Shown: piece by piece, positions 1-64,000 of the stretch | Layout: the number at the start of each line of letters is the position of its first letter | Numbering within the stretch: position 1 is the first letter of the stretch | Virus record (IMG/VR): IMGVR_UViG_2724678985_000012 | Direction: 5' to 3' (one strand) | DNA: 64,000 nt | DNA from: a virus | Lineage: Duplodnaviria; Heunggongvirae; Uroviricota; Caudoviricetes | Made by a program: the position numbers and the translations under genes | Notes under the pieces: generated by a model | What the model saw: the letters and a program-made list of their open reading frames with translations, nothing else | What the model was told of the DNA's origin: nothing | The model's database searches: none

Positions 1-4
1 CGAG

Positions 5-30
5 TTCTCTTAAACCAAGGTTTAGGATTG
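5..30. other. cix/hix-type crossover site for the DNA invertase
   Basis: TTCTCTTAAACCAAGGTTTAGGATTG; imperfect 12-2-12 dyad with conserved inner AAACC-AA-GGTTT, overlapping the cin stop. Confidence 0.5.
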
Positions 31-582
31 AAATGATGACGCCGGAAACTTCTTATAAAGAGTGGAAACAGCCACATCATAGATGATTGCAACCTGCTTA
101 CGGGGGATGCCCTTCTCCAGCAATCGCCGCATTTGCTGCCATGTTTCTTCCTGGTATTTAGGCCGACGCCCACCTATTCGACCTTCTGCGCGAGCTGCAT
201 CAAGTCCAGCGCGTGTACGTTCAACAATAAGTTCACGTTCCATTTCTGCCAGCGCCCCCATTACGTGAAAGAAAAAGCGCCCCATTGGTGTACTGGTATC
301 GATGGAGTCAGTGAGACTCCGGAAGTTAATGCCTCTGTCACGCAGCTCTTCCACCAGCACAACTAGGTGACGCATGCTGCGCCCAAGACGATCTAACTTC
401 CATACGACCAGGGTGTCGCCTCTGGAAAGCATACGGAGAACCTTTTTTAACCCTGGGCGTTCAGCCTTTTTGCCGCTCGCCTTATCCTCAAAAATTAGCT
501 CACATCCTGCGCTTTCAAGGGCGTTTCGTTGTAAAGCGGTGTTTTGGTCATTAGTTGATACGCGAATGTATCCAATAAGCAT
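22..582 (-). CDS. cin: Cin/Hin/Gin-family serine DNA invertase
   Basis: 186 aa; N-terminal GYIRVSTNDQ catalytic Ser motif; C-terminal HTH; near-identical over its length to recalled Hin/Cin sequences. Confidence 0.9.
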   Translation of the reverse strand: MLIGYIRVSTNDQNTALQRNALESAGCELIFEDKASGKKAERPGLKKVLRMLSRGDTLVVWKLDRLGRSMRHLVVLVEELRDRGINFRSLTDSIDTSTPMGRFFFHVMGALAEMERELIVERTRAGLDAARAEGRIGGRRPKYQEETWQQMRRLLEKGIPRKQVAIIYDVAVSTLYKKFPASSFQS

Positions 583-687
583 ATGTCCCCCCTTGTATGT
601 TAAGGGGGGAGATTTTAGAAGATGTCCTGTAAGGAAATAACAAACTGACTAAGTTAGTGGCGCATTAGATGTTATTTCTGGAGGGGT

Positions 688-1014
688 ATGTTTGCAGATT
701 ATGAAAATCTGGCTGTAGTAGTCATAACATCCCTACTAAGTGGAACCGGCGTATTCCTTCTCGGAGTTAGAGACGGGCGCATTTCTGCGTCCCTGCTCAA
801 TCTTGCGAGTGAATTGTTTACTGCGGTAACAGCCGGGCTTGCGGGGTATGGGGTGGCGGTTAGCCAAGAATGGCCTGAAGGTATCATTTTCTGCGTTGTT
901 CTGATTGCCAGTAACAACGGTAGTGAAATTTTACAGGGCTTGAAGTCCAGAGCTAGTAACGTCTTGAATCTCTTAAGCGTAATAGCGAATGGGGGAAAAG
1001 GTGGAGAGAAATAA
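688..1014 (+). CDS. small membrane protein, possible holin (LydA-like by position)
   Basis: 108 aa, hydrophobic segments, ATG with GGAGGGG SD; first gene of operon next to cin. Confidence 0.35.
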   Translation: MFADYENLAVVVITSLLSGTGVFLLGVRDGRISASLLNLASELFTAVTAGLAGYGVAVSQEWPEGIIFCVVLIASNNGSEILQGLKSRASNVLNLLSVIANGGKGGEK

Positions 1015-1460
1015 TGGGTAACTTTGGAAATTATTTCATTTTTATCATGGCATTTGTTGCCATCATTGACCGTTTCATTTTTCGTCGCAAGAGTGTTGAG
1101 ATTTTGAGTATTGGTGACGCTGTAGTGAAAGAATCCGCTATAGCATTTCCTGTTTCGCTACGTGTTAAGCGAAGCTGGGTCAGCAATGCTCAAATCGAAT
1201 ATTGGTTGCAAGACCTGAAAAATCCATCTGTGGTTATTTCAGGGAAAACGCGACCAGTTGACGCCTCAAAACGCGGTGAGAGAGAAGAGTATTTGCTCAT
1301 CGATACGAAATATCTTGAGCCAACGAAGTGGGATCTGAAAGTCACATTGACTAACGGTAACTGCCGACTGAATCCGCTTTATCGCATTTTCCCTATCAAT
1401 GACTGCATAGAGCGCCAGTTTACGATCGAAAAGCGTGAAGGAGACTGGGATGTCAAATAA
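1014..1460 (+). CDS. hypothetical protein (LydB-like antiholin by position)
   Basis: 148 aa, start overlaps upstream stop (TAATG), N-terminal hydrophobic segment. Confidence 0.3.
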   Translation: MGNFGNYFIFIMAFVAIIDRFIFRRKSVEILSIGDAVVKESAIAFPVSLRVKRSWVSNAQIEYWLQDLKNPSVVISGKTRPVDASKRGEREEYLLIDTKYLEPTKWDLKVTLTNGNCRLNPLYRIFPINDCIERQFTIEKREGDWDVK

Positions 1461-2070
1461 GAATAATTATGTTCTTCTTAATTATGATGAGTTAAACGAA
1501 AAGGGGCTGGCAAAACTCGTCAAAGAAATCAGCAAAGGTGGTTACAAGATAGCGAGGGTGATCCCTGCAAGTAATGGCAGGAAGAAAGATGGGATCATGA
1601 CGCGCACGTTTACTCTTATTGGTATTGATGAACAGACAATGGAAGTTCAGGTTAACGATACCGGTGATATATCTGGGATCAAACTGAATGGTAAAACAGT
1701 ACCGTTCAAGCCAGTAAAAACAATGTCGGCTTTGGGGCAATCTCTTGCGGCTTTATTTAATCGCGGAGCAACTTCTTTCCAGAAGTCATTAGCTCGAAAA
1801 CTTGCTCGTGCAGCAAAAAATATTGATGATGGAAATAAGAAGCGGCAGGGAGTTAAATCTAACGCTCAGAAATTAGCTGAAGCGAAAGAATCACGTGATG
1901 CACTCCGTGAAGATATCGCTAATGCTAACGACAAACTGTCTAAACTCCAGAGCAAGTCAGACAAAGTAATGCAAGATACGGGTAACGTTAAAGCTGCCTT
2001 GTCTCAGGAAGTAGCTAAGACACGTGCTCTTAAAGAAGAAATCGCGCGCCTGGAGGATGAGCATGATTAA
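1450..2070 (+). CDS. hypothetical coiled-coil protein (Dar operon, Hdf-like position)
   Basis: ATG at 1450 with AGGAG SD; C-terminal coiled coil; overlaps neighbours. Confidence 0.35.
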   Translation: MSNKNNYVLLNYDELNEKGLAKLVKEISKGGYKIARVIPASNGRKKDGIMTRTFTLIGIDEQTMEVQVNDTGDISGIKLNGKTVPFKPVKTMSALGQSLAALFNRGATSFQKSLARKLARAAKNIDDGNKKRQGVKSNAQKLAEAKESRDALREDIANANDKLSKLQSKSDKVMQDTGNVKAALSQEVAKTRALKEEIARLEDEHD

Positions 2071-4000
2071 CAATCCTTTACGAATTAATATTCAGTCTAC
2101 TTTTGCTGATACGATCCCCGGCTATATGCCAAGTCGCTGGTCTTCAGAAGAATTAAGCGAAGATGACCTGATTTTTGAGGCGGCGACCTTAGAAGATATT
2201 GAGCTTGCCTATATGGGCAATGAAATTCTGGTTGTGTCTGACGAAGCTATGTTTGAGTCCATAACTACAACCAGAATTCGGTTAGCTCAAACAATGCGAG
2301 CTTTCGTCCGTGCGCTGAATCGTGGCCTGAATGGTACGAATATTATGGCAGGGACTGATGAAGCTGGGACCGATGAAAATGGACGTAATTGTATTGGTGG
2401 TGCGATTATCGGTCGTGTACGTCGGGTAGCTAATATCCCTGTTTTGACCGCGCAGATACCGCTTACTGACGGGCAGAGTACAAGCATAATTTTCCACTCT
2501 CCAACAGCTGACGGGGCAAAAATAAAGAGTAACGACGAGCTTGTTGCATTTCAGTTTTTACTTAATAAGCGTAACGTAACTCACGTTGTCGCCCCGATTG
2601 GTGGGAGAGATGTTTCTTTAAGCCAGGTATGCCAGGCGCTATCTAATTTGATTGAGCGTAACAGCGAAAAATTTAAGAAAGCAAAAGAGCGCCAGGACAA
2701 AATGAAGGCAGATATTGAGAGTTATCTCAATGAAGCAGATAAACTGGCAGAAGAACGGTCAATAATGATTGATCAGGTGGAAGTTGCGCAACGTGGGCTG
2801 ACTGAAAAGCGTGCTGCTCTTACGGAGATGCAAAAAAAACTTGATGCCCAGAAAGCTATCAATGAGGAGTTACAAGCAAAACGCGATAAATTGTTGTCTT
2901 CTAAAGGAGAAAAAACGAAAGAACGAGCGTTTAGTGACCAGCTGCGACATGTAAAACATAATCTTGCCATTGACGGAAAAACAGTGCTGGATAATGGCGC
3001 TGAAGTTAATTATGTCACGTCCGGCAGTGACAATTTCGTTACGATAGTAGCACCTGAAGGTAAATTCAGTATTGATGCCAGTGCTGTCAAAGGAGGCAGT
3101 TTGGCAGATGCTGCAACCAAATTACTTAAAGCCTACCGAGAGCATAACGCAGAAAAATATAAAGTTGATTTGTTACCAGGCCAGCTGGAAGACTCCGAAC
3201 CACCACAGACGGACCCCGAAACAAACCCAGTATCACAACCAGAGAGCCAAGATGTAGGTAAATACCACTATGCACTTCAATCTCGCCCGGCTGGTGTTGG
3301 TGCTGTTCCGGATGGAAATAAAGCCGTGCTTGATCGTCCTGACCAGGCTGATCAGTATTACGAATATGCTCGTCACGGTATCATTACGTATGACCGTAAA
3401 CTGACAGATGAAGAAGTCAGCCAGTACGAGTTGCTTTATCTTCCTGATGAAGATGAGCTGAAAGATTTTGCAGGCCAATTGGTTGCGTCCAGCATGTCGA
3501 AACATATTGATGGCTATGTGGACCTGTTTGGCAGTGACCTGAAAACATTCAAGGCGCAAGTGAAAATTCTTTTCCGCAAAGCGTTTCCAAACGTGGCGTA
3601 TCCACTTAGTGATGGGGAGAACCTTTTCATTATGGACGTGTATAACGCCCTTCAAAATCATTCAAGCGAAGTAAAAACAGAGCATGTGGTTGAGCCAGAA
3701 TCACAACCACAACCACAACCACAACCAGCACCAGAACAGGAGTCGGAGCCAGAAGAAGCGGGTGAATCAGCAAGTGAAGCTGATCAGGAAGCAGATAAAG
3801 CGCTGGAGTACCTGAAATCCGTGCCGGAGCAGTTTACATCCCGCGATCTGACGGTCATCAGTGCTGAACTTGATCATGTGCAGGAAGCAGCAAACGCTCT
3901 AATCAGTGCAGGTCGATACGACGAGAACGAAGCCACTGTGGGTGCAGCAGTTGACTACCTGATCAATATTCTGGCTGAAATTCAGCAGGGAGGTGTTTAA
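2057..4000 (+). CDS. large coiled-coil protein, candidate DarA-like internal head / antirestriction protein
   Basis: about 647 aa, central coiled coil, acidic QP-repeat linker; size and synteny with P1 darA operon. Confidence 0.35.
   Translation: MSMINNPLRINIQSTFADTIPGYMPSRWSSEELSEDDLIFEAATLEDIELAYMGNEILVVSDEAMFESITTTRIRLAQTMRAFVRALNRGLNGTNIMAGTDEAGTDENGRNCIGGAIIGRVRRVANIPVLTAQIPLTDGQSTSIIFHSPTADGAKIKSNDELVAFQFLLNKRNVTHVVAPIGGRDVSLSQVCQALSNLIERNSEKFKKAKERQDKMKADIESYLNEADKLAEERSIMIDQVEVAQRGLTEKRAALTEMQKKLDAQKAINEELQAKRDKLLSSKGEKTKERAFSDQLRHVKHNLAIDGKTVLDNGAEVNYVTSGSDNFVTIVAPEGKFSIDASAVKGGSLADAATKLLKAYREHNAEKYKVDLLPGQLEDSEPPQTDPETNPVSQPESQDVGKYHYALQSRPAGVGAVPDGNKAVLDRPDQADQYYEYARHGIITYDRKLTDEEVSQYELLYLPDEDELKDFAGQLVASSMSKHIDGYVDLFGSDLKTFKAQVKILFRKAFPNVAYPLSDGENLFIMDVYNALQNHSSEVKTEHVVEPESQPQPQPQPAPEQESEPEEAGESASEADQEADKALEYLKSVPEQFTSRDLTVISAELDHVQEAANALISAGRYDENEATVGAAVDYLINILAEIQQGGV
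3703..3728 (+). repeat. in-frame hexanucleotide microsatellite (ACAACC)x4 encoding a QP repeat
   Basis: cacaaccacaaccacaaccacaacca inside the 2057-4000 ORF. Confidence 0.8.
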
Positions 4001-4368
4001 TGACCATCTCTGTTTTAGACCGCCTGAAATTAGGTAAAGAGCTATCAGATCTAATGCAGGCGCAGAAAACTGCGCCAGTATTGCAACGCGTCACCATTGG
4101 TAAGCAGATTGTTGATGTGATGCTGAAATTGGGCCTGGGGACTGCCGCGCAACCGGCAGCGGAACCGCAACAACAGGCTGATCCTGTTGTAGATGAAGTC
4201 CCTAAGATAGTGACTGACTTCCTGGGCGGTGTGTTCACAAAGTCCACACAAATGGAATTTATTGATGCGCTGCGTGGGATCTCAAACTATGTTGGCGAGT
4301 TCCTTACGTTGGAGCAGGCTAAAGAGCAGACCATAAGCTGGGTGAAAGCTAACGGTTATGCCGGGTAA
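4000..4368 (+). CDS. hypothetical protein
   Basis: 122 aa ORF, ATG overlapping upstream stop; hairpin downstream. Confidence 0.4.
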   Translation: MTISVLDRLKLGKELSDLMQAQKTAPVLQRVTIGKQIVDVMLKLGLGTAAQPAAEPQQQADPVVDEVPKIVTDFLGGVFTKSTQMEFIDALRGISNYVGEFLTLEQAKEQTISWVKANGYAG

Positions 4369-4450
4369 TCAAAAGGGGCTGAAATGCCCCTTTCACTTAT
4401 CTGTTCTCACATAAATCACACACTTTTTACACTCACAGCTTTCTCTATAG

Positions 4451-5848
4451 TTGGAGTGTATTTTGAACAAATCAGTTACTTCTGCGCTTTCCGAGGCCGC
4501 AGATATTAACAGCGTCATTGCTCTGGTTTCTTCATTAGAGAGGAAAGAAACACGCCTGGGGCGAAGTAGCTACGTAGTCACCAGCAAAGGTGCAGAGGTA
4601 AAGACGGCTTTTAAGGTCGTTGACGCCAGCAGTCTGATCATTTCGAACAACCTTGACGGTGCGATTAACCCGGCCTTCCCGGAAGAACTCCAACCACGAG
4701 ATCGTACCCGGCTATCCAGCAAACTCCAGGTTAACCGTATTGCCTCCAATTTACGCCCGGCACAATTAACGGATTCCGGTATGAGCAGCCACGGAGCGCC
4801 TATAGTTGGTCCGGACAACGTTGTTGAATCCGGCAACGGAAGGAGTATGGGTATCTGGCGTGCCTATGAGCAAGGACAGGCGGATGAGTATCGCCAGTAC
4901 CTGATCGACCATGCGAAAGAGTTTGGTCTGAATCCTGACGAAATTTCGCAAATGTCTATGCCCGTACTGGTGCGAGAAAGACTCACAGATGTAGACCGCG
5001 CTCAATTTGCCCGCGATTCAAACATTAGTGATCTGCAAGAGATGGCAGCAAGTGAAAAAGCGTATGCGGATGCGCAATTTCTCACTGAGAGCGTCATGGC
5101 GCTATTTAATCCTTCAGATGATGGAAATCTGCTGGCGCGGTCCAATGATGCGTTTATTCGTGCGTTTTTGCGCGAAATTGGCGATACAGCGATGGCAGGC
5201 TTGCTTACTGCCGATGGGCGTCCCACGAAACAGCTTATCGATCGCATCCAGAATGCAATTTTTGCCAAAGCGTACAAGGATGAAAGGCTTGTTCGGCTGG
5301 TGTCGGAAGAGCCAGATCCGGAAATGCGTAATATCCTGACCGCATTAAATACGGCAGCCAGCGATTTTGCGCAAATGCAGTCGCTGTCTGGCGACGCTCA
5401 CCATGACGCAGTAACAGGCTTAGTGGACGGTATAGAGCAGGTTAATGGCCTGGATACACAGGCGATAGCAGCACTCCAGGAAGCAATTAATCTTGTTCGT
5501 GAAGCCAAAGACAACGGTCAGGCCGTTGAAGAAGTGATCGCCCAAAGGGGGTTATTCGGCGACAGTACACCGGAAGCTGAGGCATTGGCGCTATTCATCG
5601 TAGCAAATAATCGCAGTGCGAAGCGTATGGGGGCAGCATTCAAAAAAATGGCGCAAAAAATCAACGACGAGCTGACTCATAAACAACAGGCATTGGGCGA
5701 TATGTTCGGCGGTGGCGATGTTGATCTGCGTCGTATTTTGTCTGCTGTATCTGATGAAATTGAGGGTGAATTTGGCGAAGGGAAAGGTCTGAACTTTGCT
5801 ATGTTTGAAAATTCTACAGATCTAAATAATTGCCGTACGGAAAACTAA
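4451..5848 (+). CDS. ParB/Srx-like nuclease-domain protein
   Basis: 465 aa; N-terminal motifs PAFPEELQPRDR and VVESGNGRSMGI resemble ParB N-domain boxes; alternative TTG start. Confidence 0.45.
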   Translation: MECILNKSVTSALSEAADINSVIALVSSLERKETRLGRSSYVVTSKGAEVKTAFKVVDASSLIISNNLDGAINPAFPEELQPRDRTRLSSKLQVNRIASNLRPAQLTDSGMSSHGAPIVGPDNVVESGNGRSMGIWRAYEQGQADEYRQYLIDHAKEFGLNPDEISQMSMPVLVRERLTDVDRAQFARDSNISDLQEMAASEKAYADAQFLTESVMALFNPSDDGNLLARSNDAFIRAFLREIGDTAMAGLLTADGRPTKQLIDRIQNAIFAKAYKDERLVRLVSEEPDPEMRNILTALNTAASDFAQMQSLSGDAHHDAVTGLVDGIEQVNGLDTQAIAALQEAINLVREAKDNGQAVEEVIAQRGLFGDSTPEAEALALFIVANNRSAKRMGAAFKKMAQKINDELTHKQQALGDMFGGGDVDLRRILSAVSDEIEGEFGEGKGLNFAMFENSTDLNNCRTEN

Positions 5849-5912
5849 ACCAACCGCTGAAATCACATACTGATTATGCTGCCGCAAAACTGGAAACAAT
5901 TTGCGGTGATTC

Positions 5913-7595
5913 ATGGCAACGAAAGACAAAAACAAAGGCTTTCTGTCAGCATTGAAGAAAGCCTTCAACGGTGGTGATGTTACGCCCGCCGATCCGGTCG
6001 TTTTTACGAGCGGGCATAGTGTCGTTGCTCGTTCCGGCCTGTCTGCTTTACGCCCAGGTATACTGGGGAGCAACAGCGATGGCATGACGAGTGCAGCAGA
6101 TTCAATTTCTTTATCCTCTGAACTGCCCGGCGAGCGCCTGCAAAAGTACAACATCCTGGAAACGATGGCTAAAAGCCCGACTATCTCGACGGCTTTAAAT
6201 ATTCACATTGCACATGCGCTTGCGCCTTCAAAAAAAACCGGACAAGCATTCATCCTTTCGCCAAAGGATGGTTCCGATGCTGAGGCAGTAAGTAGATGTG
6301 AAGAGTTAACTGCTGATTTGGGGGCGATGATTAATGACGGACTTCCTTCATGGGCCATGATTATGGCGATCTTTGGGGTGTCTTATGTCCGCCCTTATGC
6401 TGAACAGGGCAGGGGGATAACAGGCATTGAGTCCAGTTATTACACTCTGCCACACTTCGTCCAGGAGTTTTATCGTGGTAGCCAGCTGGTAGGTTTCAGT
6501 GGTGATTACATCCTGGATACGCATAGTTTGCGCAGAGTAATAACCGAACCGTGGAATCTGGTTTCCATGAAAAATCCCTATTGGACGCCGCAGCATAAAG
6601 TTATTCCGGTCAGCTACGGCACAAAAGGGTACTCACTGTTAAGTGAGCAGGCTGATAAGCCGTTAATGGAGACGCAGAATTACGGAACTTCATTCCTTGA
6701 ATACAGCTATGAACCTTACCTGAATTTATGTGCTGCGCTCGCCGCGCTGAAATCAACGCGAAATAATGCAGCCAAAATTGACCGCCTGATTGCTCTTACG
6801 ACGAACACACTGGACCCGGTTAATGCGGCGAACTATACGCGTGGCGTCAGCCAGGCATTGAAGCGACATAGTGACCTGGTGGCGCAAAGGTCGATTAATG
6901 CCAACGCTATTCCGACGGTGCTTAACCACCTGATACCTGTTATGGGAGACGGGAAGAACGGTATCACTATTGATACGCAATCCATACCCGCAGATATCAG
7001 TGGTATCGAAGACGTTATGTTTCACCTCCGGCAGCTTGCTGCAAGCCTAGGCATTGACGCAACAATGCTTGGCTGGGCTGATCAGATGAGTGGTGGACTT
7101 GGGGAAGGCGGTTGGCAGCAAACAGCTATCCAGGCCGCATTACGTGCGAACTGGATCAGACAGGCCGCGCAGCGAACTATTTATCGGCTTCATGATATTC
7201 ACCTCGCTTATAAATACGGGAAGGTTTACACCGAAAAAAACCGTCCTTATGACGTGCAATTCAACTCAATGAACACTGCTATCCAGGAAGAGGAAAACCG
7301 GGAACTGGATGCACGCGCCAACTTTGTTGCTGTCATCTCCCAAATTATGGACCAGATCCAGAACAACCCGAAACTGGCTGGTAGTGACGCGTTTATGCGT
7401 TATCTGTTCACCGAGCAGTTGCACATCGACGATGACACTCTCAACACCATGATCAAAGAGTTTAAGGCGAATGAATCAGAGCAAAACAACGAGCATGGTA
7501 TGTACGAATCCGCGCCGTTGTCGTCCGGTGACGATCCGGAAAACTGGACGCCAGAACAGTTAATAAACTTTGCAAAATTTGTGATGAGCAATTAA
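5913..7595 (+). CDS. putative portal protein
   Basis: 560 aa, acidic C-terminus, followed by protease/scaffold-like gene; P1 prt-pro-like synteny; not motif-verified. Confidence 0.4.
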   Translation: MATKDKNKGFLSALKKAFNGGDVTPADPVVFTSGHSVVARSGLSALRPGILGSNSDGMTSAADSISLSSELPGERLQKYNILETMAKSPTISTALNIHIAHALAPSKKTGQAFILSPKDGSDAEAVSRCEELTADLGAMINDGLPSWAMIMAIFGVSYVRPYAEQGRGITGIESSYYTLPHFVQEFYRGSQLVGFSGDYILDTHSLRRVITEPWNLVSMKNPYWTPQHKVIPVSYGTKGYSLLSEQADKPLMETQNYGTSFLEYSYEPYLNLCAALAALKSTRNNAAKIDRLIALTTNTLDPVNAANYTRGVSQALKRHSDLVAQRSINANAIPTVLNHLIPVMGDGKNGITIDTQSIPADISGIEDVMFHLRQLAASLGIDATMLGWADQMSGGLGEGGWQQTAIQAALRANWIRQAAQRTIYRLHDIHLAYKYGKVYTEKNRPYDVQFNSMNTAIQEEENRELDARANFVAVISQIMDQIQNNPKLAGSDAFMRYLFTEQLHIDDDTLNTMIKEFKANESEQNNEHGMYESAPLSSGDDPENWTPEQLINFAKFVMSN

Positions 7596-7608
7596 CCGGA
7601 GGGAAATA

Positions 7609-8607
7609 ATGCAATCACTGAATACTGTTACGGATCGCTTCTCCCTGGTAGAGAAAATCCGCAAACACACACCGCAGAACAACCGAAATTATGTCATTCA
7701 GTCGGTACGAGACACATTCAACTCGCCAGAAACAAAAGAGCGTATCGCGCTGGGTGAGATGTATGGTTATTACGGTCATGGTCGCCGGGCGATGCACTAT
7801 AACAAAACGAAAAGCCTGAACTTGCCGGAAGTCTCTGTTGTGATGGTAGATGGGAAGCCTGTTGTATTGGAGAACGTGCCGTCAAACAGGACTATCGACA
7901 TTTCGATTGACGACAACGGCATTGTTACGCATACGCAGGAAATACTGGATACAGACACCGGGCGTATTGTTCAGGGCATGATTAATTCTGGTGCTGGTGG
8001 TTGGTCGTGGGCTACATCTGGTCCAGATTCATCGGTATCCCTGGTAAAGTCTTTCCACGGCTTTGATTACGTAACTGTGCCTAACTATATCAGCCTCGAC
8101 AAGAAAAGCCTGATGCTTGAATCAGCAGAAGAGCGCGATGCGGCTATTCATGCAGCACTTATCGAACAAGGTTTTACCGATAACGCTGCTACGGATCTGG
8201 TTCACCACTTTTCAGCAATGAAAAATCAGCAAGCCATGCTCGAATCTGCACATCGTGAAGCCCTGGAATCAGAATTGATGCTCCTTGAAGTGGAAAACAT
8301 ACAGCTTCGAGATAAGCTGCGCGCTCAAACAGCGATGATGGAAAGCCAGGGGGAAAATGCAAAGCAATGCCGCCGGATTTTGCGTGACGCTATCCAGGAA
8401 ATGCCTGTTTTTATCAGCGCAGAACAGCGCCGGGCGCTCTGCCGTATGCAGTCTGAAGATGATGCCCGCATAGTGGCTGCGATGCTTGAATCTCTTGGGG
8501 CAAATGCTACTTATGGCTTACCGGTATCAGGCAAGAAAGAACCAGAGTTATCACCGAAGGAGAACAAAAACACCACCCCGTTACTCTTCGTTTCTAGAAG
8601 GGGGTAA
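7609..8607 (+). CDS. putative head maturation protease / scaffold (Pro-like)
   Basis: 332 aa, C-terminal coiled coil, immediately downstream of portal candidate. Confidence 0.3.
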   Translation: MQSLNTVTDRFSLVEKIRKHTPQNNRNYVIQSVRDTFNSPETKERIALGEMYGYYGHGRRAMHYNKTKSLNLPEVSVVMVDGKPVVLENVPSNRTIDISIDDNGIVTHTQEILDTDTGRIVQGMINSGAGGWSWATSGPDSSVSLVKSFHGFDYVTVPNYISLDKKSLMLESAEERDAAIHAALIEQGFTDNAATDLVHHFSAMKNQQAMLESAHREALESELMLLEVENIQLRDKLRAQTAMMESQGENAKQCRRILRDAIQEMPVFISAEQRRALCRMQSEDDARIVAAMLESLGANATYGLPVSGKKEPELSPKENKNTTPLLFVSRRG

Positions 8608-8618
8608 CCGCCTTGTTA

Positions 8619-8637
8619 AGTTAAATTTCTAACATAG
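8619..8637 (+). promoter_or_regulatory. C1-operator-like motif site 1
   Basis: AAATTTCTAACATAG; member of 13-site family; followed by dyad AGTGTATTTATATACACT. Confidence 0.5.
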
Positions 8638-8720
8638 TGTATTTATATACACTGTTGATCCTGGTGGATGGGATCGAGTAGGATCGCGGTCACTGCTCCG
8701 GTAGCGACTGCCAAAAAAGC

Positions 8721-8746
8721 AAAAGCCGCTGAGAAGCGGCTTTTTG
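8721..8746 (+). terminator. rho-independent terminator
   Basis: agccgc-tgagaa-gcggc stem-loop followed by TTTTT. Confidence 0.6.
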
Positions 8747-8807
8747 GGTGTATAAATCCACTGCCATAGATTTATACGGTAGATAGATTTTTTCACGGAA
8801 CTATCTG

Positions 8808-9770
8808 GTGAGTATTTTAAATTCAGTTTCAGTAACTTTCAACACTTCTGAGTATAAAAACAACACTGAATACCACAAAAAAATCAAAGGTCATCAGTTG
8901 AGTTTTTTTGCTCGTCATAGCGGTCTTCTTTCCCCTTCACATAGCGCCATTATTGCCGAGTTCGCCAACCTGGCAGGGTCTACCGATGAATACATGATCC
9001 GTCGCTCATATGCTGATATGTCCGAGATTACAGGACGCAGCATTTCTACTGTGCGCCGGGCATTTGCTGAAGCGACGAAGTGCGGAATGCTTGTTAAGCA
9101 ACATCAGGTAGCGAATAACAATGCCCAGGTGTGTAACGTATATCGGTTTACGACACAATTTCTCCACTTCATTCATGTAGCAATGGAGATAGGGGGTAAG
9201 CAGGGCATCAAATTTGCCAACGCCACAAAGCTGGTTAAGCAGTTGATTTCAAAGGTTCGTTATTTTTTTGAAACTGGGAACCCCCTGTTCAAATTGAACA
9301 AGTCCCCCCATGTTCAAAATGAACAGCCAATAGAAAATAAGAGTCACTCTATAGCCAAAAGAAGAGAAAGATCATGCGCGGTTCAGCCAAAGGCTTCACC
9401 AGCAGATAGTACTCAAGCGGATAATGGGGGACTGGATAAAAAAACAGTAATCAGGGAAGAACATACCAACCACTGCCTGGCGGCGGCAAAAGCGAGAGCT
9501 GCAAAGCGTCGTTCAGACGAGGGGCACGCAAAACGGCAGGCTCTGTATCGTACCGCTGAAAAGCTGGCAAAAAAATTTGCATGGATACGTAGTGCCGCTA
9601 CCGCAGTGAATAAGCCTAAACAATCCAGTGCCCTGGATTTCTCAATGGATTATTCTGGCTCCCAGGGGTGTGTAACCATTGGTGAAGCCTTTGACCTGAT
9701 GAAACAGCGTGGCTATCGGTCTGAATTTGACCGGGAGGATTGGTCAATCCCTGCGGGATTTAGGGGATGA
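8808..9770 (+). CDS. hypothetical protein with winged-helix-like segment
   Basis: 320 aa; GTG start uncertain; segment ITGRSISTVRRAFAEA HTH-like; basic C-terminal half. Confidence 0.3.
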   Translation: MSILNSVSVTFNTSEYKNNTEYHKKIKGHQLSFFARHSGLLSPSHSAIIAEFANLAGSTDEYMIRRSYADMSEITGRSISTVRRAFAEATKCGMLVKQHQVANNNAQVCNVYRFTTQFLHFIHVAMEIGGKQGIKFANATKLVKQLISKVRYFFETGNPLFKLNKSPHVQNEQPIENKSHSIAKRRERSCAVQPKASPADSTQADNGGLDKKTVIREEHTNHCLAAAKARAAKRRSDEGHAKRQALYRTAEKLAKKFAWIRSAATAVNKPKQSSALDFSMDYSGSQGCVTIGEAFDLMKQRGYRSEFDREDWSIPAGFRG

Positions 9771-9821
9771 CCTGTGTGTCTACAAAGCATCCCAATGATC
9801 GGAAAATGCTCGCTCGATGAT

Positions 9822-9838
9822 TTGTGTTAGAAAATTAA
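9822..9838 (-). promoter_or_regulatory. C1-operator-like motif site 2 (with inverted partial partner at 9845-9856)
   Basis: TGTGTTAGAAAATTAATTT then GTTTCTAAAT. Confidence 0.45.
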
Positions 9839-10019
9839 TTTGCTGTTTCTAAATCGGAATGTATGATCTGCATCATCGACTGAAGTCATCCATTGCTGAA
9901 ATTTTTAGTTGATCTTCCATGTTTTCAGGCTTATATTCATGCCGTCGTAGCAAATTCTGCGACCAGGTTTGACAGCCTGAATGTTAGTGCGGACAACCGC
10001 AGATTTCCGATATTGCGGT

Positions 10020-10183
10020 ATTTTTGTGTCCGTAAACCGCGTTACGCCCGAATTATGGTGGGGCGTGATGGGGAGGCTTCGGCCTGCTGGTTTCACTAAC
10101 GCCAGTCTGTCAACCCTGTCACGTCCTGCCACCTGTTTGACAGCGGGTAGCAGGTTGTTAAACCTGTTAGTGAGGCCGTAACT
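10020..10183 (+). ncRNA. c4-like antisense RNA / icd leader region of immI module 1 (boundaries approximate)
   Basis: structured leader directly upstream of icd-like ORF; internal complementary segments GGTTTCACTAACGCC / CCTGTTAGTGAGGCC. Confidence 0.3.
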
Positions 10184-10408
10184 ATGGTTAATGCCAATCC
10201 TTGCTCACGTCCTGAATTCATCTGGCGTTTCCACTCCCTGCAAAAACACTGCGATCACTTCGCAATTGCCGCAACCGAAAAAGAAGCCCGTTCTCTGATC
10301 CCTGATCAGCATGGTGTTCTTACTGGTCGTTTCTCTACTTCCCCACAACCAAACACTAATCCCTGGTATCGCAATATTACCAATCCCGGCATTGCGGAGG
10401 CACACTGA
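10184..10408 (+). CDS. icd: Icd-like small protein (immI module 1)
   Basis: 74 aa ORF whose stop overlaps ant start; c4-icd-ant arrangement; paralog at 49482. Confidence 0.5.
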   Translation: MVNANPCSRPEFIWRFHSLQKHCDHFAIAATEKEARSLIPDQHGVLTGRFSTSPQPNTNPWYRNITNPGIAEAH

Positions 10409-11115
10409 TGGATATCTGCATTCTTGAAAAGCCATCAATGACCAGCATTGAGATCGCGGAGCTGGTGGGAAAACGTCATGACAATGTGAAGCGTACCATT
10501 GAAACATTAGCCGAATCCGGCGTTATTGTTCGTCCTCAAATTGAGGATGAACCAAAAATAGATGTAATGGGGCGTTCTCGATTAATTCAGGTGTTCCGAT
10601 TTAGCGACGAGCAAGGCAAACGAGACAGTATCATTGTCGTTGCGCAGCTCTCTCCGGAATTCACCGCCCGGCTGGTGGACCGCTGGCGCGAACTGGAAGA
10701 ACAAGTACGCCAGCCGTTGACCGAAATAGAGATGATCGCCGCAATGGCTGCAAATGCAGTTCAGCAGCAAAAGCGGCTTCATGCTGTTGAGTCAAAGGTT
10801 AGCCAGGTCGCTGAAACCGTCGAGCAAATCAAGAAGGGCAATATGCCAGATGGTTACATTGGCTACCGCCAGCTGGCGGCGAAATGCGGCCTGACTGAAG
10901 CCAAATGTCGCAACCTTGTCAACGCTTACCGGATTCCCACCGATACACATGAGTTTTTAACTCCAGAGGGGGTATTGTCGCGTCGTTCCATCGTGGCCTT
11001 ATCTCCCTTCATGAATGCTTTTAACCGGATGATGTCGGAGGCTGAACACCGAGGAAAACGCTGGTATCACCCCAAAATGGGGCAATTCCAGGTGATCGGT
11101 TGGGGAGGTGAGTGA
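10408..11115 (+). CDS. ant: antirepressor Ant (Rha-type N-domain), copy 1
   Basis: 235 aa; conserved N- and C-terminal blocks shared with paralog at 49697. Confidence 0.7.
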   Translation: MDICILEKPSMTSIEIAELVGKRHDNVKRTIETLAESGVIVRPQIEDEPKIDVMGRSRLIQVFRFSDEQGKRDSIIVVAQLSPEFTARLVDRWRELEEQVRQPLTEIEMIAAMAANAVQQQKRLHAVESKVSQVAETVEQIKKGNMPDGYIGYRQLAAKCGLTEAKCRNLVNAYRIPTDTHEFLTPEGVLSRRSIVALSPFMNAFNRMMSEAEHRGKRWYHPKMGQFQVIGWGGE

Positions 11116-11312
11116 TGGACATCATGCAGGCGGTAAAAAAAATCAGGGAAGGACAGGCTGAAGTGTGCCGCCGTAAAGCATGGAGTGTTGGTGTATGGGC
11201 CTGGCCTGATAATTACTCTACTACCGGATGGTTTTGTATTAATGGACTCCAGATCCGGGAAGTTGATTTATCGACGGCTGATATAGTCGGTAATGATTGG
11301 ATCGTGACTTGA
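11112..11312 (+). CDS. small protein with DUF2829-like signature, homologous to C-terminus of Ant copy 2
   Basis: 66 aa; VCRRKAW...NDWIVT aligns with ant2 C-terminal ATVCRRSSW...TDWIVS; ATGA overlap with ant. Confidence 0.45.
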   Translation: MMDIMQAVKKIREGQAEVCRRKAWSVGVWAWPDNYSTTGWFCINGLQIREVDLSTADIVGNDWIVT

Positions 11313-11320
11313 AGCGTGAT

Positions 11321-11346
11321 GCCCCGGCCTGGCCGGGGCTTTTTTC
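11321..11346 (+). terminator. rho-independent terminator after immI module 1
   Basis: gccccggcc-t-ggccggggc hairpin followed by TTTTTT. Confidence 0.7.
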
Positions 11347-11830
11347 ATGCCTCATTAGTTGAGGTTGCTGCGTCTCCGACTGGTAACAGAGCGGTATTGT
11401 GTGGTTCGCCAGCAGGCCAGCGATAGCCAGACACTCTTGATGTTGGGAATGCGCGAATATTAACCGCATCCCCCTGGTTCCCACCCAAGACAAGCAGATC
11501 GCCATTGGCGCGGCGTCCGACAACGAAGCCTACGTGCCCACCGCCTACGCGGGTAAATACAACGATACATCCGTATGCCGGTGTATCTAATTTCTCGCCC
11601 CAATCCAGATAGGATTTTGCCGACTCAAATCTTGTTGAGCGGATGCCTACACGTTCCAGCATTGCACCGACAAATGCTGCGCACCACGGCGTTTCATCGT
11701 CTTTAATTCCGCCGCGCTTGATGTCGCGCCAGAACTGAACGATTTCAGGGTTGTGTTTAGCGCCTTTTATTTCAGTCAGGCCAATGTGCTTACGGGCTTC
11801 AATTAGCCAGCGAGGTTCAATGTTTGCCAT
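11345..11830 (-). CDS. TIGR02594-family (NlpC/P60-like) putative cell-wall hydrolase
   Basis: 161 aa; PWCAAF Cys and GGHVGFVVG His motifs characteristic of this phage-associated family. Confidence 0.5.
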   Translation of the reverse strand: MANIEPRWLIEARKHIGLTEIKGAKHNPEIVQFWRDIKRGGIKDDETPWCAAFVGAMLERVGIRSTRFESAKSYLDWGEKLDTPAYGCIVVFTRVGGGHVGFVVGRRANGDLLVLGGNQGDAVNIRAFPTSRVSGYRWPAGEPHNTALLPVGDAATSTNEA

Positions 11831-11981
11831 ATTTTTCTCCCGGTAATGGGTTAATAAGTAGGCAAACTATGGGGAGTATGTGATTTTGACGGTAGTATCG
11901 TCCCCCTGAAAATAACATTCTCCATACCCTCTCAACCGTACCGCATAGCGGAATTTTTTACGGTTTAGAGGGGGAAATCCT

Positions 11982-14900
11982 TTGGACAAACTACTTCATT
12001 CAATCAGTGAAGCCTCCAGCTTAGGCGAACTGATTGAAATTGTTAGTCGGTTGCATAAATTACGTGCTGTTGCGACCTTTGGCGTCAGGAAAGCCGATGG
12101 CGTCAGTATTCAGAAAACACGCCGGGCAGCAAACAATGCCGCAGTAAATCTTCTTAATTCCCTTCCGCCCGGCTTCGATGGGGCGAAATTAACTGACGAA
12201 CAACGTCAGATTCTTGCCGGGTATACCGGTGAAGGCGGCCTGACAGATGGTGAGGGCAGCCAATACGAATACTACACGCCACAGTTTATGGCTGAAGGTA
12301 TATGGGATCTGTTTGCTGACTACGGTATTGATGGCGGGCACGTACTGGAACCATCAGCGGGCACAGGTATTTTCCAGGAGACAAAACGGCAGGGCATGAT
12401 AATGACCAGCGCCGAACTGTCTCCGATTTCCGGTCGAATAAACCAGCTTTTGCACCCGGAAGACGATGTGAATATCGGGGCGTTTGAGGCGCTGGCGGCG
12501 AAAGACGCAATGTATGATCACGCTGTAGGTAACGTACCGTTTGGTGAAGGGCGTTCCGGTGTCGCCGGGCTTGATCCGGCATATGCAAACGAGAAGAACG
12601 TTGGCAATTACTTTGTGCTGCGCACGATCGACAAGGTTAAGCCTGGTGGGCTTATCGTATTGGTGGTGCCGAATGGCATGACCGATGGTGCGAAATATAA
12701 AAAATTGCGCGATAAAGTCAGCCGTAAAGCGGAATTTTTGGGCGCACATCGTATGCCTTCTGGTACGTTCAGCGAATCCGGTACAGATACCGTGGTGGAC
12801 GTATGGGTATTGCGTAAACACCCGGAAACCTTCCTGGAGATGATCCCCGACACGGATGATTCAACACTCAAATCGGCAAACGTCCTTTGGGATACCTTCC
12901 TCAAAGGAAAATGGTTTACAACCGAAGGGAAGCGATTTGTTTACGGCGACATGGAACGTACCAGCTTCCGCAATACCCTGGTGGTGAAAAAAGACGGTCG
13001 TGTATCCAATGAGTCGATGAAAACCGCGCTATCTCGTCGCTTTGATAGTCGCATCAATTGGGATTTGCTCGGCGTAACTACTCAGGCATGGCAGGGCGCG
13101 AAAGTGGGCGATAAACGCCTTGTAGGCGGTATCTGGCATGAGTTTGATGGTCTGAAATGGGTTAAGGACACGACAACCAAATCCTCCGCGCTTGATGTAA
13201 GTCGATATGGTGTTTCGACGTTTGGCGATCTGCAGATCGCGTTCCAGTCAACAAACGGGATTCTGGCTTTGTCATGGGACCAGATATCGGCGATCGCGTC
13301 CGACTATCCATCGGTTGTCAGTGATGAAGTGGCAGCAATGATTCGCTTTGCTGGCAAGCAGCGAGAAAAAGACAGGGAGCGCGTTATGCGCGGTGCGCTG
13401 ATAGGTCAGTTGATCAACAAGGCACTTGATTTGCGTAACCTGGGTGTGAACGTTGATGACAAACTGGCAGATGCATCCCGCCTGGCGGCAGCAGAAGTTG
13501 CGAAGTATGGACCACCGCACGCCATTAAGCTGAATGGGCTTGCTGAAGCTGGCGCTAAAAACTGGATGACGTTCACTGGCAATGTGAAACAGGATGGTTC
13601 CACTTCTGACCTTCTGGCAGGGCGACTTGATGTAACGGATGGTGCTGCCGGTATTGACTTTACACGTCCTGAACAAGTGATAGCACATCTTTTCAGTGAT
13701 GTAGCCCTTAATCCTATAACGCTGGGAGACTTTCGTGAGGCGTTTGCTGGTGAACTGCCAGAGGACGACGACGCGGCCCTTGAATACCTGGCGAAATTTG
13801 ATGATATCGCTATTGATGGGTATGGCTGCCTGCTGCCGATGGACCGCGCCACCAGCGGCGATATTGCAACCAAAACAGCATTGCTGATGGGCTGGCGTGA
13901 TGCGTCAACAGGTGAGCAGAAAGCGAACTTTGAGCGTCAGTTGGCGAAAATCGAAGAGAAACGTATTTTCACGCCACTAAATAAAGTCACCGTTAATCTG
14001 AATGCCCGCTGGCTGGATCGCCGCTTGATAAAAGAGTTCCTGGCAGAGCAGGGCTATGACGAGTTTAAGTACACTGAACCTGATCTGAAGGTCGTCGATG
14101 GCATTCTGGTATCTCCGGACGATTACGAAGGTAAGGACGGGGTATTTACCGGCTATCAGCTACGAACCGTAAACGGCAAAAACGGGAATGAGTTCAAGAA
14201 GGCCAACAATAAAGACGGCTTCCTGAACCAGTTAGAAAACTACCTGAACGGTGTTAAACCGCGTGGGCAGAACGCTAACGAGTACCTGGATAAAATTGCT
14301 CAACTGGAAGTTAGTTTTAACGACTGGTTACGCACTCACCCGCAGGCTGATCAGATAGCCCGCGAGTATAACGACGCATTCAATGGTTTCATTCCGTTCA
14401 CGCATTCTGACGCACCGCTTGGCCTGGAAGGGCTTAGTGGAAAGCGCATTCCTCTTACTTATCAGAATGAAGAAGTTCGGCGCTTGTCAGAAGATGGGCG
14501 CGGCATCATGGGATTTGGTACCGGGCTGGGTAAAACCACGACCGCGCTTGCGCTTGAGGCGTATAACTTCGAAACAGGTCGCACTAAACGCACGTGTATT
14601 GTTGTTCCGAAGGCGGTTTATCAGAACTGGTATCACGAGGCACAGAGTTTCTACAGTGCTGATGCCTTCGCCAATATGATGTTTATCGGTTTGGATGAAG
14701 TTCGTGATGACAGCGGAAATATTCTGACCGCGCCGGTGCTTGATGAAAATGGCGAACCACGCCTCGACAGTAACGGGCAGCCTCTTACCAGAAATGTTGT
14801 GAAAGAGTCCGCCAGCGCCGTTATCGTTCAGCGCATGAACATGATCCCGTCGTCAAATTGGCGAACGGTCATCATGACAAAAGAACAATTCGCGTCTATC

Positions 14901-17900
14901 CCGCTACGAGAAAAAACCATCGAGGAGAACTCACAGCAAGCTGTCTTTAATGCTGTGGAAATGGGGCGTCTTGACCTGGCGTCCGGTAAACACCGTGATG
15001 CGCAGAAGAAGAACAAGATTAAGGATCAGGCCGCGAATACCGGTACAACGAAGAAGCAGAATATCCCGTACTTTGAGGATATGAACTTCGATAGCGTGAT
15101 TGCCGACGAGGGGCATAACTACCGCAACTCCTTTAATGCCGGGCGTGAAGCGGGACAACTGGCATATTTGCCTAACCCGGCAGTATCCAAGATGGCCCGC
15201 GACATGGCTGTAAAAGCTGCGTACATGATGAAACGCAACAACGGGCGTGGTGTAGTCATGCTGACGGCAACTCCGCTGGTGAACAGTCCGATTGATGCCT
15301 TCAACATGCTGTCTACTGTCATTCCGCAGGAAGAGTGGATGCGCATGGGCATCATTACGCCTGATGATTTCGTTCGTGTGTTTGGCAAAACAGCCACAGT
15401 TCAGGTCCAGAAAATTTCCGGGGAAGTGGAAGAGAAGCAGGGGCTGGTGGGCTTCCAGAACCTTGACGGCCTGCGTGGTATTTTCCATCGTTGGACCACT
15501 CTGAAGACTGCTGCAGATGTCGGAGCAACGGTTAAAATTCCCGACATCATTGAGAACACCTTGCAGATCCCGATGACAGGGGAGCAGGAGACTGCTTATG
15601 AAGAGCTTCGTAAGCGTGCTCAGGAGTTAAGTCGCAATGATGAGCTGACAGTCGATGAAAACGGGCATATCACTAACGACAAACCGGATGATTTCATCTT
15701 CTCCATCATCCGTGACATGGACAAGGTTGCTATAGACCCGGATCTGTATGCCAGTGCGATTACATTCCAGTTCCCCGTTGAGCTTGCAGACCAGGTAAAA
15801 GCTATTGCTGATGCCTTGCCAAAAGTAGCTGGCGGTAAAGTGGCAGATGATGTTGATGAGGCCGAGGAAGACGGCGCTGGCGGGCTGGTCAGTACGCGTA
15901 CCAGCAAGGTAGTGAAGACCGCTTTTAGTGAACATCCGACGCATGTTGAAATACGTGCCAGCATTGAACTGGAAGCTGAAATACTTAAGGCCATTGCGGC
16001 TGCCGGTATTGATATGCAGCAGGTATCGCACCCCATCCCGCCGAAGTATGCCGCGCTGATCGAAAATCTTCGTGAAGGTCTGAAGAACGGTAAGCAGATC
16101 GTCTTTATTGATGAAAAAGCCCAGCACCAGAAGCTGCGCCGTATTATCGCCAGTGCACTGCAAATGCCGGAGCAGGAGATTGGCATTATCAATGCGACGA
16201 CAGTTAGCCAGGCTGGCGGCATCAAGCTGAAGAAGGTGAATAAGCCGACCGAACCTACTCCAAACAAAAACGGTGAATACAAAGAAGGGGCATGGGAAAC
16301 CTACTACAGCAAACTTGCCCAATATGAGGATTATCTCTCAGCCAAAAATGATGCTGGCCTTGAGGGCATGGAAGGTATTGCCGCCGACTATAACGAAGGT
16401 CGCACGCGCATCATAATCTGTAACAAGAAGGCTGAAGTAGGTATTAACCTGCACATCGGGACAACCGATATCCACCACCTGACACTACCCTGGACACCAG
16501 CCAGTATCGACCAACGAAATGGGCGCGGTGCGCGCGTAGGTTCACCGCAAGAGAAGGTCAATGTTCACTACTATTGTGGCAAAGGCACATTCGACGACTT
16601 CCGTCTGGATACGCTGAAACGTAAGAAAGACTGGATCAAGATGGTGATGACCTCCGACATGTCAGAGATCGCCAATGGTGATGCGGATGATGCTGATGAA
16701 CGCGCCATTATGCTGGCGGCAAACCCGGAAGAACGCCGCGCAATCATGGCTCGCCAGGCGCAAGAGCGTGAAGAACGTCTGAAACTGAAAGCACAGCGCG
16801 AGGCCAACAATGCTCTCGATATCTACCTGAAAGCGGCAAACGCCGCCGGAAAAGATATCGGCATGATGGAGACAGAACTGAAAAGCGCGATGGAACAGAT
16901 AGAGTATTACCAGCGCAATCTTGACGACCTGATAAAAGCGGGTACGAACAGGAATGGGCAAAAATACGCGCTTGAGCAGTTGAGTAGCTACAGAAAACGT
17001 GCGCGGGTGCTGAAGTTTGCGATCACCAGGGCAAAAGACGCGGATACCATAATGAAACGCTCTCGTGGTGATGTGGAGCGCGCTATTAAGTCTGGTGTGC
17101 TGGATATCAGTATCGATGTTATTCAGAACCCACAGGAATATATGCGCACTGACAAGAATATCCTGTTGCATAAAGGTAGTTATTACCGTGCAGTCATTGA
17201 TGATCGCGAAACAACAGCGATTGTCCGGGTGGAAAAAATTGACGGTGAAAAAGCACAATACATCTGCCGTATCGCCTGGCTGGATAGAGCAAGTCGTTAC
17301 GCTCGATCACCGGGGTCAATCGTTACATTGCCGTTTGACTCTGTGATTGAAGCGGTAACTTTTGAAGAGGGGGTAGCTGAATCGCGCGCAACGGCTGCGC
17401 GTGGTGTTCAGTGCCACCAGCTATCAACGTCACTTACTCGCGATCAGTTCTATGATGCTATTCGTAACGGAGTAATGAAGGTCACTACAGGCCAGCCTGG
17501 TAGAGCATGGGGCGGTGAACCAGGTATTAAATACTGGGCCTATCGCACCGATGATGGTCAGATCGCGCTGTCATCGACCTATGATGGCATGATAGGACAG
17601 AAAATCGGGCGTACATCGGATATTGCACCAGAGCAGTGGATTTACCCTGATATCAACAATGAGGCGCTGAAGCGTGAAGTGGCAAAAATACAAGCCAGTG
17701 ATAATCCGCTGAATATCGTGGACGGAGAGGGATTCCTCCAGGCATTGTATGGGTATGATTACATCCAGGGAATGCAGGCATGGGGCGCACAAGCAACGAT
17801 GGATGATGTTGCCCAGGAGTTCGAAAACTGGATGGCTGGGCGTGGTCTGTCAGGTCGCTCGCTTAATAAAGTCACTTCTGAAGATATTCTTAGCTTGTTC

Positions 17901-18818
17901 CGCAAACCGTCCGGAGAAGGTCTGGAATCATTCTGGAGGACCGTGCTGGCATACCGTTTATTCCAGGGCAGGATGAAAGCCTTTAGCAATATCGATGATA
18001 TTGAACGGATGTTTAATCAGGTCAAGATAGCGAAAATTAAGACGAAGATCGAAAAAACACGTTCTGCGCTGGTGGCCTGGCGCGATGCATTGTTTGAGCA
18101 ATATAAATCACTCAGTGATGCAGATGGATGGGCGGCATTGGAACAGCTGGCGAATAATGGGGTAGATGGAGCGAAACTCGCCATTGTTCAGGCTGATAAC
18201 CCCCTGGAATCACCGGCAGCACAGTGGATTAAGGTGGGGGCTGTCATCAATGCATTTGATGAAAAATACATTAGTAAGGACGATTTTGCTGATGCTGTTT
18301 CTGTTAATCGCCTGGTAGAAATGGCTACCCGCCGCGCCCGTGAGTTGAAAGACGGCGACTATGTGAATGAGTTGCCGGATACGCTCAAATCGGCAACGTG
18401 GCAGGACTATGTATCGCTGAAAAACGGCGGGGCCACTGAATCAGAGATCGCGGAAAGGCTTGAGCAGGCTGAAAGCAAAAGAGAAGAGCAGGCGGCAGTG
18501 GCTGAAGCCAGAGCTGATGAAGCGGCGAATGATGACTATATCATTGTGGTTAATGATAAGCCGATTCGCGCTAAGGCGCGTGTTCGCGGGCGCTGGTGGA
18601 GCGTCAGCGAGGACGTTGGCGCGGTTTATCTCATTGCCGACCAACCAGGTTCCTCGACAATACGGAACGCCAAAGACGCGATTAAGAAGATTGGCGGGCG
18701 TTTCTGGAATTTTGAAGCAAACCCGGTTGCTGATGTGAACTTTGACCGTCCTGCATGGATGGTATCTACGCGTTACTCGGTAGATGAACTGCGTAAAATA
18801 ATCGCCGATGCGGCCTAA
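11982..18818 (+). CDS. darB: DarB-like giant N6-adenine methyltransferase + DExH helicase fusion (antirestriction)
   Basis: 2278 aa; TTG start with AGAGGGGGA SD; MTase motifs EPSAGTGIF and NVPFGE; helicase motifs GFGTGLGKTT and ADEGHNYRN. Confidence 0.8.
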   Translation: MDKLLHSISEASSLGELIEIVSRLHKLRAVATFGVRKADGVSIQKTRRAANNAAVNLLNSLPPGFDGAKLTDEQRQILAGYTGEGGLTDGEGSQYEYYTPQFMAEGIWDLFADYGIDGGHVLEPSAGTGIFQETKRQGMIMTSAELSPISGRINQLLHPEDDVNIGAFEALAAKDAMYDHAVGNVPFGEGRSGVAGLDPAYANEKNVGNYFVLRTIDKVKPGGLIVLVVPNGMTDGAKYKKLRDKVSRKAEFLGAHRMPSGTFSESGTDTVVDVWVLRKHPETFLEMIPDTDDSTLKSANVLWDTFLKGKWFTTEGKRFVYGDMERTSFRNTLVVKKDGRVSNESMKTALSRRFDSRINWDLLGVTTQAWQGAKVGDKRLVGGIWHEFDGLKWVKDTTTKSSALDVSRYGVSTFGDLQIAFQSTNGILALSWDQISAIASDYPSVVSDEVAAMIRFAGKQREKDRERVMRGALIGQLINKALDLRNLGVNVDDKLADASRLAAAEVAKYGPPHAIKLNGLAEAGAKNWMTFTGNVKQDGSTSDLLAGRLDVTDGAAGIDFTRPEQVIAHLFSDVALNPITLGDFREAFAGELPEDDDAALEYLAKFDDIAIDGYGCLLPMDRATSGDIATKTALLMGWRDASTGEQKANFERQLAKIEEKRIFTPLNKVTVNLNARWLDRRLIKEFLAEQGYDEFKYTEPDLKVVDGILVSPDDYEGKDGVFTGYQLRTVNGKNGNEFKKANNKDGFLNQLENYLNGVKPRGQNANEYLDKIAQLEVSFNDWLRTHPQADQIAREYNDAFNGFIPFTHSDAPLGLEGLSGKRIPLTYQNEEVRRLSEDGRGIMGFGTGLGKTTTALALEAYNFETGRTKRTCIVVPKAVYQNWYHEAQSFYSADAFANMMFIGLDEVRDDSGNILTAPVLDENGEPRLDSNGQPLTRNVVKESASAVIVQRMNMIPSSNWRTVIMTKEQFASIPLREKTIEENSQQAVFNAVEMGRLDLASGKHRDAQKKNKIKDQAANTGTTKKQNIPYFEDMNFDSVIADEGHNYRNSFNAGREAGQLAYLPNPAVSKMARDMAVKAAYMMKRNNGRGVVMLTATPLVNSPIDAFNMLSTVIPQEEWMRMGIITPDDFVRVFGKTATVQVQKISGEVEEKQGLVGFQNLDGLRGIFHRWTTLKTAADVGATVKIPDIIENTLQIPMTGEQETAYEELRKRAQELSRNDELTVDENGHITNDKPDDFIFSIIRDMDKVAIDPDLYASAITFQFPVELADQVKAIADALPKVAGGKVADDVDEAEEDGAGGLVSTRTSKVVKTAFSEHPTHVEIRASIELEAEILKAIAAAGIDMQQVSHPIPPKYAALIENLREGLKNGKQIVFIDEKAQHQKLRRIIASALQMPEQEIGIINATTVSQAGGIKLKKVNKPTEPTPNKNGEYKEGAWETYYSKLAQYEDYLSAKNDAGLEGMEGIAADYNEGRTRIIICNKKAEVGINLHIGTTDIHHLTLPWTPASIDQRNGRGARVGSPQEKVNVHYYCGKGTFDDFRLDTLKRKKDWIKMVMTSDMSEIANGDADDADERAIMLAANPEERRAIMARQAQEREERLKLKAQREANNALDIYLKAANAAGKDIGMMETELKSAMEQIEYYQRNLDDLIKAGTNRNGQKYALEQLSSYRKRARVLKFAITRAKDADTIMKRSRGDVERAIKSGVLDISIDVIQNPQEYMRTDKNILLHKGSYYRAVIDDRETTAIVRVEKIDGEKAQYICRIAWLDRASRYARSPGSIVTLPFDSVIEAVTFEEGVAESRATAARGVQCHQLSTSLTRDQFYDAIRNGVMKVTTGQPGRAWGGEPGIKYWAYRTDDGQIALSSTYDGMIGQKIGRTSDIAPEQWIYPDINNEALKREVAKIQASDNPLNIVDGEGFLQALYGYDYIQGMQAWGAQATMDDVAQEFENWMAGRGLSGRSLNKVTSEDILSLFRKPSGEGLESFWRTVLAYRLFQGRMKAFSNIDDIERMFNQVKIAKIKTKIEKTRSALVAWRDALFEQYKSLSDADGWAALEQLANNGVDGAKLAIVQADNPLESPAAQWIKVGAVINAFDEKYISKDDFADAVSVNRLVEMATRRARELKDGDYVNELPDTLKSATWQDYVSLKNGGATESEIAERLEQAESKREEQAAVAEARADEAANDDYIIVVNDKPIRAKARVRGRWWSVSEDVGAVYLIADQPGSSTIRNAKDAIKKIGGRFWNFEANPVADVNFDRPAWMVSTRYSVDELRKIIADAA

Positions 18819-18854
18819 CAGATAAGGAGCGGCCCCAACCGGGGCCGAATTTGA

Positions 18855-19289
18855 ATGACGACATTAATTGACACTGTAAAACCGACGGAATCCTACCTTG
18901 AGGACATTTTGCCGCAGGCGCTCAATGGCAGGAGTGAAGAAGAATACCTGACAGTTTATCTTGATGGCATGGTAGAAAGACTGAAGAAAAATCCACAGCT
19001 TTATCACCTTTATGGGCCGTGGTGGCCTGCGCTTAAAACGTTATTGCTGGAGCGCGGCGACATATCATTTGGACAAGTTGTAGATAGTGATGTGGCAGAG
19101 ATCTACAAAATGAGTCGCCCGGCGCTTACGGTTTTGGCTGGGCATCTGTATTCGAGCGATCGCCTGGGAAATGACGCGGTATACAATCCCGTTCATGCTC
19201 TGGAAGTCGCACCTTATGCTGATGATACAGAGCCATACGTGTACATAAGTTACGACGAGTCTATAGAGAAATATCGAATCATGGGGTAG
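18855..19289 (+). CDS. hypothetical protein
   Basis: 144 aa ORF immediately downstream of darB-like. Confidence 0.4.
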   Translation: MTTLIDTVKPTESYLEDILPQALNGRSEEEYLTVYLDGMVERLKKNPQLYHLYGPWWPALKTLLLERGDISFGQVVDSDVAEIYKMSRPALTVLAGHLYSSDRLGNDAVYNPVHALEVAPYADDTEPYVYISYDESIEKYRIMG

Positions 19290-19291
19290 CC

Positions 19292-19552
19292 ATGCGAAAG
19301 AATCGTAGGTTTACGGTCGAAGACCTAAAGGAATATTCCATATCGAAGGGGTATATCCTTGAGTTCCACCGATACAAGAAGGTTTTTACGCTGCGAAAAG
19401 CAGAAAACCCTGCGAACTGGAGCTGGATATACTTTCCTCACACCGATGATAAGTTGGTAGAACTTGTTGATGATTTAACCTATGAAGGTTGGTTGATCGC
19501 AATCGACAAGACAATCAAAGAATTATCCGAACAGGATAAAATAACCCTTTAA
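19292..19552 (+). CDS. hypothetical protein
   Basis: 86 aa ORF, tightly coupled to upstream gene. Confidence 0.4.
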   Translation: MRKNRRFTVEDLKEYSISKGYILEFHRYKKVFTLRKAENPANWSWIYFPHTDDKLVELVDDLTYEGWLIAIDKTIKELSEQDKITL

Positions 19553-19723
19553 AAATAACAGGTTGGGTAAATGCCATGCGATTTACCCTCCTTGTTGATT
19601 AAGGTCACTCTTTACTCTAAAAGCAAATCCGACCTGTTGCATATAGACCATCCTTGAGTAGTATCTCTCTTGTTTTACAAATCTAACGTTGTTGTTATTA
19701 TTTCGCATATTTACTATCAATGG

Positions 19724-19740
19724 GTGTGTTAGAAAATAGC
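19724..19740 (-). promoter_or_regulatory. C1-operator-like motif site 3
   Basis: GTGTTAGAAAATAGC in AT-rich intergenic region. Confidence 0.4.
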
Positions 19741-19885
19741 GCGAAAGAGAAGGCGTCGCAGTGAATATTCTGAAACATCCCCACATGCCGCAGCTCTTAG
19801 AGAACTGGAGAAAAACCCAGATCTAATCAAAAGGAACCATGAGCATTACGAGCAGGTTCGCGTCCTGGACTGGTTGTATCGCAAT

Positions 19886-20182
19886 ATGCGTTATGTGTAT
19901 GAGCATACTCACGCCACTCCAAACGGTGGCCTGCGAGGCATAAGGACGGCAATAAAAATGGTGGCAGAGGGCCAAAAGAAGGGATATCCCGATCTTTCTA
20001 TAGACCTTGCTTGTGGGGGATACCACGGAATGCGCATTGAGATGAAACATGGGAGAAATCGCCTGACTCCCGAACAACTCGTCTGGATGACCCGCCTCAC
20101 TGAAGCCGGTTACTACTGCTTTGAGGCGCGCAGTGCCGCTGAAGCCATAAAAGCTATCACGGAGTATGTTTGTCTTGATTAA
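19886..20182 (+). CDS. VRR-NUC domain nuclease (PD-(D/E)xK)
   Basis: GYPDLSID...GMRIEMKHG...LTPEQ pattern typical of VRR-NUC; ATG at 19886. Confidence 0.55.
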   Translation: MRYVYEHTHATPNGGLRGIRTAIKMVAEGQKKGYPDLSIDLACGGYHGMRIEMKHGRNRLTPEQLVWMTRLTEAGYYCFEARSAAEAIKAITEYVCLD

Positions 20183-20196
20183 ACGGAGAAATCGTT

Positions 20197-20397
20197 TTGC
20201 GTTTACTTAACGTGGCAGAACTTATCCCTGCAGGAACTAATGCTATCGCTCGTCGTCGCTCATGGCAGCAGGCTCTATGTATTGAGATCTCGAAACGTAT
20301 CAATGGAAGTTTTGAAGCTCGCAATATTGTTACTGGCGATAAGGTTCACATAACCCCGGAAAGTGCAAGCGCTGATGATTGGGAGTTTGTACATTGA
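20197..20397 (+). CDS. hypothetical protein
   Basis: 66 aa ORF. Confidence 0.3.
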   Translation: MRLLNVAELIPAGTNAIARRRSWQQALCIEISKRINGSFEARNIVTGDKVHITPESASADDWEFVH

Positions 20398-20693
20398 GCA
20401 AAAAATATTATGTGAGTCTGGCGTTCGCTGACGATGCGGGGAGGACGCGGAGTATCACGTTGAGCACACCGGTTAAGGCTGTGACAGCGCCGTTAATCCG
20501 TGAAGCTCTCAGAGAGCTGGAATTGGGTGAAAACTCGGCACTGTTGTCGGTTAGTTGGTTAGGGAAAATGTCAGAGAAACAATACGTGGATGGAGTTACC
20601 CCAATAACAGTAATGAGGCTACTTTCATTGCTGCAATGGGCCATCGTACCTGTATTTATCGCGTATCTTATTTATCAGGCTGCAACACAGTAA
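20379..20693 (+). CDS. hypothetical protein with C-terminal transmembrane helix
   Basis: 104 aa; C-terminal hydrophobic LLSLLQWAIVPVFIAYLIY; start uncertain. Confidence 0.35.
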   Translation: MGVCTLSKKYYVSLAFADDAGRTRSITLSTPVKAVTAPLIREALRELELGENSALLSVSWLGKMSEKQYVDGVTPITVMRLLSLLQWAIVPVFIAYLIYQAATQ

Positions 20694-20700
20694 TTGCATA

Positions 20701-20728
20701 AAAACCCGCCAATTAGCGGGTTTTTTGT
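20701..20728 (+). terminator. rho-independent terminator
   Basis: aaaacccgcc-aatta-gcgggtttttt. Confidence 0.8.
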
Positions 20729-20765
20729 TTATTGCATCTTCCGGTACCGCCATCAAACTAATAAA

Positions 20766-20782
20766 ATATGTTAGAAAACTAA
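20766..20782 (-). promoter_or_regulatory. C1-operator-like motif site 4
   Basis: ATATGTTAGAAAACTAATTTAAC upstream of 20807 gene. Confidence 0.5.
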
Positions 20783-20806
20783 TTTAACAAAGTGACGGGA
20801 ACAGCA

Positions 20807-22015
20807 ATGAGTCAACACACTGATACTTCTAATCTGGAAATTATCTCGACAGCAATTGAAACGCTGCGCACACAAATCGCTCTTATACAGAAACGGAATC
20901 CGGGTGATGACCTGTCAAAGCGACTGCACGAGAGTGTCATTGCCACTACAGATAACCTGGTGGCGGAAATCAACAAGCTGCTTGATGATGGGGCAGTTGA
21001 TTACAATAAGCTGGTGGATCAGTTTGAGGAATACCAACAAGCCGTTAATGATGGCTTGATCCGTTTTTCACAAGTCACAGGCGTATCAGCGACAGTTGAA
21101 AGCCTGGGTGATGCAGTTAATCAATTTGCCGCGAATATGCGTAATGAGATCGGCAATCTGGAAGCGCGTCTTGAACAGGCAAATACACTGCGTAAATCTG
21201 CCGAAGCCGATTTGAACCGTTACAAAAAAGACTATCCGCCCAGCCTGACAAAGCGGCTGGATGTTGCGGAGAAGGATAACCGCGCGCTGAAAAGAGAGCG
21301 CCGGGAACTAAAAGAGCGTTTAACCAAGCTCAATCAGCAATGCATTGATTATCAAGGCGAAGGCGTCACACTGCGTAAAAAGTTGGCTACAGCGCAGAGC
21401 ATTATCGAAACATTAAAGCGAGAGTGCTCACAGCTTGGTCACGATCTGAACCGTGCTTGTGGCATGGGACAAAGACCAGAGACATTTCCACTCATGTATG
21501 ATGGAAGGGATGCCATTGCCTACATCCATGAGTATCCGCACGGCCTGGTTGCGGAAACAGGGCAGCGTGGCGAAGCACTGTTGACGGCTAATTACCATCA
21601 ACAAATCAGAACCAATCGCCTGTTAACGATGGATGTGATCCCATCGGTATGGGGAACGCCGCTTTACTATCGCCTGCCGGGCTTCGAAAAGGACTGGAAT
21701 ACCGACATAGACGAATGTCTCGCAGATAAAATTATGGCGTACCTGGAGACGGATTTTCCGCGCTTATATCGCCGGATTATGGACTCTAAGGATGCGCCAA
21801 TCGATGAATTAAAAATGCGTCCGGAGACGCTGGAGGCAATCAAGCAGACGGAGTTTGATACTGTATTCAGTGTGGCCTGCATTCCAAGCTGTTTCCATGA
21901 AAGCATCCCGTTCATGCAAGGAGATCGTCGTCAGGAAATCATTGACGCTTGCCGGGTATGGGCGAACGAATGGGATAAGAAGAATGGGGGTGTAGAAGAT
22001 CTTTATGGGAAATAA
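20807..22015 (+). CDS. hypothetical coiled-coil protein
   Basis: about 402 aa; N-terminal coiled coil, C-terminal globular domain; start chosen at ATG 20807. Confidence 0.4.
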   Translation: MSQHTDTSNLEIISTAIETLRTQIALIQKRNPGDDLSKRLHESVIATTDNLVAEINKLLDDGAVDYNKLVDQFEEYQQAVNDGLIRFSQVTGVSATVESLGDAVNQFAANMRNEIGNLEARLEQANTLRKSAEADLNRYKKDYPPSLTKRLDVAEKDNRALKRERRELKERLTKLNQQCIDYQGEGVTLRKKLATAQSIIETLKRECSQLGHDLNRACGMGQRPETFPLMYDGRDAIAYIHEYPHGLVAETGQRGEALLTANYHQQIRTNRLLTMDVIPSVWGTPLYYRLPGFEKDWNTDIDECLADKIMAYLETDFPRLYRRIMDSKDAPIDELKMRPETLEAIKQTEFDTVFSVACIPSCFHESIPFMQGDRRQEIIDACRVWANEWDKKNGGVEDLYGK

Positions 22016-22032
22016 TGTGTTAGAAATCTAAA
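22016..22032 (-). promoter_or_regulatory. C1-operator-like motif site 5
   Basis: GTGTTAGAAATCTAAAATC. Confidence 0.45.
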
Positions 22033-23249
22033 ATCACAATTCGAATGTATTGATTGTGGAGATAACTTAACATAGAATTTTCCTTGCTGGTGGGCAGTAC
22101 CCACGTTTCGCTTGCTGGGCTTGATAGTCACTTATTGGTTATTGTTCGCCCACCAGCATTTAACAAATTAAAGTGTTAGAAAAGTATGGTAATGCAAGAG
22201 CACGCTTTGGCACCGTGCAGGCCAAAGTTCAGCAGGTTTAGTGCGGAAAGTGGTTTCAGAGAGAGCACTTTGCGGAGTAAACGACAATACATGTTGAGCC
22301 ACGGAAGGTCTTTTTAAGGTGTTCATTGATGATGGTCCGGCAGAGAGTAACGGTACATGCTGCATCTAATCATCAATGCACATCTTCAACATTAAGGAGG
22401 CATAGGGATTTTTGTGGCGGTTACCTTTTGCCCTGAGTCTCCTTAATGTTGCGGTAATGCACCTATGCGGATGTGGCCTTGCATTGTGTCTTGAAAGAAT
22501 GGGGTAAGGCCGGGGATATCCCCAGGGGGAGGCACCCCCGCTGCAACGAACAGCCACAGACGGCAGTCGAGTGATGGAAACGTGTAAAGACTTTAAACCT
22601 CGTTACGGCTGGCGTGGCAAACGCGACAACCGAGACAGAGCGGTGACGGGCGGAGAGAGTGCCGCATCAAGAAAGAAGCCGACTTGTGATCCCTTTCTGC
22701 GGGCATTTGAAAGTGAATCCAGCTCAGGCAGTCGGCTTCTTTCTTGTGTGAGATGTAGCGTATTTGCCCATCTTCGGGTGGGCTTTTTTAGGGTTTTCGT
22801 CATGGTTAGCGACTTTGCGGCGGTTTAGAAACCGACCATTAAAGTAAATGCAAACGATGATCTGATGATGGTAGCGGCCTAAGAAGCCAGACGCCACGGG
22901 GTATGAGTCGTCCCCCGTCAAAAAATCGACCGCAGAGTGTCCCCGTCTGTGTATTAGGGAACGGGGAGGCATAACAGGCAAGGGCGCTGGTGTGATTAAC
23001 CAGATGAATGAGAAGGGTCAGGTCTTTCTGGTCAGCGCCCTTACCTGTTACGTCCCTCCCGCGTAACAGCCATTGATTAATGGCTTTCTGGGATAACATC
23101 CTACTACGGGTATATCCCGTCATGCTGAAGGCGCTAATCACGCTGGAAGCCAGGGTTGTGCATCCCCTGTTACCGAATTGCAGCCAGGGCGCGGTGCGCC
23201 GAAAAGCATACGGAGGTGGAAGCCCTCGCCGGAGACGTACCCGGCAAGT
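22033..23249 (+). other. about 1.2-kb GC-rich non-coding leader of the tRNA array with many stable hairpins; candidate structured ncRNA
   Basis: no convincing ORF (only short low-complexity frames); multiple perfect 10-14 bp stems and terminator-like gcccatcttcgggtgggctttttt near 22763. Confidence 0.4.
22171..22187 (-). promoter_or_regulatory. C1-operator-like motif site 6
   Basis: AAGTGTTAGAAAAGTATGG. Confidence 0.45.
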
Positions 23250-23326
23250 GATGGTGTAGCTCAGTAGGATAGAGCAGCAGCCTTCTAAGCTGTCGGTCGG
23301 TGGTTCGAATCCACCCACCATCGCCA
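23250..23326 (+). tRNA. tRNA-Arg (anticodon UCU)
   Basis: 77 nt cloverleaf: acceptor GATGGTG/CACCATC, anticodon loop CTTCTAA, T-loop TTCGAAT, encoded CCA. Confidence 0.85.
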
Positions 23327-23331
23327 ATTTA

Positions 23332-23418
23332 GGGGAGTTAGTCCGTAGGGGTAGCGGGGTAGACTGTAAATCTACTGTCATTGCGACTCGGGTGGTTCGA
23401 CTCCATCACTCCCCACCA
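23332..23418 (+). tRNA. tRNA-Tyr (anticodon GUA), long variable arm
   Basis: 87 nt; anticodon stem-loop GTAGA-CTGTAAA-TCTAC as in E. coli tRNA-Tyr; acceptor GGGGAGT/ACTCCCC; CCA. Confidence 0.75.
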
Positions 23419-23422
23419 AATT

Positions 23423-23498
23423 GCCGGTTTAGCTCAGTTGGTAGAGCGCCTGCCTTGTAAGCAGGATGTCAGCGGTTCGAGTCCGTTAACCGGCACCA
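23423..23498 (+). tRNA. tRNA-Thr (anticodon UGU)
   Basis: 76 nt; acceptor GCCGGTT/AACCGGC; anticodon loop CTTGTAA; CCA. Confidence 0.85.
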
Positions 23499-23704
23499 AC
23501 ACAACAGGTAAGGGCATTCTCCCTTATGGGGCTTGGCTTAAATGCATCGAGTGCTCTTACCGTTGTGATGAAGTGCAGCTCTTTGAAGCAACCAGAAGAT
23601 AAGCATCTGGCTTCACAACATAAACCGCAGGAACGACCAATAAACGGTAGTCCGTATGGAGAACACCCCGTTGAGGAAGAGGCCTGGCCGGAACCGTAAC
23701 CGGC

Positions 23705-23803
23705 ACCACAACGTTGAGAACACTGGCGTAACGGGGTCATATCCCAATCTATGAATAAATGTTGCGTTGCAGCGTGACAACCAGTGTTCTCAACATTGTG
23801 GTG
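23705..23803. repeat. long inverted repeat (20-bp arms) of the tRNA-island leader/trailer repeat family
   Basis: CACCACAACGTTGAGAACACTGG ... CCAGTGTTCTCAACATTGTGGTG; related copies at 23498-23518, 23562-23592, 23881-23902, 24080-24111. Confidence 0.7.
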
Positions 23804-23900
23804 AATGCACAGGCTGATGTGCCGCAACTACAGTAGTGCGCGCTTTGCGGGGCTTGCTACAACCCTGTGTCGGAGTTCAGCACCGACCATCACAATCACT

Positions 23901-23987
23901 GGAGAGTAGGGAGCATGGTGCTCAAGCGGTCTTGAAAACCGTCCCATTGCGCAAGCGATGATGGTTCGATTCCATTACTCTCCGCCA
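23901..23987 (+). tRNA. tRNA-Ser (anticodon UGA), class II with long variable arm
   Basis: 87 nt; acceptor GGAGAGT/ACTCTCC; anticodon stem-loop GCGGT-CTTGAAA-ACCGT; CCA. Confidence 0.7.
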
Positions 23988-24250
23988 GTGCAACGTTAAG
24001 AGTATTTGGCTAATTAAGCGAATGCCGGAAGCAGAACCGGATCACCAAATGCGTACAGGCGTCATCGCCGCCCAGCCAGCCAAGTGCTCTTACCATTGCG
24101 GTGAATGCGGCTAAGCGCACGCGGAACAGTTAAAACAATCCTCCTTAGTGGTTAAGTCAAACATCCCGGCGTTAATTGTTAACTGGTTAACGTCACCTGG
24201 AGGCACCAGGCACCGCAGCTTTTTTATTCGGTAAATAATGGAGTGAGAGG

Positions 24251-25294
24251 ATGCAGAACAATCCGAACAAATGTCGAACGCTATGGGTGCGGTTATATAT
24301 TTATGTCGTCCTCTGTTTGATTGTGTCACTGGTTCTGTATGTTTGGCTTTTGCCAAATATGATCTCATCTGACAGCACAATACTTGTATTGTTGGGAGTC
24401 CTTCTCGCGCTCATTTACCCGGCTTTTGCAGTAGTCTTTTTTCGTGAAAAAACCAGGAAATTGATTAATGAAAAAACGTTGATTAGTGCAGCGATTATTT
24501 TTGGTTCTTTATGTCTGACCGGATGCGATCGGGTAGAGCCAGGTAACGTAGGGATCAAAGTAAATAAGCTGGGGGATGATAAAGGTATCGGTGAAGTAGT
24601 TGGCGTTGGTCGCTACTGGACAGGCTTGAATACTGAAGTTTATATCTTCCCGACCTTTAAGCAAATGAAGACATACGATGAGCCGTTCAGCTTCCAGATG
24701 AGCGACGGAACAACCATTGGTTACCACATCGGCGTAGCCTACAAGGTTGATCCAGCAAAAGTCACAACGGTATTTCAGACCTATCGCAAAGGTGTAGATG
24801 ATATTACTGATACCGATCTACGCCAGAAGGTTGCAGATGCTCTGAACCGGTTAGCCAGCAAAATGACCACCGACAAATTTATCGACGGTGGCAAATCTGA
24901 ATTGCTTGATGCAGCCCTTAAAGACATTCAGGAAGAAATGACGCCCATCGGTATTCAGGTAATGAGCCTCTCATATGTGGGCAAGCCGGAGTACCCGCCA
25001 ACCGTTATCGACAGCATTAATGCCAAAGTCACGGCGAACCAGAAAACTCTGCAACGCGAGCAGGAAGTCAAGCAACGCGAAGCAGAAGCCAACATGCTGC
25101 GCGCAGAAGCTGCTGGACAGGCCGATGCCATTCGCACAAAAGCCCAGGCTGAAGCTGATGCCATTCGTTTACGCGGTGAGGCTCTGCGCCAGAACCCCGG
25201 CGTTATGGAGTTGGAAGCGATCAACAAATGGAACGGAACGCTACCGCAGTATATGACCAGTAATACCGCTGTTCCGTTTGTTCCGGTGAAATAA
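24251..25294 (+). CDS. SPFH (band-7/prohibitin)-domain membrane protein
   Basis: N-terminal TM/lipobox-like LTGC; SPFH-like core then Ala/Glu-rich coiled coil; true start likely downstream (24358 or later). Confidence 0.55.
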   Translation: MQNNPNKCRTLWVRLYIYVVLCLIVSLVLYVWLLPNMISSDSTILVLLGVLLALIYPAFAVVFFREKTRKLINEKTLISAAIIFGSLCLTGCDRVEPGNVGIKVNKLGDDKGIGEVVGVGRYWTGLNTEVYIFPTFKQMKTYDEPFSFQMSDGTTIGYHIGVAYKVDPAKVTTVFQTYRKGVDDITDTDLRQKVADALNRLASKMTTDKFIDGGKSELLDAALKDIQEEMTPIGIQVMSLSYVGKPEYPPTVIDSINAKVTANQKTLQREQEVKQREAEANMLRAEAAGQADAIRTKAQAEADAIRLRGEALRQNPGVMELEAINKWNGTLPQYMTSNTAVPFVPVK

Positions 25295-25448
25295 CCAAAT
25301 AGATAACATGATGGAATTTTGGACGTTTGCCGACAAGAACCCTTGGTGGACATTTTTATTTCTGCTGGTGGTTGCATATGGGGTCGAGCAAGCAGCAAAA
25401 GCCTTACGCGGTCCTGGCAAAAAGCGTAAGCGGAATTAACAGTAATCT

Positions 25449-25524
25449 GGCCCTTTAGCTCAGTGGTTAGAGCTGGCGACTCATAATCGCACGGTCACCG
25501 GTTCAAGTCCGGTAGGGGCCACCA
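25449..25524 (+). tRNA. tRNA-Ile2 (anticodon CAU, ileX-like; Met not excluded)
   Basis: 76 nt; near-identical architecture to E. coli ileX; anticodon loop CTCATAA; CCA. Confidence 0.75.
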
Positions 25525-25978
25525 TATTTGGTTGTAACACGGCGTCTGGCACATGCGTCGTTAGCGGTCTGGTGACGTTAAAGGGGTATCTTTGACTCTT
25601 GCTCAGGCAAACGGACCAGGTAGCCGGAATGTGCAAGCCCCGATAACAGTGGCGGACCGAGGACTCACCATCCTGGCGATTCGGTGTGACAGCCGGAAGA
25701 GCACGGCGCACAACAGGAAAAGGCGTTTAATTAGCGTGAGCGCCGTTTCCGTTGTGGTAATTGCGGCTATGCGCTCGTGACGAAGCCATTTTTATTCACT
25801 ACGTTCTGATAAGTGACGTCGCCAGGAGTGGCTAACCTGGCAGGTGGAGGCACCACCGCCACAACTCCTTTCAATTCATCATATAGCCGCTCAGGCTGTA
25901 CCCCTTAATTAATACGAATTTACGACATCACTACCGGCACTTCCGGGGGATAGTCGCGCGTGTAAAAAAGGAGACGTT

Positions 25979-26554
25979 ATGTTAATGGCGAACGATAACG
26001 CATATGCAGAAGAAGATCTCATTTTGAGTGACTTCATAGGGAAGCGGGAACGCTGGACCCAAAAGCGAGAGGAACTTTACGCCTCATTAGTTCGCAAAGG
26101 CGTCAATATCGAAACCGCACAGAGCGGCGATATGACAGTGGTAAGCGTTGGATTGCACGGTGTAAGCGTGTCAGCAATCAATCATGAGCCATACGTTGCG
26201 TTATCCGAGTCAATGGTAAGGTTAGTTAAGTTCCTGAAGTACACAGAAGCGAATAATGTAATCATTGGCAAAAAGAATATCCCTTTTTCCTCGGCTTTTT
26301 ACTGGATGATGAAAGGGCTTGATGCCCGGCGGACATCATGGCCTAAAGGGAGCTATATATCGATGTTCCGTGGCAGCATTGGCAGCAAAGAAAAGCTCTT
26401 CGAATTCTTGCCGGAAGAGGCATTCGATATTGTGGAAGGGTGCGATGTGATGGTGATGCCTCGCCTGGTAATGATGAATGGGGATTTACAGGCGCAGACA
26501 GACTGGTTTGCAACTGGTGTGGATATTATCGCGACTGACTGGGAGGCTTTCTGA
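25979..26554 (+). CDS. two-domain protein with C-terminal DUF2829-like domain
   Basis: 191 aa; C-terminal MKGLDARRTSWPKGSYI ... DIIATDWEAF matches DUF2829 signature. Confidence 0.45.
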   Translation: MLMANDNAYAEEDLILSDFIGKRERWTQKREELYASLVRKGVNIETAQSGDMTVVSVGLHGVSVSAINHEPYVALSESMVRLVKFLKYTEANNVIIGKKNIPFSSAFYWMMKGLDARRTSWPKGSYISMFRGSIGSKEKLFEFLPEEAFDIVEGCDVMVMPRLVMMNGDLQAQTDWFATGVDIIATDWEAF

Positions 26555-26946
26555 TGTACGGGACTACCAAATTAAGCACTCAACAGGCCACCAATATGGA
26601 GTGGTCTATCGCTAACTGTAAGATCGTGTCATGCAATGCCACGCGTACTGATGTGGGCCATAAAAGCACTATAACAGGCTATCTAGTAATGACCACCAGG
26701 GGGATGAGGGTTAGATTTCGCTGGAAAGCAGAGCAAGTAACGCCATTCAGAGAGCCATCAATGCCGCTGCAGGTTGAGCAGGATTATCTATGTTTACCAG
26801 AAATAGATGGAGGAATGCTGGTGGAGTCTGATGGTAGTAAGGCTGATTTTGAAGCCAATTTGAAGCTGGCACAGGCCGTAATCAATAGTTATCGCGGAAA
26901 GTGGATCGCAAAAGTGAAACATGTTGTTCGTTTGTCTCGCTGGTAG
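26554..26946 (+). CDS. hypothetical protein
   Basis: 130 aa; ATG overlaps upstream stop. Confidence 0.35.
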   Translation: MYGTTKLSTQQATNMEWSIANCKIVSCNATRTDVGHKSTITGYLVMTTRGMRVRFRWKAEQVTPFREPSMPLQVEQDYLCLPEIDGGMLVESDGSKADFEANLKLAQAVINSYRGKWIAKVKHVVRLSRW

Positions 26947-26961
26947 CGTTAGGTATTTAAT

Positions 26962-26980
26962 ATTAATTTTCTAATATAAT
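26962..26980 (+). promoter_or_regulatory. C1-operator-like motif site 7 (variant TTTTCTAATATAAT)
   Basis: upstream of Lpa-like gene, as P1 lpa is C1-controlled. Confidence 0.4.
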
Positions 26981-27054
26981 CATCTTTTTACCAGTCTATA
27001 CAGTTTTAACATTCTCATTATCATCCCCTCGGTCATTTCCTGCCCGGGGGATTA

Positions 27055-27447
27055 ATGGAACAAATCAGCAGCGCAGAAATTGCGGATATCATGATCAGGG
27101 CTGACTGCTATCTGACAGTCACTGAAATTACCACTCTCGCCAAAGAAAAATACCCTCATCTCCATGTTTCACGAGTAAGTGTAACTAACATCATTCGTCA
27201 TTTTGTTCGTTCAAGCAGGGCAATCTGTGAGCTGGATGATCGTGTGTATCCACGAAAATACTGGCTACATGGTCTGAACGGATATCAGTTCAAGGTGCGC
27301 GGGCGCACGCCTGAATACGGTAGCTTACTGGTTAAAAACTGTAGCAGGAAATCAGTCGAACAGGCGCGAAAAGAGCAACGAGAGCTGGTGGACATGGCGA
27401 ATAAGCTGTGGAATGCCGCCGTTAAAAAGCGTGGTGTTGCTTTATGA
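27055..27447 (+). CDS. putative late-promoter activator (Lpa-like) by synteny
   Basis: 130 aa, immediately upstream of pacA-like gene; operator-like motif in its promoter region. Confidence 0.3.
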   Translation: MEQISSAEIADIMIRADCYLTVTEITTLAKEKYPHLHVSRVSVTNIIRHFVRSSRAICELDDRVYPRKYWLHGLNGYQFKVRGRTPEYGSLLVKNCSRKSVEQARKEQRELVDMANKLWNAAVKKRGVAL

Positions 27448-28808
27448 GTCTGGTTAATTGGGAGGAGCACCGCGCCCGCTTTATAGCGTTGCGTGAAGAA
27501 AAAGGGATCACTGTAAAGGAATACTGTGAGGAGCATGGCCTTAGCTTCAATACAGCCAGAAAGCATCTCAATATGAAAAAAAATGAGGTGCGGTCGCAGG
27601 TAAAGACAACAAAAAAAAGCACCAAATCACCTGAAAAAAAACGGGCGGGAAGAGCAACAAAAAAGCTGGAAGAGGGTGCAGAAAAAACAAAATTTACAGA
27701 AATTGACAATTCGCAGGGCGCAGGTTCTTTCCGAAGTATGCCGAGAAAGAAAACTTCGGATCATGAAAATAATGCAAATAATAACAATGAGATAAAAGAA
27801 TCTGTCAGGAGATCATTGCGCGAAAAAATGGCGAAAATGATCCCCGAAGAAGATAAAAGCGCCCCAAAAATTGAGGGATCTTCAGCAATGATCCCTGGCG
27901 GTGCTGTGCAACGTGCCACATTGCCCACTACGAATGTGGCTCGCGACATGATGAAGAACGGCGCAGAAGAACACCTGCGGTTAGCAATTCAAATGGCGCA
28001 AGAGCGCGCACTTCAGTATCAAAGCATTGTTGATCAGGAGGCCGAACGTCTACAGGCGGAAATAGACGCCTTGGGCGATAAAGAGCCAGAAGGAATGCAC
28101 CCTGGGCAGCGCCTTCTCGGTCTAATCAGTGACGCGGCCTACTACATGAATGATTTTATCAGTAGGTTGGCAGCTATATATCAGTCCGAACAAAAGCTGC
28201 GACAGGGGGATGAAAAGCTTCGTCAGAGCGCTCGCCAGCAAGCATTCAAAGAGGCTGAGGCCAGAGAAAAACTCGAATTAGCACGCCTACAGGCCGAACA
28301 GCGTGGCAAAGAGATTGAATATCGCATTGGCGCTGACGCACGCGCTGCCAGAGTTATCGCCGCCGCTATACGTATGCGTGAGCGCGAGGAACTGGATGAT
28401 ATCGGTGTTGCTGAATACATCGAGCGCCAGGGGGTCAGCGTCCCGGCTATCCTCGCGGCGCGCGCGGCGAAAGCTATCACTCTTCTCGAACCACCTGTTT
28501 CTGACGTCAATGATGTTGATGATGAACAGCTGGACAAAGAGGCAAGGGAGTTTGCAACGCTTCAGGCTAACCATCCGCAATGGCTGGCAGAGCGCCGGGC
28601 GGATGTGGCAACCATTGTTGAAGAATTGGGGTGCGGAGATTACGACCGCAATGGCGAGCGTAAAGCTGGAGAATTCGAGGCCAACGACGAAGAGCTGGAT
28701 ATTGACCCTTCGGCAACGGCTGAAATTTACGGTGATTATGATGCATCTGATGCAGGGTATGACGCCGGAGATGATGATATCGCGATAGAACCGCCGGAGG
28801 ATGATTAA
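27444..28808 (+). CDS. pacA: terminase small subunit PacA-like
   Basis: 454 aa; N-terminal HTH; acidic C-terminus; translationally coupled to large subunit; GATC cluster inside. Confidence 0.6.
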   Translation: MSLVNWEEHRARFIALREEKGITVKEYCEEHGLSFNTARKHLNMKKNEVRSQVKTTKKSTKSPEKKRAGRATKKLEEGAEKTKFTEIDNSQGAGSFRSMPRKKTSDHENNANNNNEIKESVRRSLREKMAKMIPEEDKSAPKIEGSSAMIPGGAVQRATLPTTNVARDMMKNGAEEHLRLAIQMAQERALQYQSIVDQEAERLQAEIDALGDKEPEGMHPGQRLLGLISDAAYYMNDFISRLAAIYQSEQKLRQGDEKLRQSARQQAFKEAEAREKLELARLQAEQRGKEIEYRIGADARAARVIAAAIRMREREELDDIGVAEYIERQGVSVPAILAARAAKAITLLEPPVSDVNDVDDEQLDKEAREFATLQANHPQWLAERRADVATIVEELGCGDYDRNGERKAGEFEANDEELDIDPSATAEIYGDYDASDAGYDAGDDDIAIEPPEDD

Positions 28809-30316
28809 TGGCTGGCGGGCGCAAGATTAAATGCGTCACCAGCGATCCACGCTGGCGCGATATGGTAATCAAATACCGCTACAACTTTACCCAGGCTGTT
28901 GTCGATATTTTTGGGATGTTCCCCTCCCACCAGCAGCAGCAGATCATTCAGTCAGTGCAGGAAACGGGGAGTAGGACGACCGTCACGTCCGGACACGGAA
29001 CGGGGAAGTCGTCCCTTACCGCGATGTTGCTGTTGATTTTTATGATCCTGTTCCCCGATGCCCGTGTCATCATTGTTGCTAACAAGATAGGCCAGGTAAA
29101 AACAGGCGTATTCAAATACGTTAAACAGTATTGGGCGAATGCAGTTAAGCGTCATGGGTGGTTGCAGACCTATTTTGTCCTCTCTGACACCATGTTTTAT
29201 GAGCGCTCCCGTAAGGGGATTTGGGAAGTTCTCTGCAAAGGTTATCGACTCGGCAACGAAGAAGCGCTGGCGGGGGAACACGCGGCACATTTGCTTCTAA
29301 TTCTGGACGAAGCATCTGGTATATCTGATAAGGCGATCGGCGTAATGACCGGTGCTCTTACTGAAGAAGATAACCGGATGTTGATGCTATCCCAGCCAAC
29401 AAGGCCAAGTGGTTATTTCTACGATTCGCACCATTCTCAAGCAAAAACCCCAGACAACCCGAAAGGGATCTGGACAGCAATTGTTCTTAACTCGGAAGAA
29501 TCACCGTTCGTCACACCACAATTCATCAAGCAGAAGCTTCTGGAATATGGCGGGCGCGATTCTATTGAGTACATGGTCAAGGTGCTTGGTCAGTTCCCAC
29601 GAGAAATTAACGGCTATTTGCTTGGTCGTGATGAATGCGATCGCGCTGCTCGCCGCAAGGTGTTGTTGGAGAAAAACTGGGGATGGGTGGCAACGGCTGA
29701 CGTTGGTAATGGGCGAGATAAGTCGGTCCTCAACATCTGCAAAGTATCTGGTCACAGGGATAAGCGGCGCGTTGTTAACTTTAAGGTAATGGAGATGCCT
29801 GGCACTATGGACCCATTGGCCTTTGCTGACTTCATATATAACGAATGTACGCCGGAAAAATACCCGAATATAACAATCGCGGTTGATGCTGATGGTTTTG
29901 GTTCTGATACGTGTGCGCAGTTGGTGCGTCGTGGTGCGAACCCGGTACGTATTCGGTGGGGAAAACCCATGTTTGCGAACAAAGACAGGGAGCGATTTGT
30001 TAATCAGCGTGCCTACGCAAATATTATGGCGCGAGATGCCATAAAGTCAGGGCGTATGCGGATAGACAGTGACCCTAAAACGGCAGAGCAAGCGTCAAAA
30101 ATCCCCTTTTTACTGAATGAAGAAGGGAAAATGGCGATGATGCGCAAAGAGCACATGCGGCAAAAGCTAAACATCAAATCGCCTGACCGATGGGATACCT
30201 ACTGCTTCACTATGCTGGTGGACTATGTGCCTGCTAATGAAGATATTGGTGCCGAAATGGCAACTTTCCGAGATCAGGTTCTGGCGGATATCGAAATGCC
30301 GGATCTGGATATATAA
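28808..30316 (+). CDS. pacB: terminase large subunit PacB-like
   Basis: 502 aa; Walker A SGHGTGKSS and Walker B LLLILDEASG. Confidence 0.75.
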   Translation: MAGGRKIKCVTSDPRWRDMVIKYRYNFTQAVVDIFGMFPSHQQQQIIQSVQETGSRTTVTSGHGTGKSSLTAMLLLIFMILFPDARVIIVANKIGQVKTGVFKYVKQYWANAVKRHGWLQTYFVLSDTMFYERSRKGIWEVLCKGYRLGNEEALAGEHAAHLLLILDEASGISDKAIGVMTGALTEEDNRMLMLSQPTRPSGYFYDSHHSQAKTPDNPKGIWTAIVLNSEESPFVTPQFIKQKLLEYGGRDSIEYMVKVLGQFPREINGYLLGRDECDRAARRKVLLEKNWGWVATADVGNGRDKSVLNICKVSGHRDKRRVVNFKVMEMPGTMDPLAFADFIYNECTPEKYPNITIAVDADGFGSDTCAQLVRRGANPVRIRWGKPMFANKDRERFVNQRAYANIMARDAIKSGRMRIDSDPKTAEQASKIPFLLNEEGKMAMMRKEHMRQKLNIKSPDRWDTYCFTMLVDYVPANEDIGAEMATFRDQVLADIEMPDLDI

Positions 30317-30317
30317 A

Positions 30318-30336
30318 GCCCCGCGATGCGGGGCCG
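30318..30336. terminator. bidirectional hairpin between convergent pacB and 30344-31381
   Basis: agccccgc-gat-gcggggc; T-rich run on minus side. Confidence 0.5.
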
Positions 30337-30343
30337 GTTGTGA

Positions 30344-31381
30344 TTACCAGAGCTTCGCGGCGTACTGCGTTTGGGGGAATGTGTATCCGTAACGTTCTTC
30401 GATTGCTTTGCCGTATTTTTTACGAGCTTCATTCAGTTTAATGCCGGTCAGGTCGTCTCCAGAGGCCATCATTACGTCTAACAATTCCAGATCCATTTTA
30501 TCCAGCCTTGCCATTGCTTCACGTGATGTACGTATCTTACGTTCAATGATATGGCGAATAGCCGGATCGGCATCCTCCAGCATCTTAGCGGATTTCTGCT
30601 TAAGGCTTTCATTGCGAATATCGATGTTCCTTAAGATGTACGACTTCGCAACGTAGCTTGGCTGGTGTTTTTCCAGGTCACGAACACGATATAAGTTAAA
30701 ATCGCCGAGAAGGCTGCAAGGTACCGATTCGACGCCAGAATAAATTGTAATGCTCCGGCGTTCACCAACATTATTGACAACGGGGATCGTTGTCTTCGGT
30801 AGTCTTGCGAAAACCAATGCGCCATGTGCGCCAACTCTAAAGCGAGAAAGGGCATTGCTGCCTTCGATGTTTGTTGTCAGCACAACATCTGTATATGCCT
30901 CTTTACGCGCCCGGTAGATCTCGCCTTCAGGCTCAGCTTCAAAGAAGCGCTGTTCTTCTTCAAGAGCACCTACGATTTGAGAAAAAACCCTATTTTTCAG
31001 GCTTTTCTTTATGATTTTGTCGTATTTTTTTAGCAATTGTTCACGTGTAAATGTACGTGTTGTTGTAGCGCTTTGCACAACGACATGCGTGCTTTGATTG
31101 GTGTCCTCAATGATGAATGGGATCGGAGAATATACAGACTCAACAATGTTCGACGCTTTGCCGTCGGCATCGCGGCACATGTCAACGAAGGCTTTCCATT
31201 CAGCAAGACATTTTTCAGCTTCTTCTAATATGTTTTGGTCATGCGTTAATGCAACATGGCGGAATTCCTCGCCAGCATAACTGGTATCATGGAAAACAGA
31301 GTTTGCGACCACCAGCTCTTTCCACCGTTCAGCGGTTTGCAGGAACCGTTTGTACTCTTTCTCGATCGACTTCTTACTCAT
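30344..31381 (-). CDS. hypothetical protein in the pac-to-rox interval (candidate immunity repressor by position only)
   Basis: 345 aa; operator-like motif overlaps its promoter/start region. Confidence 0.3.
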   Translation of the reverse strand: MSKKSIEKEYKRFLQTAERWKELVVANSVFHDTSYAGEEFRHVALTHDQNILEEAEKCLAEWKAFVDMCRDADGKASNIVESVYSPIPFIIEDTNQSTHVVVQSATTTRTFTREQLLKKYDKIIKKSLKNRVFSQIVGALEEEQRFFEAEPEGEIYRARKEAYTDVVLTTNIEGSNALSRFRVGAHGALVFARLPKTTIPVVNNVGERRSITIYSGVESVPCSLLGDFNLYRVRDLEKHQPSYVAKSYILRNIDIRNESLKQKSAKMLEDADPAIRHIIERKIRTSREAMARLDKMDLELLDVMMASGDDLTGIKLNEARKKYGKAIEERYGYTFPQTQYAAKLW

Positions 31382-31394
31382 TATTCCTACTCGA

Positions 31395-31413
31395 TTTAGT
31401 TTTCTAACATAAA
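31395..31413 (+). promoter_or_regulatory. C1-operator-like motif site 8
   Basis: GATTTAGTTTTCTAACATAAAAT immediately upstream of 30344-31381 start. Confidence 0.5.
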
Positions 31414-31591
31414 ATTACTATGACAAATTTATGTCGAATAACAGAGTGAGTAAAGGATCGAACTGTGATTTTTTGTCATCAATTTTAGAAAACCAACCGT
31501 AGAAACCACACTTCGCAAATTAAAGACCATGAAGGCAACGTGTTACTGGTCATCATCAATCTATGATGGATTTAAAAAAATCGGCATTTTA

Positions 31592-31623
31592 TAACTTTAA
31601 ATAATTGGCATTATTTAAAGTTA
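31592..31623. other. rox recombination site (target of Dre)
   Basis: TAACTTTAAATAATTGGCATTATTTAAAGTTA, exact reverse complement of the recalled 32-bp rox site; about 150 bp upstream of dre. Confidence 0.85.
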
Positions 31624-31775
31624 AGCTATAATCATGGGTGGATGATCAGTGTTGACATCACTGAAAATACGTGCCTCGAATCAAAGGTTTGAATCTTGAA
31701 AATTAACTTATAGCTACCCTGTCATTTTTATATTTTTCGCGTAGCGTCATCTGTATATAGAGGTTAAATAGTTTC

Positions 31776-32804
31776 ATGAGTGAATTAATTATCTCTGGCA
31801 GCTCCAGTGGTTTTCTGCGCAACATTGGCAAAGAGTACCAGGAGGCCGCAGAAAACTTTATGCGGTTCATGAATGACCAGGGGGCTTACGCGCCTAATAC
31901 TTTGCGCGATCTCCGGTTAGTGTTTCACTCCTGGGCGAGATGGTGTCACGCTCGCCAGCTCGCCTGGTTCCCGATCTCTCCAGAGATGGCCCGCGAGTAT
32001 TTTCTTCAGCTGCATGATGCTGATCTGGCTTCGACCACCATTGATAAGCACTACGCCATGCTGAACATGCTGCTTTCGCATTGTGGCCTTCCGCCACTTT
32101 CGGATGATAAAAGTGTTTCTCTGGCTATGCGGCGCATCCGGCGTGAAGCGGCAACGGAAAAAGGCGAACGAACAGGCCAGGCTATACCGCTGCGGTGGGA
32201 CGATCTGAAACTGCTCGACGTCCTGTTGTCCAGGTCAGAACGGCTGGTGGACCTGCGCAACCGGGCTTTTCTCTTTGTTGCATACAATACGCTGATGCGC
32301 ATGTCTGAAATCTCGCGTATTCGTGTAGGAGATCTGGACCAAACAGGTGACACTGTCACGCTACATATTTCACACACGAAGACAATAACGACCGCCGCCG
32401 GGCTTGATAAGGTGCTTTCCCGTCGCACTACTGCTGTGCTGAATGACTGGCTGGATGTTTCCGGGCTTCGTGAACATCCTGACGCGGTGCTGTTCCCGCC
32501 GATACACCGTAGCAATAAGGCCAGGATTACGACAACGCCCCTTACTGCACCTGCAATGGAGAAAATATTTAGTGACGCCTGGGTGTTGCTGAATAAAAGA
32601 GATGCCACTCCAAACAAGGGGAGATACCGGACGTGGACCGGGCATAGTGCTCGTGTCGGGGCTGCTATCGATATGGCAGAAAAGCAGGTGTCTATGGTGG
32701 AGATCATGCAGGAAGGAACCTGGAAGAAACCGGAAACACTTATGCGGTATCTGCGCCGTGGCGGCGTGTCTGTGGGGGCTAATAGCCGCCTGATGGATTC
32801 ATAA
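31776..32804 (+). CDS. dre: Dre tyrosine recombinase (Cre homolog of D6-type phages)
   Basis: 342 aa; aligns along full length with Cre (LNML, SLAMRRIR, RIRVGD, GHSARVGAA, IMQ-G-W motifs); adjacent rox site. Confidence 0.9.
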   Translation: MSELIISGSSSGFLRNIGKEYQEAAENFMRFMNDQGAYAPNTLRDLRLVFHSWARWCHARQLAWFPISPEMAREYFLQLHDADLASTTIDKHYAMLNMLLSHCGLPPLSDDKSVSLAMRRIRREAATEKGERTGQAIPLRWDDLKLLDVLLSRSERLVDLRNRAFLFVAYNTLMRMSEISRIRVGDLDQTGDTVTLHISHTKTITTAAGLDKVLSRRTTAVLNDWLDVSGLREHPDAVLFPPIHRSNKARITTTPLTAPAMEKIFSDAWVLLNKRDATPNKGRYRTWTGHSARVGAAIDMAEKQVSMVEIMQEGTWKKPETLMRYLRRGGVSVGANSRLMDS

Positions 32805-32822
32805 ATTAAATTTCTAACACAT
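32805..32822 (+). promoter_or_regulatory. C1-operator-like motif site 9
   Basis: AATTAAATTTCTAACACATC right after dre stop. Confidence 0.45.
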
Positions 32823-32877
32823 CTTTTTAGATTGTTATCTTTGCTGTAAAGTACCCTCGCCTATTTCGGAGGGTGCT

Positions 32878-33222
32878 TTGCAGAGTCAAATCACGGAATC
32901 AAGACGCTTTAAGGTGGATGGTTACACCGTAACCTTCGCCGCTGGTGTTAAGAACAGTCATGCTGTCGTTGTGTTCGGCATCATGACCGGGCTTGAGGCC
33001 GTCCCTGTGTTTACCCTCGAAAAAAACTGGCGAAATCTGGAGGAAGCAGAAAGCTACGTCCGGAAAGTAACCATCATTGCCGCCGAAAAACTCCTGGCCC
33101 ACTATCAGGAAAATTATCGCACTATGGTCGAGAAGATTAATCTCGCTTTCACTCGCCCCACTACCGGCTTTATTGCACCGGATACTAATGCAGGTCGCTA
33201 TCCTGCAAGGGGGCGTCGGTGA
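32878..33222 (+). CDS. hypothetical protein
   Basis: 114 aa ORF, non-ATG start likely. Confidence 0.3.
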   Translation: MQSQITESRRFKVDGYTVTFAAGVKNSHAVVVFGIMTGLEAVPVFTLEKNWRNLEEAESYVRKVTIIAAEKLLAHYQENYRTMVEKINLAFTRPTTGFIAPDTNAGRYPARGRR

Positions 33223-33695
33223 AAACTTATTACACATCTCTGAATTGTTACCCGTCTTCCTATCCAGAATTATCCGGGAAGCTGTTAGCTCTATTAGCTA
33301 AAGCACCTACGGAATGGTTTAAGCCAGTCGTTATCAATCCACACTTCCTGGATTACGGATCTGTTCGCACTCGTAACGAACTCAAAAACCTACTGGCGCA
33401 TGGATTCATTCGACACCGTGCCGGGAAAGGCTATCAGTTAGCGATTGCGCCAGAAGAGGCCGTGCGGCTATTCGCATATCGTGACAGCCAGACAAAAGCT
33501 CGGGTAATAGCTCAAATACTTCATAACGGCAGCACCTATGCCCGCCAGTTTGGCGGCGACACGTCGCAGTTCTTGCGGGCGGTGCGATCGCTGGAGGAGC
33601 AAGGAGTTATTGAAAGTTCCTGTCTTCCTGTTCCTACCGTTCCACATATCAAACGTCGGGTTTACACCTTCACGCAGAGAGCTAAAAAACAATGA
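33219..33695 (+). CDS. hypothetical protein with possible winged-helix segment
   Basis: 158 aa; GTG start; overlaps neighbours by 4 nt. Confidence 0.35.
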   Translation: MKTYYTSLNCYPSSYPELSGKLLALLAKAPTEWFKPVVINPHFLDYGSVRTRNELKNLLAHGFIRHRAGKGYQLAIAPEEAVRLFAYRDSQTKARVIAQILHNGSTYARQFGGDTSQFLRAVRSLEEQGVIESSCLPVPTVPHIKRRVYTFTQRAKKQ

Positions 33696-34186
33696 TTTAC
33701 GTAAAAGTGAAACGCCTACATCCGGCAGCAAAACTTCCAGCTTATGCCACCTCCGGATCGGCGGCGATGGATTTTGAGGCTGTTGAAATAAAACCATGCG
33801 TCGATAGCAATGGTGCAATTTCCTCAAGCTGGTGGGTGTATACCGGACTGGCTATGGAGATCCCGCCCGGCTGGTGTCTGAAACTCTATCCGCGATCCGG
33901 ATTGGGCTGCAAAAAACATACTCGCCTGGCTAACTGCGTAGGAATTATCGACTCCGATTATCGCGGCGAAATCATGGCAAAACTGATTACTGATCCCGGC
34001 GGGGAAGGCGTTTGTCTCAAGCCTGGAATGGCTGTCATGCAAGGAATTTTTGAACGAGTTGAACAAGTCTCACTAGTCGAGGTTGAGGAACTCAACGAAA
34101 CGGAACGTGGTGCTGGTGGCTTTGGTAGCACATCGGAAGGCCACTTTGAAATTAAGCGTTCACCGCTTCAGTACGAAAAGTTATAA
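33692..34186 (+). CDS. dut: dUTP diphosphatase (dUTPase)
   Basis: motifs SGSAAMDF, PRSG, GIIDSDYRGE, RGAGGFGSTS. Confidence 0.85.
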   Translation: MIYVKVKRLHPAAKLPAYATSGSAAMDFEAVEIKPCVDSNGAISSSWWVYTGLAMEIPPGWCLKLYPRSGLGCKKHTRLANCVGIIDSDYRGEIMAKLITDPGGEGVCLKPGMAVMQGIFERVEQVSLVEVEELNETERGAGGFGSTSEGHFEIKRSPLQYEKL

Positions 34187-34200
34187 GCAGAGAAAAGACT

Positions 34201-34878
34201 ATGAATAACATGGCAACGAAAGAGCTTTTTAAGTTCCTTCCCAAATACAAAGCTCACAAAAACGTTAGTGCATCGAAAATCAAAAATGTTGTTATTTTCG
34301 GAGTAACTGATGCCCCACTTTGGGGCTGCATCGAACTCGTTGAACCAAAAGGGGCAACAGTTTGTGTTGACGCAATGTTTTTACAAAAACACCGACCAAA
34401 AACTGGCGGGTATCTGATCGTTTATGAAAACGGTTATCTGTTCTATGCCCCGGAGAAACCATTTGAGGAACGCTATGGCCTGGTTAACGACGCCTCCAAA
34501 AATGGAACCACGGTCATCATTACGGATGACAACGGCGTGATGATTAATCTTACCGGGAGCGTAACTATTTCTGCTGGTGGCATCACCACCCAGCAAGAAG
34601 AAATCGACCTTGAAGCAGCCGACTTTTCTGACGCGCTGATGTGGCTGAAGGATGGCAAGAAAGTTGCTCGACGCGGGTGGAACGGCGAAAACCAATTCTG
34701 CTGGCTGGTTCCTGAAGGACAGTACCCGGCACGAATGGAAGCCATTAAGGGATATTTCCCCGGCGACCTCGTTCCGTATGGTGCTTATTTCGCCTTAAAA
34801 AATGCACAAGGTGTAGTTGTTCCGTGGGTTCCTTCTGTAGGCGACTTACTGGCATGTGACTGGTTTGTAGTGGAGTGA
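34201..34878 (+). CDS. two-domain protein with canonical C-terminal DUF2829 (Tad2-like) domain
   Basis: 225 aa; C-terminal ALMWLKDGKKVARRGWNG ... VVPWVPSVGDLLACDWFVVE. Confidence 0.55.
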   Translation: MNNMATKELFKFLPKYKAHKNVSASKIKNVVIFGVTDAPLWGCIELVEPKGATVCVDAMFLQKHRPKTGGYLIVYENGYLFYAPEKPFEERYGLVNDASKNGTTVIITDDNGVMINLTGSVTISAGGITTQQEEIDLEAADFSDALMWLKDGKKVARRGWNGENQFCWLVPEGQYPARMEAIKGYFPGDLVPYGAYFALKNAQGVVVPWVPSVGDLLACDWFVVE

Positions 34879-34884
34879 TTTGAC

Positions 34885-35661
34885 ATGGAAAGCACCAAAA
34901 CAATTCAATACCGCTTGCGTAATGGCCTGCTGGTGGCTGTTAACGCCGACATGTCACTGCCGTTTGACACGATTGAACGCACTATCATGACGTATCTCGG
35001 CTTTAATGAAGAGCTGAATGAAGAGCATGGCGTAGCTATATGGAGTGATGCAGACAGCGGCGTTCGTCGTTACATCACCGCCAGGGGCAAAGACTACTCT
35101 CTGGAAGAACTGTTTACCCTTGCGCAGTCTTTCGAATGTGTAGCATTAGACCTGTTTAATGATCCTGCTATAGCGCAACGACTTATACGCGAGCTTGGGC
35201 TATCCGTTACACCAATTATCTTTAAAAATGGCAGCCTGACTGGCACATGGCGCGTAGAACGCATCTCAAACTACCTTCCATATAACCGACAGTTAAATGG
35301 AGTAATCTCCGGCGTTAATCAGCCCGTAGCGTGTGAAAATGTAAACCTGGTTGTCGCTGTTTTGGCAACCGCATGTCGTGTTATCGGTTTGGCTAAACAG
35401 GCATTTATTCATTTCCCAAATGGTGCAGAAGGTAGCGCAGAGATTATCGCGTGTGATTTCGAATTTACCTGGATGCTACGCGAATATCTGGACCAAACAG
35501 TATTCCGTGCCGAAGAACTGGATATGTATATCACGTCAACGATTCCAGACGATGTGCGAGCTGAAGCAATCGCTATAGCCAGGGCGAAATGCCGTGCGGC
35601 GATTGCAGAACGGGCCAAAGAAGAACAGTCCAATGATACAGCGGCAGAAGAGGTGAAATAA
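34885..35661 (+). CDS. hypothetical protein
   Basis: 258 aa ORF followed by strong terminator. Confidence 0.4.
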   Translation: MESTKTIQYRLRNGLLVAVNADMSLPFDTIERTIMTYLGFNEELNEEHGVAIWSDADSGVRRYITARGKDYSLEELFTLAQSFECVALDLFNDPAIAQRLIRELGLSVTPIIFKNGSLTGTWRVERISNYLPYNRQLNGVISGVNQPVACENVNLVVAVLATACRVIGLAKQAFIHFPNGAEGSAEIIACDFEFTWMLREYLDQTVFRAEELDMYITSTIPDDVRAEAIAIARAKCRAAIAERAKEEQSNDTAAEEVK

Positions 35662-35663
35662 CA

Positions 35664-35695
35664 AAAAGCCCGCTTGGTATGGCGGGCTTCTTTTC
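35664..35695. terminator. rho-independent terminator (between convergent units)
   Basis: agcccgc-ttggtatg-gcgggct followed by TCTTTTC. Confidence 0.7.
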
Positions 35696-35912
35696 AAATA
35701 CTGGAAGCACTTTGCCTGCTACCAAGCATTCTCTGTTTAAGCACAACCATTTCCTGACGGCATAACACAGCAATAGCGGTCCTGGCGCCAATTTGCTTAC
35801 CAATCAGGTATTGCTTTACCTCGCGGCGACTCACGCCATCAAGAAGCATCTTTAACGCTTCACGGGACAATTTGTTGTATCTACGTGCCATTAATCTACT
35901 CCGCGGAACCAT
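35694..35912 (-). CDS. small hypothetical ORF downstream of doc (HTH-like), questionable
   Basis: 72 aa; overlaps doc 3' end; post-doc position. Confidence 0.2.
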
Positions 35913-36276
35913 ACAATCTACGTAACGTGTCGGCGACAGAAGATACAGATATCTCTCCGGTCGCAGCCCCTACGGTAAGGTCTGCCAGTTCAGGTGAATC
36001 AAATACCTGCACCCCGTTACGGCGTAGAAATAGCAGCGCACTGTTTAGCGCGGTACGCTTATTGGCATCATTGAATATATGCCCTCTCGCCGTAGCCACC
36101 AGGTAGGTGGCGGAGACTTCGAAAAGGTCGGTGATCTCTTCGTAGGCAACTCTGGCCTGAACTCTCCCGATAATGGCCTCTGCCCTACCCGGATCTGACA
36201 TGCCCGGCAGTCCGCCGTAGCGGCTTATATTCGCATCATGAAGCGCAATAAGTTCTTCCGGTGATATATGCCTCAT
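35896..36276 (-). CDS. doc: Doc toxin (Fic-family kinase) of Phd-Doc addiction module
   Basis: 126 aa; matches recalled P1 Doc sequence ([22 protein letters not shown]...); TAATG overlap with phd. Confidence 0.9.
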
Positions 36277-36497
36277 TATCGGTTAACCAGTTCCTTGTTG
36301 GTGGAATCCAGAGTGTCAAACAGAGATGCAAATTCGGCATCCAGCGCCGCTTTTTTGTAGGCTTCGAAAGTAGCCTTGCTGACAATTACTGCTGGCTCAC
36401 GGCCTCTGCGGGTGATTTCAACCTCTTCCCCGGCTTCAACATTGTTGAGCACTTCAGAAAAGTTGCCGCGCGCGGTACGGAAGTTAATGGATTGCAT
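36276..36497 (-). CDS. phd: Phd antitoxin
   Basis: 73 aa from [12 protein letters not shown]...; immediately upstream of doc. Confidence 0.9.
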
Positions 36498-36503
36498 AAA
36501 CAC

Positions 36504-36560
36504 CTCGTGTACTCATTATGTGTACACAATTATAAACCTCACAGGCATAAAGCACCAGCA
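36504..36560 (-). promoter_or_regulatory. phd-doc promoter/operator region
   Basis: GTGTAC-containing palindromes (cgtgtactcattatgtgtacac) upstream of phd. Confidence 0.6.
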
Positions 36561-36569
36561 CTTTGCAGC

Positions 36570-36946
36570 TTAAATAACCGGACAATCATCAAACTCCCCA
36601 CTTCGGGCATCATTGATGACATGAGTGATCACACCAAAAACAGCATTACTTCCCGTGCATCCATCGTCATCTACTGGTAACGCCTCTTTCTTCCCGGTGC
36701 TTAAATCCTCCAGGTGCTGGCGCGGATACTTCCTGTATCTCTTTATGCGATATTCACCCTCCATAGCGCACACAAGCAGCGAACCATCAACTGGAGTAAG
36801 CGAAGAATCAACCACCAGCATATTCCCTCACGGTGATGGCTATCAGCTGCCCGCATGAAGTAGGTTGCTGATGGATGCCTGATTAGTTGCTGATCAAGAG
36901 AAATTCGGCTTTCAACATAATCCGCCGCAGGAGAAGGGAAGCCCAT
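36570..36946 (-). pseudogene. humD: humD (UmuD-prime homolog) with apparent frameshift
   Basis: N-terminal MGFPSPAADYVE...YFMRAADSHHREGI in one frame, C-terminal LVVDSS...FGVITHV in another; 2 nt where 3n expected. Confidence 0.6.
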
Positions 36947-37215
36947 AGCGTTTTCACCTCAATAATACTGTTCATTTATACAGTATACATTAAATGGACA
37001 CCTTTGGTGCAAACGCGTTACGTACATCAACCACCGCTGATGATTTTGTGCTCTTTGCTACTATTCATCACCAACGGATCAGCGTAACCTCGTTGCCAAT
37101 CAGTTAATAAGGAATTGGCTATGCCTAATCGCATTCCTCTCGATCCTGTATTGCCCAAAAATTTTGACTGCACTCCTAACGAGAAACATTTTAAAATAAA
37201 GCTCGCCGGTCATCA

Positions 37216-37500
37216 TTAACTCCTACATTCAGGGCAAGAGTTCCCTTCCGCAAAATAGGGGAAACTGCTATCAAGCTCATCACACCATCTGCGATGGTCG
37301 TAGCACCAAAACGCCTCCCACGGTACACGGAAATACTTCATCCACCAGGACACTCGATCAGGTATATCTGCTGGTGGCAGCTCTTCTGGCAATAATTTGC
37401 CTGATAATTCCCTTTCCGCCCGCGCCAGCATTCCTTTTAGACTCGCATTTTCTTTTTCAAGAATCTCTACGCGAGCCTGTAACTCAGCTTTCGTTGGCAT
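37216..37500 (-). CDS. hypothetical protein
   Basis: about 94 aa from MPTKAELQARVEILEKEN; coiled coil then Cys-rich tail. Confidence 0.3.
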   Translation of the reverse strand: MPTKAELQARVEILEKENASLKGMLARAERELSGKLLPEELPPADIPDRVSWWMKYFRVPWEAFWCYDHRRWCDELDSSFPYFAEGNSCPECRS

Positions 37501-38251
37501 GGCCCGCCTCATGTTTATCAGCCACCAGCGGCAATAAAGCCTTAGCCATTTCATGAACCAACATGGCATCAATGACGCCTAGCGTATGGCCCGGCTTAAT
37601 CTTTAATGCGGCCTCAAGATAGCCTCTTTCCAGAGTGGTTTTTACGCTTTTCCTAGGCGCTTGTTGGGAACCATCCGGAAGAACCGGATGGTTCCCAGCC
37701 TCATAAGCTACCCGCAACCAGTGCATGAATGTTTCCGCAGACACACAACCGCAGTCCACATCGATTTCCCCGCGTTGCTGCTCCAGCCATTGCTCAAAAT
37801 CTAACTTGTAAGCCTTACTTTCAGACTTGACTTTCTGAGACGCTATGCGAGCTGCTTCATACTGTTCACGAGTGACAACCGATGTAAACGCACTGCGATC
37901 AAGGTCACTGATATCGCAAATAATGCCATCAATGGAATAATTCTTTGATGATTGGTAATTTTTATGGCGCGTACCAAAAAGAACCGTAGCGCGACTACTA
38001 CCTGGCATCGTAATGGATAGATGGCAAAAATCTTTTCCATCAGGCCATCCATGCCCCTTAGATAATTCCTTCACTAACAAGTCAATCAGTGTCATAGCTT
38101 TACCATCCTTGCAAGGCGCTAAAGCTATTTTGGCAAGTTCCAATACTTCATCTGCTGTGTATCCAGCACCGTGACCATACATTTCGATACGGGAAATAAT
38201 ATCTGAAATACGCTCTTTAGTGATTCTTGTCATAGTTTTATTTCCTTGCAT
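37484..38251 (-). CDS. hypothetical protein
   Basis: 255 aa ORF. Confidence 0.4.
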   Translation of the reverse strand: MQGNKTMTRITKERISDIISRIEMYGHGAGYTADEVLELAKIALAPCKDGKAMTLIDLLVKELSKGHGWPDGKDFCHLSITMPGSSRATVLFGTRHKNYQSSKNYSIDGIICDISDLDRSAFTSVVTREQYEAARIASQKVKSESKAYKLDFEQWLEQQRGEIDVDCGCVSAETFMHWLRVAYEAGNHPVLPDGSQQAPRKSVKTTLERGYLEAALKIKPGHTLGVIDAMLVHEMAKALLPLVADKHEAGHANES

Positions 38252-38439
38252 GGTTCGCCTTTACGGCAAACAGCTACACGGTCATTTCTTACATTAACCA
38301 CAGTCACCGTTCCGTCATCGCATTGAATAACGATGAAAGGGTGTTCATTCTCTTTTGTGCAATGTTGCTGTTCCCCTGCTGTAACAGTGAGGGGAATTAA
38401 TAAAATAATAATTACTGCGAATTTACTAAATGTTGCCAT
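38230..38439 (-). CDS. small secreted Cys-containing protein
   Basis: 69 aa; N-terminal signal-peptide-like segment. Confidence 0.35.
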   Translation of the reverse strand: MATFSKFAVIIILLIPLTVTAGEQQHCTKENEHPFIVIQCDDGTVTVVNVRNDRVAVCRKGEPCKEIKL

Positions 38440-38463
38440 AGCAATCTTTCTTTCTGTTTTTCA

Positions 38464-38757
38464 TTATGGTTGAATCCAGTTATCTTCAATAGCAATGCTT
38501 AATCTTTGTAACCATTCTGCTAATTTCAGCATTGCTTCTCTTTCGCTTAAACCACACGGAAAATCATCAAGCGATATTGTTGGCTTGAAGTTTCCTAAAT
38601 TATCCATTTCGACGGTCAGATTTTGCTCCAGCACGGTATTTCTTACGCGGCTATTGTGCCGAAGCAAATATACTGAACGTGATTTATTGGTTTTGTGGTC
38701 GAAAGTATATTCGGTAAGTATCATCTGGCTTCCGCCATGATTATTACCGCGCCACAT
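38464..38757 (-). CDS. hypothetical protein
   Basis: 97 aa ORF. Confidence 0.35.
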   Translation of the reverse strand: MWRGNNHGGSQMILTEYTFDHKTNKSRSVYLLRHNSRVRNTVLEQNLTVEMDNLGNFKPTISLDDFPCGLSEREAMLKLAEWLQRLSIAIEDNWIQP

Positions 38758-38780
38758 AATTACTCCGTGTTAATTGAAAT

Positions 38781-39062
38781 TTAGCTATTAATCTTCACTT
38801 TTATCGCGAACACCTTTACCGGTTTATCACCGAAGTGCGGATGTGTGATTGTTTTTATTTCATATCCGTTATACGGGACGTCAATTCTGCGACTGAAGTC
38901 TTCGCGCTTCGGATATCCCTTTGTGATAATCAGGCGGTCATACTTACGGTTAACGAGGCGCTTATTCCAGTAGTCATTACACAGGCGATACTCTTCCGTT
39001 TTCTCCCCTCGAATCATGGCATCGAAGTATTCACCTTTAACGGCAAGTTGCAGGTTAGCCAT
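38781..39062 (-). CDS. ASCH-domain protein
   Basis: about 93 aa from MANLQLAVKGEYFDAMIRGEKTEEYRL; ASCH-like signature. Confidence 0.45.
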   Translation of the reverse strand: MANLQLAVKGEYFDAMIRGEKTEEYRLCNDYWNKRLVNRKYDRLIITKGYPKREDFSRRIDVPYNGYEIKTITHPHFGDKPVKVFAIKVKINS

Positions 39063-39322
39063 TACCTCACCTCCAGTCTCCATACCGCCTGACCAATCCG
39101 GCTGGCATGGGTATCTTTGGATACTGTTCCGTCTTTAGCCAGCTCCATAAGAATTTTGCGCAAATCTGCCGAACGCCATTCTTCATCAGGAAATTCCTTC
39201 TCCATTGCCAACCGCAGATTCCAGGTTGCCATCCTGAATGGATATTCCCCGCCGAGAGCTTTATCTTGCAGGGCAGCCCGGGAACGCATCACCTGCAAAA
39301 CCTTCTCTTTTACATCCATCAT
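39062..39322 (-). CDS. hypothetical protein
   Basis: 86 aa ORF. Confidence 0.35.
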   Translation of the reverse strand: MMDVKEKVLQVMRSRAALQDKALGGEYPFRMATWNLRLAMEKEFPDEEWRSADLRKILMELAKDGTVSKDTHASRIGQAVWRLEVR

Positions 39323-39894
39323 TTCGCCTCCTGCGGCGGTTCCGGTAGCGGCATCCAGTGAGTTGCTTGCTCAATACCATTACCCGGCTTAATCGTTGCA
39401 TCTCCGCGCCGAAAGGTGCTTCCGGTATAGCGTGCGGAGCATATTAGCGGTTCAACCAGAGAGCTATCGAAATTCACCGAAATAAGCACGTTCTGGTTCT
39501 TTTCAGGCATCCGCTCACTACAGCTTATCCAACCATCCGGAGTTACCGGCACTGGCTGGGCGGTGTAAAGTGGAACAACTCGCCCTCCCCATTGCTTAAC
39601 ACTACTCTCAGCGAACACTAAATGCTCAGTCCGATAATACCCAGGGGCATCAATATCTTTTCTTTCGCTATCCCACATGTAAACCACCGGTTCTGCTTCC
39701 AGTGATGCCAGTGCAATTCGTGCCAGCTCACGCACAACTTCAGGGGGCGCGTAACGGTCATTCAGGTCATCCCACAGGCGTAGCATGTTATCGCTACCAG
39801 GGTGAACATCCTCGTTAGTTCCGGCAAGCGCACTAATAACCTCATCGGCTGCTTCAATAATTTTCTGTGCCTGTTCTCTGGTAATAGTGGTCAT
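39319..39894 (-). CDS. DUF551-domain protein
   Basis: 191 aa; C-terminal ...HWMPLPEPP motif. Confidence 0.45.
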   Translation of the reverse strand: MTTITREQAQKIIEAADEVISALAGTNEDVHPGSDNMLRLWDDLNDRYAPPEVVRELARIALASLEAEPVVYMWDSERKDIDAPGYYRTEHLVFAESSVKQWGGRVVPLYTAQPVPVTPDGWISCSERMPEKNQNVLISVNFDSSLVEPLICSARYTGSTFRRGDATIKPGNGIEQATHWMPLPEPPQEAK

Positions 39895-40172
39895 TTGTTA
39901 ATCCTTAAAACTTTATGCCCTGGCGCAAAAGCACGTGTTTTGTCTTTGCTTATTCGCCAGCCATCCTTACGTGCCTCTTTTGCACAGCCAGCCCATGACG
40001 TACCGATATATTCACCGAAGTCTGGTACTGGATATACACCTTCCGTACACTGGCGGCAGTCACAATAGAGATGCATGGTGTAACTTGCGGCAATAGCCAT
40101 ATCACTCTCCTTTAGTACGCAAGTGGTTTTTCCAGCGGTTTTGCGCCGCGCTGGGCTTTTTGCAAAAACCAC
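39891..40172 (-). CDS. small Cys-rich protein
   Basis: 93-aa ORF; likely starts at internal MAIAASYTMHLYCDCRQC. Confidence 0.3.
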   Translation of the reverse strand: MVFAKSPARRKTAGKTTCVLKESDMAIAASYTMHLYCDCRQCTEGVYPVPDFGEYIGTSWAGCAKEARKDGWRISKDKTRAFAPGHKVLRINK

Positions 40173-40276
40173 AATCCATCATCCCGTAATATTTCATCAA
40201 CCCCATCCGTCGGTTGCTGAGTCTCACCCACTGCCAGACGCTAGGGGCGTTTCTACGAACTAACAGAATCTTTGCT

Positions 40277-40843
40277 TTACGGTTTTTCATCGTTTTGCTC
40301 TCCTGCGTCTCCTTTGATGCAAATGCCAGCGACGCGTGGCACATTAACTTCCACGATGCGCACAGTTGGTTTGTACATCTCAATCGCTGTCAGCCAGTCA
40401 GCGCCGGTCATATGCTTTTCTGCATCGCCATTAGTCCATTGAACCGGCACACCAATAGCTTTCATCGCAATTTCTATTTCCCCGGCGATGGCGCTTTTTC
40501 CGCAACCAGTAAAACCAGAAACAACGACAAGAACTTCGCCTTTGGCTGGTTTTATTTCCCGTGCTTCCAGTTCTGCAATGCGCTTCTCTGCGGCTTCCAG
40601 CTCAACACGCAGCTTCCCTACCGTTAGCGCAATTTCCTCGTTCTCCTGGTCGCGGCGTTTGATGTATTGCTGGTTTCTTTCCCGTTCATCCAACAATGCC
40701 AGCGCGATATCTGGCGAAAAGTGCTTCATAAAATCGTTAAGCGCATTAATTCGCTGATCGAAAGGCATTACAGGTGCTTCACCAGCAATTTTTGTTTTTT
40801 CAGCGATTTCACGAAGTTTTTGATAGTCAATTTTGTTTGTCAT
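40277..40843 (-). CDS. Ead/Ea22-like protein with P-loop-like C-terminal segment
   Basis: 188 aa; N-terminal MTNKIDYQKLREIAEK, coiled coil, VVVSGFTGCGKS. Confidence 0.35.
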   Translation of the reverse strand: MTNKIDYQKLREIAEKTKIAGEAPVMPFDQRINALNDFMKHFSPDIALALLDERERNQQYIKRRDQENEEIALTVGKLRVELEAAEKRIAELEAREIKPAKGEVLVVVSGFTGCGKSAIAGEIEIAMKAIGVPVQWTNGDAEKHMTGADWLTAIEMYKPTVRIVEVNVPRVAGICIKGDAGEQNDEKP

Positions 40844-41718
40844 ACCACTACCTCTTCGAATTTCAACTCCAATTGGTCACCCCAGATTTCACATGATTCG
40901 GAACACGAACCAGTATCAAACCGCTTGGCCTGCACCATCGCCTGATACAAATTTCTGTAGTCGCTGTCGGCATACATTCTGGCAATCCCGTCAAGCGTCA
41001 GGTGACCACGGTACATAACGTCTTTACCTGTTCTGCGATGACCATCCCTGACGTGTTTGCCTGTAACCAGTTCATTAAAAACCCGCATCAGACCAGGTTC
41101 GTCTTTACATGCAAGCCCCAGCTTTTGCGTTGACTTTTTGATGCAAAAAACACAGTTCCCGAGGTGCTCCGGGATTTGCAAATCAAAAGGTTGTTTTCGC
41201 CACCACCGAATAACATCCGACTTATCAAAATCTGACAGTTCTGCAAGATACCGGACGCCCGGTTTCGGTTTCAGCCTACGGTGTTCGTCCGCACGAATAC
41301 CCAGCCATGTGATGTAATTCCCTCGCCCAAAATGGTCATCGCAATATTTCGTGAAAGGGGTGAGTTTTAGCCTGTCAGTACAGAACGCGCCGCCGATGTA
41401 AGGCGTACCGTACTTTTTAACCATGTCCATAAACGGTTTAAGCACCGGCATTCGCGTCTGAATATCCTTTGGTTCCCATTCCGTATAACCATTTGGCTGC
41501 CCAAGTTCTGGATTTATATCGACCTGCAACACCGTTAGCGGTACGTTCCAGAACTTCACAACCTCACGAATAAAGCGATACGTCAGAGGATGTTCACAGC
41601 CGGTATCCATAAAAATGAAATGGACGCTAGCGCCAGCTTTTCGCTGTGCTTCCATCAGATGAACGAGATAAGCCGATGTTCGTCCACCTGAAAAGCTGAC
41701 AACTTGATGCATACTCAC
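40840..41718 (-). CDS. PAPS-reductase-family PP-loop ATP pyrophosphatase
   Basis: 292 aa; N-terminal VVSFSGGRTSAYLVHLM PP-loop motif. Confidence 0.65.
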   Translation of the reverse strand: MSMHQVVSFSGGRTSAYLVHLMEAQRKAGASVHFIFMDTGCEHPLTYRFIREVVKFWNVPLTVLQVDINPELGQPNGYTEWEPKDIQTRMPVLKPFMDMVKKYGTPYIGGAFCTDRLKLTPFTKYCDDHFGRGNYITWLGIRADEHRRLKPKPGVRYLAELSDFDKSDVIRWWRKQPFDLQIPEHLGNCVFCIKKSTQKLGLACKDEPGLMRVFNELVTGKHVRDGHRRTGKDVMYRGHLTLDGIARMYADSDYRNLYQAMVQAKRFDTGSCSESCEIWGDQLELKFEEVVV

Positions 41719-41721
41719 GGT

Positions 41722-42387
41722 TTATTCCTGAACGCGCTTAAACTCGATTACCCATACCCACGGGTTAGATAGCCAGTTATCCTGCCCGTAAATACTGCGC
41801 CAGATATCACCAAAACCAACGCGATAAACAGCTTCCGGCGGCGTAATTTTGTACATCGCCGGAGATGCGCCTTCTGCTTTAGCATCTGCCTCGCTCATAT
41901 CACGCAGCCGTTCCACACGCACGTCGGTAATTTCCAGCAAAATACGCGAAGCCCAGCGCGGCATGTGAATTGATGGACGCCACCCGCCATCAAACTTTTC
42001 ATTCACAGTGTGAGGTTTCCAGTCGACATCATCGGGTATCGACCACAAACCGTAATCACCAGGCTTTTGCTCACAACTGGCCCGATAAATCCTTGCTGCG
42101 TTCTTCTCATCGCCACGACAAAGGTTGTCGTTCCAGTCCACACTGCAACCATCCTCATTGCCTAATATCGCCCACGCCTCACGGACCCATATGCGATCAC
42201 CAACGTTACCGAACGGGCATAAACCATGTTCAGGTGCATCCATAACGTGGGTATAGACACCATTGCGTTTCTTTGTCGGTTTACGGATAACTAGGCAGTT
42301 ATCGGCCCTGACATTTTTTACAGGTCGGCGAGTCTGCGTCTTCCTTCCTTCGAGGATGGCCCTGACCATCTCATCGTTAAAAATCAT
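41722..42387 (-). CDS. phage protein with ASCH-like N-terminus
   Basis: from MIFNDEMVRAILEGRKTQTRR; family common in lambdoid prophages. Confidence 0.4.
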   Translation of the reverse strand: MIFNDEMVRAILEGRKTQTRRPVKNVRADNCLVIRKPTKKRNGVYTHVMDAPEHGLCPFGNVGDRIWVREAWAILGNEDGCSVDWNDNLCRGDEKNAARIYRASCEQKPGDYGLWSIPDDVDWKPHTVNEKFDGGWRPSIHMPRWASRILLEITDVRVERLRDMSEADAKAEGASPAMYKITPPEAVYRVGFGDIWRSIYGQDNWLSNPWVWVIEFKRVQE

Positions 42388-42418
42388 CCCGCGTTCTTTC
42401 ATTTTTTGATCCACCTCA

Positions 42419-43414
42419 TCAGTTATTGAACGTGATCACTCCGCGCTCGATGGCGAAGTCAAAAAGCTGGTTAGCGGCTACGTAAAGGCGTATGCCATGT
42501 GCTTTTTCCCATGCCCGAACATCGTTTTCTGCGCTTCTGGCGCAGTCATCGCAAAGAGGAACAGCCCAGCGGTCGTGTTCGTTTAACGAGCGGGCGCGGT
42601 ACATGAACGGGTGGTTAACTTTGCCACCGCATCCGATGCACGGACGAGAAACCACAAACCGGAGATAAGCCGGGCTTTTACCGAGGACCGCTTTTGGTCG
42701 GCGCATATAAAGCAGGCCGGAATCCTCATCTACAGACAGGTTGACGATCTGCTCTGCGGTTATGTCCACCAGCTCGCGGGTACTGTGCTCCCAGGTGATA
42801 TCTGATTCTTTCAGCGTACCGGTAGGGATTTCAGTTTTTGGCTGACAAAATGCAATGCGACCAGCTTCATCAGGCAGTTCGTCTTTAAGATTCCGGCGAA
42901 TGGCCCAAAAGGTGAGTTCAACCATGCTCAGATCGCGATCCGGCGGAAGTTTTAACTCGCTGGCAGCCCAGTTCATAATCCAGTTGGCGCGATTCCGTGA
43001 CAGTTGGTCTTCCAGCTTGCCGTATCCCTTCATCATGTATTCCGCATCATGCTTCCAGCACAGGCGAACGGCAGAACCGTTATAGAAATGGGTGGTTAGC
43101 TGGTGGCTGCAATCGCGCTTATCATGCGCCTGGCAATCGTGAATGTTGGTGCTAACCCAGTGAACGAGAGAATCCTCACCACCTAACGCGTTAAATACAC
43201 GCTCACTTTGAAAAAAGGGTGCCAGTGACTGGTTGGCAACCAGTGAATAATTCAGGTCAACGACACCATCAGGGGTGTTTTCAGCCTGTTCACGCGGCAA
43301 TGGGGATATAAGAAAACGGCGTCCTGCGCCGATGTAATTGCTGGTGGGCTTATCTACAGGAAAGACAGCCACACCAGTTTCATTTACGACATATGGGGTG
43401 ATTATTGCACTCAT
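42419..43414 (-). CDS. DUF968-like protein with C-terminal Cys/His nuclease-like motif
   Basis: 331 aa; C-terminal CIGCGG...HPFMYR...CDDC. Confidence 0.45.
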   Translation of the reverse strand: MSAIITPYVVNETGVAVFPVDKPTSNYIGAGRRFLISPLPREQAENTPDGVVDLNYSLVANQSLAPFFQSERVFNALGGEDSLVHWVSTNIHDCQAHDKRDCSHQLTTHFYNGSAVRLCWKHDAEYMMKGYGKLEDQLSRNRANWIMNWAASELKLPPDRDLSMVELTFWAIRRNLKDELPDEAGRIAFCQPKTEIPTGTLKESDITWEHSTRELVDITAEQIVNLSVDEDSGLLYMRRPKAVLGKSPAYLRFVVSRPCIGCGGKVNHPFMYRARSLNEHDRWAVPLCDDCARSAENDVRAWEKAHGIRLYVAANQLFDFAIERGVITFNN

Positions 43415-43454
43415 AATGCATACCGACTCTGTTTTGTTCCGATCGGTAAAATAA

Positions 43455-43471
43455 TATGTTAGAAAACTAAA
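43455..43471 (-). promoter_or_regulatory. C1-operator-like motif site 10 (inverted pair with 43478-43487)
   Basis: ATGTTAGAAAACTAAAATCAATGTTCTAACG. Confidence 0.5.
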
Positions 43472-43512
43472 ATCAATGTTCTAACGTGATTTTGAGTGCG
43501 TAAATGATTTGA

Positions 43513-44205
43513 TCAGACTTTAAGCTGCCCTCCCTTCACCTGCATTAGCGTCAGATTTCCGCAAAAAACCGCGCCCGTGTCTATGTAGTGCTGATTCCAG
43601 TATGCTTTTGGTCTTCGTACCGGTGTGTGCCCAAAGATAAAGCGATCTGCGCCTGTGATTTCTCCACCAATGCCATCTATCGAATCACCGACGCGACTGC
43701 GCGACCAGACAACATCAAAAAGCGACACATCCTTACCGAACTGGTACTCTCCACCTGGATAGTCGGCATGGGCTATAACGATAGTTTCATGCCCGGCGTT
43801 CAACTCAATGATATATGGCAGACGCTTTACCAGCTCCACCAGCGCCTTGGCTAATATTTCCTGATCAGTGTCCAGCATGAAGAACCATTGTCCGCCATTC
43901 ATTAGCCAGTTATTCACGTTGCCATCAGGACTTAACGCATCAAGCATCAACCGCTCATGGTTCCCCATTACTGCCCTGAACCAGGGCATCTGCAATAGTT
44001 CCAGACATTCGACATTTTCAGTACCGCGATCGATAAGGTCGCCAACCGATATCAGTAAATCCTGCGCCGGGTCAAAATCCACACGATGGAGTTCGGACAT
44101 CAGTCTGGTGTAGCAACCATGCAGATCACCAACAACCCATATGTTTCTATAGCCAGAACCATCAATACGGCTATATAAATTCACTTCATGCAGAGCCTGG
44201 GTCAT
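43513..44205 (-). CDS. Ser/Thr protein phosphatase, PPP family (lambda PPase-like)
   Basis: 230 aa; GDLHG, GDLIDRG, GNHE motifs. Confidence 0.85.
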
Positions 44206-44513
44206 GCGGCAACCTTCTCACGCAGCCAGATACAAACCGGACCATCTTCAGTGTCATGAATAGAGCCAACAAACCAGCCTTCACCCTCTGGTCGCTCCGG
44301 TTCCCAGGCGGCAATATCGGGACCAGCTGCGTCCAGATCAAAATCATCTTCATCCATACTGCGAATAGTCCACTGAAGATTATTTTCCTTCATCCAGGCG
44401 TCAAATTCCTCAGTGGAAATATATTCACGACCTGCGCAAAACTTCTCATACTCCGGATGTGTCCAGCAGCCATATTCATCACGTTCTACCGGCATTTCTT
44501 TAATGATGCTCAC
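44202..44513 (-). CDS. hypothetical protein
   Basis: 103 aa ORF, 4-nt overlap with neighbours. Confidence 0.4.
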
Positions 44514-44734
44514 TCTTCATCCTCCAAGTCGGCAACGGCCTCCATCACATCAGAACCGCGAATAACCTCAAAAGCACGGCAGGCCATTTCAAACACCTGT
44601 TGTTCTTGCGGATGCGGTGACTCCCAATACTTAAAACCAGGTCGATGCTCGTAACCCATCATGGAATAAAAATCGCCAGCAAGTTCAATCGCGGCATCAA
44701 CAAGTTCGCGATTTGTCATCGTCTGTTCTGTCAT
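44510..44734 (-). CDS. hypothetical protein
   Basis: 74 aa ORF. Confidence 0.35.
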   Translation of the reverse strand: MTEQTMTNRELVDAAIELAGDFYSMMGYEHRPGFKYWESPHPQEQQVFEMACRAFEVIRGSDVMEAVADLEDEE

Positions 44735-45006
44735 TTGGTTTTCTCCTGTCTGAACATCACTATCATCAGGTCGCCTTTTGTCGCTATTCTGGCTGTTGTG
44801 CCTGGTTCAATGCGGCTAAGCTCAAATGCGTCATAGAACGCTTCTAATGCCTTCTGGCGTAGTTCCTGTTTGCGCCGTTTTTTCCACTCTTTTAGGAAAA
44901 TGGAACCCAGCCATCGCCAGGTACGGGACATGATGTAAAGCCAACCGAAAAGTGCCAGACCGGTATTTAGGGCCGTATCGATTGTTATCGTGGTGTCGAT
45001 ATTCAC
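44731..45006 (-). CDS. small membrane protein
   Basis: 91 aa; N-terminal TM helix, basic stretch. Confidence 0.35.
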   Translation of the reverse strand: MNIDTTITIDTALNTGLALFGWLYIMSRTWRWLGSIFLKEWKKRRKQELRQKALEAFYDAFELSRIEPGTTARIATKGDLMIVMFRQEKTK

Positions 45007-45251
45007 TGTGGTGGCTCCTGCTTTTCTGCCTTCAATACCATGCGAGAACCATCATCCAGCTCCCAATTAATTTCACCGCCTTCAGCCATGACTAGATGCC
45101 AAACGAGTTGTGCGGCCTCGTTGGTTACATCACGACCGCGATCATTGCCGACACGACGTTTTGTTCCATCCCCTAAGTCACGCATTTTTGCCAACACGAT
45201 GGTTTTTGATAGCGGTGAAAAACCAAGCTGTAGTCGTGCGGAATTACTCAC
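45003..45251 (-). CDS. hypothetical protein
   Basis: 82 aa ORF. Confidence 0.35.
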   Translation of the reverse strand: MSNSARLQLGFSPLSKTIVLAKMRDLGDGTKRRVGNDRGRDVTNEAAQLVWHLVMAEGGEINWELDDGSRMVLKAEKQEPPQ

Positions 45252-46012
45252 TGTTTGCCTCCTTTTCCAAGCTGGGCGGCGATATCTTCGAGAACGCCAT
45301 CAGAGAATGAGCGGTCAAAATCGCCTTCCGGCGCATTAGCCATAAACTCAGTAGAGGTAAGAATCATCCGGGCAATATCCGCGGCGTTCTTCGCAGTATC
45401 ATCAATAAAACCAGCTTCCCAGGCAGCCAGCATTCTGTTCGCCACAAAGTAAGCGCCCTCCTTGCGTGCTTCAGTCTTCACTTCAGCCAGGAAAGCATCG
45501 GTGGCTGGTGTTTGCGGCATCCCTCCATCTGTTGCGCAGATATACGCATCAGATATTTCATCCTGCTCGCCATCAAACACGTAGCAACTCTGTGCGATGA
45601 ATTTATTCAGCCCCGCATTCTCCGCCGCCAGCGCCGCGCGATTACCCTCCAGCTCTGCAATGCGCTGTTTTGCGGTATCAAGTTCAATCGATAATTTTTC
45701 CAACTGCTCTTTATGCTTCTTGTATTCCTGATATGCGTGCCAGGACTGACCTTTGCGCACACTATCAGTAATATCAGTAATCTGTTCTGGTGTTAGCGTA
45801 GTCAGTGGCTGTGCTGGGAAAATCAGCACTTTCCCGGAATCCCAATCAAAACCAGCGTGAATTGACTGAACCTCAACTGAGGGTGTTGAACCAATGCTGC
45901 CAGGCGAATGAACAACGATCGTTACATCCATATCGCGACGATGGCTGTGGTTGTTGGACAAAATACGATTCACCAACTCAGAAAATTTGGAGAATTTCAT
46001 GCGGAGCCTCAA
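45248..46012 (-). CDS. Ead/Ea22-like protein (paralog A)
   Basis: coiled coil AALAAENAGL then TPATDAFLAEV... domain shared with 46416-46904. Confidence 0.45.
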   Translation of the reverse strand: MRLRMKFSKFSELVNRILSNNHSHRRDMDVTIVVHSPGSIGSTPSVEVQSIHAGFDWDSGKVLIFPAQPLTTLTPEQITDITDSVRKGQSWHAYQEYKKHKEQLEKLSIELDTAKQRIAELEGNRAALAAENAGLNKFIAQSCYVFDGEQDEISDAYICATDGGMPQTPATDAFLAEVKTEARKEGAYFVANRMLAAWEAGFIDDTAKNAADIARMILTSTEFMANAPEGDFDRSFSDGVLEDIAAQLGKGGKQ

Positions 46013-46410
46013 TATGCAAAATAGACCGTTGCCACGCCGTTATAGTGATCAAACGATACGGCGTTTACTTCATAGCTGGCAGGGAGCTTCGAGCCGAGAA
46101 CATATCCGGGCCACGTTTTCCATGGAATTTCTCTACTCTCACTATCCCCATATACCGTACATCCAAGTGAACCTACAGCCTCGTCAGAACGTTTGCCGCA
46201 TGTTATGAAACCTATATTTTTCTTGCCGGTCTTAATGGCGATTGGGTGAACACTGGCTGATGCATTGGCAGCACGCTGTGACTGTTGGTTTGCGATATTC
46301 GCAGAGTTCGCAGCAGCTACAGCAGCCGTGGTCGCGGCGGTAGATGCCACAATAACTGCTGAAGCCTGCGCCTGTTGGGTAATGGTCAGCAATGCCGCCA
46401 CAAAAATCAT
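46009..46410 (-). CDS. small secreted protein
   Basis: signal-peptide-like MIFVAALLTITQQAQASA; start uncertain. Confidence 0.3.
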   Translation of the reverse strand: MIFVAALLTITQQAQASAVIVASTAATTAAVAAANSANIANQQSQRAANASASVHPIAIKTGKKNIGFITCGKRSDEAVGSLGCTVYGDSESREIPWKTWPGYVLGSKLPASYEVNAVSFDHYNGVATVYFAY

Positions 46411-46415
46411 CCTCT

Positions 46416-46904
46416 TCACTTGCCAGCTCCTTTGCGAATCTGTTCCGCCCATTCTTCAAGGGATTTCTCCGCATATTCACCAGACAGGCCATCAATCGGA
46501 TGCGCTTCATTAGCCAACTCTTCTTTCGCTGACAAAATCATGCGTGTAACGTCGAAAACTTCACGCAAAGACTTATTGATAAATCCGTGATTGAACGCAG
46601 CAGCAAGACGGCTTGCGGTATAGTTAATCCCCTCGTTGCGAGCCGCCGCACGAATTTCAGCCAGAAAAGCATCGGTGGCTGGAGTTTCGCTGTGGTGCAG
46701 GGCATCGTTGATAATCATTGCAGCAACTCCGGCCTGCCCTGCATCCGTGACCGACACATGCTCAAGAGTTACAGCCATTGCATGTTTCAGCCCAGCATTC
46801 TCCGCCGCTAGCGCAGCACACGCTTTCTCAAGTCGGGAAATTTCCGTTACATACTCAGCGTTACGCTCTGCCAGTTGTGCGGGCGTTAAACCTTCAGACT
46901 TCAT
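46416..46904 (-). CDS. Ead/Ea22-like protein (paralog B)
   Basis: 162 aa; AALAAENAGLKHA and TPATDAFLAEIRAAARNEG. Confidence 0.45.
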   Translation of the reverse strand: MKSEGLTPAQLAERNAEYVTEISRLEKACAALAAENAGLKHAMAVTLEHVSVTDAGQAGVAAMIINDALHHSETPATDAFLAEIRAAARNEGINYTASRLAAAFNHGFINKSLREVFDVTRMILSAKEELANEAHPIDGLSGEYAEKSLEEWAEQIRKGAGK

Positions 46905-47211
46905 ACACTCTCCTTTCGAAATAAACGTACTGATTAATCATGCCCAGGGGCATTTCGAGTTTTTCCGCGATCTCACGGCGGGGAACACCACACTGATGAA
47001 GCTGCCGTGCCAGTTCTATATCGCTCTGCCGGTATTTGGCTGACGGATGAAAGTCTCCTTTCAGAATCATGCTGATCCCCAACTCCCGCGCTTTAGTCCT
47101 GACGGCATCACCGGTACGACCGATCAGCTTCCCAATACTCTCGACCGTCATAGTTCCGGCGCACTGGCGGAGTATCATGATTTCTGCCCTTCCCCATCCC
47201 CGCCAGCTCAC
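46894..47211 (-). CDS. putative HTH DNA-binding protein
   Basis: 105 aa; two HTH-like segments (ESIGKLIGRTGDAVR, RREIAEKL). Confidence 0.35.
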   Translation of the reverse strand: MSWRGWGRAEIMILRQCAGTMTVESIGKLIGRTGDAVRTKARELGISMILKGDFHPSAKYRQSDIELARQLHQCGVPRREIAEKLEMPLGMINQYVYFERRVYEV

Positions 47212-47819
47212 GCAGAACTCCTTCTAACCAAAAGAACGCCATCTTCAGAAACAACGTTGCAGGACTTCAGGTAATTCATTGCCTCTTTCGGTAATGGATT
47301 CTTTGGATCGGCGTTTGCCAGGGATTTCGATAACCTCATGATAAATTTGATCATTACCTTCTGGCGGAGCTTGTGCTCATGAGATAAAGAAAGGTAATAG
47401 GAAATGGTATGGGCTAAACGCTCACGAAGCTGTTCTGTGCCGTGATATACAGCAGCGATATCACGCAGTGCATTGACCAGTTCCCGGTAAATATGTGGAG
47501 CAACCTGGCATTCAATGTTGGTTGGTGACTCATAAATTACAGTCAGCCCCAGCTTTTCAGCCAGCGCGTGCTCTGCACGAGCACCAACCGATTCTTCCCA
47601 TCGATTGAGCAAATAGATCGCATCAGCAGAACGCACCATTGCCAGGCAAATATCCATGTATTCACTCTGGCAAAGGCCACCAGGTAACACCGCTGGATTC
47701 AGAACGATATGCCCTTCAGCCATCAGCTCGATCGCTTTCGCATTAAACGCCGCACGGTTGTAATCTGGATAACCAGTCATCGGCCCCGCGATGTAAATTT
47801 TCAAAACACGTTTCACCAT
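47208..47819 (-). CDS. DUF4406-like (nucleoside 2-deoxyribosyltransferase-like) protein
   Basis: from MVKRVLKIYIAGPMTGYPDYN...; C-terminal extension. Confidence 0.4.
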   Translation of the reverse strand: MVKRVLKIYIAGPMTGYPDYNRAAFNAKAIELMAEGHIVLNPAVLPGGLCQSEYMDICLAMVRSADAIYLLNRWEESVGARAEHALAEKLGLTVIYESPTNIECQVAPHIYRELVNALRDIAAVYHGTEQLRERLAHTISYYLSLSHEHKLRQKVMIKFIMRLSKSLANADPKNPLPKEAMNYLKSCNVVSEDGVLLVRRSSA

Positions 47820-48010
47820 CAAAATTTCCCCAAAATCGTGACGCAAAACATAAGCACTGCGAAAAGCTCAATACCAAGTTCAAGTAGCGCCAACGCCCCG
47901 AAAAACAACACATAGAACAGGCCAATCTCATTCACAGATGGCTGGTGGATCGCACTTAAAGCTATAAGCATCATGTCCTCCAAACAGTTATCAGGAATGA
48001 TATTAATGTT

Positions 48011-48027
48011 TTGTATTAGAAAATCAA
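48011..48027 (-). promoter_or_regulatory. C1-operator-like motif site 11 (variant)
   Basis: TGTATTAGAAAATCAATTT upstream of ref-like gene. Confidence 0.4.
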
Positions 48028-48091
48028 TTTTGAATATCTAACCATTTTGATCAATCATAGAAAAATCGCTGAAAAGTAAGAGGCTGCCATC

Positions 48092-48670
48092 ATGCAGAAA
48101 CAGAGCTATTGGGAGAAACAGAGACAAAAAGCCATGCAAAAATTGGCTGACCCGGCCTGGCGAGAGGAACAAAGGGCAAAGCGCCTTCAACAAGCTCAAC
48201 GCCAGCAGCAGCGAGCGAGAGAAAAAGCCGCATCGCCTGAATATCGGCAAAAAAAAATTGAAAAAGCAAAGCAATATGACCAGCGGAGAAAAGAGAAAGC
48301 TGTATCCGCTCCGTCCAAAAAAACACGCACGTCACGCGGCCTGAAGGGCAGATCACTCACAGCCGATGAACGCCGGATACAGACCGCTATCGGTACTCTC
48401 CCCTGCATTGCCTGCCATATTCACGGGAAACATAGCCCAGTGGTATCCCTGCACCATATCTTCGGGAGAACGGCAGAGAACGCACATAAATATGTCCTCC
48501 CTTTGTGTAAATGGCACCACCAGTACGCAGCGCCAGCCGAGGTCCGAGAACAATATCCCTGGCTGGTCCCTGTTCATGCTGATGGAAAAATAGGCGGAAA
48601 AGCAGATTTCATACGGCACAATGCCGATGAAATGGCGTTGTATCAGATGGCGATTGAATTGATAAATTAG
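48092..48670 (+). CDS. ref: Ref-like HNH endonuclease (recombination enhancement function)
   Basis: 192 aa; basic Q/R/K-rich N-terminus then CIACHIHG...SLHHIFGR...PLCKWHH. Confidence 0.6.
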   Translation: MQKQSYWEKQRQKAMQKLADPAWREEQRAKRLQQAQRQQQRAREKAASPEYRQKKIEKAKQYDQRRKEKAVSAPSKKTRTSRGLKGRSLTADERRIQTAIGTLPCIACHIHGKHSPVVSLHHIFGRTAENAHKYVLPLCKWHHQYAAPAEVREQYPWLVPVHADGKIGGKADFIRHNADEMALYQMAIELIN

Positions 48671-48682
48671 TTTTCTAACATT
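48665..48682 (+). promoter_or_regulatory. C1-operator-like motif site 12
   Basis: TAAATTAGTTTTCTAACATTTTAAG just after ref stop. Confidence 0.5.
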
Positions 48683-49299
48683 TTAAGTTGAATTGTGAAT
48701 TTCCCCGATGTACATTCACTACCGATTGGTACACCGGTCAACTTTTTGAGACAAACTGTTTAGTTTTTCGTATTATTGCCGCCGCCATACCTATGGCGGT
48801 GCAATATAGGTGGCTGAAAAGCCCCCGTTGACTCACGGTGTTCCAGCCTTTATTGCGCCGCCACCAGACCGTGGAACAGTCGATGGCGGCTCCGAAAGCA
48901 AGGAGTCACTACACTATGAACAACTACAGTCTTTTCCCATCACTCGTCGTCCACCACTCACGCGATAATCTGCATTCTTTACTCGCGCCGGGGGTGTCAA
49001 AATGACTGTTCGCTACCTCAACTTTCAAATCAAGAACATTACTGGCGGTTGCTATGACTGGTTTGTCACTCTCGGAAAAGAAGTGATTACTGGTAAACTG
49101 GATGAAGTGAAAGCTAAAGCAATGGCCTACGCCTGCAAGCAAACCAGGAAGAAATCCGCCAAAGCATAAAATACTGACTGTTGCGCCCTGGCATTATCGT
49201 GGGGTATATTTCTACGGCACCTTAGAAAAACGGGTGCCGGGATTGGAACCCCGGATAATGTCAAAGGCGACACAGACGCCGAAAGCGTCTTTTTTTGTG

Positions 49300-49481
49300 T
49301 CACGCCATCGCACAGCCATACGTAGCGTTTAGCTCAGAGATCAATGGTAGTGCTGGCTGGGCTGCCGAAAGGCAGGCCGGTTCCCTTTGACGCCGGTAGT
49401 TCCAACCCAGTCAGTGCTACCGCCATTGAGATTGGAACCTCACGCGGTAGCTCCTTAACTTAGTCAAAGGAGGCTGCCAAT
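49300..49481 (+). ncRNA. c4-like antisense RNA / icd leader region of immI module 2 (boundaries approximate)
   Basis: follows terminator gacgc-cgaaa-gcgtcTTTTTTT; tRNA-like GTTTAGCTCAG; GGTAGTGCTGGCTGGG pairs with CCCAGTCAGTGCTACC 45 nt downstream. Confidence 0.35.
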
Positions 49482-49697
49482 ATGGCTACTATCCCTACCC
49501 CAACTCATTCTGAATTTATCTGGCGTTTCTATTCCTGCCAAAAACACCTGTATATCTGCGTCATGGCTGCTACCGAAGCAGAGGCGCGCTCATACCTTCC
49601 CGAAGAACCCTGCATTTTTGCTGCTCGCTTCACTCTTGATGCGATGGAGATCCTCAATTACTGGAATCTGCCGATGAACTGCGTGGAGGTGCACTGA
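49482..49697 (+). CDS. icd: Icd-like small protein (immI module 2)
   Basis: 71 aa; paralog of 10184-10408 (shared EFIWRF...QKH...AATE.EARS); stop overlaps ant. Confidence 0.5.
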   Translation: MATIPTPTHSEFIWRFYSCQKHLYICVMAATEAEARSYLPEEPCIFAARFTLDAMEILNYWNLPMNCVEVH

Positions 49698-50638
49698 TGA
49701 ATCTGTCCATCTCTCAAAAAGCGACAATGACCAGTATTGAGATCGCGGAACTGGTGGGAAGTCGTCACTCTGATGTTAAACGCAGCATCGAAAGACTTGT
49801 TGCTAAAGGAGTTATCCAACATACGCCATTGGCTACAGTTGAGAATAATCAATCACTTAGCCCTAATAAATACACAAAAGCCTATTTCTTCGAAGGCGAA
49901 CAAGGCAAGCGCGATAGTATTGTCGTCGTCGCGCAGCTCTCTCCCGAATTCACCGCCCGGCTGGTGGACCGCTGGCGCGAATTGGAGAATGCCCGGGTAC
50001 AGTTAAAATCAAAAGCCGAAATTCTGGCTGAAATGGCGCAAATGCATCTTGAACATGAACGCCGGATCAACGCCGTAAATGCCCAGGTAGCCGAGGTATC
50101 GGCACAAGTGTCCAGGGTCGCTGAAACCGTTGAGCAAATCAAGAAAGGCAATATGCCGGAAGGCTACATTGGCTACCGCCAGCTGGCGGCAAAATGCGGC
50201 CTGACCGAAGCCAAATGTCGCAACCTGGTCAACGCTTACCGGATTCCCACCGATACGCATGAGTTTTTAACTCCCGATGGTTTGCTTGCGCGACGCTCCA
50301 TTGTGGCCCTGGCCCCCTTCCGGAAAGCCTTTAAGCAGGTGATGTCGGAGGCAGAACCACGCAATAAACGCTGGTATCATCCAAAGATGGGGATGTTTCA
50401 GGCAATCAACCATCCTGTGCCTGAAAGCCCAAAGGATAATCTGTCACTACATACCGCCAGAGAGAAGATCAGGACTGGATACGCAACAGTGTGTCGTCGT
50501 TCTTCCTGGCCTGAAGGTATATGGGTGTGGCCCGAAGGTGGATCACGAAAGCACTGGCGCACTATCCGGGATGGGAAAATCCATGCTATTGATTTAGCTC
50601 CAGAGGATGTTGTTGCTACGGACTGGATTGTTAGTTAA
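49697..50638 (+). CDS. ant: antirepressor Ant, copy 2, with fused C-terminal DUF2829-like domain
   Basis: 313 aa; conserved blocks with copy 1; C-terminal ...TDWIVS homologous to separate ORF 11112-11312. Confidence 0.7.
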   Translation: MNLSISQKATMTSIEIAELVGSRHSDVKRSIERLVAKGVIQHTPLATVENNQSLSPNKYTKAYFFEGEQGKRDSIVVVAQLSPEFTARLVDRWRELENARVQLKSKAEILAEMAQMHLEHERRINAVNAQVAEVSAQVSRVAETVEQIKKGNMPEGYIGYRQLAAKCGLTEAKCRNLVNAYRIPTDTHEFLTPDGLLARRSIVALAPFRKAFKQVMSEAEPRNKRWYHPKMGMFQAINHPVPESPKDNLSLHTAREKIRTGYATVCRRSSWPEGIWVWPEGGSRKHWRTIRDGKIHAIDLAPEDVVATDWIVS

Positions 50639-50765
50639 TAGCTTTTGCCCCGGTCAGGCCGGGGCATGATACCAATAAATTGCATAACATAGTGTAGATT
50701 AGTAAAATAGCATACTCACACAGCTTTATAATTATTTGTTTTTTTACGTTAAAGGATGAATAACT

Positions 50766-51116
50766 TTGGCTACTAAAATTAACTTAGAAAATCCTCGGAC
50801 AGGCGAGTCCATCTCAGGCTTTTATGGATTCTCCTGGACTACGTTCTTTTTTGGTGCCTTCCCGGCTTTGTTCAGGAAAGACTTTATAACTTTCATCGGG
50901 GTGTTCGTTGTGATGCTAATCCTGGCATTCCTCACTGCAGGAATTGGTCCTTGGGTAGCTTCACTTGTCTGGGCATTTATATACAATAAATATTTCACCG
51001 TAAATAAGATAAAACAAGGATTTGTATTTGCTGGCTCTCACACAGAAAATGAGTTAGCCGCCAGCAAACTTGGATTGGTCTTAAACCAAAACAACTGCAA
51101 AACTATTACCGAGTAA
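50766..51116 (+). CDS. small membrane protein (DUF2628-like)
   Basis: 116 aa; TTG start; two TM helices; AT-rich. Confidence 0.4.
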   Translation: MATKINLENPRTGESISGFYGFSWTTFFFGAFPALFRKDFITFIGVFVVMLILAFLTAGIGPWVASLVWAFIYNKYFTVNKIKQGFVFAGSHTENELAASKLGLVLNQNNCKTITE

Positions 51117-51157
51117 AATTCAAAAAGCAGGCTTAGTCGTTAAGCCTGCTTTATCAA

Positions 51158-52000
51158 TTACGAATCTTGCTGGCAATTCAGAAACATAAATGCCCGCTTG
51201 TCCGTCAAATCAGTGACATAATATTCTCTCGTTCCTGTAGGTTTTATTCTACGGGCATATACAAACTTATGTACCGGTTGTTTATCTCCATAACTCACTT
51301 CTGTCCTAAACTCATCAACCACGCTACCATCTTTTTCAGTTTCCTTTCTCACTAGCTGATTTTCTAATACAGGCTTTGATTCGTCCATGCCACTAAAAGC
51401 ATCCTGACCTGTGCTGTTGCCTCGGTTTCCGCGTGGTAAATCCCATGAAAAATAAGTGCCATAGTCAGTAATCACACGATCCCATGTTCCGGAATCCCCC
51501 ATATAGTTAGAACGCTCCCCCTTGTAAGTTACAGCCACCTTACAGGCATACGTTTCACCATTATTTTTTTTATCATGTCCAGCCATGCTCGCTGTAGTTG
51601 CAGGAGTTGCAGGGGAATTATGAATAGATGCGCTTACATCATCTTGCGTTAATTCCTCAACTGGAGCAAATTCATATATGGGTGTGCCGAGGCTATTTAA
51701 ATATAACTTATATCTAACCCTAAGCGCACTTCCATCAGAGAATTCATACGTTCCCAGACATTGGAGCTTATTTTTTTCTCTTATCTCATTGATCTGATTA
51801 TAAGCATCAATTACAGAGATTGCTTCCTGATCGTCCTTCAGCAGTTCATTATAATCATCGATTAACATCTGTCTGGTTTTAGGGGCATTGCAGTCAATTT
51901 TGCTAAAATCATAAGCAAAGGCAAATGTGGGAACAGAGAGAGCAACAACAGTAGCAAGTATTGTTGAGGAACTTCTTTTTCCATTTTTTATAAAAAACAT
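51158..52000 (-). CDS. secreted protein of unknown function (AT-rich moron)
   Basis: ATG at 52000; signal peptide MFFIKNGKRSSSTILATVVALSVPTFAFA. Confidence 0.45.
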   Translation of the reverse strand: MFFIKNGKRSSSTILATVVALSVPTFAFAYDFSKIDCNAPKTRQMLIDDYNELLKDDQEAISVIDAYNQINEIREKNKLQCLGTYEFSDGSALRVRYKLYLNSLGTPIYEFAPVEELTQDDVSASIHNSPATPATTASMAGHDKKNNGETYACKVAVTYKGERSNYMGDSGTWDRVITDYGTYFSWDLPRGNRGNSTGQDAFSGMDESKPVLENQLVRKETEKDGSVVDEFRTEVSYGDKQPVHKFVYARRIKPTGTREYYVTDLTDKRAFMFLNCQQDS

Positions 52001-52289
52001 TTCATTAACTCCATACTTTACCATCTTAGCCGCGAGCGCGGTCCCTAAAACCCTTAACTTCACTGCACAGACCTTCATGCAATCAAAATGACTTTTATGT
52101 TATAAAAATAATCAGCCAAATCAACATGATTTAGGCCAAATTTCGGTCAAAAAATAAAATCCACAAAAAGTGGTTGACACTATTTTGGAAATCACAAACT
52201 GCACATAATCCATCGCGCTAACGGCTCCCGTTGAAGGTTCTTTTGACGATTAACTTTCAGCCGAAGCGCGGTAGGGAGTCATAACGCCA

Positions 52290-52321
52290 AAGCAGGCCGC
52301 CATGTGCGGCCTTTTTTTGTA
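52290..52321 (+). terminator. rho-independent terminator inside intergenic region (possible sRNA 3' end)
   Basis: aggccgc-catgt-gcggcc followed by TTTTTTT; TTGACA element about 115 nt upstream. Confidence 0.6.
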
Positions 52322-52345
52322 TCCGTCATCCGTGGAGGAAGGACA

Positions 52346-52999
52346 ATGGAAAAGATCGCAATATTCAGCCTGACCACCAGCAAGCCTCAAATGCTCACTG
52401 CAATACTGAAAGACGGTGCTCTCATTATTAACGAAGTAAAACCCCTTCCTGCGTCAGCATTGGAGCAAAAGCAAAAAATTCCTCCAGCTATAGCAGCCCT
52501 GCGGAAAAGCAAATTTAAGGTTCTAGTAGACGAAATTACGCCAACGATCTCCGCTGGCACCGGAGCAAGCCAGGTGACTCTCAAGACCCGTCATGCCGAT
52601 GGTAGAGCAGCAATCATCGTTGGGATGGAAAGATACAGAGAGTTAAAACTCCAGAAACTATTATCCCTGCCGCAAAATAACAAAGGTGCTTTCGAAATCC
52701 CCGACTCTATCGTTGATACCGAATACAACGGTAACGGAGAAGAAGTCTACAGGGTGAACTGGCAGGATATCAGGCCGGAGCATATTCTGATGATCCTGTG
52801 TTGCTACGCGACCGTATACCACAACGTTGCCAGTGCGGATTACGTAGAGCAGATGACCGGTACAGTCGAGAAAGAGCAAAAAACAGGCATACTCGCTTCG
52901 TTCCTTTCCATTATTGGGCATGAAAAAGTTAAAGCAGGCACCTCCCAGCCAAAGTCACTGGCTGGGAAAGAAGTTGATGAAGATACCGTGATACTTTGA
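52346..52999 (+). CDS. hypothetical protein
   Basis: 217 aa from MEKIAIFSL; GGAGGA SD. Confidence 0.4.
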   Translation: MEKIAIFSLTTSKPQMLTAILKDGALIINEVKPLPASALEQKQKIPPAIAALRKSKFKVLVDEITPTISAGTGASQVTLKTRHADGRAAIIVGMERYRELKLQKLLSLPQNNKGAFEIPDSIVDTEYNGNGEEVYRVNWQDIRPEHILMILCCYATVYHNVASADYVEQMTGTVEKEQKTGILASFLSIIGHEKVKAGTSQPKSLAGKEVDEDTVIL

Positions 53000-53327
53000 T
53001 CACATTAGTAGCTTTGTTAACTCCCTCAATACCAGGTAGAAGAGTAACAAAAATATTGACGCCAGTATTTGAGTGGACAATGAAGCGTTCATAAACAGAT
53101 CAATTAGCATTAATAATTCGAAGATAACATCCATGTCATTCACTCCGCTTAATTTTTAATCTAATGCCAGCAAATGAAGCTGGCCCCCGCATAAAGATTA
53201 ATGAAAGTCACTTGTCACCAGTGAGGGGATTTATGAACCACATCCCCCTGAACTGGTGGCCTGTCTGTTTCTCGCATTTCACACCCTGCATACAGTTTCC
53301 ACCAGGTTATGACTGAGAGGCTTTGTT

Positions 53328-53657
53328 ATGGGCTATAGCAGACTCGACGATAGGTATATTGAAGACGATATTTTTCGTGCGCTGTTTCACCAGGAAATGA
53401 TTAAGCGGGTATCGGAGTATCACTCTGATAATTTCCAGTACACGATAAAGATTGATGAAGTATATCGTTCAGACCTTGCAGCCTACAGGGCGTATGGCAA
53501 TGCAGATTTGCGCTGGGTATTCCGGGTGCTGGTGGGCCATGAGTCAGAAATGGAAGAAATGCCCGCCGGGACCACGTTAACTCTTCCTGATGTGGCATGG
53601 CTGAGGAACAAGATCCGTGATTACGCGAGCGCGGAACCGGAGATAGAAAATGCCTGA
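53328..53657 (+). CDS. hypothetical protein
   Basis: 109 aa ORF. Confidence 0.4.
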   Translation: MGYSRLDDRYIEDDIFRALFHQEMIKRVSEYHSDNFQYTIKIDEVYRSDLAAYRAYGNADLRWVFRVLVGHESEMEEMPAGTTLTLPDVAWLRNKIRDYASAEPEIENA

Positions 53658-54840
53658 TTTCCTGAAAAACCAGGACGGGCGCTATATCACTGACGGTCTG
53701 TCCTCTAAGGACTTCACGCGTTTATTCGACCTTATCAGGAAAGAACAAACCCGTAAGCGCCGACAAGCTCACCGGACGCTGACGCCAGGCAGACTTAGGA
53801 ACAAATCCGCCGAAGATATTCTCAAGTTAGGGAAGAAAAAAGGCGGCACGTTCTTTACGCGAGACGATCTGAAAGGCTTCGAAAAGCTACGGAGTAAAAC
53901 GCGCGAAAAATATGACAGCAAGACGGCTGGCATCACATACGCCCAGCTGGTGGCATCCAGCCAGGCTATCGATATTAAGCGTGCAAATAACGCCGTGGAT
54001 GACGGATCTGGTATCAAAAGAGCTACACCCGTATCTCTTCGCCACAATGTGATTAATATCCGCGTAGAAGCATCGGATATATCCGTCCACCAGCACCATA
54101 TCGTCCGGATACGCTTTGAAGAATGGGATCAGATGGTTGATGATATCGCAGAAGACGATAAATCAGCTCTCAAAATCACTAAATCACTGTGCGCCGGGCG
54201 AGTGTCTTTCGATTGTGACTGTGGTCGTCATCAATACTGGTATCGTTACATCGCCACTGCGGGTAACTTTGCCCTGGCACCGCCAAAAGAATACGCCTAT
54301 CCAAAAGTTCGCAACCCGAAGCTGCAAGGCGTCGCCTGTAAACACGTGATCCACTCAATGACGCGGTTACAGTCCGCCAGTTGGCAAATGAGTATTGCTC
54401 GTGCGCTACAAAAGGCTGCAACGCAAATTGCATTTGGTGACGATCGCCGCCGTACAACCAAACACTTCTCAAAAGAAGACGAGAAGGAGTTTAATCGCAA
54501 TCGTAGCAGTAAAACGAACGTTGACGCTGCCAAGCGAGAATGGAGGCTCTATCAGAAGCGCCAGGCCGCTTTAAGCACAAAACTGGCAAAGGACAACGGC
54601 AAGATTGACAAGCTACGTGACCAACTGACCAAGGCCAGAAAGTTGTCAGACGCACAGAAAAAACGGGCGGCAGCAAAAGAAGCGGCGTTGCAACGTGAGA
54701 AACAGAAAAACAAGGAGCTTCAGCAACGCCTGGCCGATCAGTTCGCACTGAAGAAGCAGGCGTTCATTGATGCGCTTGTCATGGCTGGAACACCACCAGC
54801 ACAAGCTGAAAAAATGTTCATGGAGTACATAAAAAATTAA
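53650..54840 (+). CDS. SWIM-zinc-finger-like protein with basic coiled-coil C-terminus
   Basis: 396 aa; FDCDCGRH...CKHVIH resembles SWIM CxC...CxH. Confidence 0.4.
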   Translation: MPDFLKNQDGRYITDGLSSKDFTRLFDLIRKEQTRKRRQAHRTLTPGRLRNKSAEDILKLGKKKGGTFFTRDDLKGFEKLRSKTREKYDSKTAGITYAQLVASSQAIDIKRANNAVDDGSGIKRATPVSLRHNVINIRVEASDISVHQHHIVRIRFEEWDQMVDDIAEDDKSALKITKSLCAGRVSFDCDCGRHQYWYRYIATAGNFALAPPKEYAYPKVRNPKLQGVACKHVIHSMTRLQSASWQMSIARALQKAATQIAFGDDRRRTTKHFSKEDEKEFNRNRSSKTNVDAAKREWRLYQKRQAALSTKLAKDNGKIDKLRDQLTKARKLSDAQKKRAAAKEAALQREKQKNKELQQRLADQFALKKQAFIDALVMAGTPPAQAEKMFMEYIKN

Positions 54841-54842
54841 CA

Positions 54843-54870
54843 AAGGTGGGTTTATCCCACCTTTTTATTA
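54843..54870. terminator. bidirectional rho-independent terminator
   Basis: ggtggg-tttat-cccacc flanked by A-run and T-run. Confidence 0.7.
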
Positions 54871-55586
54871 GCATCGCATTTAATTTTTTCAAGTGAATCA
54901 GAAAGCTTTGAGAGAAGCTCCTCAAGTGTTTCCCTGTCATTTGTATCACCCGAACGAAAAGATGAGTTTTTCACGGCGGTAAAAAATTCATAAAAATCAT
55001 CCACCGAATTTAAGCTCTCACCTTTCTCTCTATATAATTTAATAATATGAATGATATCGCTATCCACACATTCAATCTGTTTCCTAATTTCTTTAAGCCG
55101 TTTTTCTAATGATTCAAGTTCTTCTTCTTCTTGTTCAATATACTTTTTAACGTCTCTCTGCTTCTTAATGGCTTTCTTAATATCACTGTTAATTGTCCTT
55201 ATTTGTTCTTTTTTATTTGCAATTTCATCTATTTTTCTTAATTTAGCATATAATGTGCTTGTCACCAAAGAAATTAACAGGGTTAACAGTGGCGCTAATA
55301 TTGACGCCACAACACCATAAATAAAAGGCAAAACAAAATGAGCTACGAACGATGGTAAAAAAAGATTCCCCAATAATGGGATCTTTTCCCCGACAAACAC
55401 TATAGATAATGTATACATAACATCATCTTTTGACTTCAGTAATATAAATATGTCTCGCCAATTAGAAATTAAAAACGAAATAAAAATGTAGGCAAAAACC
55501 TTATTAAACAACTTATCTTTTACAGCATCTTCTAACAGATTTTGGGTAGAGGAGTTTTCCTTTTCTATTGATGAATCAGCGCTCAT
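54852..55586 (-). CDS. AT-rich membrane protein: N-terminal TM helices + C-terminal coiled coil (candidate abortive-infection / exclusion effector)
   Basis: 244 aa; about 33% GC; own promoter region; terminator hairpin upstream. Confidence 0.45.
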   Translation of the reverse strand: MSADSSIEKENSSTQNLLEDAVKDKLFNKVFAYIFISFLISNWRDIFILLKSKDDVMYTLSIVFVGEKIPLLGNLFLPSFVAHFVLPFIYGVVASILAPLLTLLISLVTSTLYAKLRKIDEIANKKEQIRTINSDIKKAIKKQRDVKKYIEQEEEELESLEKRLKEIRKQIECVDSDIIHIIKLYREKGESLNSVDDFYEFFTAVKNSSFRSGDTNDRETLEELLSKLSDSLEKIKCDANKKVG

Positions 55587-55646
55587 ATAATTACCAAATA
55601 TTTAAACATTGATTTTATGTAAAAGCGGTCATCCAGACCGCAAAAC

Positions 55647-56006
55647 TTAAACACCAACCAGACTTTCCAGTGGAATACCAAACTGGGCATGTAAACGACG
55701 AATCATAGGTAACGTCAAATTTCGTGTCCCATTAAGCACTTCGTAAACACGGTTTGACTTACCAATTGCCGGTTCCAGATCCTTCACGGTCAGTCCTTGC
55801 TGTTCCATACGGAATTTAATGGCCTCAATAGGTGATGGTGGCTCAATTGGGTAATGTTTTTTCTCGTACTCCTCAATGAGAAGACACATAACCTCAAAGA
55901 AATCGCCTTCCGGTGTGTTCATTTCCGGTTCGTTATCGAACATCGGTTCGACCGCACGCAGTGCGGCCTCATAATCTTGTTCTGTACGGATAGGTTTAAT
56001 GTTCAT
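55647..56006 (-). CDS. HigA-type (ygjM-like) HTH antitoxin-like protein, orphan
   Basis: 119 aa; C-terminal IGKSNRVYEVLNGTRNLTLPMIRRLHAQFGI HTH; flanked by terminators. Confidence 0.55.
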   Translation of the reverse strand: MNIKPIRTEQDYEAALRAVEPMFDNEPEMNTPEGDFFEVMCLLIEEYEKKHYPIEPPSPIEAIKFRMEQQGLTVKDLEPAIGKSNRVYEVLNGTRNLTLPMIRRLHAQFGIPLESLVGV

Positions 56007-56062
56007 TAATTACAAAGGAAAGCCCACTTGCTAAGTGGGCTTTTTGTATGTGTTTTACTATA

Positions 56063-56401
56063 TCAGGCTGCTTTTTTATTCAGGTTCCGCTGAGAAATAA
56101 ATTTTTCAGCAGTATTGATACGACTTAACTCTTCCTGAACGCGCATATCATTTTCGACTTCCCACAGTTCTACTGCGGTCTGAAGATTAATCCAAAAATC
56201 TACAGAAGTATCGAATGCTTTTGCCAGGCGATATGCCATATCCATCGTTAGCTTACGATTATTATTAACAAGAGCACTTACGGTGTTACGATGAACATGA
56301 AGTATTTCTGCTAACTCGTTGATCTTCAGCTCTAACGGCTCCAGGTATTCGTACAGCAGGATATCACCTACGGTCGTCGGTTTTCTGGTTGCCTGTTTCA
56401 T
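56063..56401 (-). CDS. higA: HigA antitoxin (N-terminal HTH family)
   Basis: 112 aa; VGDILLYEYLEPLELKINELAEILHVHRNTVSALVN...FWINLQ. Confidence 0.75.
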   Translation of the reverse strand: MKQATRKPTTVGDILLYEYLEPLELKINELAEILHVHRNTVSALVNNNRKLTMDMAYRLAKAFDTSVDFWINLQTAVELWEVENDMRVQEELSRINTAEKFISQRNLNKKAA

Positions 56402-56471
56402 TTTTTGCCCTTACTAGCGTGCGTATTAAGTGGACTCTGGTCAGAACCCGGTCCGTAACCGGGTATCTGTT

Positions 56472-56774
56472 TTAGTATTTGTGAGGGTCGAGATACAAGT
56501 CCTCGGCCTTTCCGTTAACCCACTTAAAAATTAACCTATATTGCTTATTCACCCTTACTGATGAATAGCCATTTAGCTTCCCTGACAGTTCCTCATACCG
56601 ATTACCTGGTGGTGATCTTAAATCCTTACAGGTAGTTGCGGCATTGATAATGTCCAACTTCCGTGACAATGTCATATGAATATCAGGAGGTATCTTTCTA
56701 TGTGGTGTTGAAAATTCAAAAAAATCATCAAGCCACGCATCCCTGAAATCCTTTATGTTAATTTTTTTGGTCAT
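56472..56774 (-). CDS. higB: HigB toxin (RelE/ParE superfamily)
   Basis: 100 aa; DLRSPPGNRYEELSG...VRVNKQYRLIFKW motif; upstream of higA. Confidence 0.75.
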   Translation of the reverse strand: MTKKINIKDFRDAWLDDFFEFSTPHRKIPPDIHMTLSRKLDIINAATTCKDLRSPPGNRYEELSGKLNGYSSVRVNKQYRLIFKWVNGKAEDLYLDPHKY

Positions 56775-56936
56775 TAGTCATTTGATCCTCCGTGATGATT
56801 ACCGAATGCCATAACTATAGCGCACCGTTGCACTGTGCGCAAGTGCATTTTATGAATTCCCCCTCCTTCATCCAAAATCACAATCTCCCGAAAATCTTCC
56901 TTTCGATACCTGACAGATCGACCTTTGAGGATGCTT

Positions 56937-57728
56937 ATGGGCCGTTTTGACGAATGGTTTGCTGACGATGCAAACCTGGCAAGTAAGGAGTCAGAACATG
57001 ACAGCACGCAGAGAGAAACGCCAGCGCCGATTGAAGCGAATGCAGGAGGCGCGCCGGAACATGGCAATACCGGTTCGGATTCATTCAGCATTCTGGAAGA
57101 GCAACCCGCCGCCAAAGCTGATAGCCATGATAATTTTGCTGATAGCAACGGTGGCCTTACTCCGGATGCTGGCGAATCAGATATAGCCATACTTCCATCT
57201 TCCCTGGCTGGCAGAGAACCGACTCCACAGTTAAAAGCACGCTATAACGGGCATAAAGCCTTTAACGACCAAATCCGCGCAGACTGGATGCTGATTATTG
57301 AATCCAGCCCAGACGCGTTTCAGGCTCTCTTATATCGACCAGATGTTGGCACATATGGGGTAGTCAGCGACGAAACAGGAGAAGAGTCATTCACTGAACT
57401 GGATAACAACCAACGCGAACTGACTTACCAGGAACCTGAAATCGTTTATGTGCTGGATAACCCTGACGGGCGTGACTCTTTCCATGCGATTGACGCAGAC
57501 GGTGAGCAGGATGGCTTAACCGATGATGTTCTGATTCTGCGTATTGCAGCAAATAACGTCCCCGTCGGCTCAATTCTTGAATGGAATGAAGAGATGGTAA
57601 ACGGCGTAGCCCGCCGCTGGTGGTACGTGCACCGTATTTTTAGCTACGGCACACAGCATGTTGGTTCGCTTTACTACTGCATACCTGCCAGAAATTTTGA
57701 TACGACTCAAAACGGAGTGATCGAATGA
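56937..57728 (+). CDS. hypothetical protein (acidic; first gene of tail/baseplate-proximal operon)
   Basis: ATG 56937 with GAGGA SD. Confidence 0.4.
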   Translation: MGRFDEWFADDANLASKESEHDSTQRETPAPIEANAGGAPEHGNTGSDSFSILEEQPAAKADSHDNFADSNGGLTPDAGESDIAILPSSLAGREPTPQLKARYNGHKAFNDQIRADWMLIIESSPDAFQALLYRPDVGTYGVVSDETGEESFTELDNNQRELTYQEPEIVYVLDNPDGRDSFHAIDADGEQDGLTDDVLILRIAANNVPVGSILEWNEEMVNGVARRWWYVHRIFSYGTQHVGSLYYCIPARNFDTTQNGVIE

Positions 57729-58492
57729 CTTCAAATAAAACCCTCCTGGCACGAACAGGTGAATGGCAAACCTCACGCACAGGAAAATTCCAGACCACGG
57801 GCTTTGAAAACGTGGATAACGCGTTTGCTACGCTAATCAGCAATATCTTTTCTGATATCTTACTGGTGGCCCCCGCGCCGGAAGAAAAACGCTTTGCGTC
57901 ATTCCTGAATCGTCCACCAGCAGAGCGTGTCTATGTGGCCCGTTTCGACAATGCGATCGAGTTTCTTAAAGCAGTTCGTCGCGCAAATGCCGGGCAAGGG
58001 AGAAAACCTGAAAACCAGAACATTAACCGGGATGCTCTCCCCCTGGTCAATATCTCACGCACTATGGATATCAATTATATCAACGATGATCAGCAGATTG
58101 ACCGCAAAAAAGTAGCCAGTTTTTGCGAACCGGATACCGGAATGCCTTTAGCAGAACTGGAATACACCCAGGCCATTCTGACGTATGACGTTACGTTAAT
58201 GGCAACTGATAAAGCGACCATGAGTCTGATGTGTAATTCGCTGGGCGCACGGCTTCGCCTGATGACAGGTACACAATTTGAAGCAACCACTCACCTTGTT
58301 CGTGTCCCGGTCCCGCTGATTTGCTCGATACAGGATGCCAAAGAAGTCGGCTTTACGGATGTTTCAGCACCAATTGGAGAAGAGCGTATTTATGCCACAC
58401 AAGCGCCGATAAGTGTGATTGCAGACGTGATCACAGCATGGGAGTTGGACGCAAAACGTATTATTACCGAAACCTCGATATCTATGGGGTGA
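57725..58492 (+). CDS. hypothetical protein
   Basis: 255 aa; ATGA overlap. Confidence 0.4.
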   Translation: MTSNKTLLARTGEWQTSRTGKFQTTGFENVDNAFATLISNIFSDILLVAPAPEEKRFASFLNRPPAERVYVARFDNAIEFLKAVRRANAGQGRKPENQNINRDALPLVNISRTMDINYINDDQQIDRKKVASFCEPDTGMPLAELEYTQAILTYDVTLMATDKATMSLMCNSLGARLRLMTGTQFEATTHLVRVPVPLICSIQDAKEVGFTDVSAPIGEERIYATQAPISVIADVITAWELDAKRIITETSISMG

Positions 58493-58495
58493 TAA

Positions 58496-59476
58496 GTGGC
58501 CCAGGAGTTACAACAATATTTTCTACAGTCAGTGCTCATTAACGATAACAAAGTGCCACGAGACTGGATTTTTACCGCAGTATATGTAGAAAAAACCAGC
58601 CTCAAAGCCCCTTTGCTAAAACTGGAAATTCATGACGCTACCGGCACCGTAATTGATGACTGGAAAGCCAAATACGGTGCATCGCTGGTGGCTGAAATGG
58701 GCGATCCAAACGGTAATGCAGGCACTTTTAAAACAGATTTCTTTGTTACGTCTGCAATGCTGGCTGGTGATGTTGTTACCGTTATTGCTGTCAGTGAAGA
58801 CGTGCGCAGGTTTAAGATCCCCTCCCCGCGCACAAATTTACATACCAACAAAACACCAGACGCTATATTCAAGGCATATTCCGGCAAACTTAAAATTACC
58901 AGCAGCGTGCTAAAACGCGCAGTTACATATCATCTGAATGCTGGTGACAAACCGTCAAAAATGCTTTCGGAGATAGCGCGAGACAAAGGTGCATTGTGTT
59001 GGGTATGTCGGGGGGAATTTAACTTTTACACCCTGGCTGATCTGATGAAGCAAACGCCATCATTTACCTACGAGGGGAATAACCCTAAAGCAGAATACAC
59101 TTTGTCAAAAATGCGCCTACTCCAACAGGAACATGCGACAACAGCAAAGAATCAATATCGTTTTGTTGGGTATTCCATGACCGATGGCTACGTCGAATAT
59201 GGCGATAGCTCACTCCCAGTGCGTTATATATCCGACTCTGATATGGAAACTCTTCGCAATATGCAGCTGTCTCTCGTCCCCAAAATGGATATAGAAGTCG
59301 CAGGCAATCCTGATATAAAACCGGGGATGGTAATAGAGATTATCGTATACCGCTATGACCAGGAAAACCGCATTGATGAATCAATGCCCCGTAAGCTGAT
59401 AGTAAAAAATGTTGCGCACTTTGAGGACCGCGTAGGCTACACAACACGAATGATATTGGGAGTGCCTAACAAATGA
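58496..59476 (+). CDS. putative baseplate hub-like protein (by position upstream of spike)
   Basis: 326 aa; GTG start; overlaps spike gene start. Confidence 0.3.
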   Translation: MAQELQQYFLQSVLINDNKVPRDWIFTAVYVEKTSLKAPLLKLEIHDATGTVIDDWKAKYGASLVAEMGDPNGNAGTFKTDFFVTSAMLAGDVVTVIAVSEDVRRFKIPSPRTNLHTNKTPDAIFKAYSGKLKITSSVLKRAVTYHLNAGDKPSKMLSEIARDKGALCWVCRGEFNFYTLADLMKQTPSFTYEGNNPKAEYTLSKMRLLQQEHATTAKNQYRFVGYSMTDGYVEYGDSSLPVRYISDSDMETLRNMQLSLVPKMDIEVAGNPDIKPGMVIEIIVYRYDQENRIDESMPRKLIVKNVAHFEDRVGYTTRMILGVPNK

Positions 59477-60126
59477 AGCGTAGAGCGCAAATTGTTGGAA
59501 CTGTGCACCCGGCAGGGCTTATGCGTGCTCAAGTCCGTGTTTTACCTGACTGGAATGGCGTTCCTGATGACGATCTACCCTGGGCGGAATACCTGTTACC
59601 CATCGGAAACGCTTTTGTACCCACAGTCAAAGGTGACCTGGTCTGGGTAGAGTTTCCTTATTTAGATGTTAACGGTCGAATAGACACCAGACGCCCAATG
59701 ATAGTTGGTGCCGCTCAGGATGCACCGGGAGGAATTCCAAACGTTGCACCAGAAGCATCTGGCAAAGGCAACGGCTGGACGCCGCCGGAAGTAGATGGAG
59801 CACCTCCCCGCCCCCAAATCTCAGCAACGAAAGACTTCGTTATTCACCGCAACAATATTCTTGAAGTACGAACTGCTGGTGGCGGCTATGAAATTGCCAA
59901 TACGGCAGCAGGCTCAAGGATTGGCATGAATGAGTCCGGGCAGATATATATCATTGGTCCGGCTGATGTAATCGTGAATGCAGGAGGGAGTGTTAACGTC
60001 AAATCAGCCAACAACATCAATGTTAAAGGGGAAAATATTGCTGTCACCGCTAACGGAGACATAGCTTTCAAGGCAGGAGGAACCTTTCAGGCCACTGCTA
60101 GCAACTTCGATTTCAAGAAAGGATAG
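59473..60126 (+). CDS. baseplate spike protein (gpV / Mu gp45-like)
   Basis: 217 aa; N-terminal OB-fold pattern RAQVRVLPDW...GDLVWVEF; C-terminal beta-helix-like repeats. Confidence 0.5.
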   Translation: MKRRAQIVGTVHPAGLMRAQVRVLPDWNGVPDDDLPWAEYLLPIGNAFVPTVKGDLVWVEFPYLDVNGRIDTRRPMIVGAAQDAPGGIPNVAPEASGKGNGWTPPEVDGAPPRPQISATKDFVIHRNNILEVRTAGGGYEIANTAAGSRIGMNESGQIYIIGPADVIVNAGGSVNVKSANNINVKGENIAVTANGDIAFKAGGTFQATASNFDFKKG

Positions 60127-60157
60127 AAAATGCACCCATTTGTGTTAGATAATTAAT

Positions 60158-60175
60158 ATGTATTTTCTAACACAA
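60158..60175 (+). promoter_or_regulatory. C1-operator-like motif site 13, embedded in 14-bp inverted repeat
   Basis: CCATTTGTGTTAGA...TCTAACACAAATGG around TATTTTCTAACAC, upstream of rdgC-like gene. Confidence 0.5.
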
Positions 60176-60185
60176 ATGGTGAGAC

Positions 60186-61091
60186 ATGAGATCAGTCGCT
60201 TTCAAAAATATCTTCATCTATCGTCTTTCACGCGAAGTTAGCTGGGATACTGCAGAAGTAAATGCAGCCCTTAGCAAGTTTGTGTTTACCCCATGCGGTT
60301 CTCAGGATATGGCTAAAGCTGGTTGGACCCCCGTTCTTGGCGACAACCTCACCCATGAATACCAAGGTTTTCTTCTGATACAGCATAAACGAGAGGAAAA
60401 AATCCTACCCTCTCAAGTGCTCAAAGAAGAGTTACAGAAAAAAATCCTGACACTTGAAGAAGAGCAAGACAGAAAGCTGAAGAAGACTGAAAAAGATTCG
60501 CTGAAGGATGAAGTGCTTCACTCTCTGCTTCCTCGTGCTTTCACGAGAAAATCAGTCGCTAAAATCCTGATAGACCGAAGCAATCATCTGGTTTTTGTCG
60601 AGGCCAGCAGTGCTAAAAAAGCAGAGGATCAGCTGGCTTTGTTACGGAAATCGCTTGGCAGCTTGCCCGTTGTCCCCTTCTCTCCGAAAGACCCATTAGA
60701 ACTGACCATCACTGGCTGGATTAAAAATGGCTTCCCGAACGGTTTCCGTGCCGGTGAGGAAGCGACCTTAAAAGCATTGCTTGATGATGGCGGCGCGGTC
60801 CGCTGCAAAAAAGTGGACCTGCTATCCGACGAGATCATGAGTCATATAGAAGCTGGTAAGGTTGCAACCACAGTTGCGGTTAACTGGCAAGACCGTGCAT
60901 TTTTCAGACTGAATGACGATATGAGTATCAAGGCTTTGTCGTTCAGCGACGAATTGTACGACCAGAACGACGATATTGATCGAGAGGATGTTGCGCAACG
61001 ATTTGACGCTGACTTTATCCTGTTTACTGCTGAATTATCCGCGATGTTCACTTCGCTGGTGGAGGCCGTTGGTGGTGAAGCAGAACGTTAA
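60186..61091 (+). CDS. rdgC: RdgC-like recombination-associated protein
   Basis: 301 aa; long collinear similarity to E. coli RdgC ([49 protein letters not shown]). Confidence 0.8.
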
Positions 61092-61104
61092 CAATAGACC
61101 TCTG

Positions 61105-61755
61105 ATGGTGAGTCTTTGTGATTTCACGGGGAAAATGGTCGCCCCCTGGCTGGAGCATGGTATAGATGCTGTTATCGTCGATCCACAACACGCAGAGACC
61201 AGAGATGAGCTGATGCAATCAGGCGCAGTTCTGACACGTATCAGTGCGATTATCGATAGTGATGAAGTTTATGCTTTTCTCCGAAATAATTTACAACGTA
61301 TTGTGTTTTTAGCTGGTTTTCCGCCGTGCACGGACCTTGCTGTTTCCGGTGCGCGCTGGTTTGCGCATAAGGCTGACAAAGATCCGTTTTTCCAGTTCAA
61401 AGCGATGCAGGTCGTCTGGCAGTGTTACGATATTGCAAAGATGATTGGTTGCCCGTACATGATTGAAAACCCGGTCAGCCAAATATCGACATTCTGGCGT
61501 AAACCTGATCACATCTTCCATCCTTACCACTTCACTGCATATTGCAAGGAAGACAATTACACCAAAAAAACATGCCTCTGGAGCGGGCAAGGCTTTGTCA
61601 TGCCTGATGCCCTAATGGACGAATCATTAGGCAAGCCAGATAACAGAATCCATACCGCGCCACCTGGACCTGAAAGGGCTAATTTTCGAAGTGCTACTCC
61701 GCATGGATTCGCAAAGGCAGTTTTCGAAGCGAATAAGGGGGTGCTCTATGAGTAA
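61105..61755 (+). CDS. small C5-cytosine-methyltransferase-like protein
   Basis: about 216 aa; motif I-like LCDFTG, PC motif GFPPCTDL, ENV-like MIENPVS; no obvious target-recognition domain. Confidence 0.35.
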   Translation: MVSLCDFTGKMVAPWLEHGIDAVIVDPQHAETRDELMQSGAVLTRISAIIDSDEVYAFLRNNLQRIVFLAGFPPCTDLAVSGARWFAHKADKDPFFQFKAMQVVWQCYDIAKMIGCPYMIENPVSQISTFWRKPDHIFHPYHFTAYCKEDNYTKKTCLWSGQGFVMPDALMDESLGKPDNRIHTAPPGPERANFRSATPHGFAKAVFEANKGVLYE

Positions 61756-62653
61756 ATCTATAGCAAGCATAGCCATAAAAAAACAGGATACGATGGCTGA
61801 AATTAGCTATATGCGCACCATTCGGACTCCGGATGAATATGAGCGCCCGATCTTCAAATGGGTAGGCGGTAAATTCTCAGAGTTGCCTACAGTGCTTGAG
61901 CATCTACCACACGGCAAGCGGTTAATAGAACCATTCGTTGGTGGCGGTTCCGTATTTACAAATGCAGGATTTCACCACAACCTGCTTAATGATATTAACG
62001 GTGACCTGATTAACTTCTATCAGACATTGCAGCGAGAAGGACATTCGCTCGTCACGCTGTCATATAGTTTTTTCCAAAATTACAACAACGCTGACGCTTA
62101 CCTCGAAGTGCGTGAGGCATTTAACAGAGGAAAGTATGACCAGCTACATCATGCTGCCGCCTTTTTGTACCTTAATCGGCACTGTTTTAATGGCGTAACG
62201 CGGTACAACCAAAATGGCGAGTTCAACGTGGGGTATGGCAAATACAAAGCGCCCTACTTCCCACATGCAGAGATGGAGGCATTTTTGGCTGATGACGTAC
62301 TCAAAAACACGTCCTTTGTATCAGGTGACTTTGCTGGCGTCATCGAGGCGGCTGGTGAAGGCGATGTGATTTTTTGCGATCCGCCGTATGAACCGCTGCC
62401 GGATACAGAAGGGTTTACCAGTTATTCAGGAAATAGCTTCCGTTTCGACGAACAGAAACGGCTGGTATCTCTATTGGTGGAAGCCCACCAGCGCGGCGCT
62501 AAGGTAGTGATAACAAATAGTGGTGCGCCAAACATCCGTGAACTATATGAAGGAAACGGGTTTAAAGTACATCATATGGCAGCCAGACGGTCGGTTTCCT
62601 GCAAGGCGTCAACACGTGTAGTTGCTAACGATATAATTGCGATAATGAAGTAA
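61748..62653 (+). CDS. Dam-family N6-adenine DNA methyltransferase
   Basis: IFKWVGGK, EPFVGGGSVF and DPPY motifs; collinear with E. coli Dam; ATG 61748 with AAGGGGG SD. Confidence 0.85.
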   Translation: MSKSIASIAIKKQDTMAEISYMRTIRTPDEYERPIFKWVGGKFSELPTVLEHLPHGKRLIEPFVGGGSVFTNAGFHHNLLNDINGDLINFYQTLQREGHSLVTLSYSFFQNYNNADAYLEVREAFNRGKYDQLHHAAAFLYLNRHCFNGVTRYNQNGEFNVGYGKYKAPYFPHAEMEAFLADDVLKNTSFVSGDFAGVIEAAGEGDVIFCDPPYEPLPDTEGFTSYSGNSFRFDEQKRLVSLLVEAHQRGAKVVITNSGAPNIRELYEGNGFKVHHMAARRSVSCKASTRVVANDIIAIMK

Positions 62654-62684
62654 AAAACGCCGCAGTAGCGGCGTTTACTTTTTT
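62654..62684. terminator. bidirectional rho-independent terminator between dam-like gene and glnS
   Basis: aaacgccgc-agta-gcggcgttt with T-runs on both strands. Confidence 0.8.
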
Positions 62685-62701
62685 ATGTGGCGAAATACCT
62701 A

Positions 62702-64000
62702 TTAACCTAACTTCGCCCAGGTATCACGCAGCCCAACGGTGCGGTTAAATACCGGTTTTTCCGCCGTGGAATGGCGGCTGTCGAGGCAGAAATAACCTTC
62801 ACGCTCAAACTGGAATGCTTTACCCGCTACCGCTTCTTTCAGCGACGGTTCAGCAAAGCCCTGTTTGATCACCAGCGATTCCGGGTTAATCACCGACAGG
62901 AAATCATCCGCAGCACCTGGGTTCGGTACACTGAACAGACGGTCGTACAGGCGAATTTCAACCGGCAGCGCATGGGCCGCGCTTACCCAGTGGATAACGC
63001 CTTTCACTTTACGACCATCTGCCGGATCTTTGCTTAAAGTATCGGCATCGTAGGTACAGAAGATGGTGGTGATATTGCCTTCGGCATCTTTCTCCACGCG
63101 TTCAGCCTTAATGACGTAAGCATTACGCAGACGCACTTCTTTACCCAGCACCAGACGTTTGTACTGCTTGTTAGCTTCTTCGCGGAAATCGGCGCGGTCG
63201 ATCCAAATCTCACCGCTAAACGGCACCTGACGGCTACCCATTTCCGGTTTGTTTGGATGGTTCGGCATGGTGACCATTTCGCCTTCGCCCTGGTAGTTTT
63301 CGATAACCAGTTTCACCGGATCGATAACCGCCATTGCGCGCGGGGCATTTTCGTTGAGATCTTCACGGATGCAGGATTCCAGCGACGCCATCTCAATGGT
63401 GTTGTCCTGCTTGGTCACGCCGATGCGTTTGCAGAACTCACGAATAGAAGCAGCAGTGTAACCACGACGACGCAGACCGGAAATGGTCGGCATACGCGGG
63501 TCATCCCAGCCTTCAACGTGCTTGTCGGTTACCAGCTGGTTCAGCTTACGCTTGGACATCACGGTGTATTCCAGATTCAGGCGCGAGAATTCGTACTGGC
63601 GCGGATGAACAGGAATGGTGATGTTGTCCAGTACCCAGTCATACAGACGACGGTTGTCCTGGAACTCAAGCGTACACAGAGAGTGCGTAATACCTTCCAG
63701 CGCATCGCTGATGCAGTGGGTGAAGTCGTACATCGGGTAGATGCACCACTTGTTGCCAGTCTGGTGGTGTTCAGCAAACTTAATACGGTACAGCACCGGG
63801 TCGCGCATCACGATAAACGGCGAAGCCATGTCGATTTTCGCACGCAGGCAGGCTTTACCTTCTTCAAAACCACCGGCACGCATTTTTTCGAACAGCGCCA
63901 GGTTCTCTTCAACGCTGCGGTCGCGGTACGGGCTGTTTTTACCCGGCTGCGTCAGGGTGCCGCGGTATTCGCGGATCTGTTCCGGCGTCAGTTCGTCAAC
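62702..64000 (-). CDS. glnS: glutaminyl-tRNA synthetase, 3' part (gene continues beyond window end)
   Basis: translation matches E. coli GlnRS from residue about 120 to C-terminus; E. coli-like GC and codon usage; ends ...TWAKLG. Confidence 0.9.

Follow-up and report, generated by a model that had tools for sequence, protein, structure and literature searches.

A probable D6-lineage orthologue of the bacteriophage P1 dar operon that encodes a short form of DdrB

Six co-directional open reading frames lie on the + strand between cin (22–582, − strand) and the portal gene (5913–7595) in the 64,000-nt stretch of Caudoviricetes DNA analysed here (IMG/VR record IMGVR_UViG_2724678985_000012; the whole stretch is referred to as the window). 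The cin DNA invertase gene is a divergent neighbour, as in P1, with 96% nucleotide identity to P1 cin, and is annotated as a DNA invertase in Escherichia phage D6. The layout agrees with the initial annotation, which described six co-directional, overlapping genes next to cin, except that overlap holds for four of the five junctions: lydA/lydB and darA/ddrA share TAATG overlaps at 1014 and 4000 (the lydB start overlapping the lydA stop), lydB/hdf overlap by 11 nt and hdf/darA by 8 nt, while a structured spacer of 94 nt lies between ddrA and ddrB. The six genes are intact and code, in the P1 order, for homologues of LydA, LydB, Hdf, DarA, DdrA and DdrB, the best reciprocal-type match of each being its P1 counterpart (E 8e-22 to 0). 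A resemblance to the P1 lydA-lydB / hdf-darA-ddrA-ddrB operon had been suggested, with lack of homology to the P1 Dar components and a failure of the ParB-like motifs to score in HMM searches named as the observations that would count against it; pairwise alignments to P1 were positive for all six proteins, and the motifs did score in an HMM. Identity to P1 is modest (33–43%) in five of the six and 64% in DdrB. With high confidence, we assign these genes to the D6 lineage as its orthologue of the late ‘dar’ operon of bacteriophage P1.

The same genes, with the same order and starts and 93–100% protein identity, are found as orf30–orf25 of phage D6 (NC_050154 / MF356679), whose annotation describes them as similar to P1 lydA, lydB, hdf, darA, ddrA and ddrB. 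Phage D6 was reportedly described by Gilcrease and Casjens in 2018. Two patches (3601–4200 and 5401–5800) have diverged from D6 to 79–91% nucleotide identity, and only D6 carries an insert of ~1 kb (orf24, DUF4145, and orf23) between ddrB and prt. Shared with the P1 operon are the gene order next to cin, LydB, the DarA_N, DarA_C and ddrB-ParB domains and darB-ulx; unlike P1, there is no lydC upstream, and the operon is followed by co-directional prt-pro where P1 has hxr/IS1/ssb/lyz. P1-like phage-plasmids of Vibrio and Pantoea carry this operon too. A conserved iddB antisense gene was considered as a candidate and rejected.

The first two genes form a holin–antiholin pair arrangement, a LydA-family small membrane protein followed by a LydB-family gene. 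The lydA product (688–1014, + strand; 108 aa) is 43% identical to P1 LydA (E=4e-23), matches the PHROG holin family (8e-39) and has three hydrophobicity peaks, which bears out its description as a holin-like membrane protein; the Pfam LydA holin model scored 18 bits, under its cut-off of 28.4 bits. The lydB product, a LydA antagonist/antiholin (1014–1460, + strand; 148 aa), matches Pfam LydB (PF16084, E=1.1e-24, 87 bits) and PHROG (3e-69) with 34% identity to P1 LydB. By analogy with P1, where lysis roles have been assigned to LydA and LydB (PMC9025707), the holin and its antagonist would act with an unlinked endolysin to time lysis. No match in the window was obtained at E≤0.01 when P1 Lyz, LydC, LydD, LydE, Lxc and Hxr were used as tblastn queries.

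The next three genes encode putative head proteins. The hdf gene (1450–2070, + strand), most likely starting at ATG 1450, encodes a 206-aa protein with a DarA_N-type domain (PF18788, 8.4e-18) and a C-terminal helix, 40% identity to P1 Hdf and a PHROG Hdf-like match (1.4e-76). The predicted internal head protein DarA (2063–4000, + strand) has DarA_N (4.8e-40), a coiled coil, DarA_C (PF18789, 9e-19), a QP/acidic linker and a C-terminal tail, and is 39% identical to P1 DarA across 625 aa. DarA_N is thus common to Hdf and DarA, with DarA_C also present in DarA. The two proteins match the solved P1 chains in PDB entry 9ukm (9ukm_H ‘Hdf’, 3.1e-25; DarA, 9ukm_I, 7.2e-122) and, on the P1 model, Hdf is taken to be the capsid-bound partner of DarA. 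The coiled coil and QP repeat (QPQPQPQP) had been recognized correctly in what was listed as a 647-aa protein, but the start is most likely ATG 2063, with GGAGG 7 nt upstream, rather than 2057, giving 645 aa. The 122-aa ddrA product (4000–4368, + strand) is 33% identical to P1 DdrA (E=8e-22) and matches the PHROG DdrA-like family (4.8e-50); no Pfam family matched it.

By analogy with P1, the operon would be transcribed late, and we infer a candidate late-promoter region at 648–670 (+ strand) from an 11-bp palindrome followed by TTAGAT. The palindrome ACTAAGTTAGT (648–658) includes AAGTTAGTG, which equals the −22 box of P1 LPdar (AAGTTACTT) at 7 of 9 bases in the equivalent position, and TTAGAT (665–670) lies 17 nt ahead of the lydA ATG. 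The combination of AAGTTAGTG and TTAGAT (651–670), spaced by 5 nt, falls outside the strict P1-type pattern (AAGTnACTT, 3–6 nt, TAnnnT, at most 1 mismatch), a scan for which gave no site ahead of lydA or prt and a single perfect one in the window, at 53213 (− strand). Matches to the palindrome near lydA are no commoner in the window than expected (8 vs 10.4), and a generic sigma-70/terminator scan gave background levels. The gap between ddrA and ddrB is only 12 nt in P1. Here, directly after the ddrA stop, lies a strong GC hairpin (AAAGGGGC-loop-GCCCCTTT; 4372–4393, + strand) that is terminator- or attenuator-like, is kept in D6 and has a canonical terminator at the equivalent position in a Pantoea relative. 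RNA folding of 4362–4470 gave −34.5 kcal/mol (z=−5.9), with a second hairpin (4428–4460, + strand) predicted to pair the ddrB Shine–Dalgarno GGAG (4454–4457). The spacer probably lowers expression of ddrB relative to that of the high-copy Hdf and DarA.

For the last gene, ddrB, the most likely start is TTG 4463, behind this GGAG and as annotated in D6, rather than TTG 4451; the gene so encodes 461 aa (4463–5848, + strand) instead of the 465 aa first listed. The ParB-box-like motifs attributed to it (ELQPRDR and ESGNGRSMGI) are indeed there, in a domain at 4586–4981 (+ strand) that has LQPRDR and VESGNGR as invariant motifs and matches the ‘ddrB-like ParB superfamily domain’ PF18763 far above chance (E=2.7e-42; 144 bits vs a cut-off of 27.6). 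The ParBc model proposed for the check, PF02195, did not score at E≤1; it is the DdrB-specific model of the same superfamily that does. Nor is the domain foreign to known Dar components, to none of which the initial annotation could attribute it: P1 DdrB has it (PF18763, E=2.1e-39) and is the prototype of the family, which was named for DdrB by Iyer et al. in work on polyvalent proteins (2017; PMC5512222) and by Pfam. The protein is 64% identical to residues 2–442 of the 995-residue P1 DdrB and, in 461-aa numbering, its L76-QPRDR81 motif and the GxxR arginine motif G124-N-G-R127, which belongs to the active-site pocket in the ParB/Srx superfamily and is shared with the PF18763 family (PMC5512222), are invariant among 27 homologues. 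Being phage-encoded and in a late-gene context beside virion proteins, this DdrB corresponds to the ‘solo’ form of that domain analysis.

The domain has the alpha+beta ParB/Srx fold, its closest folds being those of CTP-binding KorB and PadC. Likeness in sequence is low (~11–13% identity to KorB, 8qa8, PadC, 6ryk, pNOB8 ParB-N, 5k5d, and sulfiredoxin, 6ky4, with no PF02195 match), PDB sequence and profile searches with DdrB gave no relatives, and the HTH and dimerization domains of KorB, PadC and ParB are replaced in DdrB by a family-specific helical domain of ~270 aa for which no structural relative was found. Superfamily membership, in an element that is a plasmid prophage, might suggest a plasmid partition/DNA-segregation ParB, or a stand-alone ParB-like nuclease, unrelated to the dar genes and behind them by chance. 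We consider this extremely improbable and rejected the partition reading on the orthology to P1 DdrB, a head protein represented by 39 peptides in mass spectrometry (PMC9024508); the absence of a ParBc score and of any HTH, centromere-binding or dimerization domain by Pfam or PDB profile search, the conserved location in a late operon, and a separate ParA/ParB pair beside the DdrB gene in a Vibrio relative all point the same way.

A description of the set as a variant one is thus wrong for the ParB domain, which is standard in DdrB, and holds only for the missing C-terminal metallopeptidase half. Relative to P1, DdrB here is without residues ~443–995, including the HELGH metallopeptidase: its end corresponds to P1 residue ~450, the zincin HExxH motif is absent, and tblastn with P1 DdrB 441–995 found no match in the window. 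This restriction of the alignment to P1 residues 2–442, with no C-terminal trace, is what would be expected of a decaying, non-functional remnant of a P1-type 995-aa ddrB with its 3′ half deleted. Such a pseudogene is, in our view, very unlikely and largely refuted: the reading frame is unbroken, with 96% identity to D6 orf25 and a dN/dS of 0.08 (purifying selection), the 98%-identical cluster holds 1121 member sequences, and conservation reaches the end of the core, as in the invariant NNRSxK motif at 382–387. Short forms of 441–481 aa also turn up repeatedly in elements of 85–94 kb from Pantoea, Leclercia, Photobacterium and Vibrio, and the core alone (33–416) is kept in unrelated Acinetobacter, Aeromonas, Alcaligenes and Pseudoalteromonas phages. 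Phage D6 already provides an annotated example of the form without the metallopeptidase half. The HExxH metallopeptidase is a trait of the P1 protein and not of the family, many relatives being without it; this DdrB has no effector domain, whereas relatives have MPTase (P1), InPase (Vibrio), LPD3 or an N-terminal ART.

Outside the operon, 6 kb downstream, are darB (11982–18818, + strand), encoding a 2278-aa N6-methylase and SNF2 helicase (Pfam N6_Mtase, SNF2 and Helicase_C; 44% identity to P1 DarB over ~2000 aa), and directly behind it, as in P1, ulx (18855–19289, + strand; 144 aa; 49% identity to P1 Ulx; PHROG Ulx-like, 5.9e-57). In P1, DarB is the effector loaded through DdrB; virion mass spectrometry and roles of the Dar proteins are documented (PMC9024508), as are their order of incorporation and capsid location (PMC12810830). 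If the orthologous operon works in the same way, Hdf and DarA would bind the inner capsid surface at penton–hexon junctions, touch the DNA and nucleate a packaging series in which DdrA enters first, DdrB next and DarB and Ulx last. The Dar proteins would accompany the DNA out of the head and protect it in cis against type I restriction, protection being divided, as in P1, between DarA/DdrA (EcoA type) and DarB/Ulx/DdrB (EcoK/EcoB). The minimal DdrB ‘core’, a predicted ParB/Srx domain of nucleotide-binding or nuclease type with an intact GxxR plus the conserved helical domain, would be the portion responsible for head entry and DarB recruitment. As the C-terminal zincin peptidase half, the putative autoprocessing enzyme of the P1 protein, is absent, no autoprocessing is expected, and because the middle region of P1 DdrB, part of the 76-kDa packaged form, is missing as well, DdrB might contribute to DarB loading in a different way from its P1 counterpart.

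After ejection the short DdrB might act mainly as an enzyme rather than only as an adaptor in DarB assembly. Its ParB/Srx domain would then bind or hydrolyse nucleotide (e.g. CTP or ATP) or cut DNA and so disable host defence. We give this a real but minority chance; it overlaps with orthology to the P1 operon and does not exclude it. The invariance of the GxxR arginine and LQPRDR among the 27 homologues, the CTP-binding nearest folds, the enzymatic effectors (InPase and ADP-ribosyltransferase) fused to the core in relatives and the case for NTP sensing or degradation made by Iyer et al. (PMC5512222) are in its favour, but the sole P1 DdrB phenotype cited is that it ‘aids DarB addition to capsid’ (PMC9024508), and our literature search found no reported activity for any DdrB-type domain. 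A rather doubtful idea, offered tentatively, is that the ~440-aa core with a swappable C-terminal effector slot is a self-sufficient capsid-targeting/ejection chassis in which the ParB pocket serves as a nucleotide switch for loading or release; the slot may then be empty (D6-type) or hold a metallopeptidase (P1) or a pyrophosphatase-like InPase (Vibrio P1-like phage-plasmids). Were this true, the D6-type DdrB would be a natural minimal form and peptidase processing would be dispensable for DarB loading.

The operon, its homology to P1 and the DdrB-type ParB domain are already in public annotation and literature, and many phage-plasmids sequenced from E. coli and Salmonella carry identical copies; our literature search found no experimental work on D6-type Dar proteins. 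The value of the D6-lineage operon is comparative, in that the short DdrB, together with its InPase- and ART-bearing relatives, distinguishes the conserved core from accessory domains, and the D6-type protein is a convenient minimal construct for probing the function of the ParB/Srx domain in the Dar system.

In the ORF listing, cin (22-582, -), a divergently oriented invertase gene, and an ORF of 560 aa at 5913 flank six co-directional + strand ORFs, as the initial annotation had proposed apart from small coordinate corrections. In both records of phage D6 the corresponding genes are annotated as similar to P1 lydA, lydB, hdf, darA, ddrA and ddrB, and blastp served as an independent check of this annotation, giving protein identities to D6 and P1 (with E value and aligned length for P1) of 100% and 43% for LydA (4e-23, 106 aa), 100% and 34% for LydB (6e-29, 126 aa), 99.5% and 40% for Hdf (1e-30, 144 aa), 94.7% and 39% for DarA (6e-141, 625 aa), 92.7% and 33% for DdrA (8e-22, 118 aa) and 95.8% and 64% for DdrB (0, 447 aa). 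Pfam searches matched LydB to the LydB family (1.1e-24), Hdf to DarA_N (8.4e-18), DarA to DarA_N (4.8e-40) and DarA_C (9e-19) and the last protein to ddrB-ParB (2.7e-42), while the PHROGs matches were to a holin, a lysis-determining protein, an Hdf-like protein, a protein ‘released from the phage upon host infection’ and a DdrA-like protein. The reading as a P1-like lysis and Dar operon was correct, and the system is one already known and annotated. DarA and Hdf also match the P1 cryo-EM chains 9ukm_I (7e-122) and 9ukm_H (3e-25), and the whole operon (LydA-like, LydB, Hdf, DarA, a DdrA-sized ORF and DdrB) is kept in one Vibrio and one Pantoea element. Elsewhere in the window are counterparts of DarB, a 2278-aa methylase-SNF2 protein (11982-18818, 44% identical to P1 DarB), and of Ulx, the ORF after darB (18855-19289, 49% identical), and therefore all six P1 Dar components are matched.

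By megablast, window 1-8000 is 96.6% identical to Escherichia phage D6 over 99% of the query, and the DNA-level match to P1, P7 and related phages is confined to cin. Window 600-6000 matches 120 PLSDB plasmids (115 across 80% or more of its length), 22 of them at 99% identity or more, including several 100%-identical E. coli plasmids of about 92 kb; the remainder have E. coli, Salmonella or Shigella hosts. Together the D6 and plasmid matches identify the window as a D6-like phage-plasmid. It carries the C4 antisense RNA, a P1-type immunity regulator, twice (9931-10136 and 49217-49427), one copy accompanied by an a1/b1 target element and the second adjoined by an isrK-like sRNA, and a cluster of five tRNAs (23250-25524; Arg-TCT, Tyr, Thr-TGT, Ser-TGA and Met), a set slightly unlike the four (Asn, Thr, Ser and Met) described in the D6-like plasmid pYU39_89. 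The operon is about 96-100% identical to D6 in nucleotide sequence except for two patches at 79-91% (3601-4200 and 5401-5800), covering the C-terminal tail of DarA plus the N-terminus of DdrA in one case and the last 130 or so codons of ddrB in the other, and in ddrB the synonymous divergence is 0.02 for the ParB part and jumps to 0.37 for the helical part, a pattern that suggests recombinational mosaicism. The region 3′ of ddrB is a variable site (ddrB-prt junction, 5808-5860): D6 has an insert of about 1 kb there (DUF4145 protein and orf23; 8814-9925 of comparison sequence L001) that is missing from the window, and the Pantoea relative L006 has a DpnII/MboI-like gene directly 3′ of ddrB (8499-9771) and a weak Tad2-like match (13142-13399) about 4.8 kb further along, past repL.

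The ParB-like motifs of the last protein, not at first attributable to known Dar components, are real but are a hallmark of DdrB itself. P1 DdrB matches the same Pfam model (2.1e-39), and it was the prototype on which ‘DdrB-like ParB domains’ were defined, with a conserved arginine in the active site, both solo and polyvalent forms and a late-gene context (Iyer et al. 2017, PMC5512222); the supposed anomaly thus disappears. Canonical ParBc (PF02195), the model initially named as a check, did not score on DdrB in the Pfam search. The structure list for the ParB-like domain included KorB (8qa8; rank 1, 7.0), PadC (6ryk; rank 2, 6.9), pNOB8 ParB-N (5k5d; rank 4, 6.2), SbnI (5ujd; rank 10, 5.3) and sulfiredoxin (6ky4; rank 16, 5.3), and the Foldseek search with full-length DdrB and the PDB sequence or profile searches were uninformative.

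P1 DdrB has 995 aa with HELGH close to the C-terminus, read by Iyer et al. (PMC5512222) as an MPTase that probably autoprocesses the protein to the 76-kDa packaged form, whereas DdrB of the window aligns to P1 residues 2-442 only and the rest of P1 DdrB is found nowhere in the window. Short DdrB forms recur on 85-94-kb contigs of Pantoea, Leclercia, Photobacterium and Vibrio, residues 33-416 are kept in phages of Acinetobacter, Aeromonas, Alcaligenes and Pseudoalteromonas, and in relatives the core bears other modules (C-terminal InPase in Vibrio, LPD3 or an N-terminal ADP-ribosyltransferase). That the short gene is a product of decay is largely ruled out by a dN/dS against D6 of 0.08 and a closest cluster of 1121 members.

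On the basis of Shine-Dalgarno spacing and the D6 annotation, the favoured starts are ATG 1450 (hdf), ATG 2063 (darA, 645 aa) and TTG 4463 (ddrB, 461 aa). The first five genes overlap (TAATG at 1014 and 4000; 11 nt and 8 nt elsewhere) and are translationally coupled; ddrB is set apart from ddrA by a 94-nt spacer (4369-4462) with two predicted hairpins (z=-5.9), one terminator-like (4372-4393) and one pairing the ddrB Shine-Dalgarno sequence (4428-4460). D6 has the same spacer sequence and Pantoea L006 a canonical terminator at this position (about 6963-6992), whereas P1 has only a 12-nt gap without a structured spacer. It is plausible that the hairpins lower expression of ddrB and the genes downstream. 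Within ddrB, an antisense ORF (5002-5277, -) occupies the place of P1 iddB and is 62% identical to it over 80 aa, but is cut down to 91 aa and starts with TTG; the resemblance seems to follow from the conservation of ddrB and so speaks against iddB as a real gene. Upstream of lydA lies an 11-bp palindrome with AAGTTAGTG, matching the P1 LPdar -22 box AAGTTACTT at seven of nine bases, with TTAGAT 3′ of it; this candidate promoter does not pass a strict scan for late promoters, and the window shows no enrichment of the palindrome. Across the window only one P1-type late-promoter match is perfect, at 53213 (-; AAGTGACTT, 4 nt, TAATCT).

The late dar operon of P1 also includes the genes for LydA and LydB, which cooperate in lysis with an unlinked SAR endolysin (PMC9025707). 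No homologue of P1 Lyz, LydC, LydD or LydE was found in the whole window (tblastn, E<=0.01), and the endolysin partner of LydA and LydB is either divergent or encoded outside it. Inside the P1 capsid 55 DarA-Hdf pairs sit at penton-hexon junctions, touching the DNA, and are missing from emptied heads; incorporation proceeds from Hdf and DarA to DdrA, DdrB, DarB and Ulx (PMC12810830). For DdrB the table of the P1 virion proteome has the entry ‘aids DarB addition to capsid’ (PMC9024508), and Dar protection acts in cis, on packaged DNA (PMC12707154). By analogy, the operon described here would follow the P1 scheme, with an unprocessed 50-kDa DdrB core.

Follow-up and report, generated by a model that had tools for sequence, protein, structure and literature searches.

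The Lindstedt MLVA scheme reportedly relies on VNTRs with 6-bp units that mutate by slippage. STTR6, a VNTR used in MLVA, is located on the prophage Gifsy-1 (PMC3901673). On the protein side, DarA of phage P1 is packaged into the head, is processed at its N-terminus and protects the DNA from type I restriction; in the cryo-EM structure of the P1 virion, DarA was modelled only at residues 70–382, while residues 383–639 were invisible, 'possibly due to its flexibility' (PMC12810830). Does a hexanucleotide repeat inside a darA gene belong with such VNTRs, and what would a change in its copy number do to the protein? The repeat considered here lies in a 64 kb stretch of DNA, which was analysed as a whole and is referred to as the window. 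We consider it likely that it is an in-frame, slippage-type (CAACCA)n VNTR in a disordered linker of DarA, nearly neutral in its consequences, and a strain marker rather than a switch. That an in-frame repeat should be polymorphic within a disordered linker is nothing unusual; no description of this particular locus was found in the literature searched.

The mechanical open reading frame that contains the repeat opens at GTG 2024; the annotation of phage D6 has the gene start at ATG 2063. Counted from this ATG, the gene and its neighbours are laid out as follows.

1435..2070, plus strand: homologue of hdf (a DarA_N-domain protein), partner of DarA; Pfam DarA_N at 64.8 bits, annotated in D6 as 'similar to P1 hdf'.
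2063..4000, plus strand: darA, 645 amino acids from the ATG; NCBIfam, Pfam, the D6 annotation and PDB 9ukm_I.
4000–4368, plus strand: homologue of ddrA; D6 annotation.
4451–5848, plus strand: homologue of ddrB; D6 annotation and Pfam ddrB-ParB at 144 bits.

The predicted product matches the NCBIfam equivalog NF052326 ('antirestriction phage head protein DarA') with 1137.7 bits over residues 2–645, against a cutoff of 350, and contains the Pfam domains DarA_N (residues 62–201, 136.6 bits) and DarA_C (residues 399–462, 68.2 bits), each with a cutoff of 27. P1 DarA shares 38% identity with it by tblastn. A phmmer search of the PDB retrieved the P1 DarA chain 9ukm_I over residues 35–645 (E=7.2e-122), and Foldseek, used with the predicted model, matched the same chain (E=2.7e-17). 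The operon order in the window, lydA-lydB-hdf-darA-ddrA-ddrB, matches the D6 annotation: cin, lydA, lydB and hdf lie upstream of darA, and ddrA, ddrB and the portal gene downstream. An open reading frame for a DarB-like protein of 2278 amino acids is found at 11982–18818 of the window. Judged by family models, homology to P1 and gene order, the gene that carries the repeat is a genuine darA, and the 'DarA-like' of the preliminary description is correct.

The darA of the window is 96% identical to that of phage D6 and 100% identical to the gene on several E. coli plasmids of ~92 kb. Among complete E. coli genomes, 86 of 5426 contain darA matches; these fall in 90 places, all of them on plasmids and none on a chromosome. 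In PLSDB, 113 plasmid records match, all but one of which (112/113) are typed as non-mobilizable. Because of the identity to D6, the restriction of matches to plasmids and the D6 gene order, the source element of the window is, by sequence comparison, assigned to the D6-like, P1-type phage-plasmids. Such elements occur in E. coli, Salmonella and Shigella, and the D6 lineage forms a branch of the P1-like phage-plasmids separate from P1.

Direct reading of the window gives atCACAACCACAACCACAACCACAACCAgc for positions 3700–3729. In and beside this stretch we distinguish three features.

3702..3727, plus strand: perfect period-6 tandem tract of 26 nt, 4.33 copies of CACAAC; direct reading, Tandem Repeats Finder and scan.
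3704..3727, plus strand: in-frame (CAA CCA)x4, encoding (Gln-Pro)x4, Gln548–Pro555 of DarA; translation in the frame of ATG 2063.
3740..3751, plus strand: a second, imperfect two-copy hexanucleotide, GAGTCG GAGCCA, encoding Glu-Ser-Glu-Pro; comparison of linker sequences.

Four complete ACAACC units occupy 3703–3726 within the perfect tract. Tandem Repeats Finder scores 3702–3727 at 52, with 100% matches, and in our own scan of the 64 kb this tract is the sole perfect repeat with a period of at least 4 that reaches 4 copies or more. When the window was simulated 300 times under a first-order Markov model, no perfect repeat of period 4–9 with at least 4 copies arose. In the open reading frame 2024/2063..4000 on the plus strand, the codons read TCA (CAA CCA)x4 GCA CCA; the residues around the repeat are EPES-QPQPQPQP-APEQESEPEE, and the longer translated context is VVEPES-QPQPQPQP-APEQESEPEEAGES. 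An in-frame (ACAACC)x4 hexanucleotide encoding a QP repeat was what the preliminary description had reported, and sequence, Tandem Repeats Finder and translation all agree with it. The span given there was 3703–3728; its start stands and its end does not, since it lies two bases past the last full unit and one past the perfect tract. The hexanucleotide at 3740..3751 is present in a single copy only in many relatives, as seen in the linker comparison. An overlapping gene on the opposite strand was rejected, as the open reading frame list of the window holds no minus-strand frame of at least 80 amino acids over 3702–3727. As a separate observation, the (GGTTGT)n strand of the repeat might form a two-tetrad G-quadruplex.

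Where in the protein does the repeat lie? Two regions of the C-terminal part of DarA are relevant.

3674..3769, plus strand: acidic, Pro/Gln/Glu-rich linker that holds the repeat, residues 538–569, predicted to be disordered; AlphaFold pLDDT <50 and variability among homologues.
3776..3988, plus strand: conserved C-terminal three-helix bundle of DarA, residues 572–642; AlphaFold of the domain alone and invariant alignment columns.

In the AlphaFold model the linker sits between the confident helices 517–539 and 572–590, the latter being the first of a C-terminal three-helix unit (572–590, 596–616 and 619–642). The model of full-length DarA was built on a shallow alignment of 30 sequences and has a whole-protein pTM of 0.29. 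The last 83 residues, folded alone, gave a mean pLDDT of 86.7 and a pTM of 0.71, with helices at positions 10–28, 34–54 and 57–81 of the fragment. Fold searches with the C-terminal bundle returned generic helical bundles only. A second Pro-rich, low-confidence linker is modelled at residues 375–395. According to these models, the linker at 538–569 is predicted to join the DarA_C-containing body to a separately folding C-terminal bundle. Since residues 383–639 of P1 DarA are invisible in the virion, the repeat would belong to the mobile portion of DarA and not to the one bound to the capsid wall.

The counterpart of the linker in P1 DarA is 'QPEPAPAQPD', 19 residues shorter than that of the window. 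Homologues from Enterobacter, Citrobacter, Pantoea, Klebsiella aerogenes and others carry runs of Glu-Pro, Ala-Pro, Gln-Pro or Thr-Pro of very different lengths, and in one homologue lineage an independent (Ala-Pro) expansion is found at the linker, with five copies in P0006 and two in P0013. Given these widely differing runs and the short linker of P1, linker length seems to be tolerated. The word 'linker', applied to the QP repeat from the outset, is a well-supported description of its surroundings: pLDDT stays below 50 at 538–569, confident helices flank the segment, and P1 has a shorter stretch in its place.

To what extent does copy number differ among relatives? Match lengths in a search with the whole darA gene were mostly 6 nt steps apart, and a 190-nt query (3621–3810) localised the variation around the repeat; the matched lengths in 109 PLSDB records were 172, 178, 184, 190, 196, 202, 208, 214, 220 and 238 nt. 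The loci read numbered 34 in total, namely 25 representative plasmid or phage loci and nine virome or metagenome contigs obtained by a pattern scan that covered alleles of at least 3 copies. In these 34 related loci ACAACC is present in 2, 3, 4, 5, 6, 7, 8, 9 or 12 copies, and every length difference within the repeat is a multiple of 6 nt. The alleles are distributed as follows.

0 copies (no ACAACC unit): D6 and D6-type elements, which have an imperfect proto-repeat, and the Shigella type.
2 copies: many loci, ~29 PLSDB records by length class.
3 copies: L004.
4 copies: the window, nine further records identical over the 190-nt stretch, and five IMG/VR contigs.
5 copies: L002, L003 and L032.
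6 copies: L007 and L033.
7 copies: L015.
8 copies: L019 and L020.
9 copies: L006 and CP082672.
12 copies: L005.

One ACAACT unit interrupts the repeat in the alleles L009, L025, L034 and L035. All sampled alleles of 7–12 copies are from Salmonella plasmids. The preliminary description had proposed that repeat number be compared across related genomes; the comparison yields a range of 2–12 copies in steps of 6 nt, and the number is not invariant, as it differs even between loci with identical flanks. It had also anticipated that changes in number would alter the length of the linker and leave the frame intact, and this holds, the unit being two codons and the differences being whole units only. 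Its phrase 'possible source of variation', which made no functional claim, is a fair one.

Are units gained and lost in place? We compared 3 kb around the repeat, with the linker excluded. L002, with 5 copies, has the same flanks as the window with its 4, and a single base separates both from L007, which has 6. Likewise, L005 (12 copies), L015 (7 copies) and L019 (8 copies) have identical flanks, with one base different in L006 (9 copies). The interrupted alleles L009 and L025 are separated by two flank substitutions and have 3 and 5 pure units, respectively, before the interruption. The non-repeat sequence of the linker itself falls into at least 4 haplotypes, each with its own copy-number series.

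Window type: 2, 3, 4, 5 and 6 copies.
Salmonella type (Ser to Pro just upstream): 7, 8, 8, 9, 9 and 12 copies.
Haplotype '...EHMV...EPEETG...': 2, 4 and 6 copies.
Interrupted type: 3+1+1, 5+1+1, 6+1+1, and one in which the interrupting unit is itself duplicated.

Copy-number change on flanks that differ by 0–1 substitutions, together with a series in each of four haplotypes, argues that units are repeatedly gained and lost in place, and the repeat is, on the evidence of these alignments, a recurrently mutating VNTR. Clonal sets carry one allele each: three S. Thompson plasmids have 5 copies, three RHB39 plasmids have 5, and ten records have 4. On the timescale of an outbreak, then, the tract is not hypermutable. 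The 2-copy allele is found in ~29 records from diverged backgrounds, and the sampled alleles of at least 7 copies, which have near-identical flanks, are all different (7, 8, 9 and 12) in what is a small sample that carries no phylogenetic correction. These observations are compatible with an instability that increases with tract length.

At the site of the repeat, D6 and D6-type plasmids read TCA CAC CCA CAA ACA GCA. This proto-repeat amounts to two imperfect copies, and two point changes separate it from the 2-copy allele, CAA CCA CAA CCA. Plausibly, the proto-repeat would first have become a perfect 2-copy tract, which then expanded. A single codon pair is used in all repeat units, as expected from duplication of the DNA and not from selection on the amino acids. 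Slipped-strand mispairing at replication is the most likely route by which whole units would be gained or lost, presumably the more readily the longer the tract. Each such change should add or remove Gln-Pro dipeptides and never break the frame, so that the effect would be one of spacer length alone, from 4 to 24 repeat residues in an extended, flexible linker. If polyproline-II-like, a spacer of 4–24 residues spans roughly 12 to 75 Angstrom. In view of the apparent tolerance of linker length, such length polymorphism is most probably tolerated and close to neutral. Phase variation of the on/off type was rejected, as the unit is two codons inside a coding sequence and the alleles keep the frame; with a unit of 6 nt, on/off switching is impossible.

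Could the differences in copy number simply be artefacts of sequencing, or of the assembly of repetitive DNA? Clear errors do occur nearby, since single-base homopolymer indels break the frame close to the repeat in the L018 and L020 records. The repeat differences, however, consist exclusively of whole 6-nt units, in tracts of 12–72 nt that any read easily spans, and the same alleles were obtained by separate laboratories from independent clonal isolates (4 copies in ten records, 5 in seven) and are met again in IMG/VR and metagenome contigs. Because only whole units change, the tracts are short, and the same alleles come from different laboratories, different platforms and metagenomes, we consider error to be highly improbable. 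To our knowledge, no sequencing platform has hexanucleotide units as an error mode. Nor do we give more than very slight credence to the idea that old alleles were merely redistributed, with no new slippage, by the exchange of linker cassettes between co-infecting phage-plasmids. Recombination is reported to be frequent in P1-like phage-plasmids (PMC10879196), which speaks for such exchange, and the linker region of D6-type elements does resemble a replaced segment; yet pairs that differ in copy number only show 0–1 differences in the 3 kb flanks and an identical non-repeat linker, and a separate copy-number series in each of four haplotypes is not what cassette exchange would be expected to leave behind.

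A reading that invokes selection would make the repeat a contingency-type locus, with copy number tuning the reach of the C-terminal bundle in the capsid, and thereby the recruitment of Dar proteins, the restriction spectrum or the head ratio. The proteins named as recruited are DdrA, DdrB, DarB and Ulx, and the restriction systems are those of type I. In favour of tuning, every other Dar protein of P1 depends on DarA for its packaging, as does normal head size (PMC12810830); X-Pro expansions have arisen in parallel at the same site elsewhere, as in the five against two Ala-Pro copies of P0006 and P0013; long Glu-Pro and Ala-Pro runs are found in the DarA homologues of Pantoea and Klebsiella aerogenes; the 190 nt around the linker are 79% identical to those of D6-type elements, as against 96% for the whole gene; and in our sample the alleles of 7–12 copies are confined to Salmonella plasmids. 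Yet P1 DarA functions with a linker that is 19 residues shorter, and the wide spread of length and sequence among homologues resembles relaxed constraint. The association with Salmonella, moreover, concerns one linker haplotype and may reflect simple descent, and an in-frame unit brings about a graded change in length and no switching. On balance we regard adaptive tuning maintained by selection as unlikely. The parallel X-Pro expansions in other lineages could nevertheless reflect selection instead of neutrality. It is doubtful, if conceivable, that the Gln-Pro repeat and the parallel Ala-Pro and Glu-Pro expansions together form a selected 'length dial' for the reach of the C-terminal bundle from the capsid wall. 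Were this true, changes in length would alter which Dar cargo is packaged, or how much of it, or shift the balance between large and small heads, and phage-plasmid populations would carry heritable and rapidly reversible anti-restriction variation.

We thus favour a nearly neutral VNTR in the DarA linker, and as such the repeat provides a PCR-sizeable marker that separates otherwise near-identical D6-like phage-plasmids, elements often met in E. coli and Salmonella isolated from food animals or from patients. In the protein, it marks the boundary of the predicted separately folding C-terminal domain, which in P1 is invisible to cryo-EM. Its natural length variants, with 4 to 24 linker residues, may offer a handle on the tethered domain in Dar packaging and head-size control.

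How does the locus compare with known systems? The (Glu-Pro)n/(Lys-Pro)n segments of TonB and the EP repeats of trypanosome procyclin are extended, non-globular X-Pro spacers between functional parts. Their likeness to the DarA linker is compositional; in DarA the pair is Gln-Pro, and the setting is the inside of a phage capsid instead of the cell envelope. Membership of the procyclin/PARP family (Trypan_PARP, PF05887) was rejected, as the match reaches 16.5 bits against a cutoff of 100 (E=0.0087) and is compositional; a Pfam match of the linker and C-terminus to YflT (18.6 bits, below cutoff) was treated in the same way. The Trypan_PARP label appears on many DarA homologues in precomputed annotations.

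P1 DarA (PDB 9ukm/9vz0; PLoS Pathog 2026, PMC12810830) resembles the protein of the window in its domain order, its operon and the possession of a Pro-rich linker ahead of a conserved C-terminal helical domain, but its short linker is encoded without a tandem DNA repeat, and the two proteins are only 38% identical. The phase-variable contingency loci of Haemophilus and Neisseria share with the darA repeat the proposed slipped-strand mispairing and a position inside a gene engaged in host-parasite conflict; they switch genes on and off, whereas the 6-nt unit of darA gives a graded linker length. The MLVA VNTRs of Salmonella Typhimurium and E. coli O157, such as STTR6 and the plasmid-borne STTR10pl, resemble the darA repeat: in both cases short tandem repeats are carried by mobile elements, the hosts are the same, and copy number varies between close relatives. 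Unlike those loci, the darA repeat resides on a D6-like phage-plasmid, inside the gene for a virion and anti-restriction protein, and its range of 2–12 copies is modest.

Is the (ACAACC)x4 repeat the only place at which the DarA linker changes length in frame? Comparison of the linker with its relatives revealed another in-frame 6-nt indel polymorphism besides the main repeat, at window 3740-3751. Here the window reads GAGTCG GAGCCA (Glu-Ser-Glu-Pro), and GAGCCA alone occupies the equivalent position in many related loci (L009, L014, L017, L025, L027, L028, L030 and L033-L035). The 172-nt class of matched lengths around the repeat arises because of this GAGCCA-only form.

Alleles of 7-12 copies were all found in Salmonella plasmids, on one common linker haplotype (L005, L006, L015, L019, L020 and CP082672). 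Directly upstream of the repeat this haplotype has CCA (Pro) in place of TCA (Ser), which makes the periodic tract a few bases longer. The restriction of these long alleles to Salmonella plasmids may reflect host, haplotype or chance. An ACAACT (Gln-Leu) unit interrupts the repeat in L009, L025, L035 and L034 (OFLR01000049.1). In L034 the interrupting unit is itself present in duplicate, and therefore imperfect units have also been moved by slippage. The minus strand of window 3702-3727 is (GGTTGT)n, which at four or more copies provides four GG runs with 4-nt loops. From its sequence this is a potential two-tetrad G-quadruplex, and replication slippage might be promoted by such a structure. 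Other tandem repeats of the window are the following.

25051-25092: tandem repeat, 21-nt unit x2
28931-28942: short tandem repeat, (CAG)x4
55119-55132: short tandem repeat, (TTC)x4.7

A first Pro-rich, low-confidence linker lies upstream of the DarA_C domain (residues 375-395, window ~3185-3247). It too varies between lineages in sequence and length: the stretch compared measures 47 aa in L016 versus 41 aa, and the DarA homologue P0002 lacks 7 residues.

Frameshifts disrupt darA in some records (L004, L018, L020). The darA CDS of ETEC1732 is in two pieces, and the Mbandaka and Sa1423 plasmids carry darA with single-base homopolymer indels. The frameshifts in L004, L018 and L020 are probably assembly errors, the alternative being that these genes are pseudogenes.

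Beyond darA, the window encodes a further Dar component.

11982-18818, + strand: 2278-aa ORF, DarB-like antirestriction protein with N6 DNA methylase, SNF2/ResIII and helicase C domains

The window therefore holds a full Dar system. In L022 (NZ_CP032875.1) a TnpB-family RNA-guided endonuclease gene (2571-3590) lies directly downstream of ddrA, in the place held by ddrB in other elements.

At the site equivalent to window 3704-3733, Shigella, E. fergusonii and Salmonella sequences of a related lineage (L013, L016) have (GCACCA)n, encoding (Ala-Pro)n. Ala-Pro is present five times in the DarA homologue P0006 versus twice in P0013, and its occurrence at the Gln-Pro site is an X-Pro dipeptide expansion of independent origin. 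The D6-type linker, found in phage D6 itself (L001) and in L021-L023, reads TCA CAC CCA CAA ACA GCA at the equivalent of window 3701-3730, a putative imperfect two-copy proto-repeat. Identity between D6-type and window sequences is ~79% over 190 nt around the linker versus 96% over the whole gene, and the linker is therefore either a local divergence hot spot or a replaced segment.

Follow-up and report, generated by a model that had tools for sequence, protein, structure and literature searches.

A dispersed 19-bp motif in a D6-like plasmid prophage is a probable operator of its C1-family repressor

The DNA analyzed here (the window, 64,000 nucleotides) is the reverse complement of a D6-like, P1-type plasmid prophage. 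It carries an asymmetric motif at 13 loci, comprising 18 half-sites spread across 52 kb, and homology, synteny, and co-occurrence indicate that this motif is very probably the operator of a D6-type C1 prophage repressor, to which C1 would bind to repress the adjoining genes. In phage P1, C1 recognizes 22 asymmetric operators, each 17 bp long and dispersed over the genome, and RepL and Lpa are under its control (PMC8546580). The window is 95 to 98% identical to D6 across most of its length, and mosaic replacements at 24217 to 25307, 36534 to 42417, 45008 to 46647, and 54836 to 55378 separate the two. D6 has 12 exact copies of the motif core in the same places as in the window, with three sites (8626, 19727, and 48014) slightly altered between them. 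Operators and promoters are absent from the annotation of both D6 GenBank records (MF356679 and AY753669). Literature text searches for the motif or a D6 C1 operator returned nothing relevant; an earlier description in the primary D6 papers, reportedly Sauer & McDermott 2004 and Gilcrease & Casjens 2018, is possible.

The exact 9-mer core TTTCTAACA is found at 8626 (+), 9825 (-), 19727 (-), 20769 (-), 22018 (-), 22174 (-), 31401 (+), 32811 (+), 43457 (-), 48672 (+), and 60164 (+). One-mismatch copies lie at 26968 (+) and 48014 (-), both reading TTTCTAATA, and at 60143 (-), reading TATCTAACA. All 13 copies listed in the initial annotation are present, accompanied by five weaker partner half-sites, and the consensus given there is close to the 19-bp consensus that we derived, A-N-N-T-T-A-R-T-T-T-T-C-T-A-A-C-A-Y-A. 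The 10-mer TTTTCTAACA was observed 8 times against an expectation of 0.27, and none of 100 shuffled sequences reached 8. Using an unbiased 8-mer count of the window, in which 12.4% of the sequence was intergenic, we found TTTCTAAC to be the top intergenic word, with 11 intergenic copies and 1 coding copy. An independent weight matrix, built only from 34 sites that three other plasmids carry, gave 14 window matches of at least 12 bits, all of them intergenic (binomial p ~2e-13), compared with a mean of 1.3 in shuffles. When an uncurated ORF set was used (9.2% noncoding), 11 of the 14 cores were outside any ORF (p = 1.1e-9). The earlier statement that every copy is intergenic depends on gene calls for the copy at 19727, because that copy falls within the N-terminus of the TTG-start 'pmgM' CDS of the D6 record and, in the window, that 'pmgM' frame is broken by the loss of 1 nt, relative to D6, from the A-run of the motif.

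Eight loci are single sites, and five are inverted pairs. The three pairs reported previously (9825/9847, 43458/43478, and 60143/60164) are all real, and we detected two more, at 48014/48035 and, in degenerate form, at 26947/26968. The core-to-core distance is exactly 21 bp, or two helical turns, in all five pairs, and this spacing predominates across 7 genomes. Relative to the downstream gene, the motif has mixed orientation (7 versus 6), which, together with the constant 21-bp spacing of the palindromic pairs, fits a protein-binding site and not a directional promoter element.

We compared the positions of these sites with those of P1, whose record annotates C1 operators before kilA-repL, c4, pmgR, lpa, c1/coi, ref, and uhr-hrdC-dmt and at the ref stop (Omat); the P1 genome paper is said to be Lobocka 2004. 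Window sites lie at the gene junctions of P1 Oc4, OrepL, OpmgR, Olpa, Oc1, Oref, Omat, and Odmt. A predicted monovalent operator at 8618 to 8636 (+; exact core at 8626; 24.2 bits) occupies the gap between pro, which ends at 8607, and repL (8808 to 9770); its P1 counterpart is OrepL/Op53, and it is kept upstream of repL in the Shigella dysenteriae plasmid. Upstream of c4-a1b1, the C4 RNA, icd, and ant, a predicted bivalent operator (9823 to 9856; cores at 9825 - and 9846 +), the counterpart of Oc4/Op51, overlaps a sigma-70-like promoter (TTGCTG/TATGAT, 9840 to 9867). At this c4 locus, P1 homology starts just downstream, at a P51b-like promoter, and upstream of it a D6-type pair replaces the P1 operator. 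The predicted monovalent operator upstream of pmgM (VRR-NUC), at 19725 to 19743 (-), lies just downstream of a promoter-like TTTACA-16-TATTAT (19674 to 19701); it has a 1-nt indel relative to D6, and its core is kept in D6, LT906557, CP104667, and the S. dysenteriae plasmid.

Three predicted monovalent operators surround pmgS and the region beyond it. The first (20767 to 20785, -; 30.9 bits), in the gap between a terminator (20700 to 20725) and pmgS, is the counterpart of OpmgR/Op86, and in a four-genome alignment its block is fully conserved while its flanks diverge. The second (22016 to 22034, -; 29.3 bits) immediately follows the pmgS stop codon and is conserved in four genomes. The third (22172 to 22190, -; 16.2 bits) lies in a stretch without annotation that precedes the tRNA/tci region; its possible P1 counterpart is OpmgT or Oban, and it is kept in D6, LT906557, CP104667, and contig L012. 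The predicted operator upstream of lpa (26945 to 26978), the counterpart of Olpa/Op94, combines a strong half at 26968 (+; 24.7 bits) with a degenerate half at 26947 (-; 8.6 bits), and the S. dysenteriae plasmid has a perfect 21-bp pair there. A predicted operator at 31393 to 31411 (+; 26.7 bits), the counterpart of Oc1/Op99, precedes the c1 start codon by 12 to 30 bp, which implies autoregulation, and is kept in all relatives, including contigs L012 and L013 and the remnant on pK91. The c1-dre intergenic region also holds a weak second site (31481 to 31499, -; TTTCTAAAA, one mismatch), of which TTAGAAAA is conserved in the four-genome alignment. Over the dre/cre stop codon (32804) and upstream of the orf117-dut operon is a predicted monovalent operator (32803 to 32821, +; 28.5 bits) that is kept in four genomes, L012, and L013.

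The remaining predicted operators include a bivalent one with a conserved pair (43455 to 43488; 43457 - and 43478 +; 29.9 and 13.8 bits) at the ppp/DUF968-pdcB-like gene junction in a minus-strand operon. Another bivalent operator (48012 to 48045; 48014 - and 48035 +; 21.7 and 11.5 bits), the counterpart of Oref, lies where a minus-strand operon and ref (48092 to 48670) diverge, in the promoter region that separates them; both of its half-sites are in a conserved block with divergent flanks. The ref stop codon carries a monovalent operator (48664 to 48682, +; 27.8 bits), a position equal to that of P1 Omat, which overlaps the ref stop. It is upstream of a second immI-like module (isrK-like RNA, C4 RNA, icd, and ant), with Rfam matches downstream. 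Finally, a bivalent operator (60141 to 60174; 60143 - and 60164 +; 21.9 and 23.7 bits) precedes hrdC/rdgC (60186 to 61091); it corresponds to Odmt/Op68, and its pair is kept in the S. dysenteriae plasmid.

We also examined these sites in relatives. The core, and often the whole 19- to 23-bp block, is invariant amid divergent flanks in plasmids whose C1 proteins are 90, 80, and 70% identical, and contigs with C1 proteins 51 and 44% identical retain the core upstream of c1, upstream of lpa, and downstream of the recombinase gene. Contigs L012 and L013 were retrieved via their C1 gene, and the co-occurrence of motif and C1 there is partly built in. The c1 region was matched by 197 plasmid records. 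One c1-region remnant is on a resistance plasmid, pK91, a conjugative plasmid that has only c1-dre-dut and yet retains the predicted site directly before c1, which provides a minor control.

The candidate repressor gene, c1 (30344 to 31381, -), is flanked by pacB and dre and encodes a 345-amino-acid protein that is 100% identical to D6 C1. Pairwise, it is 21% identical to P1 C1 over 240 amino acids (E = 2e-8); both proteins belong to phrog_1678 (E = 3e-170 for the window C1), and PF27008 (Phage_P7_repressor_C1) is assigned to C1 and its homologues. In the NCBIfam NF041318 equivalog test, the window C1 scored 25.4 bits, below the cutoff of 500, and is thus a distant member of the family and not the same protein as P1 C1. 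A tblastn search of the phage collection with C1 returned D6 itself only, and the predicted C1 structure model showed no recognizable DNA-binding fold. By pairwise comparison only, the ORF at the lxc-equivalent position (19292 to 19552) had no similarity to P1 Lxc, and by a pairwise and visual check only, no coi-like ORF was evident upstream of c1.

The motif could instead be the operator of another phage regulator, either a Rha/Ant-type or a small uncharacterized protein, with C1 recognizing something else. Counted in favor of this explanation are the further putative DNA-binding proteins that the window encodes, namely those of the Rha-family ant genes (10408 to 11115 and 49697 to 50638), and the fact that no alternative C1 site was identified elsewhere in the window. 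However, no second operator family emerged from the 8-mer count that placed TTTCTAAC at the top of the intergenic repeats, the sites correspond in position, gene for gene, to the C1 operators of P1, and every relative, down to the pK91 remnant, has a site directly before c1. We therefore consider another regulator unlikely.

Less likely still is the possibility that the motif is a sigma-70 promoter module common to these loci, or a binding site for a host nucleoid protein (IHF/Fis-like), that was copied along with the promoters and acts without a dedicated repressor. The core does hold CTAACA (-35-like) and TAACAT (-10-like), hexamers that some predicted promoters use, and its flanks are A/T rich. 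However, the conserved block, at 19 bp, is far longer than a hexamer, mixed orientation and inverted pairs at exactly 21 bp do not suit such an element, the sites do not match the IHF consensus WATCAANNNNTTR by inspection, and P1, which has the same host, is without any copy. Counting against the C1 explanation, besides the C1 model and the Lxc and Coi comparisons above, the sigma-70 promoters predicted near the sites are weak, their distance from the operators is variable, and several sites fall where the preceding gene ends and not on an obvious promoter. Because promoter scans were weak and, in the window, not enriched over shuffles (16 found versus 23 expected), the operator-promoter overlaps described above are suggestions only.

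The initial annotation had raised the alternative of an Lpa-dependent late-promoter element in place of an operator; such an element would correspond to the -22 box of P1. Lpa is present in the window (lpa, 27055 to 27447, +; PF25716 BPP1_LPA, E = 5e-57), where it is the presumed C1 target linking operators to late genes, and the sites at 20767 and 22016 flank the morphogenetic gene pmgS. However, a separate motif, AAATMACANNNTNNNNANNNT, has the anatomy of a late promoter, with an AAATMACA box followed at a set distance by a -10 and every copy oriented with its gene. This late motif, which emerged when 8-mers were counted and upstream regions aligned, has 7 window matches versus 0.09 expected and precedes lydA, ddrB, prt, a lysozyme-like gene, darB, mat, and gp7, the same genes at which P1 late promoters are located. 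It is kept in D6 and the S. dysenteriae plasmid, where it also precedes genes 23, R, pmgB, and upfC, and a P1-style scan of the window (AAGTGACTT plus -10) gave only 4 poor matches. In contrast, TTTCTAACA is found in both orientations, is not accompanied by a -10 at a constant distance, and precedes early and regulatory genes, lpa itself among them. The late-promoter explanation is refuted by this second motif and is, in our judgment, highly improbable. That the sites are a chance cluster of an A/T-rich word, for which only the A/T-rich flanks speak, is practically excluded by the shuffle, matrix, and ORF-placement statistics, which also dispel the concern that shuffled sequence would give similar counts, and the window, at 41 to 51% GC, is not markedly A/T rich.

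If the motif is the C1 operator, then in a lysogen C1 would occupy ANNTTARTTTTCTAACAYA, an asymmetric site of ~19 bp, at all 13 loci, within or beside promoters, and hold early lytic and regulatory units off. These would comprise repL (lytic replication), the two c4-icd-ant antirepressor modules, lpa, ref, the hrdC-methylase unit, the pmgM and pmgS units, the dut and ppp operons, and c1 itself. Repression of lpa would silence all late operons indirectly. Once C1 was inactivated, the repressed units would fire, Lpa would be made, and the late promoters with the AAATMACA box and -10 would switch on.

Tentatively, the P1 family may have a second and old operator "dialect," that of D6-type C1, with a 19-bp site, a 9-bp core frozen down to 44% C1 identity, and five inverted pairs two helical turns apart, although we regard this as less probable than not. 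If it were true, binding would be cooperative and perhaps dimeric via the D6-specific C-terminal helical extension, unlike at P1's overlapping sites, and cross-repression would still be possible between D6-like plasmids whose C1 proteins differ greatly. Immunity differences would then have to reside in the two c4-ant modules, where the difference between P1 and P7 immunity resides. D6-like plasmid prophages are common in Escherichia coli, Salmonella, and Shigella, and their public annotation is without regulatory sites. The operator and late-promoter consensus sequences could serve as a working regulatory map that separates genes kept silent in the lysogen from those that fire early or late. 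They also enable automatic annotation of relatives and offer reagents with which immunity, induction, and cross-repression among co-resident phage-plasmids could be tested.

As an annotation, the predicted D6-type operator set is useful but unsurprising, since a counterpart to the thoroughly studied P1 immunity network was to be expected. The P1/P7 immC system and the window each have a C1-family gene adjoining a recombinase gene and pac, an asymmetric 17- to 19-bp site in many copies genome-wide (named P1 operators of this class include Op2a, Op51, Op53, Op68, Op72, Op86, Op94, and Op99), and, as proposed here, a cascade in which C1 represses lpa and Lpa activates late promoters. The late promoters are likewise a dispersed, Lpa-activated motif in P1, with a -22 box AAGTGACTT plus -10 where the window has the AAATMACA box; the TTTCTAACA motif differs from them in sequence, downstream genes, and orientation and lacks a fixed -10. 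Unlike P1 and P7, the window has two c4-icd-ant modules, each behind a predicted operator, and its C1 is ~60 residues longer than P1 C1, with a helical C-terminal extension of ~75 residues. Single and inverted double sites, with conserved cores outside and A/T-rich tails inside, are common to P1 and the window, but P1 double sites overlap in a 28-bp arrangement (Obanab and Oc1ab), whereas the cores of the window are 21 bp apart. The resemblance to the P1 operator noted earlier extends to ~8 of 17 positions, mostly in the A/T-rich tail, and is weak; the two cores (TGTTAGAAA against ATTGCTCTAAT) are unrelated. No match to the P1 consensus operator (ATTGCTCTAATAAATTT) was found in the window with up to 3 mismatches, and P1 has no copy of TTTCTAACA. 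The absence of P1-consensus matches indicates that specificity differs, as fits an immunity type of its own for D6. Together with the C1-family gene and synteny, it supports the original proposal of a C1-like repressor with non-P1 specificity, which probably binds these sites. Thus, as expected, the P1 design of one repressor and ~20 scattered asymmetric operators appears to outlast the replacement of sequence specificity.

The initial annotation had listed 13 intergenic copies of an operator-like motif and attributed them to a C1-like repressor of its own specificity. A scan for the 9-bp core of this motif, TTTCTAACA, with one mismatch allowed, recovered every one of these positions, together with coding matches that lacked the flanking consensus. 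The counts were far above those of shuffled sequence: TTTTCTAACA occurs in 8 copies against 0.27 expected, a number reached by 0 of 100 dinucleotide shuffles, and the 15-mer gave 12 matches with at most 3 mismatches against 2.9 expected. Alignment of 14 strong copies yielded the consensus A-N-N-T-T-A-R-T-T-T-T-C-T-A-A-C-A-Y-A, in which informative positions reach 8 bp past one end of the core and 2 bp past the other; the site is therefore an asymmetric 19-bp element. Independently of the initial list, an 8-mer count in which 12.4% of the window was intergenic returned TTTCTAAC as the commonest intergenic 8-mer (11 intergenic copies, 1 coding), and a weight matrix trained only on 34 sites of three other plasmids gave 14 matches of at least 12 bits in the window, against a mean of 1.3 in Markov shuffles. 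All 14 matrix matches are intergenic (p ~2e-13), and 11 of 14 cores lie outside any ORF with an uncurated greedy ORF set (p = 1.1e-9), in agreement with the intergenic placement first claimed.

Some of these sites are paired. Two inverted pairs were found in addition to the three already described, which we confirmed, and in each the cores lie exactly 21 bp apart (9825/9846, 26947/26968 with a degenerate left half, 43457/43478, 48014/48035, and 60143/60164). Across seven related genomes, this divergent 21-bp spacing is by far the most frequent way in which a strong core is combined with an inverted partner, with 24 counts against 9 for the next class. The cores point outward and the A/T-rich tails join centrally, a topology shared with the P1 double operators Obanab and Oc1ab, which, however, overlap within 28 bp.

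By megablast, the window was placed on phage D6 (MF356679), a P1-type plasmid prophage of E. coli, with 98% identity over 100% of the query for 8000-23000 and 95% identity over 83% of the query for 40000-62000. In the full comparison, it corresponds, reverse-complemented, to D6 coordinates 32165..1 plus 91159..60288, with mosaic replacements at 24217-25307, 36534-42417, 45008-46647, and 54836-55378. We took gene names from the D6 record, in which no operators or promoters are annotated.

The relation to D6 is shared by the candidate master repressor gene, c1 (30344-31381, minus strand), whose 345-residue product is 100% identical to D6 C1. This protein has 21% identity to P1 C1 over 240 residues (E = 2e-8) and falls in the same PHROG; PF27008 (Phage_P7_repressor_C1) is present in its homologues, and it scores far under the NCBIfam equivalog cut-off. 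D6-type C1 has a helical C-terminal extension of ~75 residues that P1 C1 lacks. The corresponding part of c1 (30344-30570) is well conserved across the clade, with pLDDT values of 80 to 94, and the extension might have a role in oligomerisation at the 21-bp paired operators. PDB matches to the AlphaFold2 model (pLDDT 79) were to generic helix bundles only and named no DNA-binding fold. The P1 repressor binds asymmetric 17-bp operators, of which there are 22 at dispersed positions, and has RepL and Lpa under its control (PMC8546580). No P1-type operator was found in the window with up to 3 mismatches allowed, and TTTCTAACA was not found in P1. Simple pairwise and visual comparison revealed no homologue of Lxc or Coi in the window.

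Using the P1 record AF234172 as a reference, with 20 C1 operators and 11 late promoters annotated, we found the window sites at the same gene junctions as the P1 operators. The site after pro and before repL corresponds to OrepL/Op53, the one preceding the c4-icd-ant module to Oc4/Op51, those around pmgM and before pmgS to O26, Oppp, and OpmgR, and the one after pmgS to the OpmgT region. Sites preceding lpa (the late-promoter activator gene), c1, ref, and hrdC are the counterparts of Olpa/Op94, Oc1/Op99, Oref, and Odmt/Op68, respectively, and the site at the ref stop codon is that of Omat.

The surroundings of some of these sites have features of their own. Directly 3' of the repL operator, 8638-8690 holds a palindrome (AGTGTATTTATATACACT) and then three GATC sites and, overlapping GATC with both its -35 (TTGATC) and its -10 (TAGGAT), a weak promoter; the region is also conserved in the S. 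dysenteriae plasmid, and its GATC sites are reminiscent of the annotated Dam sites of the kilA/repL promoter region in P1. At 19725-19743 (D6 11366-11376), the operator A-run is one A shorter than in D6, a deletion that breaks the TTG-start frame and thus the D6-annotated pmgM N terminus; the real pmgM start probably lies further downstream, unless pmgM is damaged in this element. Four tRNA genes identified with Rfam, three clustered and one isolated (23250-23495 and 25449-25521), all lie downstream of the operators at 22016 and 22172; the tRNA and tci genes of P1 are part of the C1-controlled ban operon.

To assess conservation, we fetched D6-like plasmids whose c1 regions have diverged. With C1 proteins 90, 80, 70, and 68% identical to that of the window, all of them carry the exact core at syntenic positions, each in 9 to 15 copies, and when six intergenic regions were aligned, an invariant operator block stood between diverged flanks. 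Two Logan contigs with C1 at 51% and 44% identity have the layout dre-c1-pacB-pacA-lpa, as in the window, and retain the core upstream of both c1 and lpa and downstream of the recombinase gene; because they were retrieved via C1, the co-occurrence of C1 and core is partly built in, but the syntenic placement is not. The contig with the 44% identical C1 has an extra intergenic repeat, AAGTGTGAAGTA(T/A)TA, at 532, 4503, 4886, and other positions, which is absent from the window. In the conjugative multidrug-resistance plasmid pK91 of S. Typhi (NZ_CP029874.1), the D6-like part is only a c1-dre-dut-doc/phd remnant (17766-22900), which retains operators upstream of c1 and downstream of the recombinase. 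Chi, GCTGGTGG, occurs in 43 copies in the window, where 1.7 would be expected; the plus strand has 28 of them and the minus strand 15, including those at 7993, 10461, 22086, and 22150. Near 22150, the copy CCACCAGC is retained across the intergenic alignment 3' of pmgS. Similar Chi enrichment is known in P1.

The initial annotation had also allowed that TTTCTAACA might be a late-promoter element. P1 late promoters consist of AAGTGACTT plus a -10 (AF234172 annotation), and a direct scan of the window for this pattern gave nothing convincing. The intergenic word ranking second in enrichment, AAATCACA, pointed instead to a separate motif, AAATMACANNNTNNNNANNNT (a box plus a -10), with 7 matches in the window against 0.09 expected (635-655, 4413-4433, 5860-5880, 11866-11886 on the minus strand, 11910-11930, 52189-52209, and 56875-56895). 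All seven are directed at late genes (lydA, ddrB, prt, a lysozyme-like gene, darB, mat, and gp7), and the motif has been conserved both in D6 and in the S. dysenteriae plasmid, where it also stands before genes 23, R, pmgB, and upfC. P1 has late promoters at the genes preceded by AAATMACANNNTNNNNANNNT; the box is unlike the P1 box. Lpa is well conserved, and AAATMACANNNTNNNNANNNT probably represents the Lpa-dependent late promoter of the D6 type. The copies of TTTCTAACA, by contrast, point both ways with respect to the gene that follows (7 same, 6 opposite) and have no -10 at a constant offset, and the reading of TTTCTAACA as a late-promoter element is excluded.

Taken together, these results define a 19-bp asymmetric motif that is strongly enriched, lies in noncoding DNA where P1 has its operators, is conserved together with D6-type C1, and differs from the late promoters, and we consider it very likely to be the C1 operator set. 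The initial observation was essentially right, as was the repressor proposed with it, in that the sites are syntenic with P1 operators, C1 has diverged, and P1-type operators are absent. In a lysogen, C1 would bind the motif and block nearby promoters, including its own; loss of C1 activity would release repL, the antirepressor modules, ref, hrdC, and lpa, and the Lpa made would then activate the AAATMACA-box promoters. The operator-promoter overlaps and their exact positions are predictions, and promoter-like matches in the region were weak and not enriched. The searchable literature, which did not include the primary D6 papers or the P1 genome paper, contained no mention of D6 operators; the network is unannotated in public records and was possibly noted already in the primary D6 papers. 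Its existence will not surprise a specialist; its uses lie in annotation and in experimental work on phage-plasmid immunity.

Rfam placed C4 antisense RNAs at 10051-10136 and 49340-49427, each downstream of one operator (9823-9856 and 48664-48682, respectively). They belong to two immI-like antirepressor modules, both situated behind a C1-type operator: the first, within 9931-11115, has a c4-a1b1 target (9931-9983), C4 RNA, icd, and ant, and the second, within 49217-50638, has an isrK-like RNA (49217-49295), C4 RNA, icd, and ant. P1, in contrast, has one such module. The c4 locus is particularly informative. Here, comparison of window 9800-9990 with P1 48100-48290 put the mosaic boundary exactly at a P51b-like promoter (window 9909-9937), where P1 homology starts and continues downstream at ~93% identity. 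Just upstream of this promoter, P1 has AATGCTCTAATAAATTT, whereas the window has a TTTCTAACA pair, which overlaps a predicted sigma-70-like promoter; a D6-type pair replaces P1 Oc4, and operator and C4 module have evidently recombined as separate units. The window sites are very probably the D6-type counterpart of the network of C1 operators in P1.

Follow-up and report, generated by a model that had tools for sequence, protein, structure and literature searches.

The immI locus of phages P1 and P7 (c4-icd-ant1/2) has its parts in the order a1, b1, C4, a2, b2 on the icd ribosome site, and icd overlapping ant. What sets the specificities of P1 and P7 apart is a small number of loop nucleotides, which co-vary with their targets; each reference genome carries one such module. 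A related arrangement is the Gifsy-1 isrK-orf45(STnc1160)-anrP locus, where stationary-phase induction requires IsrK, which activates the antirepressor (Hershko-Shalev et al. 2016, PMC4825925). The locus drives induction, and translation of anrP rose 139-fold when IsrK was supplied in trans; the authors conclude that IsrK acts by a direct structural switch of the mRNA, not by titration of the C4-like RNA, whose over-expression gave no relief of IsrK toxicity (PMC4825925). A 2019 paper records that a D6-like plasmid has a second c4/icd region (PMC6799933), and in RCS47-like P1 relatives one more ant lies between pacB and c1 (PMC6906374), as we also see directly in their sequence. We found no experiment on D6-like phages in the literature.

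Here we analyze a 64,000-nt stretch of viral DNA (the window; IMG/VR record IMGVR_UViG_2724678985_000012), which sequence comparison relates to the plasmid-prophage D6. It holds two c4-icd-ant modules with the same order of parts as immI (Table 1), and it is probable that they are two independent, non-cross-reacting copies of the P1/P7 immI switch in a D6-like plasmid-prophage.

Anatomy of the two modules

Neither module is a remnant: each is a full c4-icd-ant unit of the immI type (Table 1). The module 1 a1/b1 leader folds with z=-4.5, and the MFE fold of the C4 RNA that follows agrees with the family consensus. In both modules icd and ant overlap by their stop and start codons (TGATG). The icd products match P1 Icd at 61% identity over 61 aa (icd1, tblastn) and 63% over 59 aa (icd2), and each other at 45% over 51 aa (E=6e-16). 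Ant1 and Ant2 both exceed the cut-off for Pfam Phage_pRha, and Ant1 matches PHROG 63, 'anti-repressor Ant' (E=3.5e-47); the two share 62% identity over 238 aa (E=9e-107), with nearly identical central blocks. The GC hairpins that end the modules, GCCCCGGCCTGGCCGGGGC and GCCCCGGTCAGGCCGGGGC, have two loop-proximal differences; a T run follows only the first, and the terminator scan did not report the second. On these alignments, the modules are paralogous over their full extent: leader, icd, ant and hairpin.

The consensus scan reported no promoter in module 2, whose -35 hexamer is too weak for it. The putative promoter listed there is proposed from the sequence and from conservation of its hexamers, which are kept in D6 and occur in RCS47-type copies as TTGCGC...TATGCT.

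Most of this anatomy had been recognized in a preliminary description: structured leaders with complementary segments (both now identified as Rfam C4 antisense RNAs), Icd-like ORFs of 71-74 aa with stops overlapping ant, Rha-type antirepressors, near-identical hairpins, and homologous but diverged proteins. Its module starts (10020 and 49300) have to be moved upstream, however, as they exclude a1/b1 (9969-9989 and 49243-49267) and the putative promoters. The 66-aa ORF, which it counted as part of module 1, is a gene of its own, homologous to the last 65 residues of Ant2 (249-313; 42% identity, E=1e-18); by this similarity it is a free-standing version of the domain fused at the Ant2 C-terminus. 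The same ORF gives a weak, sub-threshold Pfam Tad2-like match.

Table 1. Positions of the immunity features in the window and the evidence for each.
Feature	Position	Strand	Evidence
Module 1 putative sigma-70 promoter, TTGATC-17-TATATT	9909-9937	+	Consensus scan; aligns with P1 promoter P1c4 (formerly P51b) in annotated P1 immI
Module 1 a1/b1 leader	9931-9989	+	Rfam c4-a1b1 RF03163, 54.4 bits (gathering score 46.7)
Module 1 a1, TTGACAG	9969-9975	+	Sequence
Module 1 b1, GTTAGTG	9983-9989	+	Sequence
Weak terminator-like hairpin and U run 3' of module 1 a1/b1	about 9996-10026	+	Fold
Module 1 C4 antisense RNA	10051-10136	+	Rfam RF01695, 68.8 bits, E=2.8e-11 (gathering score 45)
Module 1 b' loop, CACTAAC	10094-10100	+	Alignment with P1, P7, D6
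Module 1 a' junction, CTGTCAA	10107-10113	+	Alignment with P1, P7, D6
Module 1 targets region (a2/b2)	10137-10175	+	Homologous to annotated P1 a2/b2 sites
Module 1 a2, TTGACAG	10137-10143	+	Sequence
Module 1 b2, GTTAGTG	10166-10172	+	Abuts or overlaps icd1 Shine-Dalgarno GAGG (10172-10175)
icd1, Icd-like protein, 74 aa	10184-10408	+	PHROG 1426, E=6.5e-39
ant1, Rha-type antirepressor, 235 aa	10408-11115	+	Pfam PF09669, 37.5 bits (cut-off 29.9)
66-aa ORF overlapping ant1 stop	11112-11312	+	PHROG 7385
Module 1 intrinsic terminator, GCCCCGGCCTGGCCGGGGC then TTTTTT	11321-11346	+	Terminator scan, sequence
Module 1 terminator GC hairpin, GCCCCGGCCTGGCCGGGGC	11321-11339	+	Sequence
C1-repressor homologue, 345 aa	30344-31381	-	ORF list; PHROG 1678
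Module 2 putative promoter, TTGCGC-18-TATATT	49181-49210	+	Sequence; ends 6 nt upstream of IsrK-like RNA start
Module 2 IsrK-type a1/b1 leader RNA	49217-49296	+	Rfam isrK RF01394, 62.7 bits (gathering score 50)
Module 2 a1, TTGGAAC	49243-49249	+	Sequence
Module 2 b1, GTCAAAGG	49260-49267	+	Sequence
Module 2 leader intrinsic terminator, AGACGCCGAAAGCGTCT + T7	49274-49296	+	Terminator scan, fold
Module 2 C4 antisense RNA	49340-49427	+	Rfam RF01695, 77.1 bits, E=2.4e-13 (gathering score 45); fold; alignment with D6, RCS47
Module 2 b' loop, CCTTTGAC	49384-49391	+	Fold; alignment with D6 and RCS47
Module 2 a' junction, GTTCCAA	49399-49405	+	Fold; alignment with D6 and RCS47
Module 2 targets region (a2/b2)	49432-49473	+	Sequence
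Module 2 a2, TTGGAAC	49432-49438	+	Sequence
Module 2 b2, GTCAAAGG	49463-49470	+	Overlaps icd2 Shine-Dalgarno GGAGG (49469-49473)
icd2, Icd-like protein, 71 aa	49482-49697	+	PHROG 1426, E=3.7e-41
ant2, Rha-type antirepressor with fused C-terminal domain, 313 aa	49697-50638	+	Pfam Phage_pRha, PHROG; homology to Ant1 and the 66-aa ORF
GC hairpin 3' of ant2, GCCCCGGTCAGGCCGGGGC	50647-50665	+	Sequence

Pairing specificity and covariation

The antisense recognition sequences of the two modules are entirely different (TTGACAG/GTTAGTG in module 1, TTGGAAC/GTCAAAGG in module 2), as had been anticipated for heteroimmune specificities. Computed cognate duplexes lie between -8 and -13 kcal/mol (-8.2 and -11.7 in module 1, -8.8 and -12.7 in module 2), compared with -2.8 to -6.8 kcal/mol for cross-module duplexes, and C4 cross-pairing between the modules is predicted to be weak.

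Among relatives, the recognition sites change together. The module 1 b site reads GTTAGTG in P1 and the window, GATTGTG in P7 and ACTTACG in D6, and each allele is repeated at b1, b' and b2; the module 2 a and b sites of the window, D6 and RCS47 differ in the same coordinated three-site fashion. Across some 170 related IMG/VR leaders, a1/a'/a2 and b1/b'/b2 co-vary nearly without exception: all 96 parsed type-1 leaders and 72 of 74 type-2 leaders are fully concordant, and all four a-by-b combinations occur among the latter. The a and b sites are interspersed along the leader (a1, b1, b', a', a2, b2), which rules out linkage as the sole cause of this concordance. The coordinated changes at a and b therefore argue for selection on pairing, and neither module is a remnant. 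Judged from sequence, the three-site compensatory changes in both leader families show ongoing selection. The preliminary description had allowed for a pseudogenised module or for leaders devoid of antisense complementarity; what we find are intact ORFs, putative promoters, covarying sites and predicted cognate duplexes.

Proposed mechanism and alternatives

The mechanism we propose builds on the anatomy, homology, complementarity and covariation described here, and takes repression, RNA processing, translational coupling, the Ant target and the rationale from experiments on P1, P7 and Gifsy-1. One promoter would drive a single transcript comprising the a1/b1 leader, the C4 RNA, a2/b2, icd and ant. 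The excised C4 RNA would pair with a2 through its a' junction and with b2 through its b' hairpin loop; icd would go untranslated because b2 occupies its ribosome-binding site, and the antirepressor would not be made because the ant start lies within the icd stop. Since the a' and b' sequences differ entirely, each C4 RNA would silence its own operon only. The IsrK-type RNA of module 2, with its strong terminator, probably counteracts C4 and makes the switch inducible, by analogy with Gifsy-1 IsrK.

The diverged C1 repressor encoded by the phage itself is the probable target of both Ants, and is assumed as such because the Ants have no homology to P1 Ant1/2. The C1 homologue, the presumed common target, aligns with RCS47/P1-type C1 at 21% identity over 270 aa (tblastn, E=2.6e-7); no P1-type C1 operator was found anywhere in the window, including both module promoters. 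On a common C1 target, repression of the prophage would last only as long as neither lock opens, and a superinfecting relative would be held in check only if both alleles match. Such a two-lock arrangement, if true, would multiply immunity classes.

A possible, though doubtful, alternative is a division of labour: module 1 alone would provide superinfection immunity, as immI does in P1, and module 2 would be a stress-triggered induction switch of the Gifsy-1 IsrK-AnrP kind, in which IsrK-like RNA accumulated under stress unblocks icd2-ant2 and the prophage is induced. Consistent with this, the Rfam isrK match and the strong terminator after a1/b1 occur in module 2 alone, IsrK+C4 leaders lie upstream of ant-like genes in Gifsy-1 and in over 130 records of lambdoid phages, and Gifsy-1 IsrK has the activating role in stationary-phase induction cited above. 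However, module 1 is laid out alike, down to a terminator-like hairpin and U run, so that the difference is one of degree; moreover, type-2 alleles diversify and co-vary as type-1 alleles do, which is expected of an immunity-specificity determinant and not of a purely internal sensor.

It is unlikely that the second module serves chiefly for offence, whereby a differently keyed ant would evade a resident relative's C4 RNA and let the infecting phage grow on, or induce, the lysogen, the benefit being anti-immunity and not broader immunity. No type-1 allele is repeated within any of the four contigs (at least 75 kb long) that have two or three modules of this type, allele combinations are reshuffled across D6-like genomes, and Ant N-terminal domains are highly mosaic between orthologues (about 68% DNA identity, the value between the window and D6, beside segments of 100% identity). 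All of this is compatible with two independent immI switches as well, one architecture yielding both effects, and the nearly identical central Ant blocks suggest one common target instead of the different repressors of rivals.

That one module is a decaying duplicate, or that the pairing stems from a hybrid or mis-assembled genome, is highly improbable: the ant2 hairpin lacks a T run and the scan missed the module 2 promoter, but ORFs and C4 structures are intact and targets perfectly matched in both modules, three-site compensatory changes occur in both families, and D6, an isolated phage with a complete genome, has both modules in synteny.

Comparison with D6 and other known systems

D6 (NC_050154) is 91-94% identical to the window in DNA across both modules, which lie at the same relative positions with matching gene sets (orf19/18/17 and orf83/82); the D6 record lists icd and ant twice each, orf19 being annotated as icd-like. 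The pairing, which the preliminary description took to be unusual, is thus not peculiar to the window. D6-like plasmid prophages include pYU39_89, and 15 of 38 related IMG/VR contigs of at least 75 kb have both leader types, some with three modules. The ORFs of both modules are intact and conserved in D6 and hundreds of plasmids; in E. coli and Salmonella, hundreds of contigs of roughly 90 kb encode homologues that are at least 73% identical to Ant2. The two-lock pairing is a real but ordinary feature, a conserved and already recorded trait of D6-like and many P1-like phage-plasmids. A hybrid genome, suggested earlier, finds no support, given the D6 arrangement. Module capture, the companion suggestion, is plausible: the IsrK+C4 leader is of lambdoid type, and Ant class tracks phage backbone, not leader type, leader type and Ant class assorting independently across phage-plasmids. 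Dual antirepressor control, the third suggestion, would be a possible reading.

Outside the recognition nucleotides, the leaders of the window and D6 are about 98% identical. Besides the module 1 b site, the module 2 a site (TTGGAAC in the window, TTGAGAC in D6) and b site (GTCAAAGG and GCAAAAGG, respectively) differ. Both locks therefore have different recognition nucleotides, and the window phage is predicted to be heteroimmune to D6.

RCS47, JL22 and pTZ20_1P have the type-2 IsrK+C4 leader at 87-95% identity, share the icd start, and draw on an allele pool in common with module 2. The antirepressor they carry as cargo, in contrast, is of P1 Ant1 type (54% identity to P1 Ant1) and not of Rha type, and their second ant module lies between pacB and c1, a different genomic position.

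By its Rfam match, the module 2 leader is of the IsrK type of lambdoid prophages. In Gifsy-1, Rfam finds isrK (79.3 bits), an overlapping c4-a1b1 match and C4 (69 bits) in order upstream of anrP; module 2 has the same IsrK-then-C4 order, with an isrK RNA and its own terminator, the C4 RNA next, and the antirepressor operon reached via a short upstream ORF. Gifsy-1 differs in having no icd homologue, its upstream ORF being a 45-codon frame that overlaps the C4-like RNA, and its output is coupled to the antiterminator AntQ.

Over 372 nt, the module 1 leader shares 93% identity with P1, and it aligns base for base with the annotated immI of P1 and P7, including a1, b1, a2 and b2; its C4 allele is identical to that of P1, and the segment with the P1 P51a promoter and Op51 operator is missing (an alignment gap). 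The early designation as P1-type immI stands for the RNA and icd, but not for the Ants, which lack homology to P1 Ant1/2. As between P1 and P7, specificity here differs by a few loop nucleotides that change with their targets; P1 and P7 have one such module, and the window phage has two.

Layout of the two C4 modules

The window contains two regions, module 1 (c4-icd1-ant1) and module 2 (c4-icd2-ant2), each encoding a C4 antisense RNA above the Rfam gathering score (see table). In module 1, the C4 RNA is preceded by a c4-a1b1 element, with no isrK match in the Rfam search; in module 2, it is preceded by an isrK RNA. Reading the sites against the annotated P1 record, we located two pairs of target sites (a1/b1 and a2/b2) in each module, as well as the complementary segments in the junction (a') and loop (b') of the C4 RNA. 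The a' and b' segments show perfect 7-8 nt complementarity to a2 and b2 in both modules, and b2 adjoins the GAGG of icd1 and overlaps the GGAGG of icd2. In P1, C4 pairs with a2 and b2, which blocks icd translation, so that ant expression is lost; this mechanism reportedly comes from Citron and Schuster in 1990 and from later work. Judged from the sequence, the full P1 design is laid out in both modules.

Coordinates of the modules, their recognition sites and other features of the window
Feature	Module 1 (plus strand)	Module 2 (plus strand)	Other
Region	~9909-11346	~49181-50665	
c4-a1b1 element (RF03163)	9931-9983, 54.4 bits; a1/b1 sites 9969-9989		
isrK RNA (RF01394; gathering score 50)		49217-49295, 62.7 bits; a1/b1 inside, 49243-49267	
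a1	TTGACAG, 9969-9975	TTGGAAC, 49243-49249	
b1	GTTAGTG, 9983-9989	GTCAAAGG, 49260-49267	
Strong terminator		AGACGCCGAAAGCGTCT + T7, 49274-49296	
C4 RNA (RF01695; gathering score 45)	10051-10136, 68.8 bits	49340-49427, 77.1 bits	
b' (C4 loop)	CACTAAC, 10094-10100	CCTTTGAC, 49384-49391	
a' (C4 junction)	CTGTCAA, 10107-10113	GTTCCAA, 49399-49405	
a2	TTGACAG, 10137-10143	TTGGAAC, 49432-49438	
b2	GTTAGTG, 10166-10172	GTCAAAGG, 49463-49470	
Near-identical ant blocks (90-100% between paralogues)	10633-10690; 10807-10950		
Ant C-terminal domain	66-aa ORF, 11112-11312	C-terminal 65 aa of Ant2, 50441-50635	
End of D6 homology			50666-50765
D6 orf80 counterpart			50766-51116
Conserved 55-aa ORF			49002-49169
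58-aa ORF			49127-49303, minus
Five-tRNA cluster			23250-25524, plus
C1 homologue			30344-31381, minus
ATTGCT word			9892

The two leaders are co-linear, with a sequence identity of only about half, and in MFE folds both C4 RNAs form the long closing stem and two inner hairpins of the family consensus. The predicted duplexes between loop and target range from -8.2 to -13.4 kcal/mol for cognate pairs, whereas those for cross-module pairs range from -2.8 to -6.8 kcal/mol. On these modelled energies, no cross-talk between the two switches should be expected.

The ORFs of both modules match those of the preliminary description, and the modules are paralogous as it proposed, with 45% identity between Icd1 and Icd2 over 51 aa and 62% between Ant1 and Ant2 over 238 aa. 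In each module icd and ant overlap by their stop and start codons (TGATG), and the assignment of both Ants to the Rha type is borne out by Phage_pRha (PF09669) matches of 37.5 and 32.7 bits, above the Pfam cut-off of 29.9; in the AF2 model, the N-terminal and central domains are winged-helix-like. The GC hairpins 3' of each module are near-identical, as described, but a T run lies behind the first only. The 66-aa ORF, which had been counted within module 1, is a gene of its own, and the module starts given earlier lie too far downstream to include the 5' half of each regulatory region.

The likeness to the immI region of P1 and P7 extends to the Icd proteins (61% and 63% identity of Icd1 and Icd2 to P1 Icd) and to their overlap with an ant gene directly downstream. 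Homology of the window to P1 DNA stops inside icd, and tblastn searches of the window with P1 Ant1 and the second Ant of the P1-like plasmid RCS47 (E≤1e-3) detected no antirepressor of the P1 Ant1/Ant2 type. Upstream of module 1, a promoter-like TTGATC-17-TATATT aligns with the constitutive P51b of P1, while the P51a/Op51 segment of P1 is deleted in the window. The P1 C1-operator consensus has no match in the window at ≤3 mismatches; because the C1 homologue of the window shares just 21% identity with its P1-type counterpart, its own operator may differ from that of P1. The ATTGCT word 5' of module 1 has no convincing repeat elsewhere in the window, also in a loose scan for ATTGCT plus AT-rich sequence, and by eye no LexA box (CTG-N10-CAG) is present 5' of module 2, in 49170-49216. 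We consider it highly probable that both modules are functional C4-gated ant operons; the observation of two c4-icd-ant modules is confirmed and its earlier functional reading largely right.

Lineage and prevalence of the module pair

Escherichia phage D6 is the sole full-length megablast match to both regions, with 94.0% identity for module 1 and 91.0% for module 2, and the complete D6 genome carries both at the same relative positions as the window. By this homology and synteny, the window is a D6-like plasmid prophage and the module pair a lineage trait, not an oddity of one sequence. The D6 annotation itself lists 'Icd-like' and 'anti-repressor Ant' twice, as orf19/18/17 by repL and lysozyme and as orf83/82 by ref.

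Several local features accompany this comparison. Immediately 3' of the ant2 hairpin, homology to D6 ends; orf81 of D6, a pmgF-like gene located 3' of ant2, is absent from the window, and the next ORF is the counterpart of D6 orf80. A conserved 55-aa ORF (PHROG 7786, unknown function) ends just 5' of the putative promoter of module 2. On the minus strand, a 58-aa ORF spans the IsrK-like RNA; it is the counterpart of D6 orf84 (99 codons), which has the same position, and is probably no real gene. Elsewhere in the window, five tRNA genes (Arg-tct, Tyr-gta, Thr-tgt, Ser-tga, Met-cat) are clustered, four of them reported by Rfam at the gathering threshold.

The expectation of a single immI in a P1-type phage is borne out by the reference strains P1 and P7 but not by the group as a whole. 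To count modules in IMG/VR, we distinguished type-1 leaders (P1-like a1/b1 plus C4, as in module 1) from type-2 leaders (IsrK plus C4, as in module 2) in two scans, each demanding exact identity to a core of 24-25 nt, and the numbers of genomes with both modules are lower bounds. Both leader types occur in at least 15 of the 38 contigs of ≥75 kb, and in four of these contigs the type-1 module is present in two or three copies, with alleles that all differ within the contig. Among D6-like contigs the allele pairs are shuffled, the pair found in the window (P1-type lock 1 with TTGGAAC/GTCAAAGG at lock 2, a lock being a C4-gated icd-ant operon) recurring in at least three contigs. Homologues of Ant2 with ≥73% identity are found on hundreds of ~90 kb contigs from E. 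coli and Salmonella, and the module 2 region is matched by 456 PLSDB plasmid records. An extra ant has been reported between pacB and c1 in the P1-like plasmids pTZ20_1P and RCS47 (PMC6906374), and we found the RCS47 copy to be a type-2 module. The two-module arrangement is widespread, and is already annotated and in print for the D6-like family; as a trait shared across a common group of E. coli and Salmonella plasmid prophages, the duplication has little import for the window alone. Some P1-like phage-plasmid contigs (~97-103 kb) carry three C4 modules with differing alleles (loci L088/L151/L179, L091/L126/L174 and L057/L141).

Covariation of the recognition sites and mosaicism of the antirepressors

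When the module 1 leader is aligned with those of D6, P1 and P7, it is nearly invariant outside the recognition sites, at which b1, b' and b2 change jointly: the b allele is GTTAGTG in P1 and the window, GATTGTG in P7 and ACTTACG in D6, and the a allele of P7 (TTAGCAG) is likewise altered in all three places. Module 2 shows the same kind of joint change, its a/b alleles being TTGGAAC/GTCAAAGG in the window, TTGAGAC/GCAAAAGG in D6 and TTGAGAC/GTCAAAGG in RCS47. The IMG/VR leaders follow the same pattern. Type-2 leaders are concordant at all six sites in 72 of 74 cases, the remaining two being discordant at a1 alone, and every one of the four a-by-b combinations is found; among the type-1 matches listed, all 96 pattern-parsed leaders are concordant, covering two alleles at a and six at b.

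Because a and b sites are interspersed on the transcript, in the order a1, b1, b', a', a2, b2, recombination alone would need several exact crossovers to yield all a-by-b combinations; we therefore attribute the concordance to selection for pairing. A remnant module, or leaders without antisense complementarity, had been named as findings that would overturn the original observation; the three-site covariation shows that neither module is a remnant and that the complementarity is real. That one module is a pseudogene, or the pair a product of hybrid assembly, is rejected on the concordant site changes and on the synteny of both modules in complete D6. Three-site covariation at the population level goes beyond the literature accessible to us.

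One unparsed type-1 leader (IMGVR_UViG_2565956613_000015, L117) has ACGAAT at b1 and b' and GTTAGT at b2, a mismatch; this locus may be a recombinant whose ant operon is partly free of its own C4.

Among the IMG/VR matches listed, type-1 leaders precede a P1-type Ant at 75 loci and a Rha-type Ant at 17; type-2 leaders precede a P1-type Ant at 34 loci and a Rha-type Ant at 21. The Ant class is therefore not set by the leader type, and this independent assortment of key (the a and b recognition sequences of a lock) and cargo is likewise absent from the publications we could access. Each genome that we inspected directly has a single Ant class in its two modules: the Rha type in the window and in D6, and the P1 Ant1 type in RCS47, where the second Ant has 54% identity to P1 Ant1. 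At the DNA level, central blocks of ant1 and ant2 are 90-100% identical while their flanks are 35-60% identical. This pattern is consistent with both Ants of one genome acting on that genome's own repressor, a reading that the shared class would also fit.

The near-identical blocks mix genome-specific and paralogue-specific variants, the longer of the two (144 nt) showing 90-96% identity across the four copies in the window and D6. Even between orthologues of these two genomes, the N-terminal third reaches no more than ~68% identity; outside this third and the shared blocks, the orthologues are 100% (ant1) and 96-99% (ant2) identical. These patterns suggest domain swapping and may reflect occasional gene conversion or exchange between ant1 and ant2. 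The 66-aa ORF is a homologue of the C-terminus of Ant2 (42% identity), so the C-terminal domain of Ant stands alone in module 1 but is fused to the rest of the protein in module 2, an arrangement we did not find in the accessible literature. We pursued a Tad2-like lead for this domain (DUF2829, PF11195, Thoeris anti-defence) by Pfam, whole-library HMMER, AF2, Foldseek against the PDB and two PDB profile searches; it never rose above threshold and is no more than a hint. The Pfam matches to the 66-aa ORF and the Ant2 C-terminus are full-length and sub-threshold (E = 0.034 and 0.72), P0126, a more remote relative, scores 23.9 bits (cut-off 25), neither Foldseek nor the two profile searches gave a match to Tad2, and the C-terminal domain has an AF2 pLDDT of 45-65.

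The IsrK leader, antisense keys and Gifsy-1

In module 2, the isrK match covers a1 and b1 and has a strong terminator at its end, and the C4 RNA lies 44 nt downstream. The order of IsrK followed by C4 is also found in D6, RCS47, phiP27 and Gifsy-1, and relatives of the ~285-nt leader with 70% identity occur in >130 lambdoid/Stx phage records, 5' of ant-like genes. In Gifsy-1 (L197, 34131-34329), the prophage from which IsrK is known experimentally, the Rfam matches ahead of the antirepressor gene are, in order, isrK (79.3 bits), a c4-a1b1 element that overlaps it, and C4 (69 bits). The C4 match sits at the described site of orf45/STnc1160, between isrK and anrP; STnc1160 is a stable processed RNA complementary to IsrK, which its authors likened to the P4 CI RNA (PMC4825925). 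The same study shows that transcription passes the terminator of IsrK and continues into the antirepressor operon, that antirepressor translation rises 139-fold when short IsrK is supplied in trans, and that stationary-phase induction requires the locus (PMC4825925). A 2025 review handles IsrK and c4 as unrelated (PMC12197685).

On sequence grounds, we conclude that the Rfam families isrK (RF01394) and c4-a1b1 (RF03163) are one functional element, the a1/b1 leader of C4 systems. The equivalence of IsrK and a1/b1 is new relative to the literature within our reach, and provides a simple alternative reading of the IsrK mechanism in Gifsy-1. Because the isrK-C4-antirepressor order is common to both, module 2 belongs to an experimentally studied class, and by analogy its a1/b1 RNA would be expected to counteract C4. 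This layout recurs in module 1, where the terminator-like hairpin after a1/b1 is weaker, and we therefore regard the difference between the modules as one of degree.

Two or three short antisense keys, which undergo coordinated triple changes and exchange between lineages, appear to determine immunity in this group. Each module would act as a self-contained lock with its own key, the keys being orthogonal; most likely, lysogeny would then need both locks closed, immunity to a relative would need a match at both, and the number of immunity classes would be multiplied. We hold this rationale with moderate confidence, and it is compatible with readings in which the modules divide labour or serve offence. 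From its alleles, we predict that heteroimmunity between the phage of the window and D6 extends to both locks; its lock 1 key is that of P1. If the two-lock rationale is right, it predicts which phage-plasmids coexist, exclude or induce each other, a prediction of practical interest for the several such elements that carry resistance genes.

A broader proposal, which we put forward tentatively and regard as somewhat doubtful, is that P1/D6-group phage-plasmids share a combinatorial multi-lock code, with one to three orthogonal C4 locks each and a common pool of at least 2×6 type-1 and 2×2 type-2 alleles shuffled independently of the Ant cargo, and that a1/b1 (= IsrK) is a built-in C4 decoy, making every lock titratable. 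If this proposal were true, IsrK of Gifsy-1 and immI of P1 would come under one mechanism.
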